Source: Longimicrobiales bacterium (GTDB lineage: Bacteria > Gemmatimonadota > Gemmatimonadetes > Longimicrobiales > RSA9). From it: a DNA stretch of 64,000 nucleotides. The notes under the pieces were generated by a model. The model was not told where the DNA came from and searched no databases. It saw only the letters and a list, made by a program, of their open reading frames with translations. The position numbers were made by a program, and so were the translations under genes. Position 1 is the first letter of the stretch. The number at the start of each line of letters is the position of its first letter. Shown here in pieces: positions 1 through 64,000 of this stretch. Location of the stretch: NCBI GenBank assembly GCA_036374995.1, contig DASUSS010000093.1, positions 45,945 to 109,944 of the forward strand. Direction: 5' to 3'.

Positions 1-350
1 AGCGTGCCGCACAGGACGAGCTGCGCCGCATTCGTCGTCGACGCGAGCTGCACCCACTTGATGCAGTCCATCTCGTCTTCCTTCAGCGAGTACTTCTTCA
101 GACCCTCCTTGATCGCCTTCTCCTCCGCCGGAGCGTGAGTCGGCATCCGGTTGATCTGATCGCGGATCCGATCGGCGATACGCTCGCCGTTCTTCGTGGT
201 CCTGCCCTGGGCATTCACGAAGTCGGGAACGAGCACGCGCATGCGGCTCTGCGCCTGCGCGGACGCCGGCGCTGCATGCCCGGCGAACAGTGCGCCGGCC
301 AGCAGCGAGACTCCGAACACCGTGAAGCGACGATTGGACGTGCGTGCCAT
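1..350 (-). CDS. hypothetical secreted protein, N-terminal fragment (continues past the left edge)
   Basis: Minus-strand ATG at 350 gives MARTSNRRFTVFGVSLLAGALFAGHAAPASAQAQSRMRVLVPDF..., which looks like a signal peptide. The frame stays open to base 1 with G/C-rich third positions. It is absent from the ORF track because no stop lies inside the window. Confidence 0.5.
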   Translation of the reverse strand, partial: MARTSNRRFTVFGVSLLAGALFAGHAAPASAQAQSRMRVLVPDFVNAQGRTTKNGERIADRIRDQINRMPTHAPAEEKAIKEGLKKYSLKEDEMDCIKWVQLASTTNAAQLVLCGT

Positions 351-699
351 CTCTCGGTTCTCCATCCCGAAGGAACCCTGTACCACCACCGGCAGGAGGT
401 GGCTACGAATGATAATTGTTAACCTTTTCTGCGCGGAAAGTTCGCCGATCTCAAGGACTTTGGTGCATTCCGTGCAGCGGGTGGCAGGTGCCGGGTACCG
501 GATTGCGGGAATATCCGGCAAATACTACCCGCATCCGGACTGCGTTGCAAGTATCACACCCCGTGCGGTCCCCGGACGGAGGCCGAAAAAGGACGGAACT
601 CTGCAACTCGTCCCGCCCGGAGTCCTGCGGGTCGGTGTGGCATGTCCTCTACAGGGAACAACCCTTGCACCCGCGGGAGACACTCGGAGGGAGGGTCAC

Positions 700-1164
700 A
701 TGAGGGCAGCAGGCCGGGAGATGAGCGCGGAGGAGGCGCGGGCGCGCGCGACGCTGGTGGCGTCGGTGTCGGCGCTGACGGGCGAGGCGCTGGAGCGCCG
801 TCACGAGGCGCTGATGGAGTGGGCGGATACGGAGCTGGGCCTGGAGCGCGCGTATGCGGAGCAGGTCTACGCGCTTGCGGAGCAGGAGGATCTCGAGCCG
901 GTGCTCGCGTTCGAGCTGGTGCGATCGGGTCTGGGCGTGCGGGAGCTGGAGGCGCCGGAGCAGGACATGGGCGAGGCGTCGCAGCAGGCGCCACCGGAGT
1001 GGGTGGCTGAGGAGGTGGTGGAGCTGGACGACGTCGAGCTGGAGCGCCGGCTGCGCGCCAGCTTCCGGCGTCTTCGGTCACATCTTGAGGTGAGCGCTAC
1101 GCCCGCGGCGGCCGTGCAGGCGCTGCTTCAGGATGCGGACATCGGGCTGGTGCAGATGCGCTGA
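700..1164 (+). CDS. hypothetical acidic protein (154 aa)
   Basis: In-frame ATG at 700 inside ORF 196..1164, preceded by GGAGGGAGGG. The upstream part of the ORF is Arg/Cys/Pro-rich noise. From MRAAGREMSAEEARARATLV onward the third-position G/C bias is strong. No domain recognised. Confidence 0.5.
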   Translation: MRAAGREMSAEEARARATLVASVSALTGEALERRHEALMEWADTELGLERAYAEQVYALAEQEDLEPVLAFELVRSGLGVRELEAPEQDMGEASQQAPPEWVAEEVVELDDVELERRLRASFRRLRSHLEVSATPAAAVQALLQDADIGLVQMR

Positions 1165-1169
1165 TCGGC

Positions 1170-1514
1170 TCAGCGCACGAGGAGCTCGGGTTCGCCGAGG
1201 GGCTGCCGGTGAAGCGGCCGGCGTGATTCGCCGCTTCGAGCGGAAACCAGCCGCTCGGTGAAGTCGAGCCGCTCCTCGATGAGATCGAGCCGTCGGCTGA
1301 CCTGATCGAGCAGCATCAGCGTGCGCGCGGTCACCGGATCCTCGGCCACGCGCACGGGCACACGCTCCCGCGTCATCGCCTCCAGCAGGCCGCCGAGCTT
1401 CTTCGTGACCGGCCGCAGAATGAGGACTGCGGCGACACACATGAACAGCGAAATCGGCACCAGCGCTCCCACGACGGGCCTCCATTGTTTCCCGGCATTC
1501 GCACGACGACTCAC
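1170..1514 (-). CDS. hypothetical single-pass membrane protein with charged helical tail
   Basis: 114-aa ORF with a hydrophobic stretch VVGALVPISLFMCVAAVLIL near the N-terminus, followed by a charged helical region. Convergent with 700..1164. Confidence 0.5.
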   Translation of the reverse strand: MSRRANAGKQWRPVVGALVPISLFMCVAAVLILRPVTKKLGGLLEAMTRERVPVRVAEDPVTARTLMLLDQVSRRLDLIEERLDFTERLVSARSGESRRPLHRQPLGEPELLVR

Positions 1515-1581
1515 TCGCCTTGACTACGGATGACGCGGGGCCGGGGTTTCGGCCCGGCCGCTCCCGGCCCATTCACCCAGG

Positions 1582-3354
1582 TCAGCGGGGGAATTCCTTC
1601 GTGTTGTTTGCCGGATCGAGGTCGAGGAGGATGTTGTCCGGATCGAGAGTGACGGACGAGGGTCGCGCGGTCGTGCTCAGGAGCACGATCTGGCGCGTCT
1701 CACGCGATGTCAGGCGCTGCACCGTGTCGCCGACGCGGATGTCGACGGGCATCCACGCCTCGCCGTCGCGAATCACCTCGATGCGGGCGATCCATCGTCC
1801 GTCGGCCGCCTGCCACGTGCTCAGCTCGCCTATGCGGTAGTCGAGCGTGCCCGTCGTATGGATCCACTGGTCGAAGAACCAGTCGAGATCCAGCGGACTC
1901 GCGGCATTGACCGCGGCGCGCAGGTCCGGCTCCGAGACGTGCTCGAGCCGCTTGTCCGCGTAATACCTCCGCAGCGCCGCCCGGAACGCCTCGTCGCCCA
2001 TCAGCCAGTGCAGCATACGGAATACGAGCGACGGCTTCGTGTACGTCATGGCGTTGTACGTCGCGAAATCGCGGAACTCGGCGGAAGGCAGCGCAATCGG
2101 CTGTGTCGCGCCGGCGCGCTCCATCTCACGGATGCGGTTCAGACTCTGTTCCCAGCTCACCGGCCGTCCGGACGCCGCGAACGCCCAGTTGGTCAGGTAG
2201 GAGACGAAGCCTTCGTCGAGCCAGCCCTCGCGCCACTCGTTGTTCGCGAGGATCCCGTGCACGAAGTTGTGACCGACCTCGTGCAGGATGAGCCCCTCGG
2301 ACGCGGAGCCGTCCATCACCATCATCGGGAACTCGGTGCCGCCCGGCTCGATGCGGTGCACGTTCGTGATCTGCGGCCAGGGGAACGGCCCGAAGATCTC
2401 CTCGAACCACTCGAGCGCCGCAATCGTGCGGCTCACGGCTACTCCGTCGTCCCATGCCGTGTCGCCGGGCTGATATAGCACGTGCACCGCGATGTCGCGC
2501 AGCGCACCGCCCTCGTAGACGTATTCCGGGCTCGTCGTCCAGGCGAAGTGGTGAACCTGCTCGGCGCGCCAGCGCACGTGCTTGCGACCGCGGGCAGCCT
2601 GTGCGGACAGCAGCCCGAGCCGCGCCGGCGAGCGGGGCGCATACGCGTCGCGGCGGAGCAGCGGCCGGGCACCGGCGGCCGCCGCGCTCGTCCAGCCGGG
2701 GTCACCCTCGACGGGAACGCCGGTCGCGCCGATGACCTGATCCGCGGCCACATCGAGCGTCACGTCGTAGCTGCCGAACTCGCCATAGAATTCGCCCTGC
2801 GGCATGAGCGGCTGCACCTGCCAGCCGCCGCGGTCGTATACCGCGATGCGCGGATACCACTGGGCGAAGTCGTAGTGTCGCCCGCGCCGGCCCTGGCGGC
2901 GCGGCGTCGTCGACGGACGCGCATCCCACTCGATGTCCACGGTGACCGTCCCGCCGGGCGGAACGGCACGCGGGAGGGGTACGCCCATCACGGTCGAGTC
3001 GGGCGCGCCCGGAAATACGGGCGTGATGCCGGCGCCGCCGATCGTGACGCGCTTCACCCGCTCGAACGCGTGCTCGTCGGGTCCGAGATCGGTGAAGCGG
3101 CGCTCGTCGAACTCCAGCTCGCGGCGCGCCCAGGCGCTGTTGGGCCGGAACGCATTCAGGTGGAGGTGGAACCAGAGCGTGTCGATGCGGGCCGGCGCGT
3201 TGTTGCGGTACCGGAGCCGCAGCCGTCCGTTGAGCACGTCCGCGGCCTCGTCGAGGCGCGCCTCGATCCGATAGTCCACGTGCTGCTGAAAGTACGTGGT
3301 GTCCTGGGCGACGGCAGCGGCGAGGAGCAGGGAGAGCACCAGCATCGTGACCAC
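1582..3354 (-). CDS. M1-family zinc metallopeptidase (aminopeptidase N-like), secreted
   Basis: 590 aa. Signal-like MVTMLVLSLLLAAAVAQD. Gluzincin signature HEVGHNF followed by WLDEGF (HExxH-x18-E). Confidence 0.85.
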   Translation of the reverse strand: MVTMLVLSLLLAAAVAQDTTYFQQHVDYRIEARLDEAADVLNGRLRLRYRNNAPARIDTLWFHLHLNAFRPNSAWARRELEFDERRFTDLGPDEHAFERVKRVTIGGAGITPVFPGAPDSTVMGVPLPRAVPPGGTVTVDIEWDARPSTTPRRQGRRGRHYDFAQWYPRIAVYDRGGWQVQPLMPQGEFYGEFGSYDVTLDVAADQVIGATGVPVEGDPGWTSAAAAGARPLLRRDAYAPRSPARLGLLSAQAARGRKHVRWRAEQVHHFAWTTSPEYVYEGGALRDIAVHVLYQPGDTAWDDGVAVSRTIAALEWFEEIFGPFPWPQITNVHRIEPGGTEFPMMVMDGSASEGLILHEVGHNFVHGILANNEWREGWLDEGFVSYLTNWAFAASGRPVSWEQSLNRIREMERAGATQPIALPSAEFRDFATYNAMTYTKPSLVFRMLHWLMGDEAFRAALRRYYADKRLEHVSEPDLRAAVNAASPLDLDWFFDQWIHTTGTLDYRIGELSTWQAADGRWIARIEVIRDGEAWMPVDIRVGDTVQRLTSRETRQIVLLSTTARPSSVTLDPDNILLDLDPANNTKEFPR

Positions 3355-3527
3355 TCACAGGAGAAATGAGCTGCGCAACCGGCCTTAATACGTAGCCCCG
3401 GCGCGGCCGTCCGTCAAAGCAGCAGCGCCGCTTCCGCACGCGACCGCATGCCCGCTTGCCCGGCGCGCTGCCGCGGGTTCTATTTTCCGCGCCAGCCCGC
3501 TGCAGGGCCCGTCCGGAGCGTGAGCCA

Positions 3528-4520
3528 ATGGAAACGAAGCGACCCACCAATCCGGCCGCCGAGGAAATACTCGGCCAGTACTTCCCCGTTCTCGACCACG
3601 GCTTCGTCTCTCTCGTCGATTACATGGGCGGTGATGAGAGCATCGAGCGCGCGGCACGTGTCAGCTACGGCTACGGCACGCGCAAGTCGAGTCAGACGCG
3701 CGGTCTCATCCGCTATCTGCGCCGTCACCGGCACACCACGCCGAGCGAAATGGTCGAGCTGAAGTTCCATTGCGCCATGCCGATGTTCGTCGCACGCCAG
3801 TGGATCCGTCACCGCACGGCGAACGTCAACGAGTACAGCGGCCGCTACTCGCTCATGCCGCTGCTGTTCTATACGCCGGAGCCGAGCGATTTCGCGCTCC
3901 AGAGCGAGCAGAACAATCAGGGCCGCTCGAGCGAGGCCGCGGATGCCGCGCTCTACCAGGAGACGGTCGCGCGGTGGGAGCGCATGCGCGCGGATGCCGC
4001 GGAGACGTACGGCTGGCTCGTCGCCGAGGATGTCGCTCGCGAGCTCGCCCGCATCGATCTGCCGCTCTCGACCTACACGCAGTGGTACTGGAAGATCGAC
4101 CTGCACAATCTGTTGCACTTCCTCACGCTGCGCGTGGACCCGCACGCCCAGCTCGAGATCCGCGCCTTTGCCGAGGTCATGGCGGGCATGGTGAAGCGCG
4201 TCGCCCCGTTCACGTACGAGGCATGGATCGACTACGACGTCGCGGGCGCCCATCTCAGCCGTGGCGAGCTGTCGGCGCTGCGCTCGCTCCTCGCGATCGC
4301 GGAGGACGGAGTCGGCGTCCGTGCCGGCTCGACGATCAGGCTGGCCGCGCTCGCAGCGCACGGACTGTCGCCACGCGAGGGTCGCGAGCTGCTCGAGAAG
4401 CTGCGTGACCGTGTCGCTCCCGACTTCGAGCTGGACCTCGGCCGCATGCAGCCGCCCGAGGTCGTCGAAGCACGAATGGGCGATGCGGTGCCGAAGGTCG
4501 ACCGGCAGACCGTTGAGTAG
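3528..4520 (+). CDS. thyX: FAD-dependent thymidylate synthase ThyX
   Basis: ThyX signature RHRTANVNEYSGRYS. The N-terminus FPVLDHGFVSLVDYMGGD is typical of the family. Start moved to ATG 3528 (METKRPT...) within ORF 3456..4520. Confidence 0.9.
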   Translation: METKRPTNPAAEEILGQYFPVLDHGFVSLVDYMGGDESIERAARVSYGYGTRKSSQTRGLIRYLRRHRHTTPSEMVELKFHCAMPMFVARQWIRHRTANVNEYSGRYSLMPLLFYTPEPSDFALQSEQNNQGRSSEAADAALYQETVARWERMRADAAETYGWLVAEDVARELARIDLPLSTYTQWYWKIDLHNLLHFLTLRVDPHAQLEIRAFAEVMAGMVKRVAPFTYEAWIDYDVAGAHLSRGELSALRSLLAIAEDGVGVRAGSTIRLAALAAHGLSPREGRELLEKLRDRVAPDFELDLGRMQPPEVVEARMGDAVPKVDRQTVE

Positions 4521-4553
4521 TGCCGGCGTGAGGCGCACTCACGCCGCGGCTTC

Positions 4554-5807
4554 ATGATCGTCATCATCGGCGGCGGCATCAGCGGCCTGACGCTGGCGCA
4601 CGAGCTGGCGCGCCGCGACCGCCGCTTTCTCCTCCTCGAGGCATCTTCACGCGTCGGCGGCGTGATGCGCAGCGGCCGCGTCGAGGGACACCTCCTCGAG
4701 TGGGGTCCGCAGCGCGCACGGCTCACCACCGCCTTCGTGCGGCTCATCGAGGAGCTCGGCCTCCGCGACCAGCTCATTACCGCACCGCACGACCTGCCGC
4801 TGTTCGTGTTCCGGGGCGGCCGCCTGCGCCGGGTTCCGTTCACGCCCGCCGCCTTCGCGCGATCGGACATCCTGTCGCTGAAGGGCAAGCTGCGTCTGCT
4901 GCTGGAGCCGTTCACGCGCGGTGCGCGCGATGACGAGACAGTCGCGGACTTCTTCATCCGCAAGGTAGGGCGCGAAGCGTACGAGAATCTGGCCGGCCCG
5001 CTGTACGGCGGACTCTATGCATCGGACCCGCAGCAGATGATCGTGGGGCTCTCGCTCCGGCACGTGCTCCGCGAGTTCGATGTGCGGCGAAGCATGCTGC
5101 TGCCACTGCTGCGCCGCGGTGGCCGCGTGGCGCCGCCGGATGCGTGCTCGTTCCGCGATGGCCTCGAGACAGTGCCGCACGCACTGCACGCCCGCCACGC
5201 CGCGCACATCCGGCTGAGCACGCCCGTGCGCAGCATCGACCAGGTCGGCGCCGGGTACACGGTGGCCACCGACCGGGAGCGCATCGAGACCGAGCACGTC
5301 GTCATCACGACGCCCGCACCGATTGCCGCCCGCCTGCTGCGCGGCGTAGCCCCGGCCGCGGCCGCCAGCGTCGCGGCTCTCGGCTACAATCCGCTCACGG
5401 TAGTCCACCTGCTCGCGCAGACCCGATTGCGCGGGCTGGGATATCAGGTCTCGCTCGCAGAGCCACTGGTCACGCGCGGCGTCACGTGGAACGATTCGCT
5501 GTTCGATCGCGACGGCGTCTACACCGCGTACCTCGGTGGTGCGAAGAACGCATGGATCGCTCACGAGCCCGCCGACAATGCGGGCCGGATCGCGGCATCC
5601 GAGTTCCGTGCCGTGACGGGCTATGACGCGCGGGTTCTCTCGGTCGCCCAGGAGACCATGCCTGCGTGGGACCGCAGCTGGGCGGCGATCCGGTCGCTCG
5701 GCCTCCCGCCGAACCTGCACATCCATGCGAACTGGCACGCGCGGCCGGGCATTCCCGGCCGGCTGATCATGTCCGCGCGCATTGCGGAGCAGCTCGGCGG
5801 GCGCTGA
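4554..5807 (+). CDS. hemY: protoporphyrinogen/coproporphyrinogen oxidase (HemY-type FAD oxidase)
   Basis: N-terminal dinucleotide fold MIVIIGGGISGLTLAHEL. Mid-region ETVADFFIRKVGREAYENLAGPLYGGLYASDP and SFRDGLETV resemble HemY/PPO. Convergent with ferrochelatase. Confidence 0.7.
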   Translation: MIVIIGGGISGLTLAHELARRDRRFLLLEASSRVGGVMRSGRVEGHLLEWGPQRARLTTAFVRLIEELGLRDQLITAPHDLPLFVFRGGRLRRVPFTPAAFARSDILSLKGKLRLLLEPFTRGARDDETVADFFIRKVGREAYENLAGPLYGGLYASDPQQMIVGLSLRHVLREFDVRRSMLLPLLRRGGRVAPPDACSFRDGLETVPHALHARHAAHIRLSTPVRSIDQVGAGYTVATDRERIETEHVVITTPAPIAARLLRGVAPAAAASVAALGYNPLTVVHLLAQTRLRGLGYQVSLAEPLVTRGVTWNDSLFDRDGVYTAYLGGAKNAWIAHEPADNAGRIAASEFRAVTGYDARVLSVAQETMPAWDRSWAAIRSLGLPPNLHIHANWHARPGIPGRLIMSARIAEQLGGR

Positions 5808-5828
5808 TCGACGACACGGCCGCGCGCG

Positions 5829-6890
5829 TCAGGCGCGCGACAATGCGTTCAGGCAGTACGCTCCGGGCTTGCAGCGGCACTCCTGCCAGGGCGCCTCGCT
5901 GCCGGCCGGCCGCGCGGGCTCGCCGGCGGCCTCGGCAAGGAACGGGACGGTGAGGTCGGCGAGGAACGAGATGAACGCGGGTGCAGCGTGTTCGATGGGT
6001 ACGCGGAAGAATTCCAGCCCGCGCGCCTCGGCCGTCTCGCGCAGCTCGTGGTCGAGCTCGGCCAGCGTCTCCGACTGCTCGTGCATGAAGCTCACCGGAT
6101 CGACGACCACGCGGTCCGCATCGATCTCCTCGATCACATGCCCGACATCCGGTTGCGTCCAGTCGATCGGCCGGTTCGTGTGGTTCTGGTATCCGATCAC
6201 GTACTCCGGCGCTCCGACCCTGCGCGCGACGTCCGCGCAGAAGTCTCGCACGTACACGTCGTAGCGACTGCCCTCCCGGATGTACTTCATCGGCGTGCCG
6301 TGTGCGGAGAACACCAGCTTCGTGCGCGGGTCATCGAGCGACAGATCGTGCTGCCCCAGGACGCGGCGGATCGCGTCCGCGCGGAACTCGAGGTAGGCCG
6401 GATGTCGGTGCCAGCCAGAGATCTGGCGGACGGGTGCGGACCAGAGCTGGGCGCGCATGTCGGACTCGAGCCGGTCGAGCGCCGCGACGGTCGTGGACGG
6501 GCCGCACAGCGGATAGACGGGGAGCGCAACGATCTGCTGCACTCCAGCGCCGCGCGCACGCTTCACGGCGTCGACAATGAACGGCTCCGTGAACTGCATT
6601 CCGAGGATGCAGATCACATCGTGACCGCGGCGCTTCAGCTCCGCCTCCAGCAGCGATGCCTGGTCCCCGGCCTGCGCGCGCAGCGGCGAGCCGCCGATCA
6701 TCTCGTATTCCGCAATCAGTCCCGGCGCGCGCATCTCCGCGAGCCGCTGCGCCCGCTCGCGCGCCGCCTCGCCGCTGCGCCCCTCCAGTGCATCGTTGAT
6801 GCTGAAGATGCGGTGAAGAAACGGCACCACCTCTTCCGGCAGCGGCCGCTCCGGCTCGCCGAAATTGAGCAGCAGTACTGCTGATCTCAT
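5829..6890 (-). CDS. hemH: ferrochelatase
   Basis: MRSAVLLLNFGEPERP... VYPLCGPSTT... FSAHGTPMKY are typical ferrochelatase blocks. ATG at 6890 forms an ATGA overlap with the stop of the upstream peptidase gene. The ORF-track start at 6914 remains possible. Confidence 0.85.
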   Translation of the reverse strand: MRSAVLLLNFGEPERPLPEEVVPFLHRIFSINDALEGRSGEAARERAQRLAEMRAPGLIAEYEMIGGSPLRAQAGDQASLLEAELKRRGHDVICILGMQFTEPFIVDAVKRARGAGVQQIVALPVYPLCGPSTTVAALDRLESDMRAQLWSAPVRQISGWHRHPAYLEFRADAIRRVLGQHDLSLDDPRTKLVFSAHGTPMKYIREGSRYDVYVRDFCADVARRVGAPEYVIGYQNHTNRPIDWTQPDVGHVIEEIDADRVVVDPVSFMHEQSETLAELDHELRETAEARGLEFFRVPIEHAAPAFISFLADLTVPFLAEAAGEPARPAGSEAPWQECRCKPGAYCLNALSRA

Positions 6891-8440
6891 CGTCCTCTGT
6901 TTCCCCGGAACCACTCTACGATGTCGCCGCGACGCGTGGAGTCGCCGATCCCCGCCTCCCGCATGAGCGCCTCGATCTCGTCGATCTCCTGCGGCGCTCC
7001 AGCCGAGACGCGCTCGACGCCGCGCTCGTCGAAGATGAACACGTCCTCGATGCGGACACCGATGTCGCGGTACTTCTCCGCCGCCGGCCGCAGCCGCTGG
7101 ATCATGGCACGGTTGGCGGGCGTGTCCGGCAGGTGGTCGAACACGTCGCCGCGCACGTAGATGCCGGGCTCGATCGTCACGGCACTGCCCGGCTGGAACC
7201 CGCTCTCGCCGTTCGAGATGTCCGGGTCGTGCACGGCGAGGCCCACGCCGTGGCCGAGGCCATGCATGTAGAACAGGCGACTCTGCGGCGCGCTGCGGCC
7301 CGGTGCCGGCTCGTAGGTCGCATCGGCGGCATCGATCAGACCGAGGCGCGCGAGTCCGTTCGCGATCTCCGTGTTCGCCGCATCGTTCAGATCACGCCAC
7401 GTCGCGCCGCGTCGGATCTTCGCAGCCGCAGCCCGCTGCGCCGCGAGCACGACCTCGTAGATCGCGCGCTGCTCGGCCGAGAAGCGCCCGTTGACCGGGA
7501 ACGTGCGCGTCACATCCGCTGCATAGCCGCCGTACGATGCCGCGGCGTCGATGAGCAGCACCTCGCCGTCGTGCATGAATCGGTCGGAGGCCTGGTAGTG
7601 CAGCGTCGTCGAGTTCGGCCCGGATCCGACGATCGACCCGTACGCCGGCCCCTCTGCGCCGTTGCGCCGGAACATGTACTCGACGAGCGCACGGATCTCG
7701 AATTCGTTCATGCCCGGCTCGGTGCTGCGCATCGCCTCGCGATGCGCGAGCGCCGAGATGTGGACGGCGCGCCGGATCCGGTCCAGCTCGGCAGCCGACT
7801 TCTCGCCACGCAGCGTGCGGATCACGCTCTGCACGGTCTTCACCTCGAGGGCAGGGTTCGCCGCGCGGACGCGCGCCAGAACCTGCTGCGGGTAGCTCAC
7901 GTCGGCCGTGAGCGAGGCATCGAGCGGCGGCGCAATCGTCGAGTAGAGCGCGGCCGTCGTGCGGACGAGCGAGTCGAGCACGGCGCCGAACCGCCGCGCC
8001 GACTGCGCGGGTATGCCGGTCAGCGCGCGCGCACGCTCGGGCCCCAGTCGCGCACCCTCCCACACTTCGCGCGCCGGATCACGGTCCAGCACGAACAGCT
8101 GCTCCTGCACACGCGCGCCGTGCTTCACCGCCACGTAGGCGGCGGCGGGCTCCATGATACCGGTCAGGTAACGGAAATCCGGCAGCTGCGCGAACGGCAG
8201 GTAGTCGGCCGCGGGTGGTGGCGCACCGAAGACGACCAGCACGCCATCGCCGATCTGACTCAGAAGCGCGCGCCGGCGTGCGGCATACTCCGCCGCCGCG
8301 ATGGGCTCCGGATCGGCCAATGGCGGCAGTGCAATCTGCGCTGCGCGCTCCGGCGCGGGCGCAGCGTCCGGCAGCACGGTCTGCGGCGTAGCAGCGCACG
8401 CCGTGCACAGGACGAACATCAGAGAACGGAAGATCCGCAT
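6887..8440 (-). CDS. Xaa-Pro aminopeptidase (M24B family), secreted
   Basis: M24 metal-ligand blocks LLIDAAASYGGYAADVTRT, HGLGHGVGLAVHD, EPGIY and IRIEDV. The internal start MRIFRSLMFVLCTACAA (8440) gives a signal peptide, and the longer ORF prefix looks non-coding. Confidence 0.85.
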   Translation of the reverse strand: MRIFRSLMFVLCTACAATPQTVLPDAAPAPERAAQIALPPLADPEPIAAAEYAARRRALLSQIGDGVLVVFGAPPPAADYLPFAQLPDFRYLTGIMEPAAAYVAVKHGARVQEQLFVLDRDPAREVWEGARLGPERARALTGIPAQSARRFGAVLDSLVRTTAALYSTIAPPLDASLTADVSYPQQVLARVRAANPALEVKTVQSVIRTLRGEKSAAELDRIRRAVHISALAHREAMRSTEPGMNEFEIRALVEYMFRRNGAEGPAYGSIVGSGPNSTTLHYQASDRFMHDGEVLLIDAAASYGGYAADVTRTFPVNGRFSAEQRAIYEVVLAAQRAAAAKIRRGATWRDLNDAANTEIANGLARLGLIDAADATYEPAPGRSAPQSRLFYMHGLGHGVGLAVHDPDISNGESGFQPGSAVTIEPGIYVRGDVFDHLPDTPANRAMIQRLRPAAEKYRDIGVRIEDVFIFDERGVERVSAGAPQEIDEIEALMREAGIGDSTRRGDIVEWFRGNRGR

Positions 8441-8537
8441 GATCCCTCCACAAGGATGCGCGGCGAGCATCGGGTCGCACGCGTGACGCCGAAGATACTC
8501 GTCCTGCCGCGCCGCCGGCAATTTACCGGGGTACGGC

Positions 8538-8568
8538 GAAGCCCCGCACCGGTCGGATGCGGGGCTTC
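8538..8568 (-). terminator. perfect 11-bp GC hairpin downstream of tRNA-Val (terminator-like, no U tract)
   Basis: GAAGCCCCGCA-ccggtcgga-TGCGGGGCTTC. It sits between the tRNA-Val 3' end and the next gene start, at the end of the long minus-strand array. Confidence 0.4.
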
Positions 8569-8578
8569 AGCGGACAGG

Positions 8579-8653
8579 TGGGCGCTGCAGGATTCGAACC
8601 TGCGACCCCCTCCTTGTAAGGGAGGTGCTCTGGACCAGCTGAGCTAAGCGCCC
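8579..8653 (-). tRNA. tRNA-Val (anticodon TAC)
   Basis: The reverse complement folds as a cloverleaf: acceptor GGGCGCT/AGCGCCC, D arm GCTC..GAGC, anticodon stem CCTCC/GGAGG with loop CTTACAA, T arm GCAGG-TTCGAAT-CCTGC, discriminator A. CCA is not encoded. Confidence 0.95.
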
Positions 8654-8657
8654 GATG

Positions 8658-8867
8658 TCACAGGATGATGGCGAGCGGCACGAGCACGGCATAGCCGAGC
8701 ACGAGCAGCAGCGGGGCACCGACCGTGGAGCCGCGCGCGAGCAGCATGTAGCCGGCGGTGATCGCGGCGAGTCCGAGCAGCAGCAGCACGCCGTTGATGG
8801 CGGAGAACTTGAGCGACGCGTGCGATTCCGCAGTCGCAGCGGCCCTTTTCCGGGTCCTGTTTCCCAT
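8658..8867 (-). CDS. small membrane protein with two predicted TM helices (69 aa)
   Basis: MGNRTRKRAAATAESHASLKF then two hydrophobic segments, INGVLLLLGLAAITAGYMLL and APLLLVLGYAVLVPLAIIL. Strong G/C third-position bias. Last gene of the array. Confidence 0.55.
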   Translation of the reverse strand: MGNRTRKRAAATAESHASLKFSAINGVLLLLGLAAITAGYMLLARGSTVGAPLLLVLGYAVLVPLAIIL

Positions 8868-8897
8868 GGCTGGAAGCTAACCCTATCGGGGTGATCG

Positions 8898-9869
8898 TCA
8901 AGCTGGACGGTCGGCGTCAGTGCCCGGTCCGGCTGTCTCGTCGGGCGGCGGCTCCAGCCAGTACGCCGGCTCGTCGGGCGGCTCCGCGGCGCGCAGCTGC
9001 TGCATCCGGCGCCGATCACGCCGGCGACGCATGACGAACAGCGCGAGCACGAGCAGCGCCGCGATTACCCAGATGAACATCGTCTGGGCGAGGATCTGGA
9101 GCCAGCCGAAGCGGCGCTTCACGTGCGCGCGCCAGAGCCGCTCGAACTGCGGCGAGGATACGACGTACACGCTCCGGAGGGATGCCTCGAAGTCGTCGGA
9201 CTCCGCCCACATCGCGAACAGCCGCTCGAGCGTTGCCGCACTGCCGAGCGAGTACAGGTACTGCACTGCGCTCGCGGACAGGAGGTACGCCAGCCGGGCG
9301 TCGACGGCGAGCAGGGGCCAGTCGAGCGTGAGCGAATCGAGCGGCGGCGCGCGCTCGGTGGCGAGCGCGAGGCGCAGCTGCCAGCCGGCGTTCGCGTCGA
9401 GCTGTCCGGCACTCCACGTCGCGTAGCCCTCCGTGAACCACCTCGGCACGAGCGCATCGCCGAGATGCCGCTGAAGCGCGACGTGGGCGAGCTCGTGACG
9501 CAGGATGTGGGGCAGCTCGTGCGTGCCGGCGCGCGACGAGACGTAGCCGGGCACGATGATCACACCGCGCTGCGGCAGCGCGACGCCGGCCCCCCACTCC
9601 GGGGCACGCCCTCCCGTCAGTGAATCGAAGCGCGCGGCATCGGGGGCGAGGTACACGTCGATGTCGCTGCCGCGTCGCAGGATGTCGGCCGGGAGGCCGG
9701 GAAAGGTCAGGCCGGCCGCCGACGTGAGCAGCGACGCTGCGAGCCGGTCCTGTCCGGGCCAGTAGTGGATGACCACGTCGTCGAGCCGCAGCGCCCCCTG
9801 CTGCGCGGTCGCACCGGCCGCCGGCAGCATGCCCGCCGCAACGAGCAGCGCGCCGCGCAACGATCTCAT
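8898..9869 (-). CDS. HExxH (peptidase MA-like) protein with signal peptide and C-terminal membrane anchor
   Basis: N-terminal MRSLRGALLVAAGMLPAAGATAQQ. HELAH motif within HILRHELAHVAL. C-terminal TM segment TMFIWVIAALLVLALFVM followed by RRRRDRRR. ATG forms an ATGA overlap with the cheB stop (9866-9869). Confidence 0.6.
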   Translation of the reverse strand: MRSLRGALLVAAGMLPAAGATAQQGALRLDDVVIHYWPGQDRLAASLLTSAAGLTFPGLPADILRRGSDIDVYLAPDAARFDSLTGGRAPEWGAGVALPQRGVIIVPGYVSSRAGTHELPHILRHELAHVALQRHLGDALVPRWFTEGYATWSAGQLDANAGWQLRLALATERAPPLDSLTLDWPLLAVDARLAYLLSASAVQYLYSLGSAATLERLFAMWAESDDFEASLRSVYVVSSPQFERLWRAHVKRRFGWLQILAQTMFIWVIAALLVLALFVMRRRRDRRRMQQLRAAEPPDEPAYWLEPPPDETAGPGTDADRPA

Positions 9870-10951
9870 TCCCGCCGGGTGCGCGCGCGCGCCGCAGTCA
9901 GGCGCGCGATCTCGTCGGCGACCTCACCGAGCGGCACTACGACCTCGGCGAAGGCGGCAGCGGCCCGGGGCATCCCGGTAATCACGGAGGTCTCCTCGTC
10001 CTGCGCGATCGTGCCCCCGCCAACCGCGCCAATGATGCGCAGCCCATCGGCGCCGTCACGCCCCATCCCGGTGAGCACGACGCCGACGCTCGCAGGACCG
10101 AACGTCCGTGCGATCGCTCGAAACAGCACGTCCGCTGCCGGCCTCACGTTCCACAGCAGCGGCGCCTCGGTGAGCAGGATCCGGACGCCGCCGGCGTCAC
10201 GCTGGAGGTCGAGGTGGAGGCCGCCGCGCGCGATGTAGATGACGCCCTCCTCCAGTACACTGCCCTGCTCGGCCTCGCGCACGGGCAGCGCGCACATCTG
10301 ATCGAGCCGCCGTGCGAACGCGCTCGTGAACAGCGCGGGCATGTGCTGCACGATGAACACGGCGGCAGGAAGGTCTTCGGGCAGCCGCGGCAGGATCTCC
10401 GCGAGCGCGCGCGGCCCGCCCGTCGATGCGGCAATCGCGACGGCGCAGCGCGCGGGCGGTGCACCCTCGTGGCGCCGCGCGCTCCGCTTCTGCCACAGCT
10501 GCCGGCGCCGCGGCAGGTTCAGCAGGTGCGCGACGGAGGCCGCACGCAGCGCCTGGTGCAGCCGCGTGCCGAACGCAGCCATCTCGGCAGACGAGGAGCC
10601 GTTCGGTTTCGCGACGAACTCGACCGCTCCGGCCTCCATGGCGCTCAGCGCGGAGTCGACGAGGGAGCGATCGTGCGCGGACACGATCACGACCGGTCGT
10701 GGCGCCTCGTGCAGCACGTAGTCGAGGGCCTCGCCACCGCCGAGATCCGGCATGGCCAGGTCGAGCGTGATGATGTCCGGATCCAGCTCGTGCACCATGC
10801 GGATCACCTCGTACCCGGTCGCCGCCTCGCCCACGACCTCGAAGTCTCCGCTGCCCGTGATGTGCTCGCGCAGCAGCGATCGCATCAGATCGCTGTCATC
10901 CGCGATCAGCACGCGGCGCGCACGGCGCGACTCAGAGGATGACATCGGCAT
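9866..10951 (-). CDS. cheB: protein-glutamate methylesterase/glutaminase CheB (receiver + esterase)
   Basis: Receiver domain RVLIADDSDLMRSLL...DIITLDLAMPD. Methylesterase half has AIAASTGGPRAL, FIVQHMP and LTGMGRDGA. Confidence 0.9.
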   Translation of the reverse strand: MPMSSSESRRARRVLIADDSDLMRSLLREHITGSGDFEVVGEAATGYEVIRMVHELDPDIITLDLAMPDLGGGEALDYVLHEAPRPVVIVSAHDRSLVDSALSAMEAGAVEFVAKPNGSSSAEMAAFGTRLHQALRAASVAHLLNLPRRRQLWQKRSARRHEGAPPARCAVAIAASTGGPRALAEILPRLPEDLPAAVFIVQHMPALFTSAFARRLDQMCALPVREAEQGSVLEEGVIYIARGGLHLDLQRDAGGVRILLTEAPLLWNVRPAADVLFRAIARTFGPASVGVVLTGMGRDGADGLRIIGAVGGGTIAQDEETSVITGMPRAAAAFAEVVVPLGEVADEIARLTAARARTRRE

Positions 10952-11471
10952 GGTTCACGGATGTGACGAGCAGCTGACCATCCATGGTACGCAGGAACAC
11001 GGAGCGGCCGTACGTGCCGAGCACGTCCTCGCCGTCGACCGGCACGCCCGCAGCGGCGAGCGCCTCCCGGGCCGCGTCCACGTTGCGGCGGCCGAGCTTC
11101 AATCCCTCGCGGTCGAGGATCGCGCGGAACATCGAGGCACCGCCGGCGAGCCGGCCACGCAGGCGGCTGCGCGACGCGCCGCGCGCCTCCATCAGCTCGA
11201 TCAGCTCGGGCACCGCCGTGCTGGCGAAGCGGCCGGGAGGTGCATCGCGCCGCCCACTGTCCGGATGCGGCAGCATGGCGTGCGCCAGGCCGCCGATCCG
11301 CTCGTACGCGTCGTACAGCGCGATGGCGACACACGACCCGAGGCCGACCGTATACAGCACGCTCGAGCCGGCCGCTGCCTTCACATCACCGATGTGGACG
11401 GGAACGTGCTCGGTCGCCTCGGCCCGAAACTCCAGCACCGAGCGGCGGGAGCTGCGCTGCTCCTCCATCAT
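10932..11471 (-). CDS. cheD: chemoreceptor glutamine deamidase CheD
   Basis: 179 aa with the CheD block TVGLGSCVAIALYD...GGLAHAMLP. The stop overlaps the cheB start by 20 nt. Confidence 0.9.
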   Translation of the reverse strand: MMEEQRSSRRSVLEFRAEATEHVPVHIGDVKAAAGSSVLYTVGLGSCVAIALYDAYERIGGLAHAMLPHPDSGRRDAPPGRFASTAVPELIELMEARGASRSRLRGRLAGGASMFRAILDREGLKLGRRNVDAAREALAAAGVPVDGEDVLGTYGRSVFLRTMDGQLLVTSVNHADVIL

Positions 11472-12373
11472 GCGCGGCGGAAGATGCGCTGGCGGCTCGC
11501 CATCGTCTGAAACAGGCCGGACTGCGCACCGAACAACGCCTCGACCTTGCCCAGCACGAGGTAGCCGCCCGGAACGAGCGCATCGTGGAACTGCCTGAAG
11601 AGCTGCTCCTGCACCGCGCGCTCGAAGTAGATGATGACGTTGCGGCAGAAGATGAGGTGCAGGTCGCGGGGGTGAGGTTCGCGGATCAGGTCGAGCGTCT
11701 CGAATCGCACGTTGCGCCGCGCCCCCGCCTTCAGTCGGTACACCCCATCGTGATCGAACCAGCGGTCCCGCAGCTCCGGCTCGATGTCCGTCATCGCGAA
11801 TTCCGTATACTCCGCACGTCGGGCGAACGCGAGACTCTCACGATCGATGTCGGTTCCCAGGATCTCGAACCGGTCCGGGTCCACACCGCGCTCCTGCGCG
11901 AACTCCTGTACCATGATCGCGGCCGAGTACGCCTCCTCGCCGCCCGCCGTGCCCGCACTCCAGATCCTGATCACCGGATCCTCGCGCGCCGCCAGCTCCG
12001 GCAGCACGTTGCGGGAGAGCATCTCCCAGACCTCGGGATTCCGGAAGAACTTGCTGACATTGATGGTGAGCGTATCGACGAGCTGCTCGTACTCCGCCCC
12101 GTCCGACGCGAGCAGCGCCGCGTACTGTGCGTAGCTGTGGACGCCACGCGCGCGCATCCGCACCGCAATACGCCGCCGCAGACACTTCTCCTTGTAGCCC
12201 TCGCAGAAGAACCCGACCGTCGCCTGGATCTGCTGCTTGAGAGCACGGAGCTCTGCGGCGTCGGCATCGCTCAGGTCACCGTGCGCGAGCGGGAGCGGCG
12301 GTACGCCGGACGGCTGTGCTTCACTGTGACTGCCTGCCGGGGCGGTCCGCTGCGACCGCTCATCCGGCGGCAT
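11468..12373 (-). CDS. cheR: chemotaxis protein methyltransferase CheR
   Basis: CheR blocks TINVSKFFRNPEVWE and IRIWSAGTAGGEEAYSAAI (SAM-binding). Start set at ATG 12373 (MPPDERS), because the longer ORF prefix overlaps the upstream gene in another frame. ATGA overlap with the cheD start. Confidence 0.85.
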   Translation of the reverse strand: MPPDERSQRTAPAGSHSEAQPSGVPPLPLAHGDLSDADAAELRALKQQIQATVGFFCEGYKEKCLRRRIAVRMRARGVHSYAQYAALLASDGAEYEQLVDTLTINVSKFFRNPEVWEMLSRNVLPELAAREDPVIRIWSAGTAGGEEAYSAAIMVQEFAQERGVDPDRFEILGTDIDRESLAFARRAEYTEFAMTDIEPELRDRWFDHDGVYRLKAGARRNVRFETLDLIREPHPRDLHLIFCRNVIIYFERAVQEQLFRQFHDALVPGGYLVLGKVEALFGAQSGLFQTMASRQRIFRRA

Positions 12374-13982
12374 TGACGACGATGTCGAGGTTGTTGCGGA
12401 CGATCGCGTTGTCCGGGTTGAGCTGGAGCGCGCGCTTCCAGGCCTCGACGGCCGCGTCGAGCGCGCGCGCCTTGTACTGGAGGTTGCCGATGCGGGCGAA
12501 CACGTCATCGCCCAGGCGCGGATCGAGCTCGGTCGCACGCAGGTAGTGCTTCAGCGCCTCGTCGTGAGCGGCCCGCCGATATGCGACATCTCCCAGGTTG
12601 CGGTGTGCCTGCGCGAGCGCGGGGTCCTCGTCGAGCGCCTGGCGATAGGAACGGTCCGCGTTGTCGAGGTCGCCGCGCCGCTCGCTGATCACACCCAGCA
12701 GCAGCAGCAGCGGCGCGGAGTCGCCGTAGATGTCGAGGCCCTGTGCGACGAGGGACTCCGCTTCGTTCAACTGGTCCATGGTGGCCAGGTTGAGCGCCGC
12801 GAAATAGAAGTAGTCGGCCGTCGGCCGGTCGCCGGGGCGGAGACGCGCGCGGAACTCATCGAACGCGGACCGCGCCTCCAGGTAGCGCGACGTGTGCAGC
12901 AGCGCGATGCCGCGCGCGAGCTCGGTGCGCGCGAGTCCCGGCTTCACGGCCTCCGCCTCGTCGAGCACGAGCAGCGCATCGGACGGACGGTCGAGCAGGC
13001 GTAGTGCGAGCGCCATGTTCATGAACGCGCCGTAATGCGCACCGCGCTCCTCCAGCAGGGTGCGCAGCTGCTTCACGGCATCGCGATACTGCTTCTCGCG
13101 CAGGCTGACGAGCGCGATGTGGTACCGGGCCGGAAAATCCTTCTCGTCGAGCTCCAGAACGCGCTCGAACTCCCGCGTGGCATCATCCATCATTCCGGTG
13201 CGGTAGAACGCGATGCCGAGGTTGCGGCGTTCCTGGAGCTCCGCTTCCCGGCCACGCACCGTCTCCTCCGCCTTCCGGCCGACGCGATGCGCGAAGCCCG
13301 CCTGGATCAACCCGAACAGTGCCTTGCCGACATCGAACTCGGCGAGCCGCGTCTGATCCGCCACCTCCTGCACGGTGCGGGTGCCATCGACCAGCGGGAT
13401 GATCTGCTGCTGCTCCGGCGTGAGCACCGCGTCGGAGCTGCGCACGCGGTCACGATCGATGTCGAACAGCAGATCCAGTGACGGAATCTTCTTCTCGATC
13501 ATGCTCCACTCGTCGACCCGGCGAGCGGCCTCGAGCAGCAGGCTCTCGGGATTGATGGTGACGACGAGATCGGCCTCATCGGGCGTGGCGTCCGGCTCGA
13601 AGAAGAAGTTGCCGCGCGACCACGTGAACAGGTGGTAGATCGCCTCTTCGATCTGGAGCCGGATGTAGTGCTTCAGCTCCGACTTCGTGATGTAGTTGTA
13701 GGAGACGAGCAGCTCACCGACGCGGCGGTCGGGCTCGCGCGCCTGGTGCTCGAGCACCTTCTCCAGCTGCCGCTGCGCGAGCACGCCTTCGCGCACGAGG
13801 ATGTCGCCCAGCCGGTCGCGGCGGTTGACGATGCGCGCGTACGTGATGCGGCCCTTGTCGAAGTAGATCTGGCCGAAGCGCGATCCGTCGGCGACCGAGA
13901 GGCAGCCGGACTTGAGGCCGAGCGCGAGGAGCTGGCAGACGTCGGCGAGGCTGGCTTCCTTGAGGCTGCCCTTGATGGCCAT
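12360..13982 (-). CDS. PATAN (DUF4388) domain + TPR repeat protein (540 aa)
   Basis: The N-terminus MAIKGSLKEASLADVCQLLALGLKSGCLSVADGSRFGQIYFDKGRITYA fits the DUF4388/PATAN pattern. The C-terminal half carries repeated TPR-like helices (YRTGMMDDATREFERVLELD..., AQAHRNLGDVAYR..., LGDDVFARIGNLQYK...). Confidence 0.75.
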   Translation of the reverse strand: MAIKGSLKEASLADVCQLLALGLKSGCLSVADGSRFGQIYFDKGRITYARIVNRRDRLGDILVREGVLAQRQLEKVLEHQAREPDRRVGELLVSYNYITKSELKHYIRLQIEEAIYHLFTWSRGNFFFEPDATPDEADLVVTINPESLLLEAARRVDEWSMIEKKIPSLDLLFDIDRDRVRSSDAVLTPEQQQIIPLVDGTRTVQEVADQTRLAEFDVGKALFGLIQAGFAHRVGRKAEETVRGREAELQERRNLGIAFYRTGMMDDATREFERVLELDEKDFPARYHIALVSLREKQYRDAVKQLRTLLEERGAHYGAFMNMALALRLLDRPSDALLVLDEAEAVKPGLARTELARGIALLHTSRYLEARSAFDEFRARLRPGDRPTADYFYFAALNLATMDQLNEAESLVAQGLDIYGDSAPLLLLLGVISERRGDLDNADRSYRQALDEDPALAQAHRNLGDVAYRRAAHDEALKHYLRATELDPRLGDDVFARIGNLQYKARALDAAVEAWKRALQLNPDNAIVRNNLDIVVNAAG

Positions 13983-13983
13983 G

Positions 13984-15738
13984 CTACTCCATCTCCTGGA
14001 TCACGCTGTCCTGGATGTAGGGCCATTGCCAGAGCAGCTTCTCGCGATTCAGGAACCAGTCATCGACCTGGAGTGCCGGCATCGCCGGCGCGGAGTCCGT
14101 CGCGGCGTCCAGCTCGGCACCCAGCCTCGCGTCCTGCGCCGATGGCGTGAGGTCCACAACCAGGCCGCTCTCGAGCCGTGTGCGGAGCCGGTCCTCGAAG
14201 CCGTGCAGCTCGCGTGGCGGCCGAGCAGCCGTGAACACGAGCTGCACGCCCGACCGGCGCGCGCTGTCGAAGAAATGGAACAGCTCCTCCTGCGCGCGCT
14301 CCGTCTGCTCGAGCGCATCGATGCCGTCGATGATGAGGAGGCGCGCGCGGCGGTAGCGCGCGCGCCAGCTGTCGACCTGGTTCCGCTTGAGCGCACCGAT
14401 CAGCTCGGCGGCGAAGTCTTCGCCGGTGAGGAACGCAATGCCGCCATCGCGATCGCGCTCGCGGAACAGCAGCGCGAGCGCTGTGACGAGCGCGGTCCTG
14501 CCCGCGCCGTCCGGCGCGTGCACGAACAGCGGGTTGTAGCGGTCGCCTGGCTGCTGCGCCACGGCGCGCGCCGCGCGCACGGCGAGCAGGTCGCGGTCGA
14601 GCGCCAGCTGCTCGAAGCGCGGCTCCTCCGGCGGCGGAGGCAGCGGGCGCATACGCTCGCGCACCTGCTCCAGAATCGACTCCGCCTCCTCCAGCCGATC
14701 CGGATTGCGCAGCACGTCGAGTCGCGCCAGCTCGGCCGCCGCGGGGTCCAGCTCCCGGATCTTCGCGGCGATCTCCCGCAGCCGTGTGACCGTCTCCTCG
14801 TACCGGCTCAGCAGCGCTTCGGCGTCCTCGTCCGTGAGGTCGTCCTTCAGCGCCGCCTCGAGCTGCCACGTCCGGTAGCCCTCGGCCTCCCAGCGGAGCA
14901 CCGCGTCGCCGACCTTCTGCGCCGGCGTGACCCCCGCCACCGCGCGGCCGAGCGTGCCCGCGACCTCGCTCATGAACGAGCCGAATTCGTCGGAACCACG
15001 CGGCTCTTCCGCTCGACCGAGCAGCTCCGGCACCTCCTCCGCGCTGACCGGCCGCCGATCGAGCTCCTGCACGGCGATCACGCGATTGAGCGCGCCCTGA
15101 AGCTCGCGCACGTTGCCGAATCCGATCTTCGCCAGCGCCTCCGCCACGCCCGTCGACAGCAGATGTCCCCGCTCCTCCGCCTTCTGCCGCACGATCGCCA
15201 CGCGCGTCTCGTAGTCCGGCACGCTCAGGTCCGCCATCAGCCCGCCCGAGAAGCGGGAGAGCAGGCGCTGATCGAGCCCGTCGATCTCGGAGGGCGGACG
15301 ATCACTCGCGAGCACGACCTGCCCGCCCCGGGCCATCAGCGCATCCCACGACCGCAGCAGCTCCTCCTGCGCACCGCGCCGGCCGGCGAGGAACTGGACG
15401 TCATCGAGGAGCAGAACGGACGCGCCGCGCAGCCGCGCGCGGAATGCATCACGCTCGCCCGCCTGGATCGCCTCCATCACGCCTTCCATCAGATGCTCGA
15501 GCGTGTCGTAGAGGACCTCGATGTTCTGATGGACGCGGCGGACGTGATTGCCGATCGCCATGATCAGGTGCGTCTTGCCGAGGCCGGACTCGCTGTAGAG
15601 GAACAGCGGGTTGTACGCCGAGCCGGGCGACTCCGCGACGCGCTTCGCGGCCGCTGCGGCCAGGCGGTTCGACGTGCCGACGATGTAGCTGTCGAACGTG
15701 TTCCGCGGGTCCAGACCGGGCGAGAGATCCTGCTTCAT
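13984..15738 (-). CDS. tandem DnaA-like AAA+ protein (intact module + degenerate module, no DNA-binding domain)
   Basis: Residues 10-225 carry YNPLFLYSESGLGKTH (Walker A), VLLLDDVQF (Walker B), LASDRPP, RLLSRFSGG and NVRELQGALNRV, as in DnaA domain III. Residues 376-530 repeat the core as YNPLFVHAPDGAGRTA, LLIIDGID, FTAARPP and RLRTRLESG. No domain I/II or IV. Confidence 0.75.
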   Translation of the reverse strand: MKQDLSPGLDPRNTFDSYIVGTSNRLAAAAAKRVAESPGSAYNPLFLYSESGLGKTHLIMAIGNHVRRVHQNIEVLYDTLEHLMEGVMEAIQAGERDAFRARLRGASVLLLDDVQFLAGRRGAQEELLRSWDALMARGGQVVLASDRPPSEIDGLDQRLLSRFSGGLMADLSVPDYETRVAIVRQKAEERGHLLSTGVAEALAKIGFGNVRELQGALNRVIAVQELDRRPVSAEEVPELLGRAEEPRGSDEFGSFMSEVAGTLGRAVAGVTPAQKVGDAVLRWEAEGYRTWQLEAALKDDLTDEDAEALLSRYEETVTRLREIAAKIRELDPAAAELARLDVLRNPDRLEEAESILEQVRERMRPLPPPPEEPRFEQLALDRDLLAVRAARAVAQQPGDRYNPLFVHAPDGAGRTALVTALALLFRERDRDGGIAFLTGEDFAAELIGALKRNQVDSWRARYRRARLLIIDGIDALEQTERAQEELFHFFDSARRSGVQLVFTAARPPRELHGFEDRLRTRLESGLVVDLTPSAQDARLGAELDAATDSAPAMPALQVDDWFLNREKLLWQWPYIQDSVIQEME

Positions 15739-15748
15739 GCAGTGGCGA

Positions 15749-16357
15749 TCACGGCTGCTGTATCTCCTGGCCGAAGCGGCGCGAGAGGTTCTGGAGCACG
15801 AGCTTGCTCGCAGCCTTCAGCGTATCGAATACCCCCTCGCCGGAAACCGCGGCCGCCGGGAACGACGGTGCACCGCGGAAATTCAGCGTATCGTCCAGCT
15901 GTGCGACCGGGATGATGCCCGGCAGGTCGCGCTTGTTGTACTGGAGCACCATCGGGAACGTCTTCAGGTCGATGTCTTCCTCCAGCAGATTCTCGTGCAG
16001 GTTGCGGAGACTCTCGATGTTCTCCTCCCACTGCTCCGGCTGGGAGTCGGCGACGAACACGATACCATCCGCGCCGCGCAGCACGAGCTTGCGTGTGGCA
16101 TTGTAATACACCTGGCCGGGCACGGTGTAGAGCTGCATGCGCGTACGGAACCCCGAGATCGTGCCGAGGTCGAGCGGCAGGAAGTCGAAGAAGAGGGTGC
16201 GATCGGTTTCCGTCGCGAGCGAGACCATCGGCCCCTTCCGGTCCTCCGGCACGAACGCGTGAATGTACTGCAGGTTGCTCGTCTTTCCGGACCGGCCCGG
16301 ACCGTAGTAGACGATCTTGCAGGTGATCTCCCGGGTCGAATAATTGACCAGCGACAT
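15749..16357 (-). CDS. mglA: Ras-like small GTPase MglA
   Basis: MSLVNYSTREITCKIVYYGPGRSGKTSNLQYI...TETDRTLFFDFLPL...LYTVPGQVYY...QYNKRDL closely parallels Myxococcus MglA along its whole length (P-loop, TDRT Arg, PGQ, NKxD). Confidence 0.9.
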   Translation of the reverse strand: MSLVNYSTREITCKIVYYGPGRSGKTSNLQYIHAFVPEDRKGPMVSLATETDRTLFFDFLPLDLGTISGFRTRMQLYTVPGQVYYNATRKLVLRGADGIVFVADSQPEQWEENIESLRNLHENLLEEDIDLKTFPMVLQYNKRDLPGIIPVAQLDDTLNFRGAPSFPAAAVSGEGVFDTLKAASKLVLQNLSRRFGQEIQQP

Positions 16358-16849
16358 CTAGTCCTCGCTTGCTGCGTCCGGCGACGTATACTCCAGCCCG
16401 GCTTCGAGGTCGTGCTCGAAGCTCGTCTGGTCCCTGTGCTCCCGCTGCTCCTGGAACTCCGGGAGCGCCGATACTTCCCGCTCGAGGTTCTCGTAGAACA
16501 GCCGGACGATGCCGAGCGACGAGTCGGCATCGAAGATGACCACGAGAATCAGCTCCTCGATCGGCGTTCGCAGCGGCGCGAGGAACAGCTGCCGTTCGCG
16601 GCCGCCATGATACAGGTGCTCCCACCGCTCCGCGCCCGCGAGCTGCGCGAGTGCATTGGAGGAAGCATGCGTGGCTGCTGCGAGCGACGCGATGTTGCGG
16701 ATCTGGTACGCCCGCGTGAACCCGTGCTGCGCGAGCACCTGTCCGGCGTGGCTGACGAGCAGCGCGATGCGGACGCGCGATTCGCGCACGAAACGCTGGA
16801 TCGGGTCCCGCAGGACGTCGATCAGCCGCGGGAGCTCGGCTCCTCTCAT
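16358..16849 (-). CDS. mglB: Roadblock/LC7 protein MglB (MglA GAP)
   Basis: Roadblock fold with LILVVIFDADSSLGIVRLFYENL, matching the MglB block LVVIFDNRTSLGLVRL. Acidic C-terminal tail. The stop abuts the mglA start with a 0-nt gap. Confidence 0.8.
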   Translation of the reverse strand: MRGAELPRLIDVLRDPIQRFVRESRVRIALLVSHAGQVLAQHGFTRAYQIRNIASLAAATHASSNALAQLAGAERWEHLYHGGRERQLFLAPLRTPIEELILVVIFDADSSLGIVRLFYENLEREVSALPEFQEQREHRDQTSFEHDLEAGLEYTSPDAASED

Positions 16850-17193
16850 GCCAGCGATTCCGCCGCGCGGTGCGCCTCGTAGCGCACGAGACCGAGCTGG
16901 GCGTCATGGTCGGCAACGACCACGAGGATCAGCTCGCCGGCATCCACAGCCACGACGTGCCCTTCATCCGCCTCCAGCTGGAGCGTGTTCAGCCGGCCGA
17001 AATCCGCGGTCTCGCTCGCCACCGCGGTTCGGCGGAACAGCGAGGCCGCGAGCGCCGCGACGGCCGTCTCGTTCACGCCCTCGCGCAGCTCCGAGACGAC
17101 GGGCACGCCGGCTTCGCTCTCGACGAGCAGCGCGCCTCGCACGCCCGCCACGCGACTCAGCCGCTCGACCGCCGCCGTGAACAGCGCGTTCAT
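16846..17193 (-). CDS. Roadblock/LC7-domain protein (116 aa, MglB paralogue)
   Basis: MNALFTAAVERLSRVAGVRGALLVESEAGVPVVSEL...LILVVVADHDAQLGLVRYE is a Roadblock pattern. GGAGG lies 8 nt upstream of ATG 17193. ATGA overlaps at both ends. The longer ORF prefix is Arg-rich noise. Confidence 0.7.
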   Translation of the reverse strand: MNALFTAAVERLSRVAGVRGALLVESEAGVPVVSELREGVNETAVAALAASLFRRTAVASETADFGRLNTLQLEADEGHVVAVDAGELILVVVADHDAQLGLVRYEAHRAAESLA

Positions 17194-18245
17194 GCGTATT
17201 CCTCCATGTACTGCCGCGCCTGACCGACCGCGTGTGCGGACGCGCGCACGAGCCAGCCGGCGGGTGCGTCGCGCCGCGCCGCGAGCATGAGCACGGCATC
17301 TACGCCGGCCGGCGTGAGGTGGAGCAGCGCGTGCTCGGCATCGAGCAGGATGCCGCGCCACGTGCCCAGCGCGAGGTGACGCGCCGTGCGGGTCGCTTCG
17401 CCGATCGCGCCACCCAGCACGGCACCGAGCACCGCGGCGTCACCGCGCATCGCCTCGGTCAGGCGACCGGCCAGAACGAGCCCCTTGCGATCGACGAGCA
17501 GCGCGCCGAGCAGCGGCCCGGCCGAGAGCAGATCGTCGAAGAGCAGGGTCGGATCGAGCGTGACCGGCCCGGCGACGGCGGCGATCGACGGTTCCGGGCG
17601 GACCTCGCGCGGCCTTTCGGCGGACGGGTCGGGCGCATCGTCCTCGGCGGCCGGCGCCGGCGCACGGCCATCGGCGGCCGGTGGCTGCGCACGGGCATCA
17701 GCGGTCGGCGCGTCCTCCTCCCGCGGGCCCGCGGGCTCGAGCATGAACGTGGGGCCGGCATCCGCGGCAGCCCACGGATCATCGCTGAACGAGATGTCGC
17801 GGGCGTGTGCGAGACCCGACTCCGTGATCTCCTGACGCGTGCCGAGCACGCGCAGCGCTTCCTGCACGGTCGGATCCTCGGGCCGGATCAGGGCGGCCCG
17901 CTCGAGCATCTGCCGCGCGCGGCTGAGCCGGTCCTGCTCGAGGAAGCAGAAGCCCATGCCGCGCAGCGCCTCGAAGTTGTCGGCATCGATGCGCAGCACC
18001 ATCGACCATTCGTCGGCGGCCTTCTCGTGATCGCCCTGGTCCAGGTACAGCATCGCGAGCAGGCCATGTGCCTCCACGTGCGCCGGATGCGCCTCGAGGC
18101 CGCGCAGGCAGAGCTGGAGCGAGGCGGCGCGCAGTCCCTGCTTGCGATAGGCACGCGCGAGCGGCAGGAACGCCAGCGATCGGGGATCGCGCGCCACCTC
18201 CTCGCTCCAGCGTTGCAGGTCGGCCTGTGCCGGTGTCTTCATCAT
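17190..18245 (-). CDS. TPR + C-terminal Roadblock/LC7 fusion protein (351 aa)
   Basis: N-terminal TPR helices (ARAYRKQGLRAASLQLCLRGLEAHP, HGLLAMLYLDQGDHEKAADEW...), then a Pro/Ala-rich linker. The C-terminus GPLLGALLVDRKGLVLAGRL...AVLMLAARRDAPAGWL is Roadblock-like. Confidence 0.65.
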   Translation of the reverse strand: MMKTPAQADLQRWSEEVARDPRSLAFLPLARAYRKQGLRAASLQLCLRGLEAHPAHVEAHGLLAMLYLDQGDHEKAADEWSMVLRIDADNFEALRGMGFCFLEQDRLSRARQMLERAALIRPEDPTVQEALRVLGTRQEITESGLAHARDISFSDDPWAAADAGPTFMLEPAGPREEDAPTADARAQPPAADGRAPAPAAEDDAPDPSAERPREVRPEPSIAAVAGPVTLDPTLLFDDLLSAGPLLGALLVDRKGLVLAGRLTEAMRGDAAVLGAVLGGAIGEATRTARHLALGTWRGILLDAEHALLHLTPAGVDAVLMLAARRDAPAGWLVRASAHAVGQARQYMEEYA

Positions 18246-18246
18246 C

Positions 18247-19374
18247 TCAATTCGTGATCACGCGCCGCACGATCTGCGTGAGCGCGCGCAGCGACGCGAG
18301 CGCCTGGGCCGCGAGCTGTCTCGGCTCTCCGTTCGGCGCCAGCCGCAGGAACGTTTCCCAGGCCTTCGTCGCGCGCTCCAGCTCGCCCGTGCGGATCGCA
18401 GCGAAGCCGAGCAGGTAGTGCGCGTCCAGTGACGTCGCGTCCAGCCCGACGGCGCGCGAGAACGATTCCGTCGCAGCCCGCATCCGGTTCTGGGCGACGA
18501 GCGTGCGACCGGTCAGGACGGCCAGATCGCCGCGCTCCGGGTACGACGTCTCGAGCTGCGTCGCGAGCTTCTGCGCCTCGTCCGCACGTCCCGCCGCGAG
18601 CAGCGCTTCGACATCCTCGATCGTCTGGCTCAGCTCCAGCTCCGGGATCCGCGTGCGCGGCTCGACGACCTCGAGCACGCCGGTGCTGACCAGACCATAC
18701 ACGATCTTCGCCACATCGAACGCGGAGCGGCCGAGGTCCGCCGCGAGCTGGCGTACGTCCCGCTCGCCATCGATCTCGGCGAGCACCTCCCACTCATCGG
18801 AGCGCAGCTCGAGCGGAGTCATCTCCCGGTCCGCGTTCGCGCCGAGCACCGGCACCGCCTCGGGACTCGGCACCTTCGCCTCCAGCCGTGTCCACTCGTC
18901 GATCCGCCGCGCTCCCTCCATGAGCAGCGACTCGACGCGCACGCGCGCCAGCAGCCGCTGCTCGCCGATCTCGCCCCGCTCCTCGAACTTGAAGTACCCC
19001 TCATCCCACGGCATGACCTCGTAGATCGTCTCCTCCATCTGGAACCGGAGCTGACGCTCCAGCTCCTCCTCCCCTACACTGCCCATCTCCAGAAGGATCT
19101 CGGCGAGGCGGCGAGTCGGGTCCGCACGTTGCAGCTCCAGCGCACGGTCCAGCTCGCGCTGTGTCAGCTTCCCCGCGCGGATCAGCAGCTGACCCAGGCG
19201 CCGCGTGGAGCGCCGGCGGACGGCGAAGACGATCGCGCCGCGCGACAGGTGGACGATCGCCTCGTCGTTCAGCCGCTCCGAGCGCACCGTCAGCACGCCG
19301 GTCTTGTGCGCCAGCTCCAGGAGCTGGAGCACATCCTGGATGCTCAGCTCGGCGAGCGCCCCCTCGATGGCCAC
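18247..19374 (-). CDS. PATAN (DUF4388) domain protein with C-terminal TPR-like region (375 aa)
   Basis: MAIEGALAELSIQDVLQLLELAHKTGVLTVRSERLNDEAIVHLSRGAIVFA fits the DUF4388/PATAN pattern and is paralogous to 12360..13982. The C-terminus has TPR-like helices. Confidence 0.7.
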   Translation of the reverse strand: MAIEGALAELSIQDVLQLLELAHKTGVLTVRSERLNDEAIVHLSRGAIVFAVRRRSTRRLGQLLIRAGKLTQRELDRALELQRADPTRRLAEILLEMGSVGEEELERQLRFQMEETIYEVMPWDEGYFKFEERGEIGEQRLLARVRVESLLMEGARRIDEWTRLEAKVPSPEAVPVLGANADREMTPLELRSDEWEVLAEIDGERDVRQLAADLGRSAFDVAKIVYGLVSTGVLEVVEPRTRIPELELSQTIEDVEALLAAGRADEAQKLATQLETSYPERGDLAVLTGRTLVAQNRMRAATESFSRAVGLDATSLDAHYLLGFAAIRTGELERATKAWETFLRLAPNGEPRQLAAQALASLRALTQIVRRVITN

Positions 19375-19377
19375 GAC

Positions 19378-22032
19378 TCAGCGCTCCGGTCCGAGTGCCG
19401 CGAGGGCCGCCGCGGCCCGCTCGTGTCGCGGCTGGAGTCGCAGCACGCGCTGGTACGCCTGGCGCGCGTCGTCGGTGCGGCCGTCCTTCACGAGCAGCTC
19501 GGCCAGCCGGACGAGCGCCTCCATCGCGTACGGATCCATGGTCAGCAGATCGATCATGACGTGCACGGCCTCGCGCACGCGGCCCCGTCGCTCCAGGAGG
19601 TCCGCCAGGCCCGTCGCCGCCTCGCCGTAGCTCGGAAGCACCCGCAACGCCGCACGATATTCCGACTCCGCCTCCTGCACGCGCCCGTCCTGCGCGAGCA
19701 CACGAGCGAGCGCGGTGCGCGCTGCCACCGCCATGGTGTCGCTCGCAACGGCGCGACGGAGCGTAGTCTCCGCACCATCCGCGTTCCCCGCGGCCGCGTA
19801 TGCCGACCCCAGCTCGGTGAGCAGGTGCGAGTCATCGGGCGCGGCCAGGCGGGCCTGCTCGAGCACGAGCGCGGCGCGCGCATAGTCGTGAACGCGGGCC
19901 AGCGCGCCGCCGAGCGTGCGCAGCGCCTCGACGTCGTTCGGCGAAAGCTCGCACAGCCGCTCCGCGGCTTCGACCGCTTCCGTCATGCGGCCGAGATCCA
20001 TGAGGGACCGCGCGGCACCGTGCAGCGCGGTTCGGAGCGACTGATCCTCCTCGCCGACCTCGCTGCGCGCGATCTCCGCCAGCGCGTCGTTGAACCGGTC
20101 CACCGCTTCGCCGGACAGCCCACGCCGCAGGAAGACCTCGCCCTGGAGCAGCAGCACATCGATGCGCGGCGCACCCATCATCGCGGCCCGCTGCGCTTCG
20201 GCACTCGCCTGCTCCAGCATGCCGCGATCCATCGACTGCCGTGCGGCGTCCAGCAGGTCGCGGCCGGGTGCCTCGGCCTCGGGCCGTGCCTGCGGCCGGG
20301 CCGACTCGATGAACACCTCATCCAGCACGCCCGGCTGGAAATGGAACGCATCGATCACCTCACCGCCTGCAACCCGCGCGGCGGGATCCAGCTCGGGCGC
20401 CAGCACGCTCGCTTCCTCGAACTGCAGATCGATCAGCAGCCGGAACCGCGGCGTGGGAATGTAGGGGTTGAGGTCCAGCGCATGCTTCGTCTCGTTCAGC
20501 GCGCCGGCATAGTCACCGAGCGCCGACATCGCGAACGCGAGGTGATAACGGGCCTCGGCCAGCGATGGATCCAGCTCGACCGCGCGGAGCAGATGGACCC
20601 GCGCCTGCTCCGCGTGACCCATCTCAAGCAGCAGAATCCCGTATCCGGTCAACGCCTGCGCGGCGGACGGGTTCGCCTCGATCGCGCTCTGGTACGCCCG
20701 CAGACTCTCCTCCCGGCGCCCCTCGCGGTGCAGCATGAGCGCGAAGTTGCGCCACAGATCGCCGAGCGCACGGCCTTCCCTGACTGCCGCCTGGAACGCC
20801 GGTTCCGCATCCGGCGCACCGCGATGGTGCCGCACGATCGCGAGGTTGTTCCAGGCCAGTGCGTAGTTCGGATCGATCTCGAGCGACCGGTAGTACGCCC
20901 CCTCGGCTTCCTCCAGGTCGCCCATCTGGTGCCGGACCACGCCGAGCTCGTTCCACAGCTTCGGACTGGCCGGCTCCTGCTGGATGAGCGATGCGTACAG
21001 CTCGAGCGCCTCCTCGCCCTGTCCTCGCAGCAGCAGCATCTCCGCCTGCGCCTGCTGCACCAGATACGTGTCCTCGCCGCGCTCGGTCGCGAGCCGGAAC
21101 TCGCGCAGCGCCTCGTCGTACAGCGCCTTCTGCCGGAACGCCAGGCCGAGGTTGTAGTGTGCCAGCTCGCCGCCCGCAGCCACGCGCGGCGAGCCCGTCC
21201 CGCGCTCGCCGACCAGCTCCTCGTAGCGCGCCGTGCTGTAGCTGTCGAGCGACAGCCCCGCCTCGGCCTTCGCGTAGCTCGGGTTCAGCTGAGCCGCGCG
21301 GTTCGCCGTCTCCGTCGCGCGCTCCGTGTCGCCGAGATCGCCGTAGACGAAGGCGAGCAGATGGTGCGCGTCGGCCAGACCGGGGTCGAGCTGAATCGCG
21401 CGCTCCAGCGGCTCGCGCGCGTCGCCGCTCAGCCCGCGCTGGTACTGCACCTCCCCGATCATGAAATGGACCCGTGCACTGGTTCCGTCCAGCGCTTCCG
21501 CGCTGCGCAGTGCGGCGAGCGCCGCCTCCAGGTCGCCCTTCTTCAGCTCCGCCCGCGCGAGTCGCTGGTACACGGCCGCATCGTTGGGGCGGACCGCCAG
21601 CAGCTCGTGCAACTCGCGCACGGCCGCATCGGCGTCCCCGCTGTTGAAGTAGGCCCGCGCCAGCTGGTCGCGCGCCTCCGCGTCCAGCGGGTCCGCCTCC
21701 AGCCGCTGCCGCAGCTGCGAGCTCAGCCGCTCGAAGTGACCGGTGCCGAAGTAGGCGATCTGGAGATTTCGCTCGGCGACCTGCATCCGCGGATCGATCT
21801 CCAGCGCGCGCTCGAACTGGTCGACCGCATCCTGGTACAACCCCTTGTTGTAGAAGACCACGCCGAGGTTGTTGTGCGCACCCGCATCCTGCGGATTGAT
21901 GCGACGGGCGAGCGCACGCAGGATCTCGAGGTCGCGCTCGGAGCGCGGCGAGGTGCCGGGCGGATGCCGGCCGCCCTCACCTCGATCCGTCCAGGGCATC
22001 GACGCAGGAACACGGGTCGGCTGTGTGCTCAT
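19378..22032 (-). CDS. large TPR repeat protein (884 aa)
   Basis: TPR consensus units run throughout (AHNNLGVVFYNKGLYQDAVDQFERALEIDP, ALAWNNLAIVRHHRG..., and others). No other domain seen. Its ATG overlaps the cheC stop by 1 nt. Confidence 0.8.
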   Translation of the reverse strand: MSTQPTRVPASMPWTDRGEGGRHPPGTSPRSERDLEILRALARRINPQDAGAHNNLGVVFYNKGLYQDAVDQFERALEIDPRMQVAERNLQIAYFGTGHFERLSSQLRQRLEADPLDAEARDQLARAYFNSGDADAAVRELHELLAVRPNDAAVYQRLARAELKKGDLEAALAALRSAEALDGTSARVHFMIGEVQYQRGLSGDAREPLERAIQLDPGLADAHHLLAFVYGDLGDTERATETANRAAQLNPSYAKAEAGLSLDSYSTARYEELVGERGTGSPRVAAGGELAHYNLGLAFRQKALYDEALREFRLATERGEDTYLVQQAQAEMLLLRGQGEEALELYASLIQQEPASPKLWNELGVVRHQMGDLEEAEGAYYRSLEIDPNYALAWNNLAIVRHHRGAPDAEPAFQAAVREGRALGDLWRNFALMLHREGRREESLRAYQSAIEANPSAAQALTGYGILLLEMGHAEQARVHLLRAVELDPSLAEARYHLAFAMSALGDYAGALNETKHALDLNPYIPTPRFRLLIDLQFEEASVLAPELDPAARVAGGEVIDAFHFQPGVLDEVFIESARPQARPEAEAPGRDLLDAARQSMDRGMLEQASAEAQRAAMMGAPRIDVLLLQGEVFLRRGLSGEAVDRFNDALAEIARSEVGEEDQSLRTALHGAARSLMDLGRMTEAVEAAERLCELSPNDVEALRTLGGALARVHDYARAALVLEQARLAAPDDSHLLTELGSAYAAAGNADGAETTLRRAVASDTMAVAARTALARVLAQDGRVQEAESEYRAALRVLPSYGEAATGLADLLERRGRVREAVHVMIDLLTMDPYAMEALVRLAELLVKDGRTDDARQAYQRVLRLQPRHERAAAALAALGPER

Positions 22033-22646
22033 CAGGCCAGCTTCATCATACGCAGCATGATCTGGAGCGACGCCGCATCGGGGATCAGCAGGAAATGGCC
22101 GCGGATGTGCTCCTCACCCATGCTCATTCCGGTGTTCACGCACAGCACGTAGTCGTGGGCCTCGCCGAAGTTGAGATAGCTCGTGGTCATGACCGCGCCG
22201 ACCATGTCGATCGCTATCGCCGGAACCGACATGATCAGCAGCAGCCCCATGAAGTCCGACAGCGCATTCAGGTAGGCACCCACGATGATGTTGCCGATCT
22301 CCTTGAGCGTATTCTGATGCTCGTCCGTGAACTCGTCCGGGAACACGGGCTCGCGGTCACCGGTCAGGATGCTGATGAGCTTCACCGCCGAGGCGCCCGG
22401 GAAGATCTGGAGTGTCCGGCCGGTGACATCGCCGAGCACCTTCATCATCACCGCGGCCACGACATCGTCGGGCGCGCCCGTCACGCTGCCGACGTCCTCG
22501 AGGCGTATGATGCTGACCTCGGGCACATCGATCATGATGACGCGATCGGTCATCTGCGACAGCGCCGTGGCCGCGTGGCCGGCGCCGATGTTCGCGATTT
22601 CGCGCATTGCGTCGAGTTGCGACGCGTCGAGCGTGCGTAGATCCAT
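22032..22646 (-). CDS. cheC: CheY-P phosphatase CheC
   Basis: 204 aa with both CheC active-site motifs, DAMREIANIGAGHAATAL...VP and NTLKEIGNIIVGAYLNAL...VP. Confidence 0.85.
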   Translation of the reverse strand: MDLRTLDASQLDAMREIANIGAGHAATALSQMTDRVIMIDVPEVSIIRLEDVGSVTGAPDDVVAAVMMKVLGDVTGRTLQIFPGASAVKLISILTGDREPVFPDEFTDEHQNTLKEIGNIIVGAYLNALSDFMGLLLIMSVPAIAIDMVGAVMTTSYLNFGEAHDYVLCVNTGMSMGEEHIRGHFLLIPDAASLQIMLRMMKLA

Positions 22647-22654
22647 CTACGACC

Positions 22655-24442
22655 TCATATCACGCTGAGCGGGTCGAGCACCAGAGCCGGCCGCCCGTCG
22701 GCGAGCAGGGTCGCCCCCGAGAAGAAGGGGAGCATTCCCGTCACACCGTCGAACGTCCGCACGAGGATCTGTTCGCGACCGACGAGCTCGTCGACGGCGA
22801 GCGCGGCGCGGCGATCACCGATCTCGGCGATCACGGCCGCGTTCTCGGTCCCGTCGGCCTCCACGCGCAGCACGCGCCGCAGGCGGACGAGCGGCACGGC
22901 ATGGTTGCGGACGTGCAGGACGCGCGCGCCGTTCATGGCAGCGCCATCCAGCTCGACGGCCTCCGTGACGTGCGTCAGCGGGATCGCGTAATCCTCTCCG
23001 CCGACGCGCACGCGCAGCGCCTGTGCGACGGCGAGCGTGATCGGCAGACGCAGGGTGAACGAAGTACCGGCGCCCGGCTTCGTGCGCATGTCGATCGCAC
23101 CGCCCAGAGCCCGCACGCGGTTCACCACGACATCCACGCCCACGCCACGGCCGGACACCGTGCTGACCTCGTCGGCCGTCGACAGACCCGGTGTGCTCAT
23201 GAGCCGGAACAGGTCCTCGTCCGTCGCCGGCGGCTCGTCCTCAGCATACAGCCCGGCCGCCCGTGCCTTCTCGGCGACGCGCTCCGCGGAAACGCCGCGG
23301 CCGTCATCGTCCACGACGATACGCACGCTGCCCCGCTCACGCTCGGCGCGCACGCGGATCCTGCCGCGCGGCCGCTTGCCCGCCGCACGCCGGTCCGCGG
23401 CACCCTCGATCCCGTGATCGACCGCATTGCGCAGCAGGTGTACGAGCGGCTCGCCGATCTCGTCGAGGATGGCGCGGTCCAGCTCGACGTCTTCGCCCTC
23501 GAGCACCAGCTCCACTTCGCGCCCCACGGCACGGGCCGCATCGCGCACCACACGCGGCAGGCGGGCGAACACCTCGCGCACCGGTACCATGCGCAGGGCG
23601 CGCATGTCGTGCTCCAGCTCGCCGAGCACTGCACCGACACGATCGATCATCTCGCTCACCTGCGTCGGGAGCGGCGCCTGTTGCAGGCGCGCGTAGAGCA
23701 CCGACAGCTCGCCCAGCCCATCGGCCAGGCCGTCCAGCCGCTGCACATCCACGCGCACCTGACGGGCGTGCCGTGCCGCCGCTGCGCCGTTGCCGGGCGC
23801 GCCGACCCGCCGCAGCTCCACCGTGTCCACGTCACCCGCGCCGCGGATTGCCGACTCGACTGCCGTCTGATCCGCGCTGCTGTCGAGAAAGATGACGAAC
23901 GCACCGTCGAACTCATCGTCGAAGGCGGCGGGATCGGAGCCGAGCATGCCCGGCAGGCTCTCCAGCGCGCGGAGGATGAGGGCGGCGCGGGCGCCCTTGA
24001 TCGGCGCATCGGCGCGGAGCCGGACGTGTGCGAGCGTCGTGGTACCTTCCGGAGCCCGGTGGGCACTGCCGGACTGCGCGGGCCGCTCTGCGGATTCGGG
24101 GGTCGGGCCGTGCGGTCCGGACGGCGTCGTGAGCACCGCACCGCTGATCGCGTCCTCGAGCTCATCGGCGCCGGCGAGGAGGGCATCGATGACCTCGGCC
24201 TCGGCCCGGAGTGTGCCCGCACGGATCGCGTCGAGACGGTCCTCCAGCCGGTGCGCGAGATCGGCAACCGCGTCATAGCCCATCGCGGCCGAGATACCCT
24301 TCAGCGTATGCGCCGCGCGGAACGCCTCCGCCACGGTATCACTGCCCGCGCCCGCTTCCAGCTCGATCAGGCTGCGCTGCAGCAGCCGGATGTGCTCCTG
24401 CGTCTCCGAGACGTAGAGGTCGACGAATTTGCGGAGATCCAT
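22655..24442 (-). CDS. cheA: chemotaxis histidine kinase CheA
   Basis: Hpt P1 with phospho-His box AAHTLKGISAAMG. Kinase core HLLRNAVDHGIE, DDGRGV and GRGVGVDVV. C-terminal CheW-like domain (EDYAIPLTHVTE...). Start at ATG 24442 (MDLRKFVDLY), 5 nt after the cheY stop. Confidence 0.9.
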   Translation of the reverse strand: MDLRKFVDLYVSETQEHIRLLQRSLIELEAGAGSDTVAEAFRAAHTLKGISAAMGYDAVADLAHRLEDRLDAIRAGTLRAEAEVIDALLAGADELEDAISGAVLTTPSGPHGPTPESAERPAQSGSAHRAPEGTTTLAHVRLRADAPIKGARAALILRALESLPGMLGSDPAAFDDEFDGAFVIFLDSSADQTAVESAIRGAGDVDTVELRRVGAPGNGAAAARHARQVRVDVQRLDGLADGLGELSVLYARLQQAPLPTQVSEMIDRVGAVLGELEHDMRALRMVPVREVFARLPRVVRDAARAVGREVELVLEGEDVELDRAILDEIGEPLVHLLRNAVDHGIEGAADRRAAGKRPRGRIRVRAERERGSVRIVVDDDGRGVSAERVAEKARAAGLYAEDEPPATDEDLFRLMSTPGLSTADEVSTVSGRGVGVDVVVNRVRALGGAIDMRTKPGAGTSFTLRLPITLAVAQALRVRVGGEDYAIPLTHVTEAVELDGAAMNGARVLHVRNHAVPLVRLRRVLRVEADGTENAAVIAEIGDRRAALAVDELVGREQILVRTFDGVTGMLPFFSGATLLADGRPALVLDPLSVI

Positions 24443-24447
24443 GCGGA

Positions 24448-24810
24448 CTAGCCGAGGACGCGCTGCACCGCCTCCAGCACGCGGGATGGCTGGAACGGCT
24501 TTACGACGAAATCGCGTGCGCCCGCCTGGATCGCTTCGATCACCAGCGCCTGCTGACCCATCGCGCTGCACATGAGGATGCGCGCCTGCGGATGTTCCTT
24601 GACGATCGCGCGCACGGCATCGATACCACCCATGTCCGGCATGACGATGTCCATCGTGACGAGGTCCGGCTGCAGCTGCTTGTACAGCTTCACCGCTTCC
24701 GCTCCCGTCTGCGCTTCTCCGACGACCTCGAAGCCCGCGCCCTTGAGGATGTCCGCGAGCATGCTGCGCATGAAGAGCGCATCGTCACAGATCAGGACCG
24801 TTCTCGCCAT
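24448..24810 (-). CDS. cheY: response regulator CheY
   Basis: 120-aa single receiver: VLICDDALFMR, VTMDIVMPDMGG, MCSAMG and VVKPF. Confidence 0.9.
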   Translation of the reverse strand: MARTVLICDDALFMRSMLADILKGAGFEVVGEAQTGAEAVKLYKQLQPDLVTMDIVMPDMGGIDAVRAIVKEHPQARILMCSAMGQQALVIEAIQAGARDFVVKPFQPSRVLEAVQRVLG

Positions 24811-24839
24811 GGGGTGTTGTCCTCGCCAGTAGTTTCCGC

Positions 24840-25289
24840 TCAGCCGGGCAGCAGTCGACCCAGCAGCGACTGCGGATCCAGAGCCGTGAAGGCCGTGTCG
24901 GCCAAATGCCCCGTTCCCAACACGCCCGGCGTACTGCCCGCCCGATCGATGCGTGCCGGCGCGATATCGACGACATCTTCAACGACAGCGCCCACGAGGC
25001 GCGCTCCCAGTTCGAGAAGCAGCAGACGGTGGTCGGGGAGAGATGCGGCACTGCGCAGACCCAGCACGGCGCCGAGATCGAAGACCGTGATCACGCGACC
25101 GCGCACGCCGACGAGGCCGCACACCTCGCGGCCGGCGCCGGGCAGCCGGGTGAACGGCCGCGGCGTTATGATCTCACTGACACCGTCCAGCGGAACTCCG
25201 TACCGTCTGTCCTCGCACGAGAACACCACCCACGGCAGAACTGCGGGCGCGTGCGTTCCGGCTTCGGCGACGACGGCGGTCTTCGACAC
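24840..25289 (-). CDS. cheW: coupling protein CheW (start uncertain)
   Basis: CheW fold: WVVFSCEDRRYGVPLDGVSEIITP...VCGLVGVRGRVITVFDLGAVLG. ORF track 24840..25469 runs into rluD. An in-frame GTG at 25289 gives about 150 aa, and TTG at 25394 is an alternative. Confidence 0.75.
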   Translation of the reverse strand: MSKTAVVAEAGTHAPAVLPWVVFSCEDRRYGVPLDGVSEIITPRPFTRLPGAGREVCGLVGVRGRVITVFDLGAVLGLRSAASLPDHRLLLLELGARLVGAVVEDVVDIAPARIDRAGSTPGVLGTGHLADTAFTALDPQSLLGRLLPG

Positions 25290-25383
25290 AGATTCCCGCT
25301 GGGATGCGACGTCGCGCGCTGATTCCGCGGCGTCCTTACCACTCGGTTGGGCGACTGAAGATACTGCCCGGCCGCTCCCTCGG

Positions 25384-26364
25384 TCAACCGCCAAGTGTCG
25401 TAGATTCCGCCCATTCCGCAGCTTGAGCCAGGTCCGGCGGGAGCGGCGAATCGAAGCGCAGCTCCTCATCGGTGCGGGGGTGGCGGAAGCGGAGCCGGGC
25501 AGCGTGGAGGAACTGGCGCGGCACCCGTTTCGCCAGCTCGGCCGCCCAGCGACGATCCGGCCCGCTCATGCCGCGCTCCGCATGCGCGCCGTAGGTCCGG
25601 TCGCCGACCACCGGATGTCCGATGTGCGCCAGATGGACGCGGATCTGGTGCGTGCGTCCTGTCTCCAGCTCGGCCTGGATCAGATCGGCGGCGCGCCAGC
25701 GGGCGACGCGGCGGAGCCGGGTGCGCGCACTGCGGCCCTCCGGCACGACGCCCATGCGCTTGCGGTCGGTGCGTGCGCGGCCGATCGGCGCCTCCACGAC
25801 GAGCGTGTCCTGAGCCAGGTGGCCCCACGCGGCCGCGAGATAGATGCGGCGCACCTCGCGGCGCTTGAGGGCGGTCGACAGCCGGCGGTGCGCGAGGTCG
25901 TGCTTGGCCACGATGAGCAGGCCCGACGTATCGCGGTCCAGCCGGTGCACGATGCCGGGCCGGAGCACACCGCCGATGCCCGACAGGTCGCGCACGTGGT
26001 GCAGCAGCGCATTCACCAGCGTGCCGGAAGCGTGTCCCGGTGCGGGATGCACGACGAGCCCTGCCGGCTTGTCGATCACGATCAGGTCCTCGTCCTCGTA
26101 AACGATGTTCAGCGGAATGGGCTCGGCCGCGATCGTGCTCGGAACGGCCGGGGGCAGGTCGAGGTCGATCACGTCGCCGGCCGCCACGCGCTGACTCTTG
26201 CGGGCGGGCGTTCCGTTGACGAGGACGCGCCCCTGCTCGAGCAGCTGTGCGGCCCGCGAGCGCGACAGATCGGGGTGATGGGTGGCCAGATATGCGTCGA
26301 TCCGGACGTGGTCCGCGTCCGCGACGACGAGCCGCTGCCGCTCCGCATCAGGGACGTCGCTCAA
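25384..26364 (-). CDS. rluD: RluA-family 23S rRNA pseudouridine synthase RluD
   Basis: N-terminal S4-like region (RIDAYLA...SRSRAAQLLEQGRVLVNG) and catalytic HRLDRDTSGLLIVAK. The start codon is TTG at 26364. Confidence 0.9.
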   Translation of the reverse strand: MSDVPDAERQRLVVADADHVRIDAYLATHHPDLSRSRAAQLLEQGRVLVNGTPARKSQRVAAGDVIDLDLPPAVPSTIAAEPIPLNIVYEDEDLIVIDKPAGLVVHPAPGHASGTLVNALLHHVRDLSGIGGVLRPGIVHRLDRDTSGLLIVAKHDLAHRRLSTALKRREVRRIYLAAAWGHLAQDTLVVEAPIGRARTDRKRMGVVPEGRSARTRLRRVARWRAADLIQAELETGRTHQIRVHLAHIGHPVVGDRTYGAHAERGMSGPDRRWAAELAKRVPRQFLHAARLRFRHPRTDEELRFDSPLPPDLAQAAEWAESTTLGG

Positions 26365-26890
26365 CCCGCTGCTCCTCCTTCCAGAGGGAGAGCGCGAGGA
26401 TGACCGCGCCGGCCGTCACGGCCATGTCGGCCACGTTGAAGACCGGCCAGCGGATCGTGCCGACCCCGACGTCGATGAAGTCGACGACGCCGCTCGTGGA
26501 GCGCACGCGATCGATCAGGTTGCCGATCGCGCCGCCGCAGATGAGCGAGATGGCGACGAGCCGGACGTGGTCGGAGGCGGGCGTGAACCAGTACATCCCG
26601 ACCAGGGCGATGAGCGCGATCATCGAAAGCACGAGGAAGATGCCGCGGGAGTGCTCGCCGAGATGGATGCCGAAGGCGGCGCCCGGATTGTGGATGTAGG
26701 TGAGGCGGACGTAGTCGCCGATCAGGTCCATCTGCTGGTAGAGCATGAAATGCTTCTGCACGAGCAGCTTCGTGCCGATGTCGAGCATCAGCACGCCGAA
26801 CAGTACGGCAATGAACAGGACGGCCTTCGTCCCGCCCCAGACGCGCGCGTCCTCCCGCTCCGCTGTGCTCACGCTCTCCGCGCTCCCCAT
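26348..26890 (-). CDS. lspA: lipoprotein signal peptidase II
   Basis: LspA blocks NPGAAFG, GGAIGNLIDR, VVDFID and PVFNVADMAV. Start at ATG 26890 (MGSAES...), 11 nt after the ileS stop. Confidence 0.9.
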   Translation of the reverse strand: MGSAESVSTAEREDARVWGGTKAVLFIAVLFGVLMLDIGTKLLVQKHFMLYQQMDLIGDYVRLTYIHNPGAAFGIHLGEHSRGIFLVLSMIALIALVGMYWFTPASDHVRLVAISLICGGAIGNLIDRVRSTSGVVDFIDVGVGTIRWPVFNVADMAVTAGAVILALSLWKEEQRVERRP

Positions 26891-26901
26891 CCGCTCCCGG
26901 C

Positions 26902-29900
26902 TCAGCTGCGGCGGAGCGCTATGCGCGCCGCGAGGCCGTCCAGATCGACCTGCTGCACCGCGTCCCGCCACGCGCCGTCCTCTCGATCTCCCGTCGTGAT
27001 GCCGACCGCCAGCGTTTCGCGCATCACGTATTCGGCGTGCTGGTCCAGGGCCCGCATCAGATCCGCATCACCGAAGACCGCCAGCTGGATGCGGTCACTC
27101 ACGTCGAGGCCGGAGTCCTTGCGCAGCCGCTGGATCCGGTTGACGAGCTCGCGCGCGATCCCCTCCAGGCGCAGCGGCTCGTCGATACCCGGATCCAGTG
27201 CGATCGTGCACCCCTCGTCCGACACGACGATCAGCTCGCCGGCCGATTCCTCCACGACCTCGAGGTCACCCGGCTCGAGCGCGTGCTCTGTCCCGCCCAG
27301 TTCGATGCCGATCGGCTCGCCCCGGCCGTATGCGCGCAGCGCCGCGGCGTCGAGCGCGCGGATCCGTTGCGCCGCCTCCTGTGTCCGCGCACCGAACCGC
27401 TTGCCGATCTGGCGGAAATTCGGCTGCGCGCGCAGCGACACCAGCTCACCCGCCGCTTGCAGGAATTGCACCTGCTTCACATTCAGCTCGTCCCGCAGCA
27501 CGTCCAGCAGCTCGGGCGTCATGAGCGTGTCATCCGCGACGACGGCCTGGAGCGTTCCTAGCGGCTGCCGCACCCGGATCCGTACCTCCTCGCGGGCGGA
27601 CCGGCCGAGACGCGCGAGAATGCGCGTGATGCGCATGCCCGCCTCCAGGCGCTCGTCGCGCGGCAGCGGCTCCGGAAACGGTGCGACGTGGACGCTGCCG
27701 CCCGCACAGAGCGCGCGGTGCAGCCAGTCGGCGACGAACGGAGTGAACGGCGCGAGCAGGCGCGCGAGCCCGTGCAGCGCCTCGTGCAGCGTGCGGAACG
27801 CAGCGCGGGTGTCCGCCACGTCTCCACTGCCCCAGAACCGGTCGCGGCTGCGCCGCACGTACCAGTTGGACAGGTCCTCGACGATGAACTCGCCGATCGC
27901 GCGCCCCGCATGCGTCAGCTCGTAGCCGTCGAGATTGCGGCCGACGGTCTCGACCAGCTGACCCAGCCGGGACAGGATCCAGCGATCCATCACGCCGCGT
28001 TCACCCGGTGCGGGGTCGGCATCCGACGGCTGCCAGCCCTCGAGGTTCGCGTACAGTGCGAAGAATCGATACGTGTTCGCGAGCGTGTCGAACGTGCGGC
28101 GGGCCGCATCGCCGAGCGCTGCCGGATCGAACCGCTTTGGCACCCATGGCTGACTCGCGGTGAGGAAATACCACCGTATCGCGTCCACGCCGAACGAATC
28201 GATCGCGTCCCACGGATCCACGACGTTGGCGCGCGACTTCGACATCTTCTGGCCATCGGCATCGAGCACGAGGTCGTTCACCACCACGTTGCGATACGCG
28301 GGCCCCAGGTCGAGCATCGTCGAGATCGCCATGAGCGAGTAGAACCAGCCGCGGGTCTGGTCGACGCCCTCACAGATGAAGTCGGCCGGGAAGTGGCGCC
28401 GGAACTGCGCCTCGTTCTCGAACGGGTAATGCCATTGGGCGTACGGCATGGCACCGGAGTCGAACCAGACGTCCAGCACTTCCGGCGTGCGCCGCATCGT
28501 GCCGCCGCACGCGCACGGGAACGTGATCTCGTCGATGAACGGCTTGTGCGGATCGAACGGCTCGGGCAGCGGGCCCGCGAGCGAGCTCAGCTCATCGAAC
28601 GACCCGATGATCCGCAGGTGCGCGGCATCGGCGTCACACACCCAGAACGGCAGCGGCGTCGCCCAGTAGCGTTCGCGCGAGATCGCCCAGTCGACGTTGC
28701 CCTCGAGCCACTCGCCGAAGCGTCCCGCGCCGACCTCCGGCGGGTGCCAGCCGACCTGCGCGTTGTTCGCAACCATCCGGTCCTTCACCTGCGTCGTCCG
28801 GATGTACCACGAGTCCCGCGCCATGTAGAGCAATGGACTGCGGCAGCGCCAGCAGTGCGGGTACGAGTGGATCTCGAGCGAGTAGCGGAACACGCCGCCG
28901 CGCTCCCGCAGGTCGTCGACGAGGACAGGATCCGCTTCCTTCACGAACCGACCACCGACCAGCGGGATCCCCTCCCTGAACTTCCCCGCATCATCGACCG
29001 GCCGGAACAGCGGCAGTCCGTGCTTCTGCCCCGTTGCAAAGTCATCCGCACCGAACGCCGGCGCGATATGCACGATCCCCGTGCCATCGTCGGCCGTGAC
29101 GAACTCCTCCAGCACGACGCGGAACGCGCTCGCGGCGTCCGGCCCCGCATCGATCACGTCGAACGGGCGGCGGTACTGGACGCCCTCCAGCTCGCGCGCG
29201 GAGAAGCGCCGCACGATCCGCGCATCATCGCCGAAGAGAGCCGGGACGCGCGAGGCGGCGAGGATGAAGGTGCGCGCACTGGCGCGCTCGCCCGAAGATG
29301 CGCCGGCACTCTCTACCGTTGCCTCGACCTCGACGTATTCGATGTCGGGATGCAGCGCGAGCGCGACGTTCGCCGGGAGAGTCCAGGGTGTCGTGGTCCA
29401 CACGAGGAACGCGCGCGAGGGATCGTCCGGCAGCGGCGCCGTGAAGTAGATGGACGGGTCGGCGACATCCTCGTAGCCCTGTGCGACCTCGTGCGAGCTG
29501 AGCGCCGTGCCGCAGCGCGGGCAGTACGGCACGCTCTTGTGCCCGCGATAGATCAGGCCGCGCACGTCGAGCTGCTTCAGGATCCACCACACGCTCTCGA
29601 TGTAGCGCGGCTCGAACGTGACGTAGGGCCGCGAATAGTCGAGCCAGTAGCCGATCCGCTCGGAGAGCCGCTCCCAGTCCTCCTTGTACGTGAACACGCT
29701 CTCGCGGCAGAGCGCATTGAACTTCTCGACTCCGACCTCCTCGATCTGCCGCTTGCCGCTGATCCCGAGCCGCCGCTCCGCCTCGATCTCGACCGGCAAC
29801 CCGTGCGTGTCCCAGCCGGCGATGCGCGTGACGTGCCGGCCCCGCATCGTCTGATACCGGCAGACCGCGTCCTTGATGGTCCTGCTGAGCACGTGATGAA

Positions 29901-30063
29901 TGCCGGGCCGGCCGTTCGCGGTCGGCGGCCCCTCGAAGAAGACGAACTCCTCGCCGCCGGCCGTCCGCTCGAGTGTGCGCCGGAACAGGTCCTCCTCGCG
30001 CCAGCGCGCGAGCACCTGCTCCTCCAGCTCGATCACGCCCGCGGGATACTCCGGATACTTCAT
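26902..30063 (-). CDS. ileS: isoleucine-tRNA ligase (type 2, about 1054 aa)
   Basis: FFEGPPTANGRPGIHHVLSRTIKD (HIGH region), WDTHGLPVE and GQKMSKSRAN (KMSKS). Start at ATG 30063 (MKYPEY), with ATG 30090 as an alternative. The 195-aa ORF prefix is Arg/Ser/Pro-rich and overlaps divIVA. Confidence 0.95.
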   Translation of the reverse strand: MKYPEYPAGVIELEEQVLARWREEDLFRRTLERTAGGEEFVFFEGPPTANGRPGIHHVLSRTIKDAVCRYQTMRGRHVTRIAGWDTHGLPVEIEAERRLGISGKRQIEEVGVEKFNALCRESVFTYKEDWERLSERIGYWLDYSRPYVTFEPRYIESVWWILKQLDVRGLIYRGHKSVPYCPRCGTALSSHEVAQGYEDVADPSIYFTAPLPDDPSRAFLVWTTTPWTLPANVALALHPDIEYVEVEATVESAGASSGERASARTFILAASRVPALFGDDARIVRRFSARELEGVQYRRPFDVIDAGPDAASAFRVVLEEFVTADDGTGIVHIAPAFGADDFATGQKHGLPLFRPVDDAGKFREGIPLVGGRFVKEADPVLVDDLRERGGVFRYSLEIHSYPHCWRCRSPLLYMARDSWYIRTTQVKDRMVANNAQVGWHPPEVGAGRFGEWLEGNVDWAISRERYWATPLPFWVCDADAAHLRIIGSFDELSSLAGPLPEPFDPHKPFIDEITFPCACGGTMRRTPEVLDVWFDSGAMPYAQWHYPFENEAQFRRHFPADFICEGVDQTRGWFYSLMAISTMLDLGPAYRNVVVNDLVLDADGQKMSKSRANVVDPWDAIDSFGVDAIRWYFLTASQPWVPKRFDPAALGDAARRTFDTLANTYRFFALYANLEGWQPSDADPAPGERGVMDRWILSRLGQLVETVGRNLDGYELTHAGRAIGEFIVEDLSNWYVRRSRDRFWGSGDVADTRAAFRTLHEALHGLARLLAPFTPFVADWLHRALCAGGSVHVAPFPEPLPRDERLEAGMRITRILARLGRSAREEVRIRVRQPLGTLQAVVADDTLMTPELLDVLRDELNVKQVQFLQAAGELVSLRAQPNFRQIGKRFGARTQEAAQRIRALDAAALRAYGRGEPIGIELGGTEHALEPGDLEVVEESAGELIVVSDEGCTIALDPGIDEPLRLEGIARELVNRIQRLRKDSGLDVSDRIQLAVFGDADLMRALDQHAEYVMRETLAVGITTGDREDGAWRDAVQQVDLDGLAARIALRRS

Positions 30064-30079
30064 GCGGGGTTGTCGTGGT

Positions 30080-31189
30080 TCACTTTTCATCCTCGAGGAG
30101 CGTCGGCAGCCAGCCATCGTCCTCCGGCTCGTCCGGCTTCGCCGGCTCCTCGGCCACGGCCTCGTCGAGCAGCAGCTCCTCGGCGTCCGGCTCCTCGGGC
30201 GTGAGGCGGTAGCCCGCCGCGGCCGCGTTCCGCAGGAGTGCGAGCGTCTCGGGATCGTCCTCCTCGTCGAGATCGATGTCCTCGCCGTCGTGGCCGGCGT
30301 CGACAAGGTCGAGGTCGGGCATCGACCAGTCCGGCGGGCCGGGCCAGGCGGGTTCCGCCGCGCCCAGGCCGATCGCGCCCGTGACGCCGTCACCCGATTC
30401 CTCCGGTGCGATCGAGTCGTACAACCGCAGCTCCGATCCGCCACCCGAGACCTCCGTCTCGTCCGAGGTCCCCGGCACCACCCCCTCCACCGGAAGGCCC
30501 TCCTCGGCGTGCAGCGTCTCGGACACCAGCTCCGACTCCTCTTCCACGAAGGATTCGGGCTCGAACGGCTCGGGCTCGAACGGCTCCGCCAGCGGCGCGC
30601 TCCCGGGCTCGGCGACCGCGGCCGCGGGCGCAGTCCGCGCGCCCGCACCTCGGACCGGCGAGCCCGTCGTGCGCGTCAGCACGACCAGCTCCGCGAGCTC
30701 TTCCTCGAGGAATGCCCGGTAGCTGGCAAGGAACTCCTGCTGGCGTGCGCGCAGCTGCCGCAGCATCTCCTCTTCGCGCACCCGCTCCTCGCGGATCGAC
30801 GTGAGCACGCGCGAGGACTCCTGCTGGGCCGTGCTGCGCAGCTGTCGGACCTCCTCCTCGACCTGCGCGCGCAGCTGCTCCGCGTGCTGCTCCGCACCGC
30901 GCTTCGCCAGCTCCGCCTCCTTCGTCGCCTGACGCCGCACCTCCTCCCGCATCTCCTGCGCACTCACCAGCGCCTCGGTGAGCGCCCGCTCGCGATCGCG
31001 ATAGTCCGCCACCTGCGCGTTCTGCTGTGCGATCCGCTCCTGCAGCGCCATGTTCTCCCGTACCAGCTGCTCCAGCCGATCGGCTACCAGGTCCAGGAAG
31101 TCATCGACCAGCTCGGCGTCATAGCCCCGCATCGCGCGGCGGAAATCACCCTTCTTCTTCCTGACCTCGAGCGGCGTCAGATCGATCAT
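30080..31189 (-). CDS. divIVA: DivIVA-domain protein with long acidic C-terminal tail
   Basis: MIDLTPLEVRKKKGDFRRAMRGYDAELVDDFLDLVADRLEQL is the DivIVA N-terminal domain plus coiled coil. The C-terminal ~170 aa are Glu/Asp/Pro-rich. ATGA overlap with the yggS stop. Confidence 0.8.
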   Translation of the reverse strand: MIDLTPLEVRKKKGDFRRAMRGYDAELVDDFLDLVADRLEQLVRENMALQERIAQQNAQVADYRDRERALTEALVSAQEMREEVRRQATKEAELAKRGAEQHAEQLRAQVEEEVRQLRSTAQQESSRVLTSIREERVREEEMLRQLRARQQEFLASYRAFLEEELAELVVLTRTTGSPVRGAGARTAPAAAVAEPGSAPLAEPFEPEPFEPESFVEEESELVSETLHAEEGLPVEGVVPGTSDETEVSGGGSELRLYDSIAPEESGDGVTGAIGLGAAEPAWPGPPDWSMPDLDLVDAGHDGEDIDLDEEDDPETLALLRNAAAAGYRLTPEEPDAEELLLDEAVAEEPAKPDEPEDDGWLPTLLEDEK

Positions 31190-31887
31190 TGTGCTCGCTC
31201 CCCGAACAGAACAGTGCCGAGGCGCAGCATCGTGCTGCCTTCCTCGATCGCGATCTCGTATTCGCCGGACATGCCCATCGACAGCTCGGCGCCGCTCAGG
31301 CCGACGTCTTCGTCGCGGCAGCGCTCCAGCAAAGCGCGCGCTCCCGCGAACGTCTTCCGCACCACGGCCGTGTCGTCGGTCAGCGGCGCCATCGTCATGA
31401 GCCCCTCGCACCGCAGGTGCGCAAGCGACGCCACCTGCGCGATCTCGTCCACGGCACGAGCCGCATCGAATCCGCCCTTCGTCTCCTCGCCGGACACGTT
31501 CACCTGGACCAGGCCTCGTACCTCGACGCCGGCACGCTCCGCTTCCAGCGCCAGCTCCCGCGCGAGCCGCAGCGAATCGATCGAGTGGATCATGTCCATC
31601 AGCTGCACCGCCCGCCGCACCTTGTTCCGCTGCAGATGGCCGATCAGGTGCCACCGCACTTCGATCCCGCTCCCCGACACTTCCACCCGCTTCGCTTCGA
31701 GCTCCTGTACGCGGTTCTCTCCGATGTCGTGCAGCCCGCACGCGACGGCGGCGCGAACGGCCTCCGCCGGATGTCCCTTCGTCACCGCCACCACCCGCAC
31801 CGTGTCCGCCCGCCCGACCCGCTCGAGCGCCCGGGAAATCCGCTCCTCCACCCGCTCCAGGTTCGCCCTCAACTGCTCCGTGTACAT
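31186..31887 (-). CDS. yggS: YggS-family pyridoxal-phosphate homeostasis protein
   Basis: RVVAVTKGHPAEAV (PLP Lys), IGENRVQE, WHLIGHLQRNK and MGMSGEY are YggS/PLPBP blocks. Start at ATG 31887 (MYTEQL). Confidence 0.85.
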   Translation of the reverse strand: MYTEQLRANLERVEERISRALERVGRADTVRVVAVTKGHPAEAVRAAVACGLHDIGENRVQELEAKRVEVSGSGIEVRWHLIGHLQRNKVRRAVQLMDMIHSIDSLRLARELALEAERAGVEVRGLVQVNVSGEETKGGFDAARAVDEIAQVASLAHLRCEGLMTMAPLTDDTAVVRKTFAGARALLERCRDEDVGLSGAELSMGMSGEYEIAIEEGSTMLRLGTVLFGERAQ

Positions 31888-32003
31888 GGCGCAATTGTAG
31901 GCCGCATCAGAACAAAGAGCAATCGAAATCTGCCGTACGAAAAAAGGGAGACCGGCCCTTCGACCGGTCTCCCCTGCTGCACGGCAGCGCCCCGACGGTC
32001 GAG

Positions 32004-32669
32004 TTACTTCGCCGAGAACACTACCGGAATCTCCACCCATACCTGAACCTTCTTGTCGCGGTTCAGCGCCGGCGAGAACTTCATCTGCTTCGCGACGGCG
32101 AGCGCGGCCTCATCGAGCGCCGGATAGCCGCTAGATTTCGCGAGCAGCGTCCGCAGCACGGTGCCATCCGTGTCGATGAAGAAGTGCACCGTCGGCTGAC
32201 CGCCGATGCCCGCATCGCGGAGCAGCGGCGGATAGTTGCGAACCAGCACGCGCGAGATCTCATCGCGGTTCAGCAGCTCCGGCCGCACCGTCATGGGCGT
32301 GAACACGGGCGCCGCGGCGAGGTCCCGGTCCCCCGCGGACGCGCTCGGCGGCGGCGGCAGGTTCTCGATCGGGTTCGCATCGAACGTCGTCGGCGCGATC
32401 GTGATGTCCTCGCTGATGTCCGCAGCGCTCACGACCGGCGTGGCCGGGCGTGCGATCTGCTCCGGCGGTGGCGGAATCTTGATGTCATCCGGGATGTCGA
32501 TGGCCTCGAGCGACTCGTTCGAGATCGAGACGTCGGCCGACGACAGCTCCGGGAACACCGCGAACAGCACGAGATGGAACACGGCCGCGCCCGCGATGGA
32601 GTACCAGAACCAGTCGCCGAAGCCGCGCTTGAAGCGCTCATTGGCAGTGTTGAACGTCGATGTCTCCAT
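32004..32669 (-). CDS. tonB: energy transducer TonB
   Basis: N-terminal anchor WFWYSIAGAAVFHLVLFAVF, Pro-rich spacer (KIPPPPEQIARP), and a C-terminal TonB domain (YPPLLRDAGIGGQPTVHFFIDTDGTV...PALNRDKKVQVWV). Confidence 0.75.
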   Translation of the reverse strand: METSTFNTANERFKRGFGDWFWYSIAGAAVFHLVLFAVFPELSSADVSISNESLEAIDIPDDIKIPPPPEQIARPATPVVSAADISEDITIAPTTFDANPIENLPPPPSASAGDRDLAAAPVFTPMTVRPELLNRDEISRVLVRNYPPLLRDAGIGGQPTVHFFIDTDGTVLRTLLAKSSGYPALDEAALAVAKQMKFSPALNRDKKVQVWVEIPVVFSAK

Positions 32670-32671
32670 GT

Positions 32672-33118
32672 CTACCTCCGTTCACGGATCATGCGCTGCT
32701 CCAGGTTCGTGTAGAATGCTACACGAACCGCGCCAGCGGCCTGGAGTTCGCTCAGTACCTGGTCGATCGTCGCGTACGGCACGTCGCGGTCGGAGCGGAG
32801 CATCACGACCATCGCCGTGTTCGCCGCGTACAGCGGCGCAACGACGTTCGACACCTGGTCGGTCGGATACAGCTGATCGTTGATGAAGATCGACCCGTCC
32901 GACTCGATGTACACGTGCAGGACGTCCTTGCGCGGCTGCTCCAGCTTCTCCGTCGCCTCCGCCTCGGGGAACACGACGTCGCGCTTCTGCTCCTTGCGGA
33001 ACGTCGTCGTCACCATGAAGAAGATGAGCAGGAGGAATGCCATGTCGGCCAGCGAGGAGGACGGGATCTCGCTCGCCGCCTTCGACTTCCGCTTCAGTCC
33101 GCCCTTGTTCATTGCCAT
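32672..33118 (-). CDS. exbD: biopolymer transport protein ExbD/TolR
   Basis: 148 aa. SSLADMAFLLLIFFMVTTTF anchor and an ExbD periplasmic domain. Paralogue of the adjacent gene. Confidence 0.85.
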   Translation of the reverse strand: MAMNKGGLKRKSKAASEIPSSSLADMAFLLLIFFMVTTTFRKEQKRDVVFPEAEATEKLEQPRKDVLHVYIESDGSIFINDQLYPTDQVSNVVAPLYAANTAMVVMLRSDRDVPYATIDQVLSELQAAGAVRVAFYTNLEQRMIRERR

Positions 33119-33124
33119 CGGCCG

Positions 33125-33544
33125 CTACTCCAGGACCTGAAGCGAGATCTTGTCCGCACCGGCGCTCTGGAGCTGGTCGAGGACGTCGACCATGAACCGG
33201 TACGGCGCGTTCGGGGCCGTCTTCACGGCCGCGATCAGATTCGGGTTGTTGGCGAACTCCTGGCGCCAGATCGCGCTGATCTCCGACGCGCGCGCCGGCT
33301 GGATCTGCGGGTTCTCGCCGCGCTGGATGTTCACGATCCCGTCCGGCTGCACCATCAGGAACAGGATGTTCTTCGGCGACACCTCGACCTCGTTCTGCGC
33401 CTCCGGCAGCACGATGCTGAGCCCGCGCTCCTCGTCGAACACGGTGGTGACGAGGAAGAACACCAGCAGCAGGAACGCGATGTCCGCCATCGAGGCGGTC
33501 GGGATCTCGCTGTTCGGACGACCCTTCTTTTTCATCAGCGTCAT
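33125..33544 (-). CDS. exbD: biopolymer transport protein ExbD/TolR
   Basis: 139 aa. ASMADIAFLLLVFFLVTTVF anchor and an ExbD fold. Confidence 0.85.
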   Translation of the reverse strand: MTLMKKKGRPNSEIPTASMADIAFLLLVFFLVTTVFDEERGLSIVLPEAQNEVEVSPKNILFLMVQPDGIVNIQRGENPQIQPARASEISAIWRQEFANNPNLIAAVKTAPNAPYRFMVDVLDQLQSAGADKISLQVLE

Positions 33545-33568
33545 GAAAGGCTCTCCGCTCGGTGCTGG

Positions 33569-34345
33569 TTAAGGCTGATGGTGCGTGTCGGAAGCGGCGC
33601 CCCGATCGGGGGTACCCCTGCCCTCGACGGAGCCGGTGGCCGGCACCGGGCCGTGTCTGGGTACACCACCGCCCGCGCCAAGTGCCGCCGCGCCGCCGGT
33701 CCGCTCCATGTCCCACGCGAGGTTGAGCACGTTCGCGGTGCCCTCCTCCATGTCCATGATGAGCTTGTCGATCCGGGTCACGAAGAAGTTGTAGGCGACG
33801 TTGACGGGGATGGCGATCGTGAGACCGGCGGCCGTGGTGATGAGGGCGACCTTGATGCCGCTGGCGACCAGGGACGCCTCGACCTGGCCCGCCTCGGCGA
33901 TCGCGCCGAAGGCGGAGATCATGCCGGCCACGGTCCCGAGGAAGCCGAGCAGCGGCGCGACGTTCGAGATGGTGGCGAGCACGGCCAGGCCGCGCTCGAG
34001 GAAGCCCAGCTCGATCACGCCGGTCGTCTGGATCGCCTTCTCGATGTCGCCGCCCGTCTGCCGCTCGCGGATGCGCCGCAGACCCGCGTAGAGAATGGCC
34101 GCGACGGGTCCGGGCGTATCGGCGGCGACGCGGATCGCCTGGTCGATCCGGCCGGCGCGCGCGAGGGACTCGACCTCTTCGAGCACTTCCCGGGAGCGGC
34201 GGCGCGCCGCCCAGAGCGTGTAACCCTTGGCGATGATGACGCCGAGCGCGAACAGCGAGCAGAGGACGAGCGGATACATCCACCCTCCCCCGTCGTGGAA
34301 CAGCGTCAGCAGCGTATAGGTTACGCCAGTGTCGGTACCTTCCAA
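33569..34345 (-). CDS. exbB: MotA/TolQ/ExbB proton-channel protein
   Basis: GGGWMYPLVLCSLFALGVII, LATISNVAPLLGFLGTVAGMI and ALITTAAGLTIAIP are ExbB blocks. The start codon is TTG at 34345. Confidence 0.85.
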   Translation of the reverse strand: MEGTDTGVTYTLLTLFHDGGGWMYPLVLCSLFALGVIIAKGYTLWAARRRSREVLEEVESLARAGRIDQAIRVAADTPGPVAAILYAGLRRIRERQTGGDIEKAIQTTGVIELGFLERGLAVLATISNVAPLLGFLGTVAGMISAFGAIAEAGQVEASLVASGIKVALITTAAGLTIAIPVNVAYNFFVTRIDKLIMDMEEGTANVLNLAWDMERTGGAAALGAGGGVPRHGPVPATGSVEGRGTPDRGAASDTHHQP

Positions 34346-34403
34346 GGGAAAACTCCGGGCAGCTGGGAACGGTCAGCGGGACAATGTACCGGGAATCCGC
34401 GAA

Positions 34404-34432
34404 AATGTATTCCGCCTCCCCGGGAGTGTCAA
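34404..34432 (-). promoter_or_regulatory. putative sigma-70-type promoter for exbB-exbD-exbD-tonB
   Basis: The minus strand reads TTGACA, then a 17-nt spacer (ctcccggggaggcggaa), then TACATT. It lies about 60 nt upstream of the exbB start in the 97-nt gap after cdaA. Confidence 0.35.
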
Positions 34433-34442
34433 CGTCGCAGCT

Positions 34443-35246
34443 TCACCGTCCTTCGCCGCCCGTCAGCGTGTCGACGGCGGCGCCGGCGAGGGCATCGCGG
34501 ACGGTGTCGAGTCCCACGTTGCGCGAGAGGCTCCCGCGGTAGGCGAGCGAGATCTGCGACGTCTCCTCGCTGACCACGACGACGAGCGCGTCGGTCTCCT
34601 CGGAGAGACCCAGCGCGGCGCGGTGACGGGTGCCGAGGCTCTTGTCGGCCACCGGGAACTGCGTGAGCGGCAGGATCACGCCGGCCGCGATGATCGTGTC
34701 GCCCTCGATGAGCACGGCGCCATCGTGCAGCGGGCCGTATGGCGCGAACAGGCTGACGATGAGATCGGCGCCGACGCGGGCGTGGATGCGCGTGCCGGTC
34801 TCTGCATATTCTTCCAGTCCGACGTCGCGCTCGATGGCGATGATGGCGCCGATCTTCGCGCGGGTCAGCCGCTCCACGGCCTCCACCAGCTCCTCCACGA
34901 CCTCGCGCTCTTCCAGGCGGTTGAAGAAGCGGATCATGCGGCTCTGTCCGAGGCGGGCGAGCGCGGCGCGGAGCTCGGGGTGGAACACGATGATGGCGGC
35001 GATGACGCCGTAGTCGAACAGCTGCTCGAGGATGGCGACGATCAGCTCGAGGTTGAGCAGCTCGCCGATGAAAAAGGTCACGGCGAGCACGAGCAGGCCG
35101 ACGAGCATCTGGATCGCGCGGGTACGCGCGAGGAAGCGCAGGACGTAGTAGAACGCGCCCGCGACGATGAGGATCTGGAGCAGATCCAGGGGTCCGGGCA
35201 GAAACGAGAAGATCGCGCCCATCAGTGCGCGATCCTGCTGCGGCAA
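34443..35246 (-). CDS. cdaA: diadenylate cyclase CdaA (membrane-anchored DAC domain)
   Basis: N-terminal TM helices (ILIVAGAFYYVLRFL, MLVGLLVLAVTFFIG). DAC blocks GAIIAIERD, PLHDGAVLI, GTRHRAALGLSEETDALVVVVSEETSQIS. An alternative ATG at 35222 overlaps the folP stop by 1 nt. Confidence 0.85.
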   Translation of the reverse strand: MPQQDRALMGAIFSFLPGPLDLLQILIVAGAFYYVLRFLARTRAIQMLVGLLVLAVTFFIGELLNLELIVAILEQLFDYGVIAAIIVFHPELRAALARLGQSRMIRFFNRLEEREVVEELVEAVERLTRAKIGAIIAIERDVGLEEYAETGTRIHARVGADLIVSLFAPYGPLHDGAVLIEGDTIIAAGVILPLTQFPVADKSLGTRHRAALGLSEETDALVVVVSEETSQISLAYRGSLSRNVGLDTVRDALAGAAVDTLTGGEGR

Positions 35247-36109
35247 GCGGCATCGGCGAAGTCGAGCGCGCGGCGGGCCGGCGCGACGTCGTGCACGCGG
35301 AACAGACGCGCGCCGTGGAGCAGTGCGATGACGCAGGCGGCGAGGGTCCCCTCGAGCCGCGCCTCCGGCGGAAGCGCGCCACCGGCCGCCTCGCCGATGA
35401 ATCGCTTCCGTGAGGGCCCGACGAGCACGGGGTGGCCGAGCGCGCCCACGCGCTCGAGTGCCATGAGGAGCGCGAGCGAGTGCTCCGTTCGCTTCGCGAA
35501 GCCGAGTCCCGGGTCGAGCACGATGGCGTCCTCGGCGATGCCCGCGGCGTGCGCCCGGTCCACGGCGGTGGTCAGCTCGCGCACCACATCGGCGACCGGA
35601 TCGGGGCCGTACTCGGCCAGCTCGTAGCGCGCCATGCGGTCCACGGCACCGCGGGAGTGCATGAGGATCACGCCCGCCCCCGCATGCGCGGCCTCGGCGG
35701 CGAGCTTCGCGTCCAGCCGGAGGCCGGAGACATCATTGATGATCGCCGCACCGGCCTCGAGCGCTGCGCGCGCGACGGGCGCCTTCACGGTGTCGACGGA
35801 GATCGGGAGCTCGGGCCACGCATGGCGCACGGCTTCGATCACCGGCACGACCCGCGCGATCTCTGCCGCCACGTCCACGGGCGAGGCGCCCGGGCGCGTC
35901 GACTCGCCGCCAATGTCGATCACGTCCGCGCCGTCCTCGACCAGCCTCGCGGAGTGGCGAACGGCGGCCTCCACGGTAGCGTGCAGGCCGCCGTCCCAGA
36001 AGGAATCCGGCGTCACGTTGAGAATGCCGAGTATGACCGGCCGATCCAGAGACAGCACGCCGCCCGCAGTCCGCCAGTGGAGCCGCACGGCGGCGGGCGC
36101 GATCGGCAT
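35222..36109 (-). CDS. folP: dihydropteroate synthase
   Basis: ILGILNVTPDSFWDGG, DIGGESTRPGA and the pterin-binding fold. The start overlaps the ftsH stop by 1 nt. Confidence 0.9.
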   Translation of the reverse strand: MPIAPAAVRLHWRTAGGVLSLDRPVILGILNVTPDSFWDGGLHATVEAAVRHSARLVEDGADVIDIGGESTRPGASPVDVAAEIARVVPVIEAVRHAWPELPISVDTVKAPVARAALEAGAAIINDVSGLRLDAKLAAEAAHAGAGVILMHSRGAVDRMARYELAEYGPDPVADVVRELTTAVDRAHAAGIAEDAIVLDPGLGFAKRTEHSLALLMALERVGALGHPVLVGPSRKRFIGEAAGGALPPEARLEGTLAACVIALLHGARLFRVHDVAPARRALDFADAACRSRIAH

Positions 36110-38127
36110 CAGCGGCGGCTGTCCGGATCGGAGTCCGCGGCGACCGCGACACCGTCGGCGGAATCCCGCTCCGCAGTCTCGGGCGCGGCGAGCGAGCCCT
36201 TCTCGCGGCGCAGCGCATCGGCGAACTCGCGAGCCTGTCGCACGATCTTCGCCTCGGGCAGCTGCGCGCCGGACGCGAGCAGATCGATGTCCTCGCGGTC
36301 GAGCGTCTCGCGCTCGAGCAGCGCCTCGGCAATGTCCTCGAGCAGCTTGCGGTTCTCCCCCAGCACCTTCATCGCACTGACGTAGGCCTCGTCGAGCAGC
36401 CGCTTCACTTCGCCATCGACGCGTTCGGCGACGTTCTCCGAGACCACCCGCCGCTGACCGATCTCGCGGCCGAGGAACACCTCGTGCTCCGCATCACCGA
36501 CGGCCATCGGGCCGATCGTCTCGCTCATCCCGAACTGCGTGACCATCCGGCGCGCGAGCGCCGTCGCGCGCTCGATGTCGTTGCCCGCACCCGTCGTGAT
36601 CTTCTCCGGGCCGAACGTCATCTCCTCGGCCGCGCGACCGCCGTACAACATCGCCAGACTCGCGATCAGATAGTCACGCGAGTAGGAGTGACGGTCCTCC
36701 TCCGGCAGCGACGCGGTCACGCCGAGCGCACGGCCGCGCGGCACGATCGTGATCTTGTGCACCGGATCCAGACCGGGGAGGCGCAGCGCGACGACCGCGT
36801 GACCAGCCTCGTGGTACGCGGTCAGCTTCCGCTCGGAGTCCGAGAGCACCATGCTGCGCCGCTCGGCTCCCAGCATCACCTTGTCCTTCGCGTCGTCGAG
36901 GTCCTCCATGTAGACCTTGTCGTGGCCGCGCCGCGCCGCGAGCAGTGCGCCCTCGTTCACGAGGTTCGCCAGGTCGGCACCGCTCATCCCCGGCGTCGCC
37001 TTCGCGAGCGCGCGCACGTCCACATCGGTGCCGAGCGGGATCCGGCGCAGATGCACGCGCAGGATGCCTTCCCTGCCCTTCACGTCCGGGGCGTCCACGA
37101 CGACCTGGCGGTCGAAGCGGCCCGGCCGGAGCAGCGCGGGGTCGAGCACGTCCGGCCGGTTCGTGGCGGCCAGCAGGATGACGCCGTCGTTCGACTCGAA
37201 GCCGTCCATCTCGACGAGCAGCTGGTTCAGCGTCTGCTCGCGCTCGTCGTGTCCGCCGCCCAGGCCGGCGCCGCGGTGACGACCGACGGCATCGATCTCG
37301 TCGATGAAGATGATGCACGGCGCATGCTGCTTGCCCTGCTCGAACAGGTCGCGCACGCGCGATGCACCGACACCGACGAACATCTCCACGAAGTCCGAGC
37401 CGGACATCGAGAAGAACGGCCGCCCCGCCTCGCCGGCGACGGCGCGTGCGAGCAGCGTCTTGCCGGTTCCCGGCGGGCCGACGAGCAGCACGCCCTTCGG
37501 CAGACGGCCGCCGAGTCGGCTGAACTTCTGCGGGTCCTTCAGGAACTCGATGATCTCCTGGAGCTCGTCCTTCGCTTCGTCGGCGCCGGCGACGTCGGCG
37601 AACGTCACCTTGGGCGTGTCGCCGGCGAGCAGTCGGGCCTTCGACTTCCCGAACTGGAACGCCTTCGAGCCGCCCGCCTGCATGCCGCGCAGCATGAAGA
37701 TCCAGAGCGCGATGATGAGCAGCCACGGCAGCGCCTGGAGGATCAGGATCCACCAGTTCTGCCGCGGCTCCGCACCGCGGATCGGCACGCCGCTGTCCTG
37801 GAGCCGCGCCAGGATCTCTTCGCTGTCGCGGATCGGGAGCAGCGTCCAGAACTCGGTTATCTGGCGCTGATCGACCGTGATCGGCTGGCGCAGTGTGCCT
37901 TCCAGCCGCTTGCCGTCGATCACCGTCAGTGAGTCGATGTTGCCGGCTTCGAGCTGTCGCACGAACTCCGGCAGATACGTCAGCTCCGCCGACTGCTGCC
38001 GGTTCGGGCTGAACACCTGCGTGATCAGGAGCGCGGTCATGATGACCAGGATCCAGAAGGAGGCGGTTCGGCTGAACCGTCCCCATCTGTTCGTCTTCGG
38101 CTCCTTCTCGCTATTGCGATCCTGCAT
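36109..38127 (-). CDS. ftsH: ATP-dependent zinc metalloprotease FtsH
   Basis: [22 protein letters not shown] (Walker A), [12 protein letters not shown] region [20 protein letters not shown], and protease HEAGHAV. Start at ATG 38127 (MQDRNSEK). Confidence 0.95.
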
Positions 38128-38153
38128 TCCTCGTCCTCGCGCCCTCGCCGCCG

Positions 38154-38708
38154 TCAGAGGCTGGCGATGAAAGGCAGATTCCTGTAGTTCTCGCTGTGAT
38201 CGAGGCCGTAGCCGATGAGAAACTCCTGCGGTGCCTCGAACCCGACCCAGCGCGCATCCCTGACGAGCCCCGGCGCGATGCGCTTGTGCAGCAGGGCGCA
38301 TAGCTCCAGGCTCTTCGGCCCGCGCTTCTCCAGCAGCGGAACCAGCCGGTTGAGTGTATTGCCGCTGTCGATGATGTCCTCGACGAGCAGCACGTGACGA
38401 CCTTCCAGACTCGCCTCGGGATCATACACCAGACGCACGTCTCCGGTGCTCACGGTGCCCGTGCCATAGCTGGCGGCGACCAGGAAATCCACATGGACGG
38501 GCCGGGCGATCTCCCGGACGAGGTCGGCCACGAAGATGAACGATCCCTTCAGCAGTCCGACCACGAGCAGGTCCTCGCCGGCGGGATAGTAGCTCCCGAT
38601 CTCGCGGCCCATTTCGCCGACCCGCCGACCGATCTCGTCCTGTGTGTAGACGATGCGCCGGATCGTCTGGCCGCCGGTCCGCTCGTGGACGTCACTCGGT
38701 ATCGCCAT
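38154..38708 (-). CDS. hpt: hypoxanthine phosphoribosyltransferase
   Basis: 184 aa. PRPP loop [14 protein letters not shown], and FVADLVRE plus GYGLD blocks. Confidence 0.9.
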
Positions 38709-40050
38709 CGCTCACCGTGATCTCCAGAACCGGGCGACCGGCGGCCGGCCGGGCCTCGATGGAGCGGGCCACGCCGGCCACCCAGAGGACCGACCCCGCG
38801 TCATCGCACAGGACGGGTACGCGGGCGCGCGCGCGGCGCGCGATGCGTCGTTCCCGGAACAGATTCTTCAGCTTCTTGCTGCCGTACGGCAGCCGGATCC
38901 GATCACCGGCACGCCAGGCCCGCAGCTCGAGAGGGAACCGCAGTGTGGAGGGATCGAAACGCGCGGCATGGCCGGCGCCGGCCTGGTCCCCGGCCGGTGC
39001 CCAGTGTGCCGCATACTTCTGCCCACCTGCCACGAAGGTGCCGATCCCCGGCCCCGCATCGGCGATCCGGAGTGCGGTGTCCGCGTCCCGTGGCTCGACC
39101 GGCGACACCCGCAGGGTGAGCCGGTCGAACTCGCGTTCCAGCCGAATGGCGCCGGTCAGTTCCACAACACCGCCGCTCGCGCCAGAATTGATAAACGACA
39201 GCGCGAAGCGGGTTCCGGCGCGGTCCGGCCGGCTGCCGAGCCGGTCGAGCAGATGGCGTATCACGCGCGCGCGAACGTGCGGATCATACGAGAGCAACCG
39301 CTCTCTGGCAAGCACGAAACCCGCGGTATCCTCGCTCGCGACAACATCATTGACGGCGGCGGCGACGATGCCGCCCCACGCCCGCTCCGCCTCGGCCGCG
39401 GCGCGCGCGAGCCGCGCGATCCGCCGGGTCGCACCCCGGTGCACGCGCTCCAGCTCGGGCAGCACGCGGTGCCGGATGCGGTTGCGCACGTATCTCAGGT
39501 CGCGGTTGGTCGGGTCCTCGCGCCAGCGCAGCCGGCGAGCCGTCGCGTACGCCTCGAGCTCCGCCCGCGTGAACGGCAGCAGCGGCCGGACGATGTTGCC
39601 GCGGCGGGCGGGGATTCCGGCGAGTCCCGGCAGTCCGGTGCCGCGCGCGAGCCGGAGCAGGATCGTCTCAGCCTGGTCGTCGGCGTGATGCGCCGTGACG
39701 ACCGCATCCGCGCCGAGGACGTCTGCCGCGGCGAGCAGGAACTCGTAGCGCAGCTCGCGCGCGGCAGCCTCGGAGCCCGGAGCATCCTCGGCGCGCGCAC
39801 TCTGGAGCGGGATGTCCCAGGCGCGGCACAGGCCGCGGACCCAGAGAGCATCGGCTCCGCTCGCTGCACGCATCGCGTGATCGAAGTGTGCGGCGACGAC
39901 CTCACATTCGGTGTCGAAGCGGAGCAGATGGAGCAGCACGATCGAGTCGACACCGCCGGACACCGCGACGAGGACGCGGCTCCGCTCGCCGACGAGGCGC
40001 ACGACGTGAGCACGTATGCGCTGCCGCAGAGAGCCCTGTACGCCGGCCAT
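38692..40050 (-). CDS. tilS: tRNA(Ile)-lysidine synthase
   Basis: PP-loop VLVAVSGGVDSIVLLHLL. Conserved tilS-hpt-ftsH order. Start at ATG 40050 (MAGVQGSL). Confidence 0.85.
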   Translation of the reverse strand: MAGVQGSLRQRIRAHVVRLVGERSRVLVAVSGGVDSIVLLHLLRFDTECEVVAAHFDHAMRAASGADALWVRGLCRAWDIPLQSARAEDAPGSEAAARELRYEFLLAAADVLGADAVVTAHHADDQAETILLRLARGTGLPGLAGIPARRGNIVRPLLPFTRAELEAYATARRLRWREDPTNRDLRYVRNRIRHRVLPELERVHRGATRRIARLARAAAEAERAWGGIVAAAVNDVVASEDTAGFVLARERLLSYDPHVRARVIRHLLDRLGSRPDRAGTRFALSFINSGASGGVVELTGAIRLEREFDRLTLRVSPVEPRDADTALRIADAGPGIGTFVAGGQKYAAHWAPAGDQAGAGHAARFDPSTLRFPLELRAWRAGDRIRLPYGSKKLKNLFRERRIARRARARVPVLCDDAGSVLWVAGVARSIEARPAAGRPVLEITVSDGDTE

Positions 40051-40874
40051 CAGTCGTGCTCGGTATGGCCGGGCGCGAGCGGCCGCCCCACGCGCTCGTG
40101 CAGTACGCGACCCAGAATGTCCGGGCGATCGGAGAGAATGCCGGAGACGCCCCAGTCGAGCAGTCGGTGCATGTCGGCGGGATCGTTCACGGTCCACACG
40201 TGGAGCGGCACGCCGTGACGCCGGAGATCGCGCACGAAGCGCGGCGTGACCAGCCGCCGGCCCTCCCAGATCTCGGGGATCTGCACCACGTCGGCGGGCG
40301 GGCGCTTCAGCCAGCCGAGCCGCAGACGGTGCCGCAGCCAGAACGGCTTGAGCTCTTCCAGCGAGCCGCTGATCGCGCCGTCGTACGTACCGAACAGCGT
40401 ACGGTCCCGATCGTACATTCCTGCCGCGATCACACGCCCGCTCGCATTGAAGCGGCGGATCGCGGCGAACAGAGGCGTCTGCGCGGCGGCGCTCTTCACC
40501 TCCACGGTCAGGCGCGTCGCAGGAAGTGCCTCGAGCACCTCGTCGATGGTCGGCACGGTGACGCCCTGGCCGCGGAACGGAAACGTGCGGCCGCCATCCG
40601 CCGTGAAGTGGAAGCCGGCGTCGAGCGCGCGCAGCTCGGCGAGCGTCTTCGCCGCGACCGCTCCGCTGCCGTCCGTCGTCCGGTCCACTGTCGCATCGTG
40701 CATGATGACGCAGTGTCCATCGGCGGACGCACGGACATCCAGCTCGATCATGTCCGCGGCCCAGCGCCGTGCACCGTTCACAAAGGCGTTGAGGGTGTTC
40801 TCGGGTGCCAGCCCGGACCCGCCCCGATGCGCGATGAGCAGCGGCGCTCCCGCCAGCACACTGTGACGGGACAT
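40050..40874 (-). CDS. glycerophosphodiester phosphodiesterase family protein
   Basis: LIAHRGGSGLAPENTLNAF and ELDVRASADGHCVIMHD are GDPD catalytic blocks. Confidence 0.85.
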   Translation of the reverse strand: MSRHSVLAGAPLLIAHRGGSGLAPENTLNAFVNGARRWAADMIELDVRASADGHCVIMHDATVDRTTDGSGAVAAKTLAELRALDAGFHFTADGGRTFPFRGQGVTVPTIDEVLEALPATRLTVEVKSAAAQTPLFAAIRRFNASGRVIAAGMYDRDRTLFGTYDGAISGSLEELKPFWLRHRLRLGWLKRPPADVVQIPEIWEGRRLVTPRFVRDLRRHGVPLHVWTVNDPADMHRLLDWGVSGILSDRPDILGRVLHERVGRPLAPGHTEHD

Positions 40875-41407
40875 CAGTCCTCGTCGTGCCGTGACAGCGC
40901 GAAGGGATCGAAGCCGTCCACGCGCAGGCCGTGCAGCCTGTACAGCACGAGGTCGATGAGCCGCTCGGTCATCTCCCGCTCGAGCTTCTTCGCAGGATCG
41001 GTTTCCGCGAGCAGCTCCAGATAGCGGCGGGCGAGAAACAGCAGGACGTCCTCCACCACCTCCGGACGCGGAGTGGGCGGTGCCTGCGAGTCACGGTTCA
41101 CTTCCTTCAGCAGCAGCCCGTTGATGAACGCGAGGAACCCCGGGAACGCGAGCTCGACCAGCTCACTGCCGCCCGTGCGCATCTCCTCGGACGTCAGCTT
41201 CTCCCACTCGAGCTCGTTCCAGTACAGCTCCTCGGCTTCCTCGCGCAGGAAGCTGCGACGGTCTTCGCTCAGACCGGAGGGTCGCGGCGGAACCAGCGCA
41301 TGCTGAAGCAGGTGCTCGAGCCGCGCGCGCCGACGCGCGAGAAACACTTCGGGGTGCAGGCGGCGCTCACCGGATGCGTCGCGGCCGCTGTCGCTCGGGC
41401 TGGACAT
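40874..41407 (-). CDS. hypothetical protein (177 aa)
   Basis: Start at ATG 41407 (MSSPSDSG). Helical, Glu/Leu-rich. No motif recognised. 1-nt overlap with the downstream gene. Confidence 0.5.
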   Translation of the reverse strand: MSSPSDSGRDASGERRLHPEVFLARRRARLEHLLQHALVPPRPSGLSEDRRSFLREEAEELYWNELEWEKLTSEEMRTGGSELVELAFPGFLAFINGLLLKEVNRDSQAPPTPRPEVVEDVLLFLARRYLELLAETDPAKKLEREMTERLIDLVLYRLHGLRVDGFDPFALSRHDED

Positions 41408-41486
41408 GTTTCGAGCTGCGCTCTGCGTTCGCGGGTCGGGTCTCGGCTCCAGCGGCAACATACCGTCGCCGCACACCGGCGGCAAA

Positions 41487-42392
41487 CTACGCCGCCGCCC
41501 GCCCGGCGTCCGCCCGCACGTACCCCCGCAGCTCGGCGCCGTACTCCGCCACCAGCGCCGGCGGTGCCGCCGGTCGCGTTCCCTCGATCAGCTTCCGGAA
41601 CTGCTGTGCGTTCACCACCGCCTTGCCCTTGTAGTGGTTGTTGAACACGACGTCCACCGCGGTCGTCTGCGCGTTCTCAGCCGCCTGCTTCGCGCGTGCC
41701 GCCCACGGCTTCAGCTCCTTCGGATCGTAGAGATAGTCGTACCGCGCATCCCGTCCCGCATTCTTCCGGAACCAGTCGGAATAGTTGCGGCCGTGCACGC
41801 GGATGTACCCGACGGCCGAGGTCACGTGGGCGGACGGCTTGATGGACCGGCGGAACAGCGGCTGATCCAGATTGACGAAGCCGACTCCGCGCTCGCCGAG
41901 CCACGCCAGGAACTGCGGGGTGTTCCAGCTCTCGTGACGGACTTCGAGCACGAGCGGGTACGACGCGAACTCCGCGGTGACGTCCTCCAGCCACTCCAGC
42001 GTCCCCGCCCCGTACTTGAACGACCACGGGAACTGCGCAACGACCGCATCCAGACGACCGCCCTCCTGCAGGACATCGAATCCCCGCCGCACCTGGCGTA
42101 CGTCCGCCCGCGTCCATGACGACTGCCGCTCGTGCGTGAACCGGCGCCACAACTTCGCCGTGAACCGGAACGACGGCACGTCCTGCACCCGCGCGAGCCA
42201 CTTCCGCGCGACCGGTACGCGCGGCGGACCGTAGTACGAGGTGTTGATCTCGATGAGATTCAGGTAGCCGGCGAGGTAGCGCAGCGGATCGAACCCGCGC
42301 GGCCGCGGGTCCGGGTAGACGACCCCTTTCCAGTCCCTGTAATCCCAGCCTGCGACGCCGACACGGATCGGGGAGCGTGCGCGCTTCGCCAT
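41487..42392 (-). CDS. DUF72 (YecE-like) family protein
   Basis: IRVGVAGWDYRDWKGVVYP at the N-terminus and LEVRHESW later are typical DUF72 blocks. Confidence 0.8.
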   Translation of the reverse strand: MAKRARSPIRVGVAGWDYRDWKGVVYPDPRPRGFDPLRYLAGYLNLIEINTSYYGPPRVPVARKWLARVQDVPSFRFTAKLWRRFTHERQSSWTRADVRQVRRGFDVLQEGGRLDAVVAQFPWSFKYGAGTLEWLEDVTAEFASYPLVLEVRHESWNTPQFLAWLGERGVGFVNLDQPLFRRSIKPSAHVTSAVGYIRVHGRNYSDWFRKNAGRDARYDYLYDPKELKPWAARAKQAAENAQTTAVDVVFNNHYKGKAVVNAQQFRKLIEGTRPAAPPALVAEYGAELRGYVRADAGRAAA

Positions 42393-42603
42393 GGCGTGCC
42401 CATGTTGCGAGCATCGTGCCGGGCAGCTTCAGCCGCGCGACCGTCAACTCATCGCTCAGGCTCCCGAACTCGAAGTCCTCAGGCAGTTCTCCGCGATCGA
42501 GAATCCGTTGTTCGCCGGAGCCTGCGAACATTGCCCTGCCGGGCACGGGCGGACTGCGGAGGCAGTGGTCTTCGCGTGCAGACGCGGAACGCCGGACGAG
42601 CCG

Positions 42604-43440
42604 CTACAGCCTGAACTCCTGGAACAGCCGCTTCTCCTGCTCGCCTTCGATCAGCGCCTCCAGCTCGACGTACGGCTCGAGTCCGCTGCCGGCGAGCTTC
42701 TCGCGGAACAGCTGGTCGAGCTGGAACACGCCGGCGGAATTCGACATCTCGATGATCAGGCGCACCGGCTTGTCGGCTCCGCTCTCGATGTGCACGGCCT
42801 CGATGGCGGCGGCGGAGATCGAGTGGATGCTGACGGAGCCATGCGAGAACGGGATGCGGGAGCGGCCCTTCGCCATGTCGAGCGCATCGGCGATGCGGAC
42901 GATACCGGCCTCGAGCGTGAGTGGTTTGCCGCCCGACCGGTGTGCGATGATCGCGTGCAGCGTCTCGGCGATCATGATCGCGGCAGTGCGCGGATCGTAG
43001 ATGGGGCCGAACAGCTCCTGGAGTTTCGGCCGGGCGAGGAACAGCGAGAACGCCTCGTGGTCGGAGCGGTGGATGGACATGCCGATGTCGTGAAGCAGTG
43101 CAGCCGCCGCCACGATCACCTCGCCATCGCGCGGGTCCATGGCATAGTTTCGGACCACGGACGGCTCGACGCCGCCGTCGACCAGCAGGCGGTACAGCTT
43201 GACCGCGATGTTCATCACGATCTTCACGTGGACCGGCCCGTGGTCCGTCATGCCGAGCCGCTCGATCGCGTTGACGTTCGCCGCCAGCCACAGCGCGTAC
43301 AGCTCGTCATCGGCGTTGACCCGCTCGATGAAGGCGCGCAGCCGGTCGTTGCGCCGGTCCGGCACGTTCATCTCGATCCGGCGGTCGAAGCGCGCCTCCA
43401 CGCTGCGGCCGTATTCCTCCAGCTGATCCGTATCGTCCAT
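42604..43440 (-). CDS. HD-domain phosphohydrolase
   Basis: HGPVHVKIVMNIAVKL, AALLHDIGMSIHR and RIADALDM give the H...HD...D pattern. Start at ATG 43440 (MDDTDQLEEY). Confidence 0.75.
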   Translation of the reverse strand: MDDTDQLEEYGRSVEARFDRRIEMNVPDRRNDRLRAFIERVNADDELYALWLAANVNAIERLGMTDHGPVHVKIVMNIAVKLYRLLVDGGVEPSVVRNYAMDPRDGEVIVAAAALLHDIGMSIHRSDHEAFSLFLARPKLQELFGPIYDPRTAAIMIAETLHAIIAHRSGGKPLTLEAGIVRIADALDMAKGRSRIPFSHGSVSIHSISAAAIEAVHIESGADKPVRLIIEMSNSAGVFQLDQLFREKLAGSGLEPYVELEALIEGEQEKRLFQEFRL

Positions 43441-43529
43441 GCATGCACCCTCTGAGATGAGGAAAGCGCCACAGGCTGCCCCGTGGCGCTCCCCCTTCAC
43501 CACATCGACGCCGCTGCGGCGTCGTCCAT

Positions 43530-44201
43530 CTAACGGCCAGGCATCCGATCGCGAAGCGCGTCGAAGCCGCTCCGCACTGTGCCCGCTGCTGCACTCATGG
43601 CATTCTCCGCCGTCGCCTTCAGGCCGCCATTGCCGGCGGCACTCTTCTTCGCGGCGGATTTCCGGGAGCCCTTTCGGGCACCCTTGCGGGCGCCCTTTCG
43701 AGCACCCTTCCGAGCCGTCGACTTCCGGGCACCCTTGCGGGCACCCTTACGCGCCGTCGACTTCCGCGCACCCTTCCGGGCGCCCTTGCGAGCACCCTTA
43801 CGCGCCGTCGACTTGCGCGCGCCCTTCCGTGCGCCCTTCCGCGCCGACTTCTTCGCGGTCGAGCGACGAGCCGTCGACTTGCGTGCTGCCTTGCGGGCGC
43901 CCTTACGCGCACCCTTACGCGCACCCTTGCGCGCGCCCTTGCGCGCCGTCGACTTGCGTGCGCCCTTACGCGCACCCTTGCGTGCGCCCTTGCGCGCCGA
44001 CTTCTTGGCGGCCGAACGCTTGGCCGTCGTCCGACGCGCAGCCGTCCGCTTCGCGGCCTTGCGCGCGCCCTTGCGGGCCGTGCGGCGACGTGCCGACTTC
44101 TTTGCAGCGGTCCGCGTCGAAGCCCGGCGGGCTGCCGGCTTGCGACGGGGCTTGGCCTTCGACTTCTTCGCTGCACCCTTGGTGCTACGACGTGCTGCCA
44201 T
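43530..44201 (-). CDS. histone H1-like Lys/Arg/Ala-rich repeat protein (223 aa)
   Basis: Start at ATG 44201 (MAARRSTKGAAKKSKAKP). About 17 GARK tetrapeptide units punctuated by STAR(K). The non-repetitive C-terminus is NGGLKATAENAMSAAAGTVRSGFDALRDRM. Confidence 0.75.
   Translation of the reverse strand: MAARRSTKGAAKKSKAKPRRKPAARRASTRTAAKKSARRRTARKGARKAAKRTAARRTTAKRSAAKKSARKGARKGARKGARKSTARKGARKGARKGARKGARKAARKSTARRSTAKKSARKGARKGARKSTARKGARKGARKGARKSTARKGARKGARKSTARKGARKGARKGARKGSRKSAAKKSAAGNGGLKATAENAMSAAAGTVRSGFDALRDRMPGR
43656..44006 (-). repeat. in-frame 12-nt tandem repeat array (GARK units) inside the H1-like gene
   Basis: The plus strand shows reiterated gcNcccttNcgN units with interspersed gccgtcgacttNcg (recurring GTCGAC). 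Copies differ at synonymous positions. Confidence 0.8.
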
Positions 44202-44394
44202 GTGCACTCCTTGTTGCGGTGGCCGAGTCGACATTCCCGTTCGCTTCCGGCCGCTGGACGCGTCCGTCGGATCCGACGTTCTGCACCGCCCGACTGCACG
44301 GCAATTTCGGAACCGGGTTCCGCGTCGCGCGACACCCATGCGAAGCGAGATGTCGTTTGACAGTGAGAACAGCGTAAACGCACTCGTTCGAAAA

Positions 44395-44412
44395 CACAAG
44401 AACTTTCTTGTG
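44395..44412. promoter_or_regulatory. perfect 18-bp palindrome CACAAGAA-CT-TTCTTGTG in a divergent intergenic region
   Basis: It lies in the only AT-richer patch of the 440-nt gap between the H1-like gene (minus) and the NHL propeller gene (plus). The 2-nt centre favours a dimeric protein site over an RNA hairpin. Confidence 0.3.
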
Positions 44413-44642
44413 CGCTCAAACCCGCGAGCATCGCGTGGCGACTCAGCTTGGATGCATCCGGGCCGACATCGAAACCTGCAAAAGTCGTGTGCGCGGATGT
44501 TCCCGCGGCCTCGCGAGCGTCCCCGTCGGCAGTGCGACGACACCCGTGCTTCACTCTCCGGGCAACCTTTGCGCGGCCCGCGGGATCACACTTCTCCGAG
44601 TCACGCGGTGTGCAGCCGCAGCATCATTCACGGAGGGCAGAG

Positions 44643-45908
44643 ATGACGAACGGCACTCGATGGGCCGTGGGTCTGGCGATCGCACTGGCGACCGCCTCAC
44701 CCGCCGCAGCGCAGCAGACGGTGAGGCTCCCGGCGAAGGATGCAGTCCTGACGGATCGACCGACCGACGTCTATACGGTCGGCACGGTCGAGGGCCGCGA
44801 CTGGGAAATGTTTTCCGACATCCGCGCACTTGGTTTCGACCGCAACGACAACCTGTACGTCCTCGACGGACAGAACTTTCGGGTCGTCGTCCTCGATGCG
44901 CGCGGCAGGTTCGTGCGACAGTTCGGCAAGCAGGGCGGCGGCCCCGGCGAGCTCCAGGCACCCCTGTCGCTCGACGTCGCGCCAGACGGCACGGTCGTCG
45001 TCAGCGACATCGGCAACCGCGCCTTCATACTGTTCACGCCCGCGGGTGAATACATCCGGAACGTGCCGTTCGCCGACGAGCTCGGATTCCCGATCGGCGG
45101 AGTCGTCGCCGACGCCTCCGGCGGCGTGATCTCACGCTCGACGCCGCGCCTGCGACCGGATCAGCCGCCGACGGAGAACGCACGTTTCTCCACCATCCTC
45201 CGACAGAGTCTGGATGGTCCCGACGCGCAGGTCACACCGCTCTATCGCGTGCCGATGACACCGCCCCGCGTGCTCGATGCCGGCGGCTCGGGCGGTCAGC
45301 GACGCGTCACGGCGATCAGGATGGACCCGGTGTTCGGCGCGCGTCCGACGTTCGGCGCACTGCGTGATGGGCTGGCCGTGCATCATGAGACGGAGTACGG
45401 CATCCGCATCCTGGACGCGAATGGCCGCCACGTGCGCACGCTGGCGCGTGACTTCGAGCCGAGGAAGGTAACGAAGAAGGATCAGGAGGAGTGGCAGAAG
45501 CGACGCGAGCAGGAGGAAGCGAATGGCGGGGGCCCGCGCACCGTCATCATGTCGCGGTCGGACGGCGCGAGCCCGTCCGTCTCGATCGGCCGCGGCGGCA
45601 ATCGCGGGCCGGGAACGGAGACGCTGCGCATGACGCTCGAAAACACGCCGTTCGCGGAATACATGTCCGTGGTCACGTCGATCCGCACCGATCCGCAGGG
45701 CCGCATCTGGGTGCAGCGGCGGCACGCCGACGGCAGTGCGGCGGGTCCGATCGACCTCCTCATGCCGGACGGCCGCTACATCGGGACGCTCGCGCCACAG
45801 CCGCTGCCGAACGCGGTGAGCGCATCGGGCCTCGCCGCGTGGATCCTCACGGATGAGCTCGGCGTGGAGAAGGTCGCCGTACGGCGTCTGCCGTCATCGT
45901 GGCGCTGA
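44643..45908 (+). CDS. secreted NHL-repeat / six-bladed beta-propeller protein
   Basis: Start at ATG 44643 (MTNGTRWAVGLAIALATASPAAAQQ, signal peptide). NHL-like blades DNLYVLDGQNFRVVVLDARGRFVRQFG and DGTVVVSDIGNRAFILFTPAGEYI. Confidence 0.75.
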   Translation: MTNGTRWAVGLAIALATASPAAAQQTVRLPAKDAVLTDRPTDVYTVGTVEGRDWEMFSDIRALGFDRNDNLYVLDGQNFRVVVLDARGRFVRQFGKQGGGPGELQAPLSLDVAPDGTVVVSDIGNRAFILFTPAGEYIRNVPFADELGFPIGGVVADASGGVISRSTPRLRPDQPPTENARFSTILRQSLDGPDAQVTPLYRVPMTPPRVLDAGGSGGQRRVTAIRMDPVFGARPTFGALRDGLAVHHETEYGIRILDANGRHVRTLARDFEPRKVTKKDQEEWQKRREQEEANGGGPRTVIMSRSDGASPSVSIGRGGNRGPGTETLRMTLENTPFAEYMSVVTSIRTDPQGRIWVQRRHADGSAAGPIDLLMPDGRYIGTLAPQPLPNAVSASGLAAWILTDELGVEKVAVRRLPSSWR

Positions 45909-45933
45909 TGCGGGCGCCGACGGGCAGATACAC

Positions 45934-45961
45934 GCGCGTACGCGTGAGAGCGCGTACGCGC
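45934..45961 (+). terminator. GC hairpin from duplicated palindrome GCGCGTACGCG (terminator-like, or an operator)
   Basis: 11-bp stem 45934-45944 / 45951-45961 with loop tgagag, 26 nt after the propeller gene stop. No U tract. Each half is itself self-complementary (CGCGTACGCG). Confidence 0.35.
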
Positions 45962-46223
45962 TCCGAGCCTGCCGCGGAGTCGCGTCCCGATCCGACTGCG
46001 GGCCGATGCATGGCCCCGTGGGACACCACCGTGCCTTGCGTAAGCTTGTGATTTCCTACACCTTGAGGGCGGTTGCCGCGGCACGCGTTCCCTGCCCTCG
46101 CAGGCCGCTCCAGGACACGATCGATCCAATCCCGTACGCGGACCGTGGAGCCGACGCCCCGGCACCCGGACCCTGGCCGGCCGGCACCTTCCCGGCCCTC
46201 TCCCGCTCTTCAGGACATGCCGC

Positions 46224-47417
46224 ATGAGAGTCTCGAAACGAGTTGTCATCGCAGCGGCGGTACTGCTGGTACTGTCCCTGTCGGGCATCGGCGTGTATCT
46301 GCGCATCAGCGATCACCGTGAAGCGTCCGCCGAGACCCCGCAGCAGTCCGATGGCGACCTGCCGGCGAACTCCGCGGCGGACGCGTTCAGCACGGACCTC
46401 GCGGTTGCTGTCGAGGGTGCGGAAGTGGTCCGCGACACGCTCGTGCTCACCGTGGATGGGAACGGCGAGGCGGCGTCCTGGCGGCAGACTGCACTGCGGT
46501 CTCAGGTGAGCGGGCAGGTCCGCGCGGTGCGGGTCGTAGAGAACCGCGCGGTTGCGCAGGGCTCCGTCCTGATCGAGATCGATCCGACCGAATACGGCCT
46601 CGCGCTCGAGGAGGCGCAGGCGCGGCTGCGTCAGGCGGAAGTCGCCTACCGGGAGACGATCCTGGGTGATGACCGCATAGAGGACCCGCGGGTGCGGGCG
46701 GAGCGCGACAGTGCCGCGCGCGCGCGCAGCGGCCTGGACGCGGCACGCGTCGCGGTGGCACGCGCGGAGAACGATCTGCGCCGCACCCGGATCGCCGCGC
46801 CCTTCGCCGGGCGGATCGCGAACCTGAAGGTGGTGCCCGGGCAGTTCGTGAGCCCGGGAGACGAGCTGCTGACGGTGCAGTCGATGGATCCGATTCGCGT
46901 CGACATCAACGTCATGGAGGGCAGCATCGGCTACCTCGCCGCGGGGCGCACGGCGCGCGTGACGTTCTCCGCCTTCAAGGGCGAGGTGTTCGCGGGTCGT
47001 GTCGAGACGATCAATCCGGTAGTCGAGCAGGAATCGCGCACGGCGCGCGTGAGTCTCTCGGTCCGAAATCCCAACGGCCGGATCCTGCCCGGCATGTTCG
47101 CCCAGGCGGCCCTGCCGGCGCAGCGGTTCCCCGACCGCATCCTGGTGCCGCGCCAGGCGGTGCTCGAGCGCGACGTCGACCGGCGCCAGCTCGTGTTCGT
47201 GTTCGAGGGCGAGGGCGACCGCGGTCGGGCGAAGTGGCGGTACGTCACGACGGGTCTGAGCAACGCGGAGTACGTCGAGATCGTGGAGAATCCGGATACC
47301 GAGATGCTCGCGCCGGGCGAGATCGTGCTCGTCGCCGGTCACTACACGCTCCAGCACGACATCCCGGTTCGGCTCGTCGACAACGTGGTGCGGGCCGAGG
47401 GAGCGAGGCCGCAATGA
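46224..47417 (+). CDS. efflux RND periplasmic adaptor (MFP/HlyD family)
   Basis: N-terminal anchor VVIAAAVLLVLSLSGIGVYL. The lipoyl/beta-barrel blocks RIAAPFAGRIANLKVVPGQFVSPGDELLTV and MFAQAAL are typical MFP. Confidence 0.85.
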   Translation: MRVSKRVVIAAAVLLVLSLSGIGVYLRISDHREASAETPQQSDGDLPANSAADAFSTDLAVAVEGAEVVRDTLVLTVDGNGEAASWRQTALRSQVSGQVRAVRVVENRAVAQGSVLIEIDPTEYGLALEEAQARLRQAEVAYRETILGDDRIEDPRVRAERDSAARARSGLDAARVAVARAENDLRRTRIAAPFAGRIANLKVVPGQFVSPGDELLTVQSMDPIRVDINVMEGSIGYLAAGRTARVTFSAFKGEVFAGRVETINPVVEQESRTARVSLSVRNPNGRILPGMFAQAALPAQRFPDRILVPRQAVLERDVDRRQLVFVFEGEGDRGRAKWRYVTTGLSNAEYVEIVENPDTEMLAPGEIVLVAGHYTLQHDIPVRLVDNVVRAEGARPQ

Positions 47418-48766
47418 TCGGGGCGCGGCACACGGCCATGCTCGCAGCGCTGCTGGCCGGCGCGCTGCCCGCGTCGGCCCAGCAGGCGCCCACGGTGCTG
47501 ACGCTCGACGAGGCGCTGCGCATCGCGCGCGGTGCCAATCCGGAGTTCCTGCGGAGTGCCAACGATCTGGATGTGGCCGGGAGCGCCGTCCGCTCCGCGT
47601 GGGGTGCGTTCCTGCCGAACCTGAGCACGTCGATGAGCTTCAGCGGTTCGCGCTCGACGACGCTCGTCGGTACGGATCCCTTCGGTGACCCGTTGCCGTC
47701 GCCGCAGCCGGTGACATCGAAGCGGAGCTCGGCCAGCCAGGGCGTGAGCACGTCGCTGACCCTGTTCGATGGCGGCGCGACATTGCGGAACCTCCAGGCC
47801 CGGCGTGCGGCGTTCGCCGGCGTGGATGCCCTGATCCGGGTGCAGGCCGTCCAGCTGGAGGCGCGCGTGGCGCGCGAGTACTTCCAGGCCGTGCGCGCGC
47901 TGCGCACGATCGCGCTCGAGCAGACGCTGCTCGCCTCGGCGCGCGAGCGGCTCGACCGGACGGAGGCGCTGCTTCGACTGGCCGCGCGCAATCGGGAGGA
48001 CGTGCTCGGGGCGCGTGCCGACGTGGCGCAGGCGGAGCAGAACATGGAACGGGCGCGCGGCGAGGCCGACAAGGCGCGGCTCACGCTCGCCGCGACGCTC
48101 GGGATGGATCCCACGACGAGCATCACGGTCGACACCGTGCTGCCGGCCGTGTTCGATCCGGCGGAGCTGGATGTCGAGGCGCTGGTCGCGAACGCGCTCG
48201 CGAGCAGTCCCATCGTCCGGCAGCGCGACGCGGCACTGCGGTCCGCGAAGTACGGCGCGTCGGCTGCGCGCGGCCGGCGGCTGCCGAGCATCCGGGCGAG
48301 CGCAGGCTACAACCGCGGCGTATCGGCGACCGGCTATGAGGCGTTCGGCGATCTCAATCCCGACAAGAACTACGGCTTCAGCTTCGGCCTGAGCTTCGAC
48401 CTTCCGCTGTTCAGCCGGTTCCAGACATCGGATGCGATCGAGCAGGCGGACGCTGCGGCTGCGGATGCGCAGCACGAGCTGCGCAGCGCGCAGCTCGCGG
48501 TGGAGCGGGACGTGCGCGCGGCCGTGATCGACCTGGAGAACGCGCACCGGACGCTGCTCCTCGCCCAGGAACAGGTCGAGTACAACCGCGAGCGGCAGCA
48601 GCTGGCACAGGACCGCTATTCGCTCGGCGGCTCGGACTTCATCACGCTCCAGAACGTGATCGACCGGACCGCGGAATCGGAGCGCCAGGCGGTCGAGGCG
48701 CTGTTCGGCTTCATCAACGCCCGCATCGTCCTGGAGGAGAAGCTCGGCCACCGACTGGAGCGCTGA
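47414..48766 (+). CDS. TolC-family outer membrane efflux protein
   Basis: Start at ATG 47414 (ATGA overlap with the MFP stop). Signal MLAALLAGALPASAQQ. LTLDEALRIARGANPEF and the duplicated coiled-coil/beta pattern are typical of OMF proteins. Confidence 0.85.
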   Translation: MIGARHTAMLAALLAGALPASAQQAPTVLTLDEALRIARGANPEFLRSANDLDVAGSAVRSAWGAFLPNLSTSMSFSGSRSTTLVGTDPFGDPLPSPQPVTSKRSSASQGVSTSLTLFDGGATLRNLQARRAAFAGVDALIRVQAVQLEARVAREYFQAVRALRTIALEQTLLASARERLDRTEALLRLAARNREDVLGARADVAQAEQNMERARGEADKARLTLAATLGMDPTTSITVDTVLPAVFDPAELDVEALVANALASSPIVRQRDAALRSAKYGASAARGRRLPSIRASAGYNRGVSATGYEAFGDLNPDKNYGFSFGLSFDLPLFSRFQTSDAIEQADAAAADAQHELRSAQLAVERDVRAAVIDLENAHRTLLLAQEQVEYNRERQQLAQDRYSLGGSDFITLQNVIDRTAESERQAVEALFGFINARIVLEEKLGHRLER

Positions 48767-48769
48767 GCC

Positions 48770-51700
48770 ATGTCGCTGCCCGGGCTGTCGATCAGCCGGC
48801 CGGTCGCCGTGGCGATGTTCTTCATCGCCGTCGTCTTCCTCGGCGTCATCTCGTTCACGCGCCTGCCCGTCGATCTCCTGCCGGACATCGCGTACCCCAG
48901 GCTGGTCATCTATACGGGCAATCCTGACACGGGTCCCGCCGAGATCGAGCGGTTCATCACCGAGCCGATCGAGGCGGCCGTCAGCCGCGTCCCCGGCGTG
49001 GAGCATGTCGAGAGCGTGAGCCGCGAGGGCGTCTCCATGGTCGTGCTGCGCTTCGCGTGGGGCACGGACATGGACTTCGCCGCACTGAACGTGCGCGAGA
49101 ACCTCGACGGGCTGCGCGGCTCGCTGCCCGAGCGCGCCGAGCGGCCGGTCGTGCTGCGAACGGATCCGCGCAGCGAGCCGATCATGTCGATCAGCGCGGC
49201 TGCCGAGATGGACCTGTGGTCGCTGAAGGATCTCACGGAGACCGTCTTCCGGCGGCGGCTCGAGCAGATCGATGGAGTGGCGGAGGCGGCGATCACGGGC
49301 GGCCTCGAGCGCGAGATCCACGTGGATGTCGATCCGACGCTGCTCCAGAGCTACGGCGTGACGATCGACCAGATCGCGACGGCACTGGCCGCCGCGAACA
49401 CGAGCGCGCAGAGCGGCACGATTCGCCAGGGCCGGTTCCGCTACGCGCTGCGCACGCTGGGCGAGCTGCAGACCGTCGAGCAGATCGGCGGCATTGTGAT
49501 CACGCAGCAGAACGCCGAGGGTGGGCCCGGCGGCCGCATCCTGCTGCGCGACCTGGCCACGATCGAGGACGGCTTCCGCGAGCGGGAGTCGATGGCGCGC
49601 TACAACGGCCGTGAGGCGATCGGCCTGCTCGTCTTCAAGGAGTCCGGCGCGAACACGGTGCGCGTGGCCGAGCGCGTCGAGGAAGTCCTCGCCGAGCTGC
49701 GCGAGGAGTACCCGCTCGTCACGGCCGACATCGCGATGAGCCAGGCCGGCTTCGTTTCCAGCGCGATCGCCAACCTGATCCAGGAGATGATCCTCGGCGC
49801 AGTCCTCGCCTTCCTGGTGCTGATGGTGTTCCTGCGCGATCCCCGCTACCCGATCGCGATCTCGCTGGCAATCCCGATCTCCGTCATCGCGACGTTCGGC
49901 CTGTTCCACCTCTCCGGAGTGTCGATCAACATCATGAGCCTGGGCGGGCTCGCGCTCGGCATCGGCATGCTCGTGGACAACTCGATCGTCGTCATCGAGA
50001 ACGTGTTCCGGCACCGCGAGAAGGGGCTCGGCGCCGCGGCGGCGGCGGCGCTCGGCACGAAGGAGGTGCAGCGCGCCATCACGGCTTCCACACTGACGAC
50101 GATCGCCGTGTTCGGGCCGATCATCTACGTCGAGGGCGTGGCCGGCGAGATGTTCGCCTCGCTCTCCTTTGCCGTCGCCTTCTCGCTGCTCGCGAGCCTC
50201 GCGGTCGCGGTCACGCTGCTGCCTACCATGGCCGCGCGCTGGACCGGCCCCGTGAACCCATCCGGTGGCTGGTTCACCGTCCCGTTCCGCCGGCCGCTCG
50301 ACGCGTTCGACCGCTTCTGGGACCGCGCCGCGGACACCTACCAGGGATCGCTCGACGCCGCGCTGCGTCACCGCACCCGTGTCCTCGCCGCATCCGTGCT
50401 GCTGCTCGCGCTCGCGATTCCGATCGCGCTCACGCTGCCGCGCAGCGTGCTGCCGGACGTGGACCAGGGCGAGTTCCGTGCGCGACTCGAGCTGCCGCGC
50501 GGCACGCCGCTCGAGCGGACGGCGCAGATCGCCACCCGCCTCGAGCAGCTCATCCGCGAGGACGATGCGGTGGACGCCGTCTTCTCCCGCATCGGCAGAC
50601 AGGCCGCCGTGGTCGGCATGGACGAGGAGAACAGCGGCCTGAACACGGCACTGCTGGAGGTACGGCTGCACGAGGGCGAGCGCACGTCCGACGTGCTGGC
50701 CCGGTTACGGCCGAAGCTCGCCGGTCTGCCATCGGGCAGCATCGCGCTCGAGACGGGACAGGCGACGGCTCTGGGCCGGCTGCTCGGCGCGGGCGAGGCT
50801 GACCTGGCGGTGCGGATCCGCGGCGAAGACACCGACTCCGCGATGGCGTACGCCGCGCTCGTCGCGGAACGGATGCGCGACGTCCCGGAGGTCACGAACG
50901 TGCACGTCGGCGTGGAGCTCGGTCAGCCGGAGTTCATCGTGGAGATCGACCGCGAGCGCGCGGCCGCGTTCGGGATCAACCCGACGGAGATCGTGACCGT
51001 GATCGAGAACGCGATGCGCGGCAGAGCGGCCGCCAATCCGTTCGTCGCGTTCGACCGGAAGATCCCGATCATCGTTCGGCTGCCGGACGAGGAGCGGCGA
51101 TCGCTCCAGACGCTGGACTTCCTGACCGTCCGTGGCGTGCCGGTGCGCGAGCTGATCCGCATTCGTGAATCCGTCGGCCCCGTCGAGATCCCGCGGCTCG
51201 ATCAGAGCCGTGTGATTCCCGTCTATGCCGACGCTGCGGGCCGGGATGTGGACGCCGCCGTCGGCGCCGTCGAGGCGACGCTCGCGCCGACCCCGCCGAC
51301 TCCGCCCATGCGCTTCGAGATCGGCGGCGAGAACGAGGAGATGCGTCGCAGCTTCCGCGAGCTCACGTTCGCGTTCCTGCTGGCCCTGCTGCTCGTCTAC
51401 ATGATCCTGGCCGCCGAGTTCGAGTCCCTCGTCCAGCCGTTCACGGTCCTGCTCAGCGTGCCGCTCGGTCTCATCGGCGCCATCCTCGCGCTCTGGCTGT
51501 TCGGCGCCGGCATCAATACGGTCTCGCTCATCGGCATCGTCATTCTCGTCGGCATCGTCGACAACAACGCCGTAGTCATGATCGACTTCATCAACCATGC
51601 CCGCAGCGAGGGGGCGTCGGTCCACGATGCCATCCTCGAGGCCGGACGCGCGCGGCTCCGGCCCATCATCATGACCACGATCACCACGATGCTCGCGATC

Positions 51701-51952
51701 ATGCCCATGATGCTCGGGCTCGGTGCCGGCGCGGGACTCCAGGCGCCGCTCGCGATCGCCGTCTTCGGCGGCCTGTTCACGGCGACCGCACTCACCCTCC
51801 TCGTGATTCCGGTCGTCTACGAGAGTATCGCGACGGCGCAGGCCCGGCTGGCCCGCCGGCGTGTGCCCGTTCACCATACCGGCGCGCAGCGTCCCGCGGC
51901 CGGACCGGCGCTCGAGCACGAGGCCGCAGGCGGACGCGCGGGGGCCGACTGA
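48770..51952 (+). CDS. RND efflux permease (AcrB/CzcA superfamily), copy 1
   Basis: 1060 aa. MSLPGLSISRPVAVAMFFIAVVFLG. TM4 block GLALGIGMLVDNSIVVIENV. 12-TM architecture with two large periplasmic loops. Confidence 0.9.
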   Translation: MSLPGLSISRPVAVAMFFIAVVFLGVISFTRLPVDLLPDIAYPRLVIYTGNPDTGPAEIERFITEPIEAAVSRVPGVEHVESVSREGVSMVVLRFAWGTDMDFAALNVRENLDGLRGSLPERAERPVVLRTDPRSEPIMSISAAAEMDLWSLKDLTETVFRRRLEQIDGVAEAAITGGLEREIHVDVDPTLLQSYGVTIDQIATALAAANTSAQSGTIRQGRFRYALRTLGELQTVEQIGGIVITQQNAEGGPGGRILLRDLATIEDGFRERESMARYNGREAIGLLVFKESGANTVRVAERVEEVLAELREEYPLVTADIAMSQAGFVSSAIANLIQEMILGAVLAFLVLMVFLRDPRYPIAISLAIPISVIATFGLFHLSGVSINIMSLGGLALGIGMLVDNSIVVIENVFRHREKGLGAAAAAALGTKEVQRAITASTLTTIAVFGPIIYVEGVAGEMFASLSFAVAFSLLASLAVAVTLLPTMAARWTGPVNPSGGWFTVPFRRPLDAFDRFWDRAADTYQGSLDAALRHRTRVLAASVLLLALAIPIALTLPRSVLPDVDQGEFRARLELPRGTPLERTAQIATRLEQLIREDDAVDAVFSRIGRQAAVVGMDEENSGLNTALLEVRLHEGERTSDVLARLRPKLAGLPSGSIALETGQATALGRLLGAGEADLAVRIRGEDTDSAMAYAALVAERMRDVPEVTNVHVGVELGQPEFIVEIDRERAAAFGINPTEIVTVIENAMRGRAAANPFVAFDRKIPIIVRLPDEERRSLQTLDFLTVRGVPVRELIRIRESVGPVEIPRLDQSRVIPVYADAAGRDVDAAVGAVEATLAPTPPTPPMRFEIGGENEEMRRSFRELTFAFLLALLLVYMILAAEFESLVQPFTVLLSVPLGLIGAILALWLFGAGINTVSLIGIVILVGIVDNNAVVMIDFINHARSEGASVHDAILEAGRARLRPIIMTTITTMLAIMPMMLGLGAGAGLQAPLAIAVFGGLFTATALTLLVIPVVYESIATAQARLARRRVPVHHTGAQRPAAGPALEHEAAGGRAGAD

Positions 51953-54900
51953 TGATCCGCGCGTTCATCCGCCGGCCGATCGCCGTATCGATGATCTATC
52001 TCGTCATTGCGGCGCTCGGCATCATGGCGTTCCGCAACGTGCCGATCGAGCTGCTGCCCGACACCGACCTGCCGCGCCTCCAGATCGCCGCCTCCTGGCC
52101 CGGTGCCTCGCCGGAAGTCGTGGAGGCGTTCCTGACGGCGCCGCTGGAGGCCGCGGTCCAGCAGGTGCGCGGGGTGGAACGGATCACATCGAACTCACGC
52201 GAGGGCATGATCGGCGCGAGCATCGATGTGGAGTTCGCCCGCGAGACCGACATGGACTTCGCGCGTCTCGAGCTGTCTGAGCGCATTGCAGCGCTCGAGC
52301 CGGAGCTCCCGGTCGGGTCCACACCGCCCCGCATCACGATGTACGTCCCCGACGAATTCGAGGAACAGCAGCGATCGGTGCTGGAGTACACGGTGACGGG
52401 CCCGTACATCCTCGAGTACCTGCGCGAGTACATCGACGACCACATCGTTCCCGAGCTGTACAACGTGGAGGGTGTCGGCCATGTGGCGGTGAGCGGCGGC
52501 CGCGCGCGCGTGCTGGAGATCGAGCTGGATGAGCGGCGGATCCAGGCGCTCGGGCTGACCGTGCAGCAGGTCGCATCCCGCGTGGCCCAGATCGAGATCA
52601 TCCGGGAGGCCGGCGTCGTCGCCGTGCCCACGGGCCTGCACTACACGCTGGCCGTGCGCCAGACGGCACAGTCCGCCGCGGACATCGCGAGCCTGCCTCT
52701 GCTCACGCGCAACGGGGGTATCGTCCGCGTGCAGGATGTCGCCCGGGTCTACGACACGTTCGAGGAGCTGCGCCAGCACCAGCGCTTCGATGGCGATCCC
52801 GCGGTCATGATGCAGGTCTACAAGCAGGCGCGCACGAACACGGTGGCCATGGCCGATTCGGTCCGCGCGCGGGTCGACCAGCTGGCCGGTGCGCTGCCCC
52901 CGGGCGTCCGCATCCTGCTGGACCGCGATCAGAGCGTCGAGATCCGGCGACAGCTCTCCGACCTCCGCAACCGCGCCGGCATCGCCGCCGTCATCGTCCT
53001 GCTCGTGCTGCTCGTATTCCTGCGCTCGCCCCGCGCCGCGATCATCGTCTTCGCCACCGTCGCGTTCTCCATCCTCATCACGGTCAACGTCATCTACTTC
53101 AGCGGGCTGTCGCTGAACCTCCTGACACTGATGGGCCTCGCGATGGGATTCGGCCTGGTCGTAGACAACGCGATCGTCGTGCTCGAGAACGTCTACCGCC
53201 GCCGCAGGCTCGGCGAGCCCGCCCACCTCGCCGCGCAGCGCGGCGCCACGGAGGTCGTGCTCCCCATCCTGGCTGCCACGTTCACGACCGTCGTCGTCCT
53301 GCTGCCGTTCGTCTACCTCCAGGGTGAGCTGCGCATCTACTACGTGCCGCTCGCCATCGTCGTCGGCCTCAGCATGCTCGCGAGCCTCTTCGTCGCGTTC
53401 ACGTTCATCCCGTCGCTCGGGGCGAAGCTGCTCGGCAGCATCCGGCCCGACGTCGAGATCGACGCCGCGTCGGAACAGACCCTGCTGCTGCCCGCCGCAC
53501 GCCCCTCGTTCGTCGCGCGACTCTATGGCGGGCTGATCCGCGGTACGCTCGCCTGGCCGTGGCTGACGATCGTCCTCGTGGTGCTGATGTTCGGTGGGTC
53601 CTGGTACCTGTTCGACCGATACGTGACGACCGGACGACTGTGGAGTTTCTGGGGTGGCGAGTCCTCCTACCTGTCGATCTCCATCCGGATGCCGCGCGGT
53701 GAGGAGCTGGAGCGAGTCGACGAGTTCGCCCGCTTCTTCGAGGACCGCCTCCGCGTCATGCCGGAGGTCGATCGGTTCATCACGAGCGTCAGCACGCAGA
53801 GCGCCTACATCCGCGTCTATTTCCCCGACGAGTACGAGAACACGAACATCCCGGTCGCGATCAAGGAGGAGCTGTATCAGTACTCGATCGGCTACGGTGG
53901 TGCCGAAGTGCGCGTGACGGGGTACGGCCCCTCGTTCTACGGTGGGGGCGGCTCACCGCCGAACTACAGCATCAAGGTCCTCGGCTACAACTACGACCGG
54001 GTGCGCGAGATCGCCGATGACATCGGCCGGCGGCTGCAGGCGTACACGCGGATCCGCGACGTCGACACGAATGGCTCCGGCAGCAGGTTCGAGCGGGACA
54101 AGGCGACCGAGCTGGTTCTCGACATCGACCGCACCCGGCTCGCCATGCACGAGCTCACGGCGGAGGACGTCGTCCGTCAGGTCTCGGCGTCGGTGCGGGG
54201 GCGGACGGCCAACACCACGATCCGGGTCGCCGGCGAGGAGCGGCTCTTCGCGGTGAAGCTGGACGGCTACCGCACGATGGATGCGGCCGAGATGCAGGAC
54301 CTCCAGATCCCCGCACCGGGCGGCGGCGCGGTGCGGCTCGGAGACGTCGCCACCCTGCGCGAGCGGCAGGTTCTCAACTCGGTGATCCGCGAGAACCAGC
54401 AGTACCAGCGCCTGGTCAACTACGAGTTCCGGGGTCCGCAGAAGCTGGGTGATCTCATCCGCGACCAGGTCGTCGCGTCGACCGCATTGCCGCCCGGCTA
54501 CACGATCGAGAAGGGGCAGGCGTGGGCCTGGGCCGCCGAGGAGCAGCAGCAGATCTATGGTGTGCTCATCGTGTCGATCCTGCTGATCTTCATGGTCACG
54601 GCCGCCATCTTCGAGTCGCTCAGACTGCCACTGACCGTGCTGCTCACCGTACCCATGGCCATGATCGGCGTGTTCCTGCTCTTCTTCTTCGTCGAAGGCG
54701 CGACATTCACCCGCGAAGCGTACATCGGAGTCATCATGATGGGCGGGATCGTCGTCAACAACTCGATCCTGCTCGTCGACCACGTCAATCAGCTGCGCCG
54801 CACCCACGGACTGCCGCTGCTCCAGGCCCTCGAGCGCGGCACCCTCGAGCGCGTTCGCCCGATCCTGATGACCAGCCTCACCACCATCTGCGGCCTGCTG

Positions 54901-55098
54901 CCGCTCGTCCTCTTCAGCGAGACCGCCGACCAGAACATCTGGAACGCGCTCGCCTATGCGCTCATCGGCGGCCTCTCCAGCTCGACCGTCCTCGTGCTCA
55001 CCGTGACGCCGGCGCTCTATCTGCTCTTCGAGCGCCGCGCCGAGCGTCGCCGCCCCGCCGCGCCGCCCGTGCGCGACACCCTGCCGCAGCCGGTCTGA
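51952..55098 (+). CDS. RND efflux permease (AcrB/CzcA superfamily), copy 2
   Basis: 1048 aa. MIRAFIRRPIAVSMIYLVIAALG. TM4 block GLAMGFGLVVDNAIVVLENV. The start overlaps the stop of copy 1 by 1 nt. Confidence 0.9.
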   Translation: MIRAFIRRPIAVSMIYLVIAALGIMAFRNVPIELLPDTDLPRLQIAASWPGASPEVVEAFLTAPLEAAVQQVRGVERITSNSREGMIGASIDVEFARETDMDFARLELSERIAALEPELPVGSTPPRITMYVPDEFEEQQRSVLEYTVTGPYILEYLREYIDDHIVPELYNVEGVGHVAVSGGRARVLEIELDERRIQALGLTVQQVASRVAQIEIIREAGVVAVPTGLHYTLAVRQTAQSAADIASLPLLTRNGGIVRVQDVARVYDTFEELRQHQRFDGDPAVMMQVYKQARTNTVAMADSVRARVDQLAGALPPGVRILLDRDQSVEIRRQLSDLRNRAGIAAVIVLLVLLVFLRSPRAAIIVFATVAFSILITVNVIYFSGLSLNLLTLMGLAMGFGLVVDNAIVVLENVYRRRRLGEPAHLAAQRGATEVVLPILAATFTTVVVLLPFVYLQGELRIYYVPLAIVVGLSMLASLFVAFTFIPSLGAKLLGSIRPDVEIDAASEQTLLLPAARPSFVARLYGGLIRGTLAWPWLTIVLVVLMFGGSWYLFDRYVTTGRLWSFWGGESSYLSISIRMPRGEELERVDEFARFFEDRLRVMPEVDRFITSVSTQSAYIRVYFPDEYENTNIPVAIKEELYQYSIGYGGAEVRVTGYGPSFYGGGGSPPNYSIKVLGYNYDRVREIADDIGRRLQAYTRIRDVDTNGSGSRFERDKATELVLDIDRTRLAMHELTAEDVVRQVSASVRGRTANTTIRVAGEERLFAVKLDGYRTMDAAEMQDLQIPAPGGGAVRLGDVATLRERQVLNSVIRENQQYQRLVNYEFRGPQKLGDLIRDQVVASTALPPGYTIEKGQAWAWAAEEQQQIYGVLIVSILLIFMVTAAIFESLRLPLTVLLTVPMAMIGVFLLFFFVEGATFTREAYIGVIMMGGIVVNNSILLVDHVNQLRRTHGLPLLQALERGTLERVRPILMTSLTTICGLLPLVLFSETADQNIWNALAYALIGGLSSSTVLVLTVTPALYLLFERRAERRRPAAPPVRDTLPQPV

Positions 55099-55121
55099 CT
55101 CGTTCCCGGCAGACCGACCCG

Positions 55122-55162
55122 AAAAAAAAACGAGGCGCCGCGGACTCACGGTCCGCGACGCC
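55122..55162 (-). terminator. rho-independent terminator (minus strand) between convergent genes
   Basis: The minus strand reads GGCGTCGCGGAC-cgtga-GTCCGCGGCGCC (12-bp stem with one G-U pair), followed by TCG and nine T. It lies 24 nt after the stop of the small zinc-finger gene. Confidence 0.7.
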
Positions 55163-55185
55163 CCGCCGCCCGAGCGCTGCCTGCT

Positions 55186-55467
55186 TCAGTGCTTCAGCAC
55201 ATGCTGGCTCTTCAGCACCATCTCGACGTGCCGCGCATACGTGTTGCCGCGCGGCAGACCCCGCCGGCTCGCCAGTTTCGGCTCCGCGATCGCCGCATCA
55301 TCCTGACGGATCAGAGCCCCCGTACCGAGGCAGTCCGGGCACGGATGCGCCTCGAGAAAACCGCCGTCACCTGTCGTTCCCGCCCAGCGGGACCACGGAA
55401 TCTCCCACCGGAACGAACCCGTTATGTAGCCACAGCCCTCACAGCGGGCACACTCATGTATTGTCAT
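55186..55467 (-). CDS. small protein with two CxxCxGxG zinc-finger motifs (93 aa)
   Basis: Start at ATG 55467 with GGAGGA 10 nt upstream. MTIHECARCEGCGY... and ...HPCPDCLGTGAL are two DnaJ-type CxxCxGxG motifs. Third-position G/C is visibly lower than in neighbouring genes. Confidence 0.5.
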   Translation of the reverse strand: MTIHECARCEGCGYITGSFRWEIPWSRWAGTTGDGGFLEAHPCPDCLGTGALIRQDDAAIAEPKLASRRGLPRGNTYARHVEMVLKSQHVLKH

Positions 55468-55567
55468 GTCTCTATCATCCTCCGGTCTCGGCTCGGCCGG
55501 GGAAGCGACCGCGCCGGGTACTGATACCCCCGCCTGACGGCCGGGATCCTGGATATGTGTACGTGAC

Positions 55568-55699
55568 GGGCGGGATCCCGGTTTCAATCGGGAGCGGGAT
55601 CGGAATCCGCAAGCGGGATCGGGAGCGGGATCCGTAAGAGGGATCGGGAGCGGGATCGGAAATCCGTAAGCGGGATGGGGAGTGGGATCGGGAGCGGGC
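55568..55699. repeat. intergenic imperfect tandem repeat rich in GGG tracts
   Basis: Four copies of ATCGGGAGCGGG(AT/CC) at 55587, 55618, 55643 and 55686, with related fillers (CGGAATCCGCAAGCGGG / CCGTAAGAGGG / CGGAAATCCGTAAGCGGG). I counted at least 15 G3 runs on the plus strand. Confidence 0.7.
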
Positions 55700-55736
55700 C
55701 GCGGATCGCCCGCGATCGGACACGCTCCCGCATACG

Positions 55737-56201
55737 TCATCGTTTCTTCGCCAGGATCGTCCCGCGGCACTTCGCGGCGCCGCAGTTACACGGGTAGAGC
55801 CGCTTGTTGGCCGTGTTGTGCGGCTCGTCGAGGACGAAGTTGTAGTCGTACACCAGCTCCTCGCCCTTCGCGATGTCGTGCAGCGAATAGATGTAGATCC
55901 TGTCGTCCTCCTCGACCGCCTCGCAGTTGGGATCACACGAGTGGTTGATGTACTTGGCGATGCTGCCGCGCGGGCCGGCATCGATCACATCACCGCTGTC
56001 GAGACGGAAGAGGAACGTGTGATGCCGCTCGTCCTCATCGAACGGATAGCGGCGGTCCGCCTCCTCGTCGCTGATCACCTCGCCGCGATACTCGATGAGC
56101 CGCGTGCCCGCCCTGATTCTGCGGGTCGCGAACACGCCGCGCCCCTGGATCCGGGATCGCCTCACCTCGAACGGTCGTGTCGTACGCTTCCTGGTTGCCA
56201 T
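55737..56201 (-). CDS. SET-domain protein-lysine methyltransferase with post-SET Cys motif
   Basis: GRGVFATRRIRAGTRLIEYRGEVI, NHSCDPNC, GEELVYDYNF and the C-terminal CNCGAAKCRG (CxCxxxxC) are the canonical SET/post-SET signatures. Start at ATG 56201 (MATRKRTT). Confidence 0.85.
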   Translation of the reverse strand: MATRKRTTRPFEVRRSRIQGRGVFATRRIRAGTRLIEYRGEVISDEEADRRYPFDEDERHHTFLFRLDSGDVIDAGPRGSIAKYINHSCDPNCEAVEEDDRIYIYSLHDIAKGEELVYDYNFVLDEPHNTANKRLYPCNCGAAKCRGTILAKKR

Positions 56202-56322
56202 GCGCCTTCGACTTCGGGTTACGGGAGCGCGCAAGATATCGCGCAGGCGGTGCCGTGCAAGTCCGCGGAACGATGCAGGCCCCGAACGCGCGTGGCACGT
56301 CCGGGGCCTGATTCAGACAGTA

Positions 56323-56396
56323 TGCCAGAGGGGAGACTCGAACTCCCGACCTCACGATTATGAGTCGTGCGCTCTAGCCGGCTGAGCTACTCTGGC
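56323..56396 (-). tRNA. tRNA with CAT anticodon (elongator Met, or lysidine-modified Ile2)
   Basis: Cloverleaf: acceptor GCCAGAG/CTCTGGC, D arm GCTC..GAGC, anticodon stem CACGA/TCGTG with loop CTCATAA, T arm GGGAG-TTCGAGT-CTCCC, discriminator A. CCA is not encoded. Confidence 0.9.
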
Positions 56397-56415
56397 GCGA
56401 CCGGATGAGCAGAAA

Positions 56416-56440
56416 AAGCTAAGGGAAACGGGGTTCTCGG

Positions 56441-56444
<4 letters not shown>
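56416..56444 (-). promoter_or_regulatory. putative promoter for the tRNA-CAT gene
   Basis: The minus strand reads TTGACC, then a 17-nt spacer, then TAGCTT, ending 20 nt upstream of the mature tRNA 5' end. It overlaps the ftsB stop region. Confidence 0.3.
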
Positions 56445-58744
<2,300 letters not shown>

Positions 58745-58748
<4 letters not shown>

Positions 58749-59737
58749 GATGGAGCCGAAGCGAAATGATCGTGCCCGGACCACGGCACGGGAGTGATGC
58801 CATCGGCGGTGCGCAGCGCCACTCCGGCGCCGTCCTCGACACTGCCGACGCGCGTGAGCGGAAGGCGGAACGTGGCGGTGAACGATTCAGCGAGCCGCTC
58901 GATACTGCCGGGCGGCGCGGCGAAGCACAGCTCGTAATCCTCGCCGCCCGTGAGGGCGAGTCGCAGCGACTGGCCGGGGTCCTTCTCTTCGGCCCGGACG
59001 GTCGGATGGACGGGAACGGCATCGGCGTCGAGGATGATGCGCACGCCGCTCGCCGCAGCCAGGTGACCCGCGTCCCCTGCCAGGCCGTCCGAGATGTCGA
59101 TGAGGGCGTGGATCTCGCCACGCTCCGCGAGCCACGCGGCTTCCGCAATGCGCGGCGTCGGCAGCGCGAACGCGACGCGCGCCGCCGCAGCGGGCTCCAC
59201 ACCGCGTTCCCATGCGCGCACCGCGGCCGCCGCCGCACCGAGCTCACCGGTGACCCACAGCGAGTCGCCTGCGCGGGCGCCCCGTCGCAGCACGGGCGCA
59301 GGCGCGCTCCCGATGACGATCGCGTCGATGACGAGCGGACCCGTCGTGCGCGCCAGGTCACCACCGAGCAGCACCGCACCGGCCCGCTCGCCCGCCGCAC
59401 GCACGCCTTCCATCACCCGCGGTGCCAGGTCCGTCGCCTCGGCCGGATCGAGCGCCAGCGATACGAGCAGACCGATCGGCGTTGCCGCGACCGCCGCGAG
59501 ATCGCTCAGCGCCGCTGCTGCGGCACGATACCCGATCTCTTCCGGCAGCAGCCATTCCCGGCGGAAATGAACGCCCTCGACGGACATGTCGGCACTCACC
59601 GCGAGGCCGTCACCCTCGACGATGGCGCAGTCGTCACCGGCGCCGACTCGCACGTGTGGGCCGGCCGCGGCGTCGGGCGGGAAGAACCTGCGGATCAGGT
59701 CGAACTCAGCGCCGGAGCCGAGCGGGATCTGCATCAT
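58745..59737 (-). CDS. thiL: thiamine-monophosphate kinase
   Basis: GAEFDLIRRFF, GAGDDCAIV and the AIR-synthase-like fold (DISDGLAGD, LTGGEDYEL). Confidence 0.9.
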
Positions 59738-59830
59738 TGCTGCCGCTGCTGCGGGGTGGTCGTGCGGCCCGGGTGGAGCGCAACGGTCGGGAATATAGCA
59801 GCCGGAGACGGGTCGCGCCGGGCGGCGGCG

Positions 59831-61399
59831 TCACCGGCGCGGGGGCTGGTCGAACGTGATGAAGGGCAGGTCGAGCGGGCTGGCGGCCGGACCGGGATCG
59901 GCAATCGCGTTCGCGAGGTGCTCGGTGACGTCACTCGGTGTAAGCGATCGGCCGCGCTGCGCGAGGTCGGCCGCGCGACCGCTCAGGTGGAGTCCGAGCG
60001 CGGCGGCCCCGGCCGGATCGTATCCGCCCGCGAGCAGCGCGCCGATCGTGCCGGAGAGCTGATCGCCCATGCCTGCCGCTGCGAGATCCGAGGAACCGAC
60101 GCTGTTGACCAGCAGCTCGCCATCGGGCCGTGCGACCAGCGACGGCTGGCCCTTCAGCAGCACGACGCAGCCGAAGTCCCGGGCTGCGGCGCGCGCGGCC
60201 GCGGGCGCATCGGCGAGAATCGCATCGAGCGGCGCGTCCACGAGGCGGGACAGCTCGCGCGCATGCGGTGTTATGACGAGCGGTCGCGTCCCCGCCGCGG
60301 CACCGAGACGTCCCGGATCCTGCGCGAAGAGATTCAGCGCATCGGCATCGAGCAGCGCCGGCTTTCCCGCCGTGAGATCCAGCACCTGCTCGAGCGCGGC
60401 GCGAGCGGCGGCGTCCGTGCCGAGCCCCGGTCCCGCGATCAGTGCATGCATCGTCTCCAGGTCGGCGCTGCTCAGCTGCGCACGATCGAGAAAGGTCGCC
60501 TCGGGCAACAGCGTCTGCAGCACGACGCGATTCGCGCCCGCGGATGCGAGGCGCACGAGCCCCGCCCCCGCGCGAACCGCCGCGCGGCCGGCGAGCGCCG
60601 CAGCACCGGCCATTCCCTCACTGCCGGCGAGCACGAGCAGACGCCCCGCCATCCCCTTGTGCGCCGCCGGAGCGCGCCTCCGCAGATGCGCACGCACCCA
60701 CGACGACGTGATCAGTCGTGCGTCCGCCTCGGCACAGACCTCCGGAAATCCGATCTCCACCGCGATGAGCCGCCCGCATTGCGCACGGGCCGGGTGCAGC
60801 ACGAGCCCGAGCTTCGGCCAGCCGAACGTCACCGTCGCCTCCGCACCGATCACATCAGCGGCAACCCCGCCCGTCGTCGCATCCACACCGGACGGCAAGT
60901 CCAGCGATACGACGGGCCGCCCCGCCTCGTTGATTCTCCGGATCCACTCCGCGATGCCGCCGCGTGGCGCACCCTGCGTCCCGGTTCCGAGCAGGCCGTC
61001 GGCGATTACATCGGCGCGCGCCAGCGCACTCCGTTCATCCTCCGCCGCCACGGCCGGCAGATCATCGCCGTGACGCAGCGTCGGATCGGGCGGCTTCGAT
61101 CCCGCGGCGATCAGCGTGACATCGCGTCCCCATGCGCGCAGCACGCGCAGCATCACGACGAGATCACCACCGTTGTGACCGCTGCCAGCCACGCCCGTGA
61201 TGCGGCCGCGCGGGTACAGGCGCGTCACCACGAGGGCCGCAGCCCGGCCCGCGCTCTCCATCAGGACGCGCTCGGGGATGTCGAAGGATTCGCGTGCGCG
61301 GCGGTCCGCGGCCGCCGCCTGCGCGGCAGTCGGCAACGGAACGTGCTGCCGGCCATACACGCCCGGATCCGGAGGGCCCACCGCTAAGTCGCCGGTCAT
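59831..61399 (-). CDS. nnr: bifunctional NAD(P)H-hydrate epimerase/dehydratase (YjeF/Nnr)
   Basis: N-terminal YjeF_N (VLMESAGRAAA..., GSGHNGGD) and a C-terminal carbohydrate-kinase-like half (HKGMAGRLLVLAGS..., GMGDQLSG). Confidence 0.9.
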   Translation of the reverse strand: MTGDLAVGPPDPGVYGRQHVPLPTAAQAAAADRRARESFDIPERVLMESAGRAAALVVTRLYPRGRITGVAGSGHNGGDLVVMLRVLRAWGRDVTLIAAGSKPPDPTLRHGDDLPAVAAEDERSALARADVIADGLLGTGTQGAPRGGIAEWIRRINEAGRPVVSLDLPSGVDATTGGVAADVIGAEATVTFGWPKLGLVLHPARAQCGRLIAVEIGFPEVCAEADARLITSSWVRAHLRRRAPAAHKGMAGRLLVLAGSEGMAGAAALAGRAAVRAGAGLVRLASAGANRVVLQTLLPEATFLDRAQLSSADLETMHALIAGPGLGTDAAARAALEQVLDLTAGKPALLDADALNLFAQDPGRLGAAAGTRPLVITPHARELSRLVDAPLDAILADAPAAARAAARDFGCVVLLKGQPSLVARPDGELLVNSVGSSDLAAAGMGDQLSGTIGALLAGGYDPAGAAALGLHLSGRAADLAQRGRSLTPSDVTEHLANAIADPGPAASPLDLPFITFDQPPRR

Positions 61400-61450
61400 C
61401 GCCGTGCCGCAATGGACAGGAGTAACGCTCCCGCGGAATGCAGCAGTGGG

Positions 61451-61657
61451 CTACTTGTAACTCTGCCCGATCGTCCGGCCGAAGCTGATCTCGCCGTTGT
61501 CGATGCGGATGTTGAAGCCGCAGTCCGGATTGGAGCAGACCCACGCCTTGTACGTGATCGGCGCCCCATCCCGGCCGTAGTCCGAGAGCGGAAGCATTGC
61601 GCCGCGCTCACACTTGCGGCACTGCGGATAGGTGTCCTGGGATGATTCAGCCGCCAT
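61451..61657 (-). CDS. small zinc-ribbon protein (68 aa)
   Basis: CRKC ... CSNPDC cysteine pairs. Strong G/C third-position bias supports coding. Confidence 0.5.
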   Translation of the reverse strand: MAAESSQDTYPQCRKCERGAMLPLSDYGRDGAPITYKAWVCSNPDCGFNIRIDNGEISFGRTIGQSYK

Positions 61658-61842
61658 CGATCAACCCCTCCCCTCATCGTCACCGTGCCGGCACCGGCCG
61701 CATCCTGTCGCCCATGCATGCGTGCAAGGCACGTTCCATGGCCTCGTGCGCCGGCCCCCCCGTTCACCTCGAGCAGGTCCTGCGCCGCATCCACCCGACC
61801 CGAAGGACTCTACACGACGCTGCCTGGCCGCGCCAGCCACGC

Positions 61843-62211
61843 CTACTCGCCGCCGGCACGGCGCGGATACGGCGCCTCGAACGCCTCGTCGAAATCGAAC
61901 ACGTTCTCGAAATCGCCCGGCGTGTCCTCGTCCTGCTTGATCAGCACGCCCGACTCGACGAGCGCGAACACGATGTGGCCCACGTCCGCCGTCTGGCGGA
62001 CGCCCCAGTGCTCGAGCACCGTGCGCGCCATCGGGCCGAAACGCTCCAGTGCCAGATCGCGGACCCCCTCCGCCAGCTCGCGCCCGCTGATGTGCCGCGG
62101 CTCGGGCAACCGCTCCAGCACGTAGTTCAGCGCGGAGAGGACGAAGACATACGCCGCCTCCTCATAGCGCGGATTGCGCGCCCGCAGTGCTGCAAACAGC
62201 TCGTCGTCCAT
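61843..62211 (-). CDS. hypothetical protein (122 aa)
   Basis: Start at ATG 62211 (MDDELFAALRARNPRYEEAAYVFVLSALNYVLE). Globular composition, and the longer ORF prefix is Gly/Arg noise. No motif I can name with confidence. Confidence 0.55.
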   Translation of the reverse strand: MDDELFAALRARNPRYEEAAYVFVLSALNYVLERLPEPRHISGRELAEGVRDLALERFGPMARTVLEHWGVRQTADVGHIVFALVESGVLIKQDEDTPGDFENVFDFDEAFEAPYPRRAGGE

Positions 62212-62237
62212 GCTTCCATCAAGGTTCCGCGCCGCGC

Positions 62238-63509
62238 CTATGCGCGCACGCCCGCATGCTCCGCGCGGAATTCCGGATAGAGCGGGAACTCGGCGCACAG
62301 CTCGCCGATCTGCGCAGACACCTCGTCCGCCACCCGCGCATCCTCCGGTGCATCCAGTACCCGCGCGATCCACGCGCCGATCCGCGTCATCTCTGCGGGT
62401 CCCATGCCACGACTCGTCAGCGCCGCCGTGCCCAGCCGCACCCCGGACGTCACGAACGGCGAACGCTGCTCGCCCGGCACCGTGTTCTTGTTCGACGTGA
62501 TGCGCGCCCGCTCCAGTGCCTCTTCCGCGAGCTTGCCCGTCAACTCGCCCTTCCCGCGCAGGTCCAGCAGCACGAGATGATTCTCCGTCCCGCCGCTGAC
62601 CAGATCGAAGCCGTGCTGCATCAGCGAGTCCGCGAGCGCGACCGCGTTCTCCACGATCCGATGTGCATACTCGCGGAACGCCGGCGCCAGCGCCTCGCGG
62701 AACGCCACGGCCTTGGCCGCAATGATGTGCATGAGCGGCCCGCCCTGCATTCCGGGAAACACCTGCTTGTCGATCGACCGGCCCAGCTCCGCACGACTCA
62801 GGACGAAACCGCTGCGCGGACCGCGCAGCGTCTTGTGCGTCGTCGATGTCACGACGTCCGCATGCGGGACGGGGCTGGGATGCGCGCCGCCCGCGACGAG
62901 TCCCGCAATGTGGGCCATGTCGACCATCAGTCTGGCATCGACCTCGCGCGCGATCGCGGCAAACGTCTCGAAGTCGATGATGCGCGGGTACGCGCTGGCG
63001 CCCGCGACGATGACTTTCGGCCGGTGCCTGCGCGCCTGGTCGCGCACCTGATCGTAATCGATACGGCCATCTTCACCTACGCCATAGAACACGGCGTGGT
63101 AGAGCTGTCCGCTGAAGTTGACCGGTGAGCCATGCGTGAGGTGGCCGCCGTGGGAGAGGTCCATGCCGAGCAGAGTATCGCCCGGCTGGAGCAGCGCGAA
63201 GTACGCGGCCATATTGGCCTGGGCACCGGAGTGCGGCTGCACGTTCGCGTGGTCGGCGCCGAACAGCTCACGGGCACGCGCCATGGCGAGCGTCTCCACG
63301 ACATCCACGTGCTCGCAGCCGCCGTAGTACCGCTTGCCGGGATACCCCTCGGCATATTTGTTCGTCAGCACCGTTCCGGCCGCCTGCAGCACGGCCGGCG
63401 AGGTAAAGTTCTCGCTCGCAATCAGCTCGAGCGTGCTGTGCTGGCGTTCCGCCTCCGCGACAACGGCGTCGTACACCTCCGGATCCGTACTGCGCAGCGC
63501 ATTCAGCAT
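62238..63509 (-). CDS. glyA: serine hydroxymethyltransferase
   Basis: [24 protein letters not shown] and [15 protein letters not shown] (PLP Lys) blocks. Start at ATG 63509 ([11 protein letters not shown]). Confidence 0.95.
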
Positions 63510-63510
63510 G

Positions 63511-64000
63511 TCAGACCCACGTCCTCTGGATGGCACCGACCTGCTCGACGCGGCGCTCGGCGACGCGGTCGGCGGCCTCGTAGGTCGGCAGTCCATCCTG
63601 CTTCGCCAGCTCGAAGATCTGGCCGAGCGTCTCGTAGATCTCGCCGGCCTTGCGCCGGGCCTGATCCGACGTCCAGTCGTTCAGCTCGCCGTAGACGTTG
63701 ATCAGACCGCCGGCGTTGATCACGTAATCGGGTGCGTACAGGATGCCGCGCTTGTGCAGCATGTCGCCGTGGCGTTCCTGCGCGAGCTGGTTGTTCGCGG
63801 CACCCGCAATGATCTCGAACGTGAACTGCGGAATCGTGTCATCATTGATGATGGCCCCGAGCGCGCACGGCGCGAAGATCTGTGCGTCCACACCGTAGAT
63901 CTGATCCGGCGCCACCCCCTGTGCGCCGAACTCCTTCACGACGCGCTGGACGCGCGCGTCGTCGATGTCCGTGACGATCAGCTTCGCGCCATCCGCCGCC
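63511..64000 (-). CDS. Leu/Phe/Val-type amino-acid dehydrogenase, C-terminal part (continues past the right edge)
   Basis: [21 protein letters not shown] and [17 protein letters not shown] are blocks of the Glu/Leu/Phe/Val dehydrogenase NAD-binding domain. The frame stays open to base 64000. Confidence 0.8.

Follow-up and report, generated by a model that had tools for sequence, protein, structure and literature searches.

The window analysed here is a 64,000-nt stretch of a Longimicrobiales (Gemmatimonadota) genome (contig DASUSS010000093.1), whose minus strand carries an array of 17 closely packed genes; all features located below lie on that strand. An earlier, sequence-only reading of this DNA had described the array, and the description was borne out: the 17 ORFs lie at the positions it named, their Pfam domain content agrees with its gene list, and every junction that it quoted was confirmed. 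Four junctions are ATGA stop/start overlaps (9866-9869, 11468-11471, 16846-16849 and 17190-17193), cheC and the gene for an 884-aa TPR protein share 1 nt at 22032, cheD runs 20 nt into cheB, and the genes for an HExxH protein and a 2-TM protein are separated by a 30-nt gap. At every other junction the spacing lies between a 14-nt overlap and a 29-nt gap, the latter between cheW and cheY.

The Che genes sit on both sides of a block containing the Mgl genes and DnaA2, with cheW-Y-A-C upstream and cheR-D-B downstream. The upstream set comprises cheW (24840..25394; Pfam CheW, E = 2e-22), which we tentatively start at TTG 25394, with GTG 25289 or GTG 25229 as alternatives; cheY, a single-domain receiver (24448..24810; Response_reg, E = 6e-31); cheA (22655..24442), whose product has Hpt, P2, dimerisation, HATPase and CheW domains and lacks a receiver domain by Pfam; and cheC (22032..22646; CheC and CheX), encoding a CheC/CheX-family predicted CheY-P phosphatase. 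Downstream lie cheR (11468..12373; CheR and CheR_N), whose start, taken as ATG 12373, gives a 14-nt overlap with the end of the PATAN2 gene, followed by cheD (10932..11471; CheD) and cheB (9866..10951; CheB_methylest and Response_reg), with receiver and methylesterase domains. The class of the Che set had been missed in the sequence-only reading: the set most closely resembles the F1 class and is Thermotoga-like. The cheY product matches Thermotoga maritima CheY (1tmy) at E = 6e-48 and about 65% identity, by a hand count on the alignment, and the nearest NCBIfam models for CheC and CheD are those of Thermotogales (CheC_Thtogales, under its cutoff, and CheD_Thtga). For CheA, the best NCBIfam match is CheA_Halo (397 bits); the E. 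coli-type model scores 284 bits, and neither reaches its equivalog cutoff.

Within the central block, mglA (15749..16357) encodes a Group 1-type small GTPase that matches Myxococcus xanthus MglA (5ymx, residues 1-196) at E = 5e-76 and retains the P-loop, the TETDRTLFFDF segment and PGQ, and mglB (16358..16849; Robl_LC7) encodes a Roadblock-fold GAP candidate that matches M. xanthus MglB (6h5b_B, E = 8e-11) as well as Thermus MglB chains. Judged by these matches to solved proteins, the two are bona fide switch proteins. Alongside them are genes for a single-domain Roadblock/LC7 protein of 115 aa (16846..17193; Robl_LC7) and a TPR protein with a Roadblock/LC7 domain (17190..18245; Pfam TPR families, Robl_LC7 at residues 235-321). 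An MglB type was rejected for the 115-aa protein, since the solved chains nearest to it, 7f8m and 7yh1, belong to generic Roadblock proteins, and MglB chains match far more weakly. The 884-aa TPR protein (19378..22032; multiple Pfam TPR families) has no signal peptide and is a candidate cytoplasmic scaffold.

DnaA2 (13984..15738) is a 584-aa protein with a tandem arrangement of AAA+ modules of the DnaA domain III type (Pfam Bac_DnaA twice, E = 2e-91). Pfam detected none of DnaA domains I, II and IV and no Bac_DnaA_C match, leaving the protein without the DNA-binding domain, and DnaA2 evidently descends from domain III of the replication initiator DnaA. Its AF2 model has a pLDDT of 84.7, with unreliable inter-domain geometry (pTM 0.49). 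Module 1 (residues 9-240; 15019..15714) includes a lid and has lost none of its catalytic motifs, and Foldseek aligned it with B. subtilis DnaA domain III (8bv3) at a TM of 0.93, an rmsd of 1.7 Å and 43% identity. In 178/178 sequences its residues K55 (Walker A) and D112/D113 (Walker B) are unchanged, and R162 and R211 are near-invariant; to judge from alignment and model, module 1 is a near-perfect, catalytically intact DnaA domain III. Module 2 (residues 385-530; 14149..14586) has a degenerate core without a lid and retains the box VII arginines, R517 being kept in 177/178 sequences and R521 in 176/178. Its Walker A lysine position holds K in 142/178 and R in 27/178, including the protein of the window, and the second acidic residue of Walker B is missing in about half of the 178.

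Two further genes encode PATAN (DUF4388) proteins with TPRs, PATAN1 (18247..19374; DUF4388, E = 1e-27) and PATAN2 (12360..13982; E = 1.5e-37). Both carry tandem MshEN-type motifs that had gone unnoticed in the sequence-only reading (NCBIfam NF053729, cutoff 38), at residues 59-112 of PATAN1 (19039..19200; 42.7 bits) and residues 57-80 and 87-110 of PATAN2 (13653..13814; 44.1 bits). Both 24-residue motifs of PATAN2 fit RLGxxhhxxGhhxxxxLxxxLxxQ, and the PATAN motif agrees with the published definition of the MshEN motif (PMC5013675), with an inter-motif spacer of 6 residues versus the 5 expected. Among 63 PATAN2 orthologues, conservation at the R, L, G and Q positions reaches 80-90% or more; among PATAN1 orthologues, motif conservation is moderate and below that of PATAN2. 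Both proteins are predicted c-di-GMP sensors.

The last two genes encode the HExxH protein (8898..9869; Peptidase_MA_2), with a predicted layout of signal peptide, periplasmic domain, C-terminal TM helix and basic cytoplasmic tail, and the 69-aa 2-TM protein (8658..8867), recognised from its sequence. Of the bounds originally drawn around the array, the downstream one stands, at tRNA-Val(TAC) (8577..8653; ARAGORN) and an 11-bp G+C hairpin past it (8538..8568; about -30 kcal/mol with flanks), in which sequence and fold revealed no U tract. The upstream bound does not: ileS, lspA and rluD lie directly upstream of cheW on the same strand, so that the co-directional run begins before cheW. The stop of rluD (25384..26364; PseudoU_synth_2 and S4) at 25384-25386 overlaps the proposed cheW TTG start at 25394, and since rluD runs right up to cheW the transcript may start farther upstream. 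A weak sigma-70-like hexamer pair at this junction (25358..25387; TTGACC-18-TATCTT, 9/12 matches) may have arisen by chance, with 1 site seen versus 0.7 expected. Inside the array, a crude scan for sigma-70 and intrinsic-terminator consensus sites found promoter-like and terminator-like sites no more often than chance, consistent with a predicted co-transcribed unit that is not split internally.

Conservation in relatives, on which the initial proposal had been staked beforehand, was found across Gemmatimonadota in both gene order and tight junctions. We compared 68 related loci from species-representative genomes, of which 37 were complete upstream, 46 complete downstream and 31 fully covered. 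The order recurs between rluD and tRNA-Val across Longimicrobiales, Gemmatimonadales and Gemmatimonas, with DnaA2 in 68/68 loci and the whole gene set in 23/31 fully covered ones. Among upstream-complete loci, cheW-Y-A-C is present in 34/37, the 884-aa TPR orthologue in the same position in 35/37, a PATAN protein in 35/37, and the Roadblock proteins and MglB in 31-32/37; among downstream-complete loci, 45/46 have the HExxH gene, minimal variants included, and 45/46 have 2-TM orthologues ahead of tRNA-Val. Junctions of 30 nt or less join mglA to DnaA2 in 56/56 loci, DnaA2 to the directly following PATAN2 in 60/62, and the 884-aa TPR gene to PATAN1 in 40/40. A chance arrangement is highly improbable, as the order is held in relatives whose DnaA-like protein is just 34-58% identical, and the split of the Che genes to either side of the Mgl and DnaA2 block likewise makes chance juxtaposition unlikely. 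Part of the conservation may instead reflect a generally stable chromosomal region: rluD (upstream in 33/37 loci) and tRNA-Val (after the cluster in 23/26 loci checked) show synteny equal to that of the cluster genes, so synteny by itself overstates functional unity. With conserved order taken together with tight junctions and no excess of internal promoter or terminator sites, a functional link among Che, MglA/MglB, PATAN/Roadblock and the DnaA-like ATPase is well supported; the earlier idea of a functional unit survives in this linkage.

The reduced variants proved to be nested, an arrangement that we had not expected. Four loci (L014, L030, L034 and L052) contain a core without MglA or Che, one (L006) adds the Mgl layer without Che, and five (L042, L046, L047, L049 and L054) add the Mgl layer and cheWYAC without cheRDB; none of the 68 loci has Che genes without MglA. 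DnaA2, PATAN-TPR, the HExxH protein and the 2-TM protein form the invariant core, MglA, MglB and the Roadblock and TPR genes the next layer, and Che the outermost. The system does not centre on Che or MglA, as the core persists in loci that lack both. The wiring is not uniform, because MglB, cheR and the two extra Roadblock genes are missing from the cluster in Gemmatimonas-type variants (L032, L036 and L041). The sequence-only reading had not recognised the composition as known, and we likewise found no published description of the architecture; the only trace was a supplementary-table entry, 'PATAN>MglA>-PATAN>', for Gemmatimonas aurantiaca GAU_1409.

We read the array as a vertically inherited, operon-like Gemmatimonadota locus for a layered controller of cell polarity and surface motility, most likely through type IV pili, and we consider this reading roughly an even bet; the cluster probably steers a polar surface-motility machine. 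The controller would integrate chemosensory phosphorylation, GTP, c-di-GMP and ATP. Its core would consist of the DnaA2 ATPase, PATAN2 with an MshEN-type site in a helical insertion, the TM-anchored periplasmic HExxH protein and the 2-TM protein; a second layer would add MglA, MglB as its GAP, the other two Roadblock proteins, scaffolds with TPRs and the second PATAN-TPR protein, and a third the F1-like CheW, CheY, CheA and CheC with CheR, CheD and CheB, served by receptors encoded elsewhere. With CheA under receptor control, CheY-P, reset by CheC, would bias the MglA-GTP/MglB polarity axis, and MglA-GTP and c-di-GMP-loaded PATAN proteins would act on DnaA2 via the TPR/Roadblock scaffolds. DnaA2 would be an ATP-dependent switch or oligomer, the ATP site of module 1 being completed by an arginine finger of module 2 or of a neighbouring protomer. 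At the end of this chain would stand a polar envelope machine, the type IV pilus motor being the likeliest candidate; in Synechocystis, a PATAN domain binds PilB1 and PilC and sets pilus polarity (10.1101/2021.06.11.447907).

The missing receptor noted in the sequence-only reading was confirmed, with none among the window ORFs scanned or in the 68 related loci. Its notion of a self-contained system failed, as neither the cluster nor the rest of the window supplies a receptor or a motility machine. Since no pilus, flagellar or receptor gene occurs in the cluster, the window or any of the 68 loci, the output is assigned by association alone. The F1 chemosensory class is classically flagellar in bacteria, and the F1-like Che set therefore weakens the case for a pilus output. 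Many full-cluster loci carry SMAG names, which we take to denote soil MAGs. A survey of >400 Gemmatimonadota MAGs recorded flagellar genes in just 1 or 2 soil genomes and type IV pilus genes from every environment but marine (PMC10581226).

In other phyla, DnaA-like ATPases are independently paired with MshEN or PATAN beside mglA or pilB. A gene fusing MshEN to a DnaA-like ATPase directly precedes pilB-pilT in L084 (Hydrogenedentota) and L085 (Abyssubacteria-like), and in L081 and L082 such fusion genes lie within a pilus locus, which in L082 reads pilD ... pilB-pilT-pilC-pilS-pilR. These other-phyla proteins share 55-60% identity with Firmicutes DnaA and only ~39% with DnaA2, and may reflect parallel recruitment of a DnaA-like ATPase instead of descent shared with DnaA2. 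L083 (33-35% GC) has the order Roadblock-MglA-PATAN-(MshEN-DnaA-like)-PATAN, and its MglA is 49% identical to that of the window.

All 17 open reading frames of the minus-strand array (8658-25394) were confirmed, and Pfam domain assignments agreed with the gene list of the sequence-only reading: CheA comprises Hpt, P2, dimerisation, HATPase and CheW domains, the cheC gene matches CheC/CheX, the HExxH protein is a Peptidase_MA_2 member, and the last gene encodes a 69-aa two-helix membrane protein (2-TM). The junctions quoted there were also accurate throughout, from the four ATGA overlaps and the 1-nt overlap at 22032 to the 30-nt gap before the last gene. Within the array, junctions span -20 to +30 nt; cheD and cheB overlap by 20 nt, PATAN2 (one of two genes for PATAN (DUF4388)-TPR proteins) and cheR by 14 nt, and cheC and TPR884 (encoding an 884-aa TPR protein) by 1 nt, and the mglB-mglA gap is 0. 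Downstream, the array ends as had been described, at tRNA-Val(TAC) (8577-8653) followed by an 11-bp G+C hairpin (8538-8568) that carries no U tract. Upstream, the same-strand run continues through rluD, lspA and ileS, with the rluD stop overlapping the TTG codon previously taken as the cheW start. Two GTG codons further in are just as plausible as starts, in which case the cheW coding region may follow a brief untranslated segment that contains a weak sigma-70-like site (25358-25387). A crude consensus scan of the array for promoters and terminators gave a single site of each kind, neither above chance expectation. Pfam scans of the remaining ORFs in the window (~69% G+C) revealed housekeeping genes and no receptor or flagellar gene, and tblastn searches with PilB, PilT, PilC and PilD found no pilus genes in the window or in the Gemmatimonadota loci. 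The earlier description of the system as self-contained was therefore not borne out, since the window holds no receptor, flagellar or pilus gene.

The neighbourhood is conserved well beyond the window, as the proposal of a single unit had anticipated. The nearest relatives of DnaA2, the tandem DnaA-like AAA+ protein of the array, come from Longimicrobiales MAGs and reach 92% identity. Scanning one genome per species with a DnaA2 alignment yielded 68 loci with the tandem protein, all but two labelled Gemmatimonadota; the exceptions are L043, whose Acidimicrobiia label is probably a binning error, and L066, labelled 'uncultured bacterium'. When the tandem protein was sought outside the phylum, every named member, distant representatives included, proved to be from Gemmatimonadota. 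The per-species scan also picked up 12 canonical dnaA loci from other phyla, and the cluster neighbours were absent from all 12. By tblastn and iterated profile searches, gene order was kept almost everywhere among the 68 loci: rluD, cheW-Y-A-C, the large TPR gene, PATAN, TPR-Roadblock, Roadblock, mglB, mglA, the DnaA-like gene, PATAN, cheR-D-B, HExxH, 2-TM and tRNA-Val. The cheWYAC genes were present in 34 of the 37 loci complete upstream, the HExxH and 2-TM genes in 45 of the 46 complete downstream, and the entire set in 23/31 fully covered loci. Spacing stays tight, at no more than 30 nt for the mglA-DnaA2 junction in 56/56 loci and for DnaA2-PATAN2 in 60/62. Many full clusters come from MAGs named SMAG, which we take to mean soil MAG. 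In two loci (L018 and L037) each cluster gene is split into several ORF fragments, which looks like assembly frameshift error rather than pseudogenisation.

Most Gemmatimonadales loci carry two extra cheW genes and a gene for a 290-aa cytoplasmic coiled-coil/TPR protein between cheB and the HExxH gene (L013:15991-17752), giving three CheW proteins per cluster compared to one in the window. A search for a receptor in this additional ~2-3 kb found no MCP, and none of the 66 clusters checked contains a receptor-sized unassigned ORF. The sole unassigned ORF of at least 150 aa within those clusters lies between HExxH and 2-TM and encodes 262 aa (L002:18544-19332).

Loss of genes from the cluster follows a nested pattern. 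Minimal loci (L014, L030, L034 and L052) contain only rluD, DnaA2, PATAN2, HExxH, an NtrC-type regulator and 2-TM, and L040 is probably a fifth lineage of this type; such core-only variants occur in both orders, in four or five lineages. The regulator is an NtrC-type sigma-54 response regulator that lies between HExxH and 2-TM (L014:8989-10383; L034:10064-11488). One lineage (L006) keeps the whole Mgl layer, comprising MglA/MglB, Roadblock and TPR genes, and has no Che genes, and five lineages (L042, L046, L047, L049 and L054) have cheWYAC without cheRDB. In Gemmatimonas-like loci (L032, L036 and L041), mglB, cheR and the two extra Roadblock genes are missing. Among the 68 loci, none carries Che genes without mglA. 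Because DnaA2, PATAN2, HExxH and 2-TM survive where the Mgl and Che layers are lost, these four constitute the invariant core, and the nesting, although seen in few variants, would suggest an order of dependency from Che to Mgl to the core. The interpretation drawn from the window alone is partly supported: the unit is real and conserved, and its hub is formed by DnaA2 and PATAN2 and not by Che or MglA.

DnaA2 (13984..15738, minus strand; 584 aa) matches two Bac_DnaA ATPase domains in Pfam, with no Bac_DnaA_C or DnaA_N match. Its first AAA+ module (residues ~9-240) superposes on domain III of B. subtilis DnaA (8bv3) with a TM-score of 0.93, at 1.7 A and 43% identity, and is much nearer to DnaA (E = 4e-54) than to Hda. 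Across the sequences compared, the Walker A lysine and Walker B aspartates of this module are invariant (178/178) and its sensor and box VII residues nearly so, and the alignment shows basic/hydrophobic residues retained at the positions of the ssDNA-binding motif (GRRGAQ, M88). A confidently predicted helical domain (~270-365) joins module 1 to module 2. In this second core (~385-530) the lid is missing, Walker A varies (R in the window), Walker B is half lost and sensor I is not conserved; its box VII arginines persist in 176-177 of the 178 sequences. The structure model is laid out as AAA+, helical linker domain, AAA+ core and short tail, with unreliable inter-domain geometry (pTM 0.49). 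A whole-model fold search retrieved nothing other than DnaA, Hda and double-ring AAA+ proteins of a generic kind, and gave no match for the helical middle domain. On domain III alone, DnaA2 exceeds the cutoff of the NCBIfam DnaA equivalog TIGR00362 (404 bits versus 344), and it falls below that of the Hda model TIGR03420 (138 versus 195). Inspection of the alignment found no clamp-binding motif of the QL[SD]LF / Q-L-x-L-[FL] type at the DnaA2 N-terminus, which reads xxSLxLDPRFTFD. Without domains I, II and IV, the protein has no means of DnaA-box binding and no DnaB-loading surface; we therefore rejected a role as replication initiator despite the TIGR00362 score and, given its two modules, the sub-cutoff TIGR03420 score and the missing clamp-binding motif, assignment as a typical Hda. 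The C-terminal tail bears a strongly conserved motif, WFLNREKxLWxWPY (residues ~560-575; 13984-14060, minus strand), which follows a variable acidic linker, includes invariant W572 and P573, and is a candidate docking peptide. DnaA2 could plausibly operate as an ATP switch, with the module 1 site completed by an arginine of module 2 or of a neighbouring protomer.

Other non-canonical DnaA-domain-III proteins occur among the representatives. In one group (P0254, P0256, P0261, P0266 and P0267) the module is followed by DUF835; a second (P0197, P0209, P0221, P0238 and P0249) comprises proteins of 1084-1420 aa with 7-9 profile-matching stretches, of which P0197, the one member Pfam-scanned, combines a single Bac_DnaA domain with zinc ribbons at its C-terminus.

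Both PATAN proteins of the cluster match the PATAN profile (DUF4388, PF14332), its helical insertion included (PATAN1, E = 1.4e-27; PATAN2, E = 1.5e-37), and consist of PATAN and TPR regions with no Response_reg match in Pfam. Each also scores above the cutoff of 38 for NCBIfam NF053729, an MshE-type c-di-GMP motif (PATAN2, 44.1 bits; PATAN1, 42.7 bits). MshEN, the N-domain of pilus and T2SS ATPases, is defined by tandem 24-residue motifs, RLGxx(L/V/I)(L/V/I)xxG(L/V/I)(L/V/I)xxxxLxxxLxxQ (Wang et al. 2016, PMC5013675). The corresponding 24-residue motifs fall at residues 57-80 and 87-110 of PATAN2 and 59-82 and 89-112 of PATAN1, with A replacing G in the second PATAN1 motif and a spacer of 6 residues compared to 5 in the MshEN definition. 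Conservation among orthologues is strong for PATAN2 and moderate for PATAN1. Together, the profile scores, the fit to the published motif and this conservation make both proteins candidate c-di-GMP receptors.

The GTPase of the cluster is readily classified. MglA matches M. xanthus MglA (5ymx, residues 1-196) at E = 5e-76 and Thermus MglA (3t12) at E = 3e-70, with the next-best small GTPases at about 1e-6, and the Group 1 signature can be read in the alignment: a GPGRSGKT P-loop, the TETDRTLFFDF arginine, the PGQV glutamine and NKRD. Its neighbour mglB, which ends one base before the mglA start, encodes a protein that matches solved MglB chains (E = 8e-11) and is thus a putative MglA GAP; the small Roadblock protein is closer to generic Roadblock chains than to MglB. 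CheA has no receiver domain, and neither the cluster nor the 68 related loci contain a double-receiver protein or an MCP. Pfam identifies CheC and CheD, the auxiliary proteins of the F1 chemosensory class, reportedly as defined by Wuichet and Zhulin in 2010, alongside CheA, CheW, CheY, CheR and CheB. CheY is closest to T. maritima CheY (~65% identity); among curated models, the Thermotogales ones fit CheC and CheD best and the haloarchaeal one fits CheA best. Judged by these proxies of sequence identity and best model, the Che set looks F1-like.

An exhaustive profile search identified long proteins that combine an MshEN domain and DnaA-like ATPase modules in a single chain. Such fusions are rare (six clusters), and the lineages that carry them at pilus loci are Hydrogenedentota, Abyssubacteria-like organisms and one organism of 63% G+C. 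At two loci several of these genes lie within a pilus locus (L081:1738-17238; L082:3436-25923), in L082 between pilD and pilB-pilT-pilC-pilS-pilR, and in L084 (Hydrogenedentota; L084:5469-13256) and L085 (Abyssubacteria-like; L085:10001-16019) a single one is located directly upstream of pilB-pilT. Some of the pilus-locus fusions reach 1876-1990 aa, with ~1250 aa of coiled coil separating two modules. In a further organism (33-35% G+C; L083:7068-12366), genes for an AAA_22 protein, Roadblock, MglA, PATAN, the MshEN-DnaA-like protein and a second PATAN follow one another; this MglA is 49% identical to that of the window, and the locus amounts to a compact, Che-less analogue of the Gemmatimonadota core. 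The contexts of L081-L085 establish that a DnaA-domain-III ATPase paired with an MshEN/PATAN sensor recurs beside mglA or pilus motor genes in unrelated lineages. The AAA+ domains of the fusions resemble Firmicutes DnaA more closely than they do DnaA2; a dedicated common origin is therefore unsupported, and we take the fusions as parallel functional evidence, not as orthologues. We found no description in the literature of MshEN-DnaA-like fusions at type IV pilus loci.

Since no motility genes lie near the cluster, its output was assigned by guilt by association. In Synechocystis, pilus polarity is set by PATAN, which binds PilB1 and PilC (10.1101/2021.06.11.447907). Pilus ATPases are sorted by MglA in Myxococcus, and PATAN genes are known neighbours of mglA/mglB. 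A survey of >400 Gemmatimonadota MAGs recovered flagellar genes from only one or two soil genomes and type IV pilus genes from all environments except marine (PMC10581226). By analogy, the PATAN, MglA and MshEN precedents, the pilB-linked fusions and this survey favour pili over flagella as the target, despite the F1-like Che proteins. Quite possibly, and we propose it tentatively, a copy of DnaA domain III was recruited away from replication as a nucleotide switch for polarity and type IV pili, forming a new module with MshEN/PATAN c-di-GMP sensors in several phyla and serving in Gemmatimonadota as the hub that wires in MglA and the F1-like Che pathway. If so, phosphorylation, GTP, c-di-GMP and ATP would be integrated as four signal currencies at one locus, and the module would span Gemmatimonadota, Hydrogenedentota, Abyssubacteria-like organisms and a low-GC lineage.

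We consider it unlikely that the locus is instead a syntenic block, in which a general F1 chemotaxis pathway (flagellar where flagella are present), a separate MglA/MglB module and an unrelated DnaA2/PATAN2/HExxH set merely share a stable region and perhaps a read-through transcript. The housekeeping flanks ileS-lspA-rluD and tRNA-Val are equally fixed in position, the Che proteins look classically F1 with no CheA-receiver fusion, the layers can be lost separately and a receptor is absent from the clusters, all of which would suit such a block. However, the two Che blocks bracket the Mgl and DnaA2 genes, with codon overlaps at the block borders (cheC/TPR884, 1 nt; PATAN2/cheR, 14 nt), and losses are nested rather than independent, Che never occurring without MglA. 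Moreover, flagellar genes are reportedly nearly absent from soil Gemmatimonadota, where the full cluster is common, and the MglA-PATAN-DnaA-like association recurs in an unrelated low-GC organism.

Asymmetric or budding division has been reported for Gemmatimonas, and DnaA2 might be imagined as an Hda-like regulator of true DnaA, acting as cap, co-oligomer or arginine donor and coupling polarity and sensing to replication initiation. The closeness of module 1 to B. subtilis DnaA domain III (43% identity, 1.7 A), its invariant ATP-binding residues and near-invariant sensor and box VII, the retained ssDNA-motif residues (GRRGAQ, M88) and the score above the DnaA equivalog cutoff (404 versus 344 bits) would all accord with this idea. 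We nevertheless regard it as improbable, given that domains I, II and IV are missing, that the N-terminus has no QL[SD]LF-type clamp-binding motif, that the genomic partners are PATAN, MglA, Roadblock and Che genes rather than dnaN, hda or oriC-type genes, and that MshEN-fused DnaA-like ATPases adjoin pilB-pilT in three lineages. The persistence of the core after loss of MglA and Che, always with the periplasmic HExxH protein and 2-TM, raises another reading, in which the core serves a different envelope process (polysaccharide or adhesin export, a type II secretion-like function, gliding or periplasmic proteolytic signalling) with c-di-GMP as its main input and Mgl and Che as optional modifiers. 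MshEN-type motifs regulate glycosyltransferases and type II secretion ATPases as well (PMC5013675), and the NtrC-type regulator inserted between HExxH and 2-TM in minimal variants would also fit. Yet all experimentally supported PATAN and MglA precedents point to type IV pili, the DnaA-like fusions outside Gemmatimonadota adjoin pilB-pilT and not export genes, and the cluster contains no export or glycosyltransferase genes, so we give this reading only a small chance of being correct.

The system works like the Frz-MglA/MglB circuit of M. xanthus and the Tax/PATAN circuits of cyanobacteria, and is a member of neither. With the M. xanthus network (Frz and MglA/MglB with RomR/RomX and MglC) it shares a Che-type pathway, a Group 1 MglA, a Roadblock-fold GAP in MglB, an extra Roadblock paralogue and TPR effectors. 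In Myxococcus, as the sequence-only reading stated, the Frz genes and mglBA occupy separate loci (PMC4316618), whereas in the window Che and mgl genes are interleaved in one array. The cluster also lacks the FrzE-type CheA-CheY fusion, the double-receiver FrzZ and the cytoplasmic receptor FrzCD; CheC and CheD belong to its F1-like Che set; and it is built around a DnaA-like ATPase and a pair of PATAN-TPR proteins, with no RomR-like gene seen. Like Tax/Pix, with its PatA-type PATAN-REC proteins, the locus encodes a chemosensory pathway together with PATAN proteins. As the output of the cyanobacterial system, PATAN engages PilB1 and PilC and determines pilus polarity; the helical insertion of PATAN resembles the N-terminus of pilus and T2SS ATPases. 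Here, by contrast, PATAN is fused to TPR instead of a C-terminal receiver, a single-domain CheY is encoded on its own, and the cluster has MglA/MglB and the DnaA-like ATPase but no photoreceptor or MCP gene.

The ATPase and its sensors have parallels elsewhere. As in the MshEN domains of MshE, PilB and GspE, tandem motifs would couple a c-di-GMP sensor to an ATPase, but the motif sits inside PATAN on a separate polypeptide encoded beside the ATPase, its spacer is 6 and not 5 residues, and the ATPase derives from DnaA rather than being a PilB/GspE hexamer. DnaA2 resembles Hda of the Hda/DnaA (RIDA) system in being a DnaA-clade AAA+ protein without domain IV and with conserved box VII arginines, and its degenerate module 2 could donate an arginine finger as Hda does for DnaA. 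Hda, however, is a single AAA+ module with a QL[SP]LPL-type clamp motif, whereas DnaA2 has two modules in one chain plus a helical domain, a conserved C-terminal WFLNREKxLWxWPY and signalling and polarity genes as partners. The five fusion loci (L081, L082, L084, L085 and L083) share with the window the combination of a DnaA-domain-III ATPase and an MshEN-type motif, and L083 additionally shares MglB-like, MglA and two PATAN neighbours; in the fusions MshEN is on the ATPase itself rather than on PATAN, the modules are single or ~1250 aa of coiled coil apart, and Che genes are absent. Finally, the CheA, CheW, CheY, CheC, CheD, CheR and CheB set is that of F1 systems in Thermotoga, Bacillus and archaea, in contrast to which the window's Che genes form two blocks around polarity genes, with no adjacent MCP or flagellar gene.

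We found no description of this architecture in the full-text literature, whose coverage is incomplete; to that extent the literature agrees with the initial impression that the composition is undescribed. Wuichet and Sogaard-Andersen reported mglA away from its signalling partners in Myxococcus and Bdellovibrio, with only an occasional PATAN neighbour. Their Table S2 lists GAU_1409 of G. aurantiaca as 'PATAN>MglA>-PATAN>', the dash denoting an intervening gene, left unnamed in the table, that would, by position, be the DnaA-like gene, and gives a separate MglB>MglA pair at GAU_1115. Chemosensory control of an MglA polarity switch is a known kind of system, and what may be new is one component, which might constitute a module of its own; the specialist's surprise is a DnaA-derived ATPase central to a polarity locus. 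The coupling of Che to MglA is still being worked out in Myxococcus, whose parts lie scattered over the genome, whereas the conserved locus lists candidate connectors — the PATAN-TPR, TPR-Roadblock, Roadblock and large TPR proteins and an unexpected ATPase — and its nested variants suggest an order of dependency. It further hints that a DnaA-derived ATPase can serve outside replication and that PATAN proteins may be c-di-GMP receptors, both ideas being directly testable. Gemmatimonadota are abundant in soils and their cell biology is almost unstudied; a cultured host, Gemmatimonas aurantiaca T-27, with the cluster around GAU_1409, makes the Che-MglA question testable.

Several further features of the window emerged from the ORF lists. 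The ileS ORF (26902-30648, minus strand; 1248 aa) has a synthetase domain that begins at residue 212, so the first start codon is probably not the true one, which would lie considerably further downstream; the start of the lspA ORF, as derived mechanically, overlaps the end of ileS by 70 nt. A CdaA-type diadenylate cyclase (DAC and CdaA_N domains; 34443-35732, minus strand), a c-di-AMP synthase that adjoins exbB-exbD-exbD-tonB and ftsH, is probably unrelated to the cluster. Two large RND (AcrB-type) ORFs at 48767-55098 (plus strand) overlap by ~780 nt in different frames of the stop-to-stop list and are probably two neighbouring genes, the second with an over-extended start.

Follow-up and report, generated by a model that had tools for sequence, protein, structure and literature searches.

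The gene cluster described here, found in a window of 64,000 nucleotides (the whole stretch of DNA that was analysed) from a soil bacterium of the phylum Gemmatimonadota, is a form of the MglA/MglB polarity module that differs from those known. Its core consists of four genes on the minus strand, in the order TPR-Roadblock, Roadblock-2, MglB and MglA; these belong to an eight-gene module (TPR, PATAN-TPR, TPR-Roadblock, Roadblock, MglB, MglA, a DnaA-like AAA+ ATPase and a second PATAN-TPR) that is enclosed by a complete Che operon (CheW-Y-A-C/X on one side and CheR-D-B on the other). An earlier sequence-only reading had picked out a real set of genes around mglA, and had missed both the surrounding Che operon and the DnaA-like ATPase. 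We found no description of the cluster in the literature. The regulators of MglA in Myxococcus are encoded at dispersed sites and what each of them does is still debated; which protein is the exchange factor (GEF) came into question again in 2026. By contrast, this phylum has one tight operon for MglA, MglB, two further Roadblocks, three proteins of the TPR/PATAN kind, an AAA+ ATPase and a complete Che pathway. The operon is a compact, natural and putative minimal parts list for control of the MglA switch, it nominates candidate direct partners, and it lends itself to joint expression for biochemical and structural work.

As judged by homology, MglA (15749..16357, minus strand, 202 aa) is a group 1 Ras-like GTPase that carries an arginine finger of its own as well as the catalytic glutamine. 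Its identity to M. xanthus MglA, earlier put by eye at about 60 percent, is 60.5% (118/195 residues, E 5e-76). Group 1 proteins are defined by GxxxxGKT, an intrinsic Arg53 with Thr54, Gln82 in T-V-P-G-Q without the G3 Asp, NKxD, and an mglB gene coupled within four genes (Wuichet 2014). The local protein shows the P-loop, arginine finger, Gln82, NKxD and mglB coupling, and its motifs (P-loop GPGRSGKT; switch-1 TETDRTLFFDF with Arg53/Thr54; TVPGQ with Gln82 and no G3 Asp; NKRD) are kept in 44 orthologues. The mglB stop directly abuts the mglA start (TAGATG, a 0-nt gap), likewise in 43 loci.

The adjacent 163-aa protein (16358..16849, minus strand), which had been recognised as MglB, is by homology the Roadblock-fold GAP of MglA: it matches M. 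xanthus and Thermus MglB in the PDB (E 8e-11 to 2.5e-7) and Pfam Robl_LC7 at 34.6 bits (gathering cut-off 23). The NCBIfam MglB model also finds it (E 1.7e-11), at 44 bits against an equivalog cut-off of 200, so that the local MglB is not a Thermus-type equivalog. It ends in an acidic C-terminal extension of ~35 residues, with a motif, FExDLEAGL, that is invariant or nearly so in 25 orthologues; among the three Roadblocks only MglB has an extension of more than 15 residues, Roadblock-2 and the fusion being without one. K/R residues occur in the final helix of MglA (...TLKAASKLVLQNLSRRF), and the two features match the Ct-helix/alpha5 pair of Baranwal 2019 (PMC6785124), in which a D/E-rich MglB extension of >15 residues is paired with, and co-evolves with, K/R residues on MglA helix alpha5. 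By analogy, the extension probably gives MglB the allosteric exchange-promoting activity of its Myxococcus counterpart, which alone has both GAP and exchange-promoting properties (PMC6785124 among the sources). The separate GEF that the sequence-only reading took as established for Myxococcus has been contested since Dinet 2026 (PMC13408092), in which RomRX is reported as an effector and MglB as having GAP and GEF properties.

The two genes upstream of mglB were assigned to the Roadblock fold where Pfam PF03259 exceeded its gathering score of 23 and the predicted structure formed an alpha-beta-beta-alpha-beta-beta-beta-alpha sandwich. Roadblock-2 (16846..17193, minus strand, with its ATG at 17193 within the ATGA overlap) is the stand-alone, minimal Roadblock that had been described, with a length of 115 aa and not the 116 first reported, a codon count that included the stop. 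It scores 35.0 bits with Robl_LC7, and its AF2 model (pLDDT 94.6) has the full topology and nothing beyond the fold; Foldseek aligns it with an Asgard Roadblock, LAMTOR2 and MglB (TM 0.79-0.90), the likeness to LAMTOR2 and to MglB being about equal (TM 0.79-0.88).

The third protein (17190..18245, minus strand) has 351 aa and is matched at 100% identity by an NCBI protein of that length from a Longimicrobiales MAG, and Pfam and AF2 agree with the architecture first proposed for it, of N-terminal TPRs, a Pro/Ala-rich linker and a C-terminal Roadblock. TPR families (TPR_19/TPR_2) exceed their Pfam thresholds over residues ~25-135, and Robl_LC7 reaches 36.2 bits against the cut-off of 23; in the AF2 model TPR helices occupy residues 5-142 (pLDDT above 90), a disordered Pro/Ala/acidic linker residues 150-222 (pLDDT below 50), and an alpha-beta-beta-alpha-beta-beta-beta-alpha Roadblock residues 237-350 (pLDDT around 90). 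The Foldseek matches are 9jue, 1j3w (Thermus MglB), 7f8m, 3t1r and 3kye, with TM 0.72-0.81 on target. The earlier reading had staked its case on both accessory proteins modelling as Roadblocks, and by AF2 and Foldseek both do; the peptides that it quoted, LILVVIFDADSSLGIVRL and LLGALLVDRKGLVLAGRL, are found in the translations.

Across the family of the fusion the N-terminal TPR is almost invariant and the linker varies in length. Homologues of 440-470 aa, considered as fusions with Roadblock-2, were rejected as such: the Roadblock stands at their C-terminus, and a longer linker accounts for their size. The Roadblock subtype of the fusion is essentially always TPR-fused: 1.84 billion representatives contain only 204 clusters of it, and an N-terminal TPR is present in each of the nine plausible full-length distant members examined. 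With a mean distance of 0.54 against 0.83, the TPR part has changed more slowly than the Roadblock part, which fits a specific docking partner. The candidate role of the fusion as a tether, proposed earlier, is reasonable because the protein adjoins conserved TPR and PATAN proteins, in strict synteny and with translational coupling.

The junctions themselves read as had been claimed, as ATGA overlaps or 0-nt gaps: TPR-Roadblock and Roadblock-2 share four nucleotides (gcATGAac), Roadblock-2 and MglB another four (gcATGAga), and mglB abuts mglA. One nucleotide ahead of the TPR-Roadblock start ends the gene for a 375-aa PATAN (DUF4388)-TPR protein (18247..19374, minus strand; Pfam DUF4388 96.6 bits plus TPR), which matches NCBIfam NF053729 (42.7 bits, cut-off 38), has an MshEN-type c-di-GMP motif in its PATAN insertion and is present in 48/48 loci. 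Before it lies a large all-TPR protein of 884 aa (19378..22032, minus strand; Pfam TPR families), whose gene heads the module in every locus reaching that far. Ten nucleotides past the mglA stop begins the gene for a DnaA-like tandem AAA+ protein without DNA-binding domain IV (13984..15738, minus strand, 584 aa; Pfam Bac_DnaA twice); its match to TIGR00362 is confined to model positions 102-336, Walker A/B are kept in module 1, and module 2 is degenerate, and absent in Longimicrobium. The second PATAN (DUF4388)-TPR protein (12360..13982, minus strand, 540 aa; DUF4388 128.7 bits plus TPR) matches NF053729 at 44.1 bits, has an MshEN-type motif too, and is conserved in position.

The upstream half of the Che operon (22032..25469, minus strand) comprises CheW (ORF 24840-25469, start uncertain; Pfam CheW), CheY (24448-24810; Response_reg), CheA (22655-24571, probable ATG at 24442; Hpt/P2/HATPase_c/CheW) and CheC/CheX (22032-22646; CheC/CheX), and the downstream half (9866..12538, minus strand) comprises CheR (ORF 11468-12538, true start probably near 12373; CheR/CheR_N), CheD (10932-11471; CheD) and CheB (9866-10951; CheB_methylest and Response_reg). 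All lie on the same strand as the module with gaps of at most ~30 nt; Che genes flank the module in most loci, the upstream half keeping its order and the downstream half its position. The cluster contains no MCP gene, Pfam and NCBIfam searches showed no RomR, RomX or RomY-like gene in the operon, which the earlier reading had put forward as a candidate full regulator set in cis, and the rest of the window holds only housekeeping genes, with no pilus or gliding genes among them. A promoter and terminator scan of 8.5-26.5 kb gave one sigma-70-like site just 5' of cheW, and internal terminators did not exceed what chance would give; the numbers are those expected from shuffled sequence, and the scan is therefore of little weight.

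The gene order recurs in 48 genome loci (45 titled Gemmatimonadota and 3 "uncultured bacterium"), one species-representative genome each, and in two further, distant metagenome loci in which the Roadblock domain of the fusion is only 34-36% identical; the arrangement is therefore not a matter of chance. TPR-Roadblock, Roadblock-2 and MglB follow one another in 44/44 genome loci that are long enough, with mglA next in 43, and the ATGA overlaps persist in about 90% of loci (39/45 between TPR-Roadblock and Roadblock-2; 40/44 between Roadblock-2 and MglB). Three loci depart from the pattern: L013 has the module without Che genes, L018 has the three Roadblocks and mglA without the DnaA-like gene, and L023 has the three Roadblock genes and the DnaA-like gene with mglA missing from the cluster, so that the Roadblocks may have an MglA-independent partner.

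The description of these accessory proteins as MglC-like holds for the Roadblock fold and finds no support as regards the MglC clade, as judged by profile searches, fold ranking, and checks of motif and contact residues. In size Roadblock-2, at 115 aa with no N- or C-terminal extensions, agrees with MglC (~120 aa), which is weak evidence because the trait is common to many generic Roadblocks. Both accessory family profiles match Asgard Roadblocks and Thermus MglB, and that of Roadblock-2 additionally matches LAMTOR2 and M. xanthus MglB; the solved MglC (7CT3) is reached by neither profile even at E<=10, no MglC-type NCBIfam model matches either protein at E<=10, and MglC is absent from the best 50 Foldseek matches of Roadblock-2. 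The MglC clade (MglB_orphan1) has a turn F25-[D/E]26-G27-I28 between beta1 and beta2 (McLoon 2016; Kapoor 2021, PMC7949163), and the motif check found this F-D-G-I turn in neither protein: Roadblock-2 has an invariant G preceded by E/D/Q at -2 and A (16), D (6) or T (4) at -1, followed by V/L/I at +1, with no aromatic, and the fusion has an invariant D-x-x-G-L of the MglB-type pattern. The M. xanthus MglB residues required for MglC binding are E84, R115 and K119/K120 (Kapoor 2021, PMC7949163; Carreira 2023, PMC10329633); in 25 Gemmatimonadota MglB proteins these columns hold A/G, Q (19/25), E/D and mixed residues. By profiles, fold ranking, turn motif and MglB contact residues alike, the accessory Roadblocks are not MglC orthologues. 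With neither orthology nor the contacts supported, the analogy to MglC comes from fold and context alone, and an MglC-like adaptor or tether role is a possible one and our best functional guess. In Myxococcus the MglC dimer sits between MglB dimers and RomR, and MglC neither binds MglA nor changes its GTPase activity.

Compared by hhalign, the Roadblock-2 family is near the local MglB family (probability 95%, E 2.5e-8) and less near the Roadblock of the fusion (74%, E 2.9e-5), and the latter gives a probability of 1.2% against the local MglB profile; a recent tandem duplication as the origin of the three was rejected because the profiles are very divergent. A mirror-tree analysis covering 29 complete loci, with MglA, the TPR domain and each of the three Roadblock domains, gave, with the background removed, partial correlations of only 0.03-0.36, and no pairing can therefore be called; Roadblock-2 covaries most with MglA (0.36) and MglB (0.34), and weakly.

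We hold it an evenly balanced proposition that a Gemmatimonadota-specific MglA polarity switch under Che control has its core in this region, with Roadblock accessories docking MglB. Roadblock-2 and the Roadblock domain of the fusion would be non-catalytic subunits, made in a fixed ratio with MglB through translational coupling and bound to dimeric MglB through contacts between Roadblock domains; they may bind it as a Roadblock-2:TPR-Roadblock heterodimer. The conserved TPR domain, on its long flexible linker, would dock the GAP onto the co-encoded TPR/PATAN scaffolds, a role comparable to that of MglC and RomR in Myxococcus and played by Roadblock paralogues that are unrelated; switching of the assembly would fall to the CheA/CheY pathway around it, as it does to Frz in Myxococcus. 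MglB would then have acquired extra predicted Roadblock subunits on more than one occasion, separately from MglC, and the fusion would be the first case of a TPR-Roadblock protein that serves a GTPase switch, which bears on the origin of multi-Roadblock assemblies such as Ragulator.

Eukaryotic Roadblock/longin dimers act as GAPs, GEFs or scaffolds of small GTPases (Ragulator, GATOR1, FLCN-FNIP), and the two extra Roadblocks might likewise act directly on MglA as exchange factor, co-GAP or alternative GAP, for example as a LAMTOR-like heterodimer, replacing RomR/RomX/RomY functions that are not encoded here; we consider this rather unlikely. It is favoured by the fold of Roadblock-2, as near to LAMTOR2 as to MglB, by its weak covariation with MglA, and by the fusion's D-x-x-G turn, which is that of mglA-coupled MglB and of which the local MglB has lost the Asp (cf. 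McLoon 2016). The accessory proteins, however, are without an acidic C-terminal helix, the fusion's Roadblock is remote from the local MglB profile, MglB alone in Myxococcus combines GAP and exchange-promoting properties, and MglC, the only extra Roadblock studied, leaves MglA alone.

It is improbable, in our view, that Roadblock-2 and MglB form an asymmetric heterodimeric GAP with the TPR-Roadblock as a separate homodimeric anchor. Such a GAP would fit the asymmetric binding of one MglA to an MglB dimer and the closer profile of Roadblock-2 to MglB than to the fusion, and the ATGA coupling to mglB speaks for it; Roadblock-2 is, however, equally coupled to the fusion gene upstream, and all solved MglB proteins are, to our knowledge, homodimers. 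Two MglB genes per MglA are known elsewhere (Wuichet 2014). An equally small chance attaches to the proposal that Roadblock-2 and the fusion pair up as a Ragulator-like heterodimer serving both as pole anchor, through the TPR arm, and as the missing exchange factor or co-regulator of MglA. If true, one Che-controlled operon would encode a small GTPase, a Roadblock-fold GAP and a Roadblock-fold GEF/scaffold, a bacterial counterpart of Ragulator-Rag logic, and, with the DnaA-like ATPase, polarity might couple to the cell cycle or budding instead of motility.

That the accessory Roadblocks regulate the DnaA-like ATPase instead of the MglA cycle is very improbable: the DnaA-like gene is the next one after mglA in about 40 loci and stays with the three Roadblocks in L023, but L018 retains the Roadblocks and mglA without it, the Roadblock genes are coupled to mglB/mglA and not to the AAA+ gene, and no Roadblock is known to us to act on an AAA+ protein. 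The idea is favoured by the proposal of Roadblock/LC7 proteins as general NTPase regulators (Koonin and Aravind 2000).

Among characterised systems, the cluster shares with the Myxococcus MglA/MglB/MglC (and RomR/RomX/RomY) system under Frz a group 1 MglA with an Arg finger, an MglB that is a Roadblock GAP and ends in an acidic C-terminal extension, further protein(s) of the Roadblock fold, and a Che-type pathway, which there controls the MglA module and here is known from gene context as flanking genes. It differs in having two extra Roadblocks, not one, neither of them an MglC orthologue and one TPR-fused, and in adding PATAN-TPR proteins and a DnaA-like ATPase where RomR/X/Y were not seen. 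Neighbourhoods of group 1 mglA 'vary widely' (Wuichet 2014), and seven genomes have one MglB-clade and one MglC-clade gene beside group 1 mglA (McLoon 2016). Two-mglB loci (Wuichet 2014; McLoon 2016) likewise have more than one Roadblock gene per mglA, only one being the co-evolving MglB; they have two such genes whereas three, with a TPR fusion, are found here. The Roadblock fusions noted in the 2014 survey (Wuichet 2014) were REC-Roadblock only, and its sole Gemmatimonadota genome, G. aurantiaca, had MglB>MglA> and PATAN>MglA>-PATAN>, not the present arrangement. TPR proteins that bind MglA or act downstream at the pole (Bdellovibrio Bd2492, which binds MglA, and Myxococcus SgmX) have no Roadblock domain and genes that do not lie beside mglA, unlike the fusion. 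Ragulator/LAMTOR around the Rag GTPases likewise places several distinct Roadblock-fold subunits with one small-GTPase switch; here the GTPase is MglA, not Rag, heterodimers or stacking are hypothetical, with the kept ATGA coupling as an indirect sign of a heterodimer, and the TPR domain is the likely docking device in place of a lipidated anchor subunit. The actinobacterial conservons (CvnA kinase, CvnB Roadblock, CvnC, CvnD GTPase) also join a kinase, a Roadblock and an MglA-family GTPase in a conserved operon, but with a membrane histidine kinase, a single Roadblock and a group 2 MglA without the Arg finger, whereas the Gemmatimonadota operon has a full CheA/W/Y/R/B/C/D pathway, a group 1 MglA and three Roadblocks.

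The MglA/Roadblock cluster consists of four genes arranged head to tail on the reverse strand of the window (G+C about 70%): a protein with N-terminal TPRs, a linker and a C-terminal Roadblock domain (the fusion, 351 aa, 18245..17190), a stand-alone Roadblock protein (Roadblock-2, 115 aa, 17193..16846), MglB (163 aa, 16849..16358) and MglA (202 aa, 16357..15749). Fusion and Roadblock-2, like Roadblock-2 and MglB, are joined by ATGA overlaps, and the stop codon of mglB (TAG) is directly followed by the ATG of mglA. MglA behind three Roadblock genes, with precisely these junctions, is what the sequence-only reading had described; its sole slip was to give Roadblock-2 116 aa by counting the stop codon. 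The fusion is 100% identical to a protein from a metagenome-assembled genome of the Longimicrobiales (Gemmatimonadota), and databases label such proteins generically ('tetratricopeptide repeat protein', 'roadblock/LC7 domain-containing protein').

A scan of genomes, one per species, found the fusion encoded in 48 loci, 45 of them titled Gemmatimonadota (Longimicrobiales, Longimicrobium, Gemmatimonadales) and three 'uncultured bacterium'. Essentially every sufficiently long locus has the same order of eight genes: TPR (884 aa in the window), PATAN-TPR (375 aa), fusion, Roadblock-2, MglB, MglA, a DnaA-like AAA+ protein (584 aa) and a second PATAN-TPR (540 aa). Of the two ATGA overlaps, the one joining fusion and Roadblock-2 persists in 39 of 45 loci and the one joining Roadblock-2 and MglB in 40 of 44, as would be expected if translational coupling linked the subunits of a single complex. 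Proteins with the fusion's Roadblock subtype are rare: among 1.84 billion representatives they make up 204 clusters at 50% identity. Nine plausible full-length but distant members were examined, and all nine retain the TPR at their N-terminus; two loci whose fusion Roadblock domain is just 34-36% identical have the same arrangement.

In the window this module is nested in a complete chemosensory operon, with CheW, CheY, CheA and CheC/X upstream and CheR, CheD and CheB downstream; the fifteen genes from cheW to cheB (9866-25469) lie on the reverse strand, overlap or stand no more than about 30 nt apart, and include no MCP gene. Most loci share the Che flanks. One relative's locus (L013) has the eight-gene module without Che genes, directly flanked by rluD and a peptidase gene, and another (L018) passes from mglA straight to cheR, without the DnaA-like gene and the second PATAN gene; the sub-modules are therefore separable. 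In a Gemmatimonadales metagenome-assembled genome (L023, 1.7-Mb contig), mglA has been precisely lost from the cluster and all three Roadblock genes are kept; there the DnaA-like gene begins within mglB (L023:11313-13732).

Homology shows MglA and MglB to be a probable GTPase/GAP pair of the Myxococcus and Thermus type. MglA is 60.5% identical to M. xanthus MglA (E 5e-76), close to the 60% estimated by eye, and has every group-1 hallmark, all conserved in 44 orthologues: the P-loop GPGRSGKT, NKRD, the switch-1 Arg/Thr within TETDRTLFFDF, and TVPGQ, with the catalytic Gln present and the G3 Asp missing. MglB is similar to its solved counterparts from Myxococcus and Thermus (E 8e-11 to 2.5e-7), and its earlier assignment as the putative GAP holds on that homology. 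Alone among the three Roadblock proteins, it is extended at the C-terminus, by about 35 residues that include the conserved acidic motif FExDLEAGL, and the last helix of MglA bears K/R residues; in sequence these match the pairing of Ct-helix and alpha5 through which Myxococcus MglB promotes exchange allosterically (Baranwal 2019, PMC6785124).

All three proteins upstream of MglA score above the Pfam gathering cut-off for Robl_LC7. In the AlphaFold2 model of the fusion, eight TPR helices (residues 5-142, pLDDT above 90) are followed by a disordered Pro/Ala/acidic linker (residues 150-222, pLDDT below 50) and a complete Roadblock sandwich (residues 237-350); Roadblock-2 is also modelled as a complete sandwich (pLDDT 94.6). 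Foldseek searches of the PDB matched Roadblock-2 to Asgard Roadblocks (TM up to 0.90) and, over all listed chains, to LAMTOR2 (0.79-0.88) and M. xanthus MglB (0.84-0.88), and the C-terminal domain of the fusion to the Asgard Roadblocks 9jue and 7f8m, Thermus MglB and a Streptomyces Roadblock (0.72-0.81 on target). Because models and matches agree, the Roadblock fold proposed for both proteins stands. In profile-profile comparisons, Roadblock-2 matches the local MglB family (95% probability, E 2.5e-8), and the fusion Roadblock matches Roadblock-2 (74%, E 2.9e-5) and scarcely MglB (1.2%); scores this divergent rule out recent copies. Within the fusion family, whole proteins range from about 274 to 470 aa with linkers of variable length, and both the N-terminus (residues 1-35, DLQRWSxEVARDPxSLAFLPLAxAYR) and a DDPW motif right behind the TPR domain (residues 150-160) are near-invariant.

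MglC is a clade of mostly orphan MglB paralogues with a hallmark F-D-G-I turn, and a gene of this clade adjoins mglB-mglA in seven genomes (McLoon 2016). Its dimer is sandwiched by MglB dimers and RomR, and in the contact with MglB, MglC uses its FDI surface and MglB its residues E84/R115/K120 (Kapoor 2021, PMC7949163; Carreira 2023, PMC10329633). The profiles of both accessory Roadblocks (Roadblock-2 and the fusion's domain) match Asgard Roadblocks and Thermus MglB, and that of Roadblock-2 also LAMTOR2 and M. xanthus MglB; with a limit of E<=10 neither profile retrieves MglC, MglC is not among the top 50 fold matches, and no MglC-type NCBIfam model matches them. In the turn, Roadblock-2 lacks an aromatic residue and the Asp of MglC is mostly replaced by Ala, and the MglC-contact positions of Gemmatimonadota MglB are A/G, Q and E/D. 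The fusion Roadblock invariably has the D-x-x-G turn that characterizes MglB proteins coupled to mglA; the Asp of this turn is lost in the local MglB. Because of these profile, fold, NCBIfam, turn and contact-residue results, the 'MglC-like' label given earlier fails for clade membership and survives by analogy: the accessory Roadblocks may work like MglC.

The DnaA-like protein (13984-15738, reverse strand, directly after mglA) has two DnaA domain-III (AAA+) modules and lacks the DNA-binding domain IV. In module 1, 32 orthologues share the Walker A/B motifs (SGLGKTHL, LLLDDVQF); module 2 has degenerated (GAGRT, IIDG), and the Longimicrobium proteins (393-396 aa) do without it. The middle of the protein contains a conserved motif of its own, ILRWEAEGYRTxRLE, unique to it, and the C-terminus a WP motif. 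To our knowledge, no connection of MglA with a DnaA-like ATPase has been described. Both PATAN/DUF4388-TPR proteins (18247-19374 and 12360-13982, reverse strand) score above cut-off for the NCBIfam MshE-related c-di-GMP-binding motif, with the pattern RLGxxLLxxGxLxxxxLxxxLxxQ twice in tandem within the PATAN insertion, which suggests a c-di-GMP input into the module.

We hypothesize that the two extra Roadblocks would be non-catalytic subunits, produced in proportion to MglB, that bind MglB or one another via Roadblock-Roadblock contacts. The TPR domain of the fusion evolves more slowly than its Roadblock part (mean distance 0.54 vs 0.83); on its flexible linker it would anchor the GAP to the TPR/PATAN proteins encoded alongside, and the flanking CheA-CheY pathway would switch the assembly, like Frz in Myxococcus. 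The MglC sandwich and the TPR partners of MglA are precedents for such docking, and the fusion is a plausible tether. Alternatively, the extra pair could regulate MglA directly, as GEF or co-GAP in place of the absent RomR/X/Y, which we consider unlikely. Somewhat less probable still is an asymmetric heterodimeric GAP formed by Roadblock-2 and MglB, and that the Roadblocks serve the DnaA-like ATPase seems very improbable. Co-variation among the three Roadblocks, the TPR domain and MglA is too weak to favour any pairing (partial correlations 0.03-0.36 over 29 loci).

Neighbourhoods of group-1 mglA genes 'vary widely': Myxococcus and Bdellovibrio encode partners away from mglA, a small subset of loci has two MglB genes, and REC-Roadblock fusions were noted, TPR-Roadblock fusions not (Wuichet and Sogaard-Andersen 2014). 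The sole Gemmatimonadota genome in that survey, G. aurantiaca, is recorded with MglB>MglA> and PATAN>MglA>-PATAN>. The full cluster may have gone unnoticed because in this cultured model it is apparently split up or reduced; no other paper pairing Gemmatimonadetes with MglA was found in the literature searched. Unlike the Myxococcus MglA/MglB switch, the one described here has two independently recruited putative Roadblock partners, one of them TPR-fused; it is built into a Che operon, and the phylum conserves it. We regard the cluster as of moderate to high interest because the operon is a self-contained set of parts, amenable to experiment, for a system about whose regulation debate continues.

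The remaining window holds housekeeping genes, among them those for isoleucyl-tRNA synthetase (26902-30648), FtsH (36109-38301), two RND efflux pumps (48770-55098) and enolase (56749-58023), and none for pili, gliding or flagella from which the switch's output could be read. Behind cheB lies a Peptidase_MA gene (8898-9869); at this place the two most distant loci, from metagenomes (L049 and L051), have two extra cheW genes (about 16300-17000).

Follow-up and report, generated by a model that had tools for sequence, protein, structure and literature searches.

Bacterial SET enzymes have been studied mostly as effectors against host histones, and to our knowledge no endogenous substrates have been reported apart from Hc1 in Chlamydophila and MC1 in Methanosarcina. 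CpnSET of Chlamydophila pneumoniae binds Hc1 and Hc2 and methylates Hc1, Go1-SET of Methanosarcina mazei methylates MC1-alpha at K37, and several pathogens secrete SET effectors (PMC3980110). These chlamydial, archaeal and effector precedents, cited in an earlier note on the DNA studied here, are all in the literature, but C. trachomatis NUE did not methylate Hc1 (PMC3980110). In the literature library searched, no paper makes a meaningful link between SET domains and Gemmatimonadetes.

The stretch of Longimicrobiales DNA analysed here (64,000 nucleotides; hereafter the window) encodes a small SET protein. The gene and its flanks are composed of the following features, given in the order in which the minus strand is read.

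56323..56396, minus strand: tRNA-Met gene (anticodon CAT; ARAGORN), 121 nt upstream of SET, same strand.
56278..56309, minus strand: GC-rich hairpin directly after the tRNA gene, GGCCCCGGAC...GTTCGGGGCC (inverted repeat read from the sequence).
56232..56238, minus strand: TATCTTG element, conserved, about 30 nt before the SET ATG; invariant block TATCTTGCG.
55737..56201, minus strand: coding sequence of the SET + post-SET protein lysine methyltransferase, 154 aa (by ORF, Pfam, MLL1 match, orthologues and Foldseek).
55585..55698, no strand: tandem repeat of GGGATCGGGAGC units between SET and the next ORF, G-rich on the plus strand (TRF, periods 12, 25 and 32).
55186..55467, minus strand: 93-aa zinc-finger-like ORF with CxxC...CxxCxGxG (ZnF93), downstream of SET.
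55129..55167, minus strand: intrinsic-terminator-like hairpin after the 93-aa ORF, a 17-pair stem and then TTTTTTT.

From sequence comparison and a structural model, we read the gene as a native, vertically inherited, stand-alone SET + post-SET lysine N-methyltransferase with proposed endogenous basic substrates, and put the probability of this reading at about 0.6.

The SET ORF has 154 codons, is ATG-initiated and reads MATRKRTTRPFEVRRSRIQGRGVFA...RLIEYRGEVI...NHSCDPNC...ELVYDYNF...CNCGAAKCRG...AKKR. An alternative start at the in-frame TTG at 56234 is possible; all 36 of the 36 orthologues begin at the ATG-equivalent "MAT/MTT". Every hallmark quoted in the earlier note (GRGVFA, RLIEYRGEVI, NHSCDPNC, ELVYDYNF and CNCGAAKCRG) is found in the ORF. 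The protein scores 95 bits with Pfam SET (PF00856; cut-off, 22.4 bits) over profile positions 1-105 of 105, with E=4.5e-27, far beyond chance. Its GRG (residues 20-22), NHSC (86-89) and ELVYDY (115-120) motifs align to their MLL1 equivalents, and GxG and NHSC, which make up an intact cofactor pocket, and ELxYDY, with its catalytic tyrosines, are invariant in the 36 orthologues. So are the four cysteines of the post-SET zinc site (CxCx4C plus the Cys of NHSC), C89, C138, C140 and C145; the post-SET cysteines align to those of the MLL1 post-SET. By profile, motifs, zinc site and predicted fold, the protein is thus an intact SET + post-SET lysine methyltransferase. The alignment of the 36 orthologues, which are 66-92% identical, contains 57 invariant columns with all key motifs among them, and these columns, with their motifs and zinc cysteines, argue for an active enzyme under purifying selection. 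As judged from such alignments, the protein is under strong purifying conservation throughout the phylum.

The layout is that of a minimal catalytic module: SET-N, SET-I, SET-C and post-SET, with about 10 residues preceding the SET domain. Both ends carry a short basic tail (N-terminal MATRKRTTRP..., C-terminal ...GTILAKKR). The SET-I insert, DEEADRRYPFDEDERHH, is unusually acidic, and its acidity is kept across the protein's own family.

Among solved structures, the protein is closest in sequence to the SET domains of human MLL1-4 (E ~1e-31; MLL1, E=3e-31), which are 38-42% identical to it over ~142 residues; the top 15 PDB sequence matches are all KMT2A-D, and yeast Set1, ASH1L, NSD and SETD2 come next. 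HMMER pairs GRGVFA of the protein with GRGLFC of MLL1, NHSCDPNC with NHSCEPNC, GEELVYDY with GEELTYDY and CNCGAAKC with CNCGAKKC. An AlphaFold2 model built on the 36 orthologues is moderately confident (mean pLDDT 69; post-SET region <50), and Foldseek matches it with probability 1.0 and TM 0.58-0.67 to MLL1-4, ASH1L and SET1, MLL1 being the best match. In the model, the SET beta-fold is present.

The KMT2/MLL-SET1 enzymes (human MLL1-4, yeast Set1) are thus the best matches in both sequence and structure. They share with the protein the order SET-N, SET-I, SET-C, post-SET, lacking a pre-SET or AWS region, and near-identical NHSC(D/E)PNC, GEEL(V/T)YDY and CNCGA(A/K)KC motifs. In contrast to them, the protein has, in its 154 aa, nothing beyond the catalytic module, neither a WIN motif region nor an N-SET; its SET-I insert is much more acidic, and the organism has no histone H3. 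No gene for a WDR5-, RbBP5- or ASH2L-type partner occurs in the conserved SET neighbourhood. On these comparisons the protein is closest to KMT2/MLL catalytic domains and architecturally not a KMT2 member. MLL-type SET domains are weakly active without their partner proteins, and the stand-alone enzyme might therefore need an additional cofactor.

The immediate surroundings of the gene are partly conserved. As the earlier note said, SET lies directly downstream of the tRNA gene. Among the relatives' loci compared with the window (labelled by L-numbers), L007 and L111 have a hairpin followed by a T-run where the window has the post-tRNA hairpin, which may be the end of the tRNA transcript. The invariant block TATCTTGCG comes from an alignment of six tRNA-SET intergenic regions. 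A scan for the sigma-70 consensus upstream of SET found nothing; Gemmatimonadota promoters need not fit this consensus, and the conserved TATCTTG element is possibly SET's own promoter. Downstream, the tandem repeat is absent from L001, a 92%-identical relative, and the spacer between SET and ZnF93 folds no better than shuffled sequence (z=-0.18), giving no sign of a structured RNA. ZnF93 matches DnaJ_CXXCXGXG weakly (19 bits, below the cut-off) and has orthologues downstream of SET or NhaC in L001, L002, L007, L008, L015, L064 and L087. An NhaC-type Na+/H+ antiporter gene directly follows SET in most relatives; by this comparison, it is lost from the lineage of the window. A PADLOC search for defence systems gave no matches.

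The proposed enzyme would use S-adenosylmethionine to methylate lysine epsilon-amino groups in one or more endogenous proteins. Its substrates would most probably be basic nucleic-acid-binding proteins, because the conserved acidic SET-I insert lines the substrate groove and because both ends of the enzyme carry the short basic tails. The best named candidate is an H1-like protein with ARK-x repeats, encoded in the same syntenic block and not singled out genomically. Its gene and surroundings are composed as follows.

46224..55098, plus strand: four-gene RND efflux operon between SET and the H1-like gene (Pfam HlyD_D23, OEP, ACR_tran).
44396..44411, minus strand: palindromic element AAGAAAGTTCTTGT, invariant when five regions upstream of the H1-like gene are aligned.
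43530..44201, minus strand: coding sequence of the H1-like polybasic ARKG/ARKST-repeat protein, 223 aa (by ORF and composition).
42604..43440, minus strand: coding sequence of an HD-domain phosphohydrolase, 278 aa, directly following the H1-like gene (Pfam HD).

The earlier note had reported the H1-like gene at a distance of 11.5 kb from SET, and the gene is real. Its product is 26% A, 21% R and 20% K with a net charge of +88, and contains 19 ARKG and 5 ARKST units, where shuffled sequence would be expected to give about 0.3 and 0.01. It has ~45 lysines, most with Arg directly before. The protein matches no Pfam family at E<=0.01, and the Burkholderia H1-like model of NCBIfam (hist_H1_lk_Burk) gives 14.5 bits against a cut-off of 80. 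A homology search with the protein returned 9 weak, compositional matches, and the exact protein is absent from the database searched. As far as these profiles indicate, the likeness to curated H1-like families is compositional and the protein matches no curated family.

Orthologues with conserved termini (MA.R.S... at the start, ...RDR(L/M)PGR at the end) are encoded in L006, L108, L109 and L110, and in the same four loci the pair of H1-like and HD genes is kept. The HD phosphohydrolase is 100% identical to an NCBI protein (P0296). In the three genomes examined at HD-centred loci, a polybasic protein of 211-308 aa is encoded immediately upstream of HD in all. Gene callers overlook the H1-like gene or annotate its antisense strand, as the JGI caller did in L005/L006. 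Besides the palindrome, the region upstream of the H1-like gene has another conserved block and the ribosome-binding site AAGGAG. The ARKST unit is identical to residues 7-11 of histone H3 (A7-T11). The orthologues carry ARKG, ARKA or TARKGAAKK, not ARKS, and only the Ala-Arg-Lys core is conserved; we have therefore rejected an H3-like ARKS(T) as a conserved recognition motif.

Across a Longimicrobiales clade, SET and the H1-like gene lie 1.5-12 kb apart in one syntenic block. Its order is enolase-DivIC-tRNA-SET-(NhaC)-(93-aa ORF), then the four-gene RND efflux operon on the opposite strand (a membrane fusion protein, an outer-membrane factor and two AcrB-type pumps), then (beta-propeller)-H1-like-HD-...-TilS-HPRT-FtsH-FolP-CdaA. 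In the window, seven genes, including the RND operon, separate the two, and SET and the H1-like gene form no operon. L005/L006 lack the RND operon, and there the H1-like gene follows SET on the same strand at a distance of 1.5 kb, with only NhaC between. In L034, a Longimicrobiales locus with a SET 60% identical, SET is followed on the same strand by a 289-aa unannotated ORF and then by a diverged ARKG-repeat gene, 1.8 kb downstream of SET; the other called genes of L034 match no other locus, i.e. the gene context is different.

We scanned all fetched SET loci for K/R/A-rich ORFs by composition, and repeated the scan with relaxed thresholds in uncalled regions. Such ORFs occur near SET in L005/L006, L034 and the window alone; none lies within 10 kb at the ~70 other Gemmatimonadota SET loci, 33 of which have the full +/-10 kb, and most of the 80 GTDB SET loci thus lack such an ORF nearby. 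The two close same-strand arrangements in Longimicrobiales exceed our expectation for a gene of probably 1-2 copies per genome, an estimate made post hoc. A reciprocal metagenome scan from the H1-like protein gave 20 loci, none with SET or HD nearby. These loci are heterogeneous, K/A/R-rich and mostly short, with GC of 29-72%, and encode proteins of similar composition in unrelated organisms; on this sequence evidence, we consider the scan uninformative to negative. The palindrome AAGAAAGTTCTTGT has its sole exact match in the window at the H1-like gene (the plus-strand match there is the same palindrome) and is absent upstream of SET, so we rejected a shared regulatory motif; SET and the H1-like gene each have their own, different conserved upstream element. 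Housekeeping genes, from enolase to TilS, FtsH and FolP, make up the shared block over a long stretch, and the linkage may therefore be passive; in our comparison of loci, passive synteny may account for most of it.

These data bear on the first alternative, a dedicated writer-substrate pair in which SET specifically methylates the ARK-x lysines of the H1-like nucleoid protein, which would tune DNA compaction or the stability of the H1-like protein, as proposed for cpnSET/Hc1. The single conserved block, the close same-strand arrangement in L005/L006, the recurrence of an ARKG-repeat gene by SET in the otherwise unrelated context of L034, the Arg-Lys units with their H3 A7-T11 motif in ARKS/ARKST, the acidic SET-I insert and the Hc1 and MC1 precedents all fit such a pair. 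The distance and the opposite-strand operon in the window, the different upstream elements, the lack of ARKS in the orthologues, the ~70 loci with no K/R/A-rich ORF, the housekeeping nature of the block and the negative reciprocal scan speak against it. We therefore regard the dedicated pair as a tentative proposal. The pairing for nucleoid methylation that the earlier note had thought plausible is borne out in the shared block and in the short distances of L005/L006 and L034, but not in any operon, common upstream element or wider linkage. From sequence and by analogy, it is doubtful that the H1-like protein is the physiological substrate of SET.

The precedents compare with this locus as follows. 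CpnSET is likewise a small bacterial SET enzyme whose genome also encodes a polybasic, Lys/Ala-rich H1-like protein; in contrast, the H1-like protein of the window matches no Pfam or NCBIfam model, including any Hc1 model there, and the organism is free-living and lacks a developmental cycle. Go1-SET is likewise a stand-alone prokaryotic SET enzyme, with an endogenous chromatin protein as its substrate, but it is archaeal, and MC1 differs from a low-complexity repeat protein in being folded and in having one methylated lysine (K37).

In the second alternative, the enzyme modifies one of the cell's own non-nucleoid proteins (for instance a ribosomal protein, a translation factor or an RNA helicase partner), and the H1-like gene is an unrelated neighbour. 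When 1,051 ORFs around SET at 62 loci are clustered, the commonest neighbour is a divergent DEAD-box RNA helicase (12-13 of 62, in Gemmatimonadaceae loci); a lipoprotein, a membrane protein, an M1 peptidase and an FKBP are also frequent. The context of SET varies, and no chromatin gene is among the conserved neighbours. Bacteria commonly methylate lysines of ribosomal proteins and of EF-Tu, which is also in keeping with such a target. However, the helicase is adjacent to SET at about one fifth of the loci, in divergent orientation and not in an operon, and the bacterial ribosomal and EF-Tu lysine methyltransferases known to us are seven-beta-strand enzymes, not SET enzymes. A non-nucleoid target is less likely than not. 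Across the 62 loci SET has no conserved operon partner or universal neighbour, and genome context therefore gives no firm clue to the substrate of the proposed endogenous methyltransferase.

In the third alternative, the protein is a secreted effector that methylates the histones of a eukaryotic host or grazer, as do Legionella RomA/LegAS4, Chlamydia NUE and Burkholderia BtSET. Among solved structures its nearest relatives are eukaryotic methyltransferases of H3K4 and H3K36, and it shares with LegAS4/RomA and BtSET a bacterial SET domain as its catalytic part, which weakly matches the LegAS4 model (NCBIfam T4SS_AnkI, NF043024). This match reaches 47.5 bits against a cut-off of 550 and involves the SET part alone; as the protein also has no ankyrin repeats, membership of the LegAS4/AnkI family is ruled out. 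The protein begins with a short basic tail, and the surroundings of its gene include no secretion-system genes; the gene has native codon usage, lies among housekeeping genes and is part of the core genome in free-living soil lineages. NUE, in contrast, is secreted through a type III system, and leaves Hc1 unmethylated. An effector role is very unlikely.

The last question is the origin of the gene. A word-indexed search with the SET protein gives ~8,000 homologues, the best 120 of which are nearly all 150-160 aa long and 69-92% identical; the named proteins among these 120 are from Longimicrobiales or Gemmatimonadetes. An exhaustive search of 50%-identity representatives gives 16,332 SET clusters with E<=1e-3, of which 161 reach E<=1e-30; most are small stand-alone proteins. 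Among the distant clusters, one member is a fish multi-SET protein. In a scan of one genome per GTDB species, 316 relatives have the family-specific C-terminal patterns, and the best 80 of the 316 come without exception from Gemmatimonadota (Longimicrobiales, Longimicrobiaceae, Gemmatimonadaceae and Gemmatimonadales). Members of the Longimicrobiales clade (SET identity >=63%) keep the upstream order acyltransferase-enolase-DivIC-tRNA-Met-SET, and the same tRNA precedes SET in L001, L003 and L005. Across relatives, falling SET identity parallels falling enolase identity, as follows.

SET 92%, enolase 93%.
SET 81%, enolase 90%.
SET 80%, enolase 86%.
SET 75%, enolase 82%.
SET 70%, enolase 82%.
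SET 63%, enolase 79%.

The GC3 of the SET ORF is 0.84, within the 0.79-0.96 of the other window ORFs (window GC, 69%), in line with the native codon bias proposed in the earlier note; the note had also seen neither an integrase nor a tRNA-fragment repeat, and we found no integrase-like gene among the SET neighbours and no second copy of the tRNA 3' end in the window, even at 3 mismatches. Identities that fall in step and native codon usage argue for vertical inheritance and not for a tRNA-targeted island, and the SET orthologues appear to have been inherited vertically throughout Gemmatimonadota. That the gene is recent cargo of such an island, or a eukaryote-derived transfer specific to this genome, is suggested by the adjoining tRNA gene and by the eukaryotic best structural matches, but is extremely improbable and, as a recent event, largely refuted by the lack of integrase and repeat, the native GC3, the tRNA-SET adjacency kept down to 63% SET identity, the phylum-wide family and the thousands of small prokaryote-sized SET clusters to which the protein belongs. 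An ancient transfer, as opposed to a recent one, may have occurred.

As an annotation item the SET gene is ordinary: a 100%-identical protein is already in NCBI, where the automatic pipeline names the domain correctly. The family is small, strongly conserved, native and phylum-wide in Gemmatimonadota, and is therefore a good candidate for learning the roles of SET enzymes in bacteria. By sequence, the identity of the enzyme is secure, and its pairing with the H1-like protein is plausible, as a hypothesis only. The ARK-repeat H1-like protein in the same genome makes this substrate hypothesis concrete and cheaply testable, and, if the pairing fails, the enzyme would still be a route to a new class of bacterial methyl-lysine substrates. 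On the boldest interpretation, which we think rather unlikely, free-living Longimicrobiales would run a simple bacterial "chromatin mark", in which a minimal, MLL-like SET enzyme would act on the Arg-Lys units of an abundant ARK-x-repeat H1-like nucleoid protein by methylating them, and the gene neighbourhood would be kept for that reason. If true, this would extend the cpnSET/Hc1 precedent to a non-pathogenic phylum and would offer a tractable model of writer-substrate chromatin methylation outside eukaryotes.

The H1-like gene, which encodes a polybasic ARKG/ARKST-repeat protein, is followed by an HD-domain phosphohydrolase gene and preceded by a conserved upstream region. An efflux operon, a small ORF and a tRNA gene lie between it and the SET lysine methyltransferase gene or upstream of the latter. 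The features in the window are as follows.

42604-43440, minus strand: HD-domain phosphohydrolase, 278 aa
44396-44411, minus strand: palindrome AAGAAAGTTCTTGT, upstream of the H1-like gene and invariant in five genomes
46224-55098, plus strand: four-gene RND efflux operon, between the SET and H1-like genes
55186-55467, minus strand: conserved 93-aa ORF with one Cys pair in a CxxC motif and another in a DnaJ-like CxxCxGxG motif
55585-55698: tandem repeat of GGGATCGGGAGC units, G-rich on the plus strand, in the spacer between SET and the 93-aa ORF
56323-56396, minus strand: tRNA(CAT)

The HD gene always lies 3' of the H1-like gene on the same strand, with a gap of 26-90 nt, and the pair looks like a two-gene operon. 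Among the 120 matches listed, the HD protein is 78-100% identical. Upstream of the H1-like gene, positions 44202-44440 (minus strand) are strongly conserved in the five genomes compared. After the palindrome come another invariant block (TACG.TGTT.TCAC..T.AAACGACATC), a 90-nt variable insert, GTCGACTCGGCCACCG..A.AAGGAG, and the ATG. The region has the appearance of an operator/promoter and leader dedicated to this gene.

In two relatives' loci in which SET and the H1-like gene are 1.5 kb apart (L005 and L006), the JGI gene caller placed its call on the strand opposite the H1-like gene, giving a 260-aa protein, 'FFAPDFLAP...'.

L005 11950-12732: antisense call over the H1-like gene
L006 2673-3455: antisense call over the H1-like gene
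L006 about 2893-3606, plus strand: true H1-like gene

In addition, a homology search found no entry for the window H1-like protein in a 5.8-billion-protein database. Therefore, polybasic repeat genes of this type are probably under-annotated, and any database-based co-occurrence test would be biased by this.

The RND operon comprises a membrane fusion protein, an outer-membrane factor, and two tandem AcrB-type pumps (1060 and 1048 aa). It is missing from the otherwise syntenic L005 and L006, so the clade is polymorphic for its insertion or deletion. The 93-aa ORF, which has a strong terminator on its 3' side, lies downstream of SET or the antiporter gene NhaC in several Longimicrobiales; its matches to DnaJ zinc finger and anti-TRAP models are all sub-threshold. 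The tandem repeat, with periods of 12, 25, and 32, is a lineage-specific insertion and is missing from a 92%-identical relative (L001). Its GGG-N3-GGG spacing could allow a G-quadruplex on the plus strand; RNA folding of the spacer showed nothing special.

The G1-C72 acceptor pair and the CACGA/UCGUG anticodon stem indicate that the tRNA(CAT) is not initiator-type. It is either elongator Met or lysidine-modified Ile2 tRNA. In relatives, TilS is encoded within the same syntenic block.

In Gemmatimonadaceae, the gene most frequently preceding the SET orthologue, in divergent orientation, encodes a DEAD-box RNA helicase of the DeaD type whose C-terminal tail is basic (L022 8173-9957 and 11-12 other loci of the family). 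This adjacency may point to a link with RNA or the ribosome.
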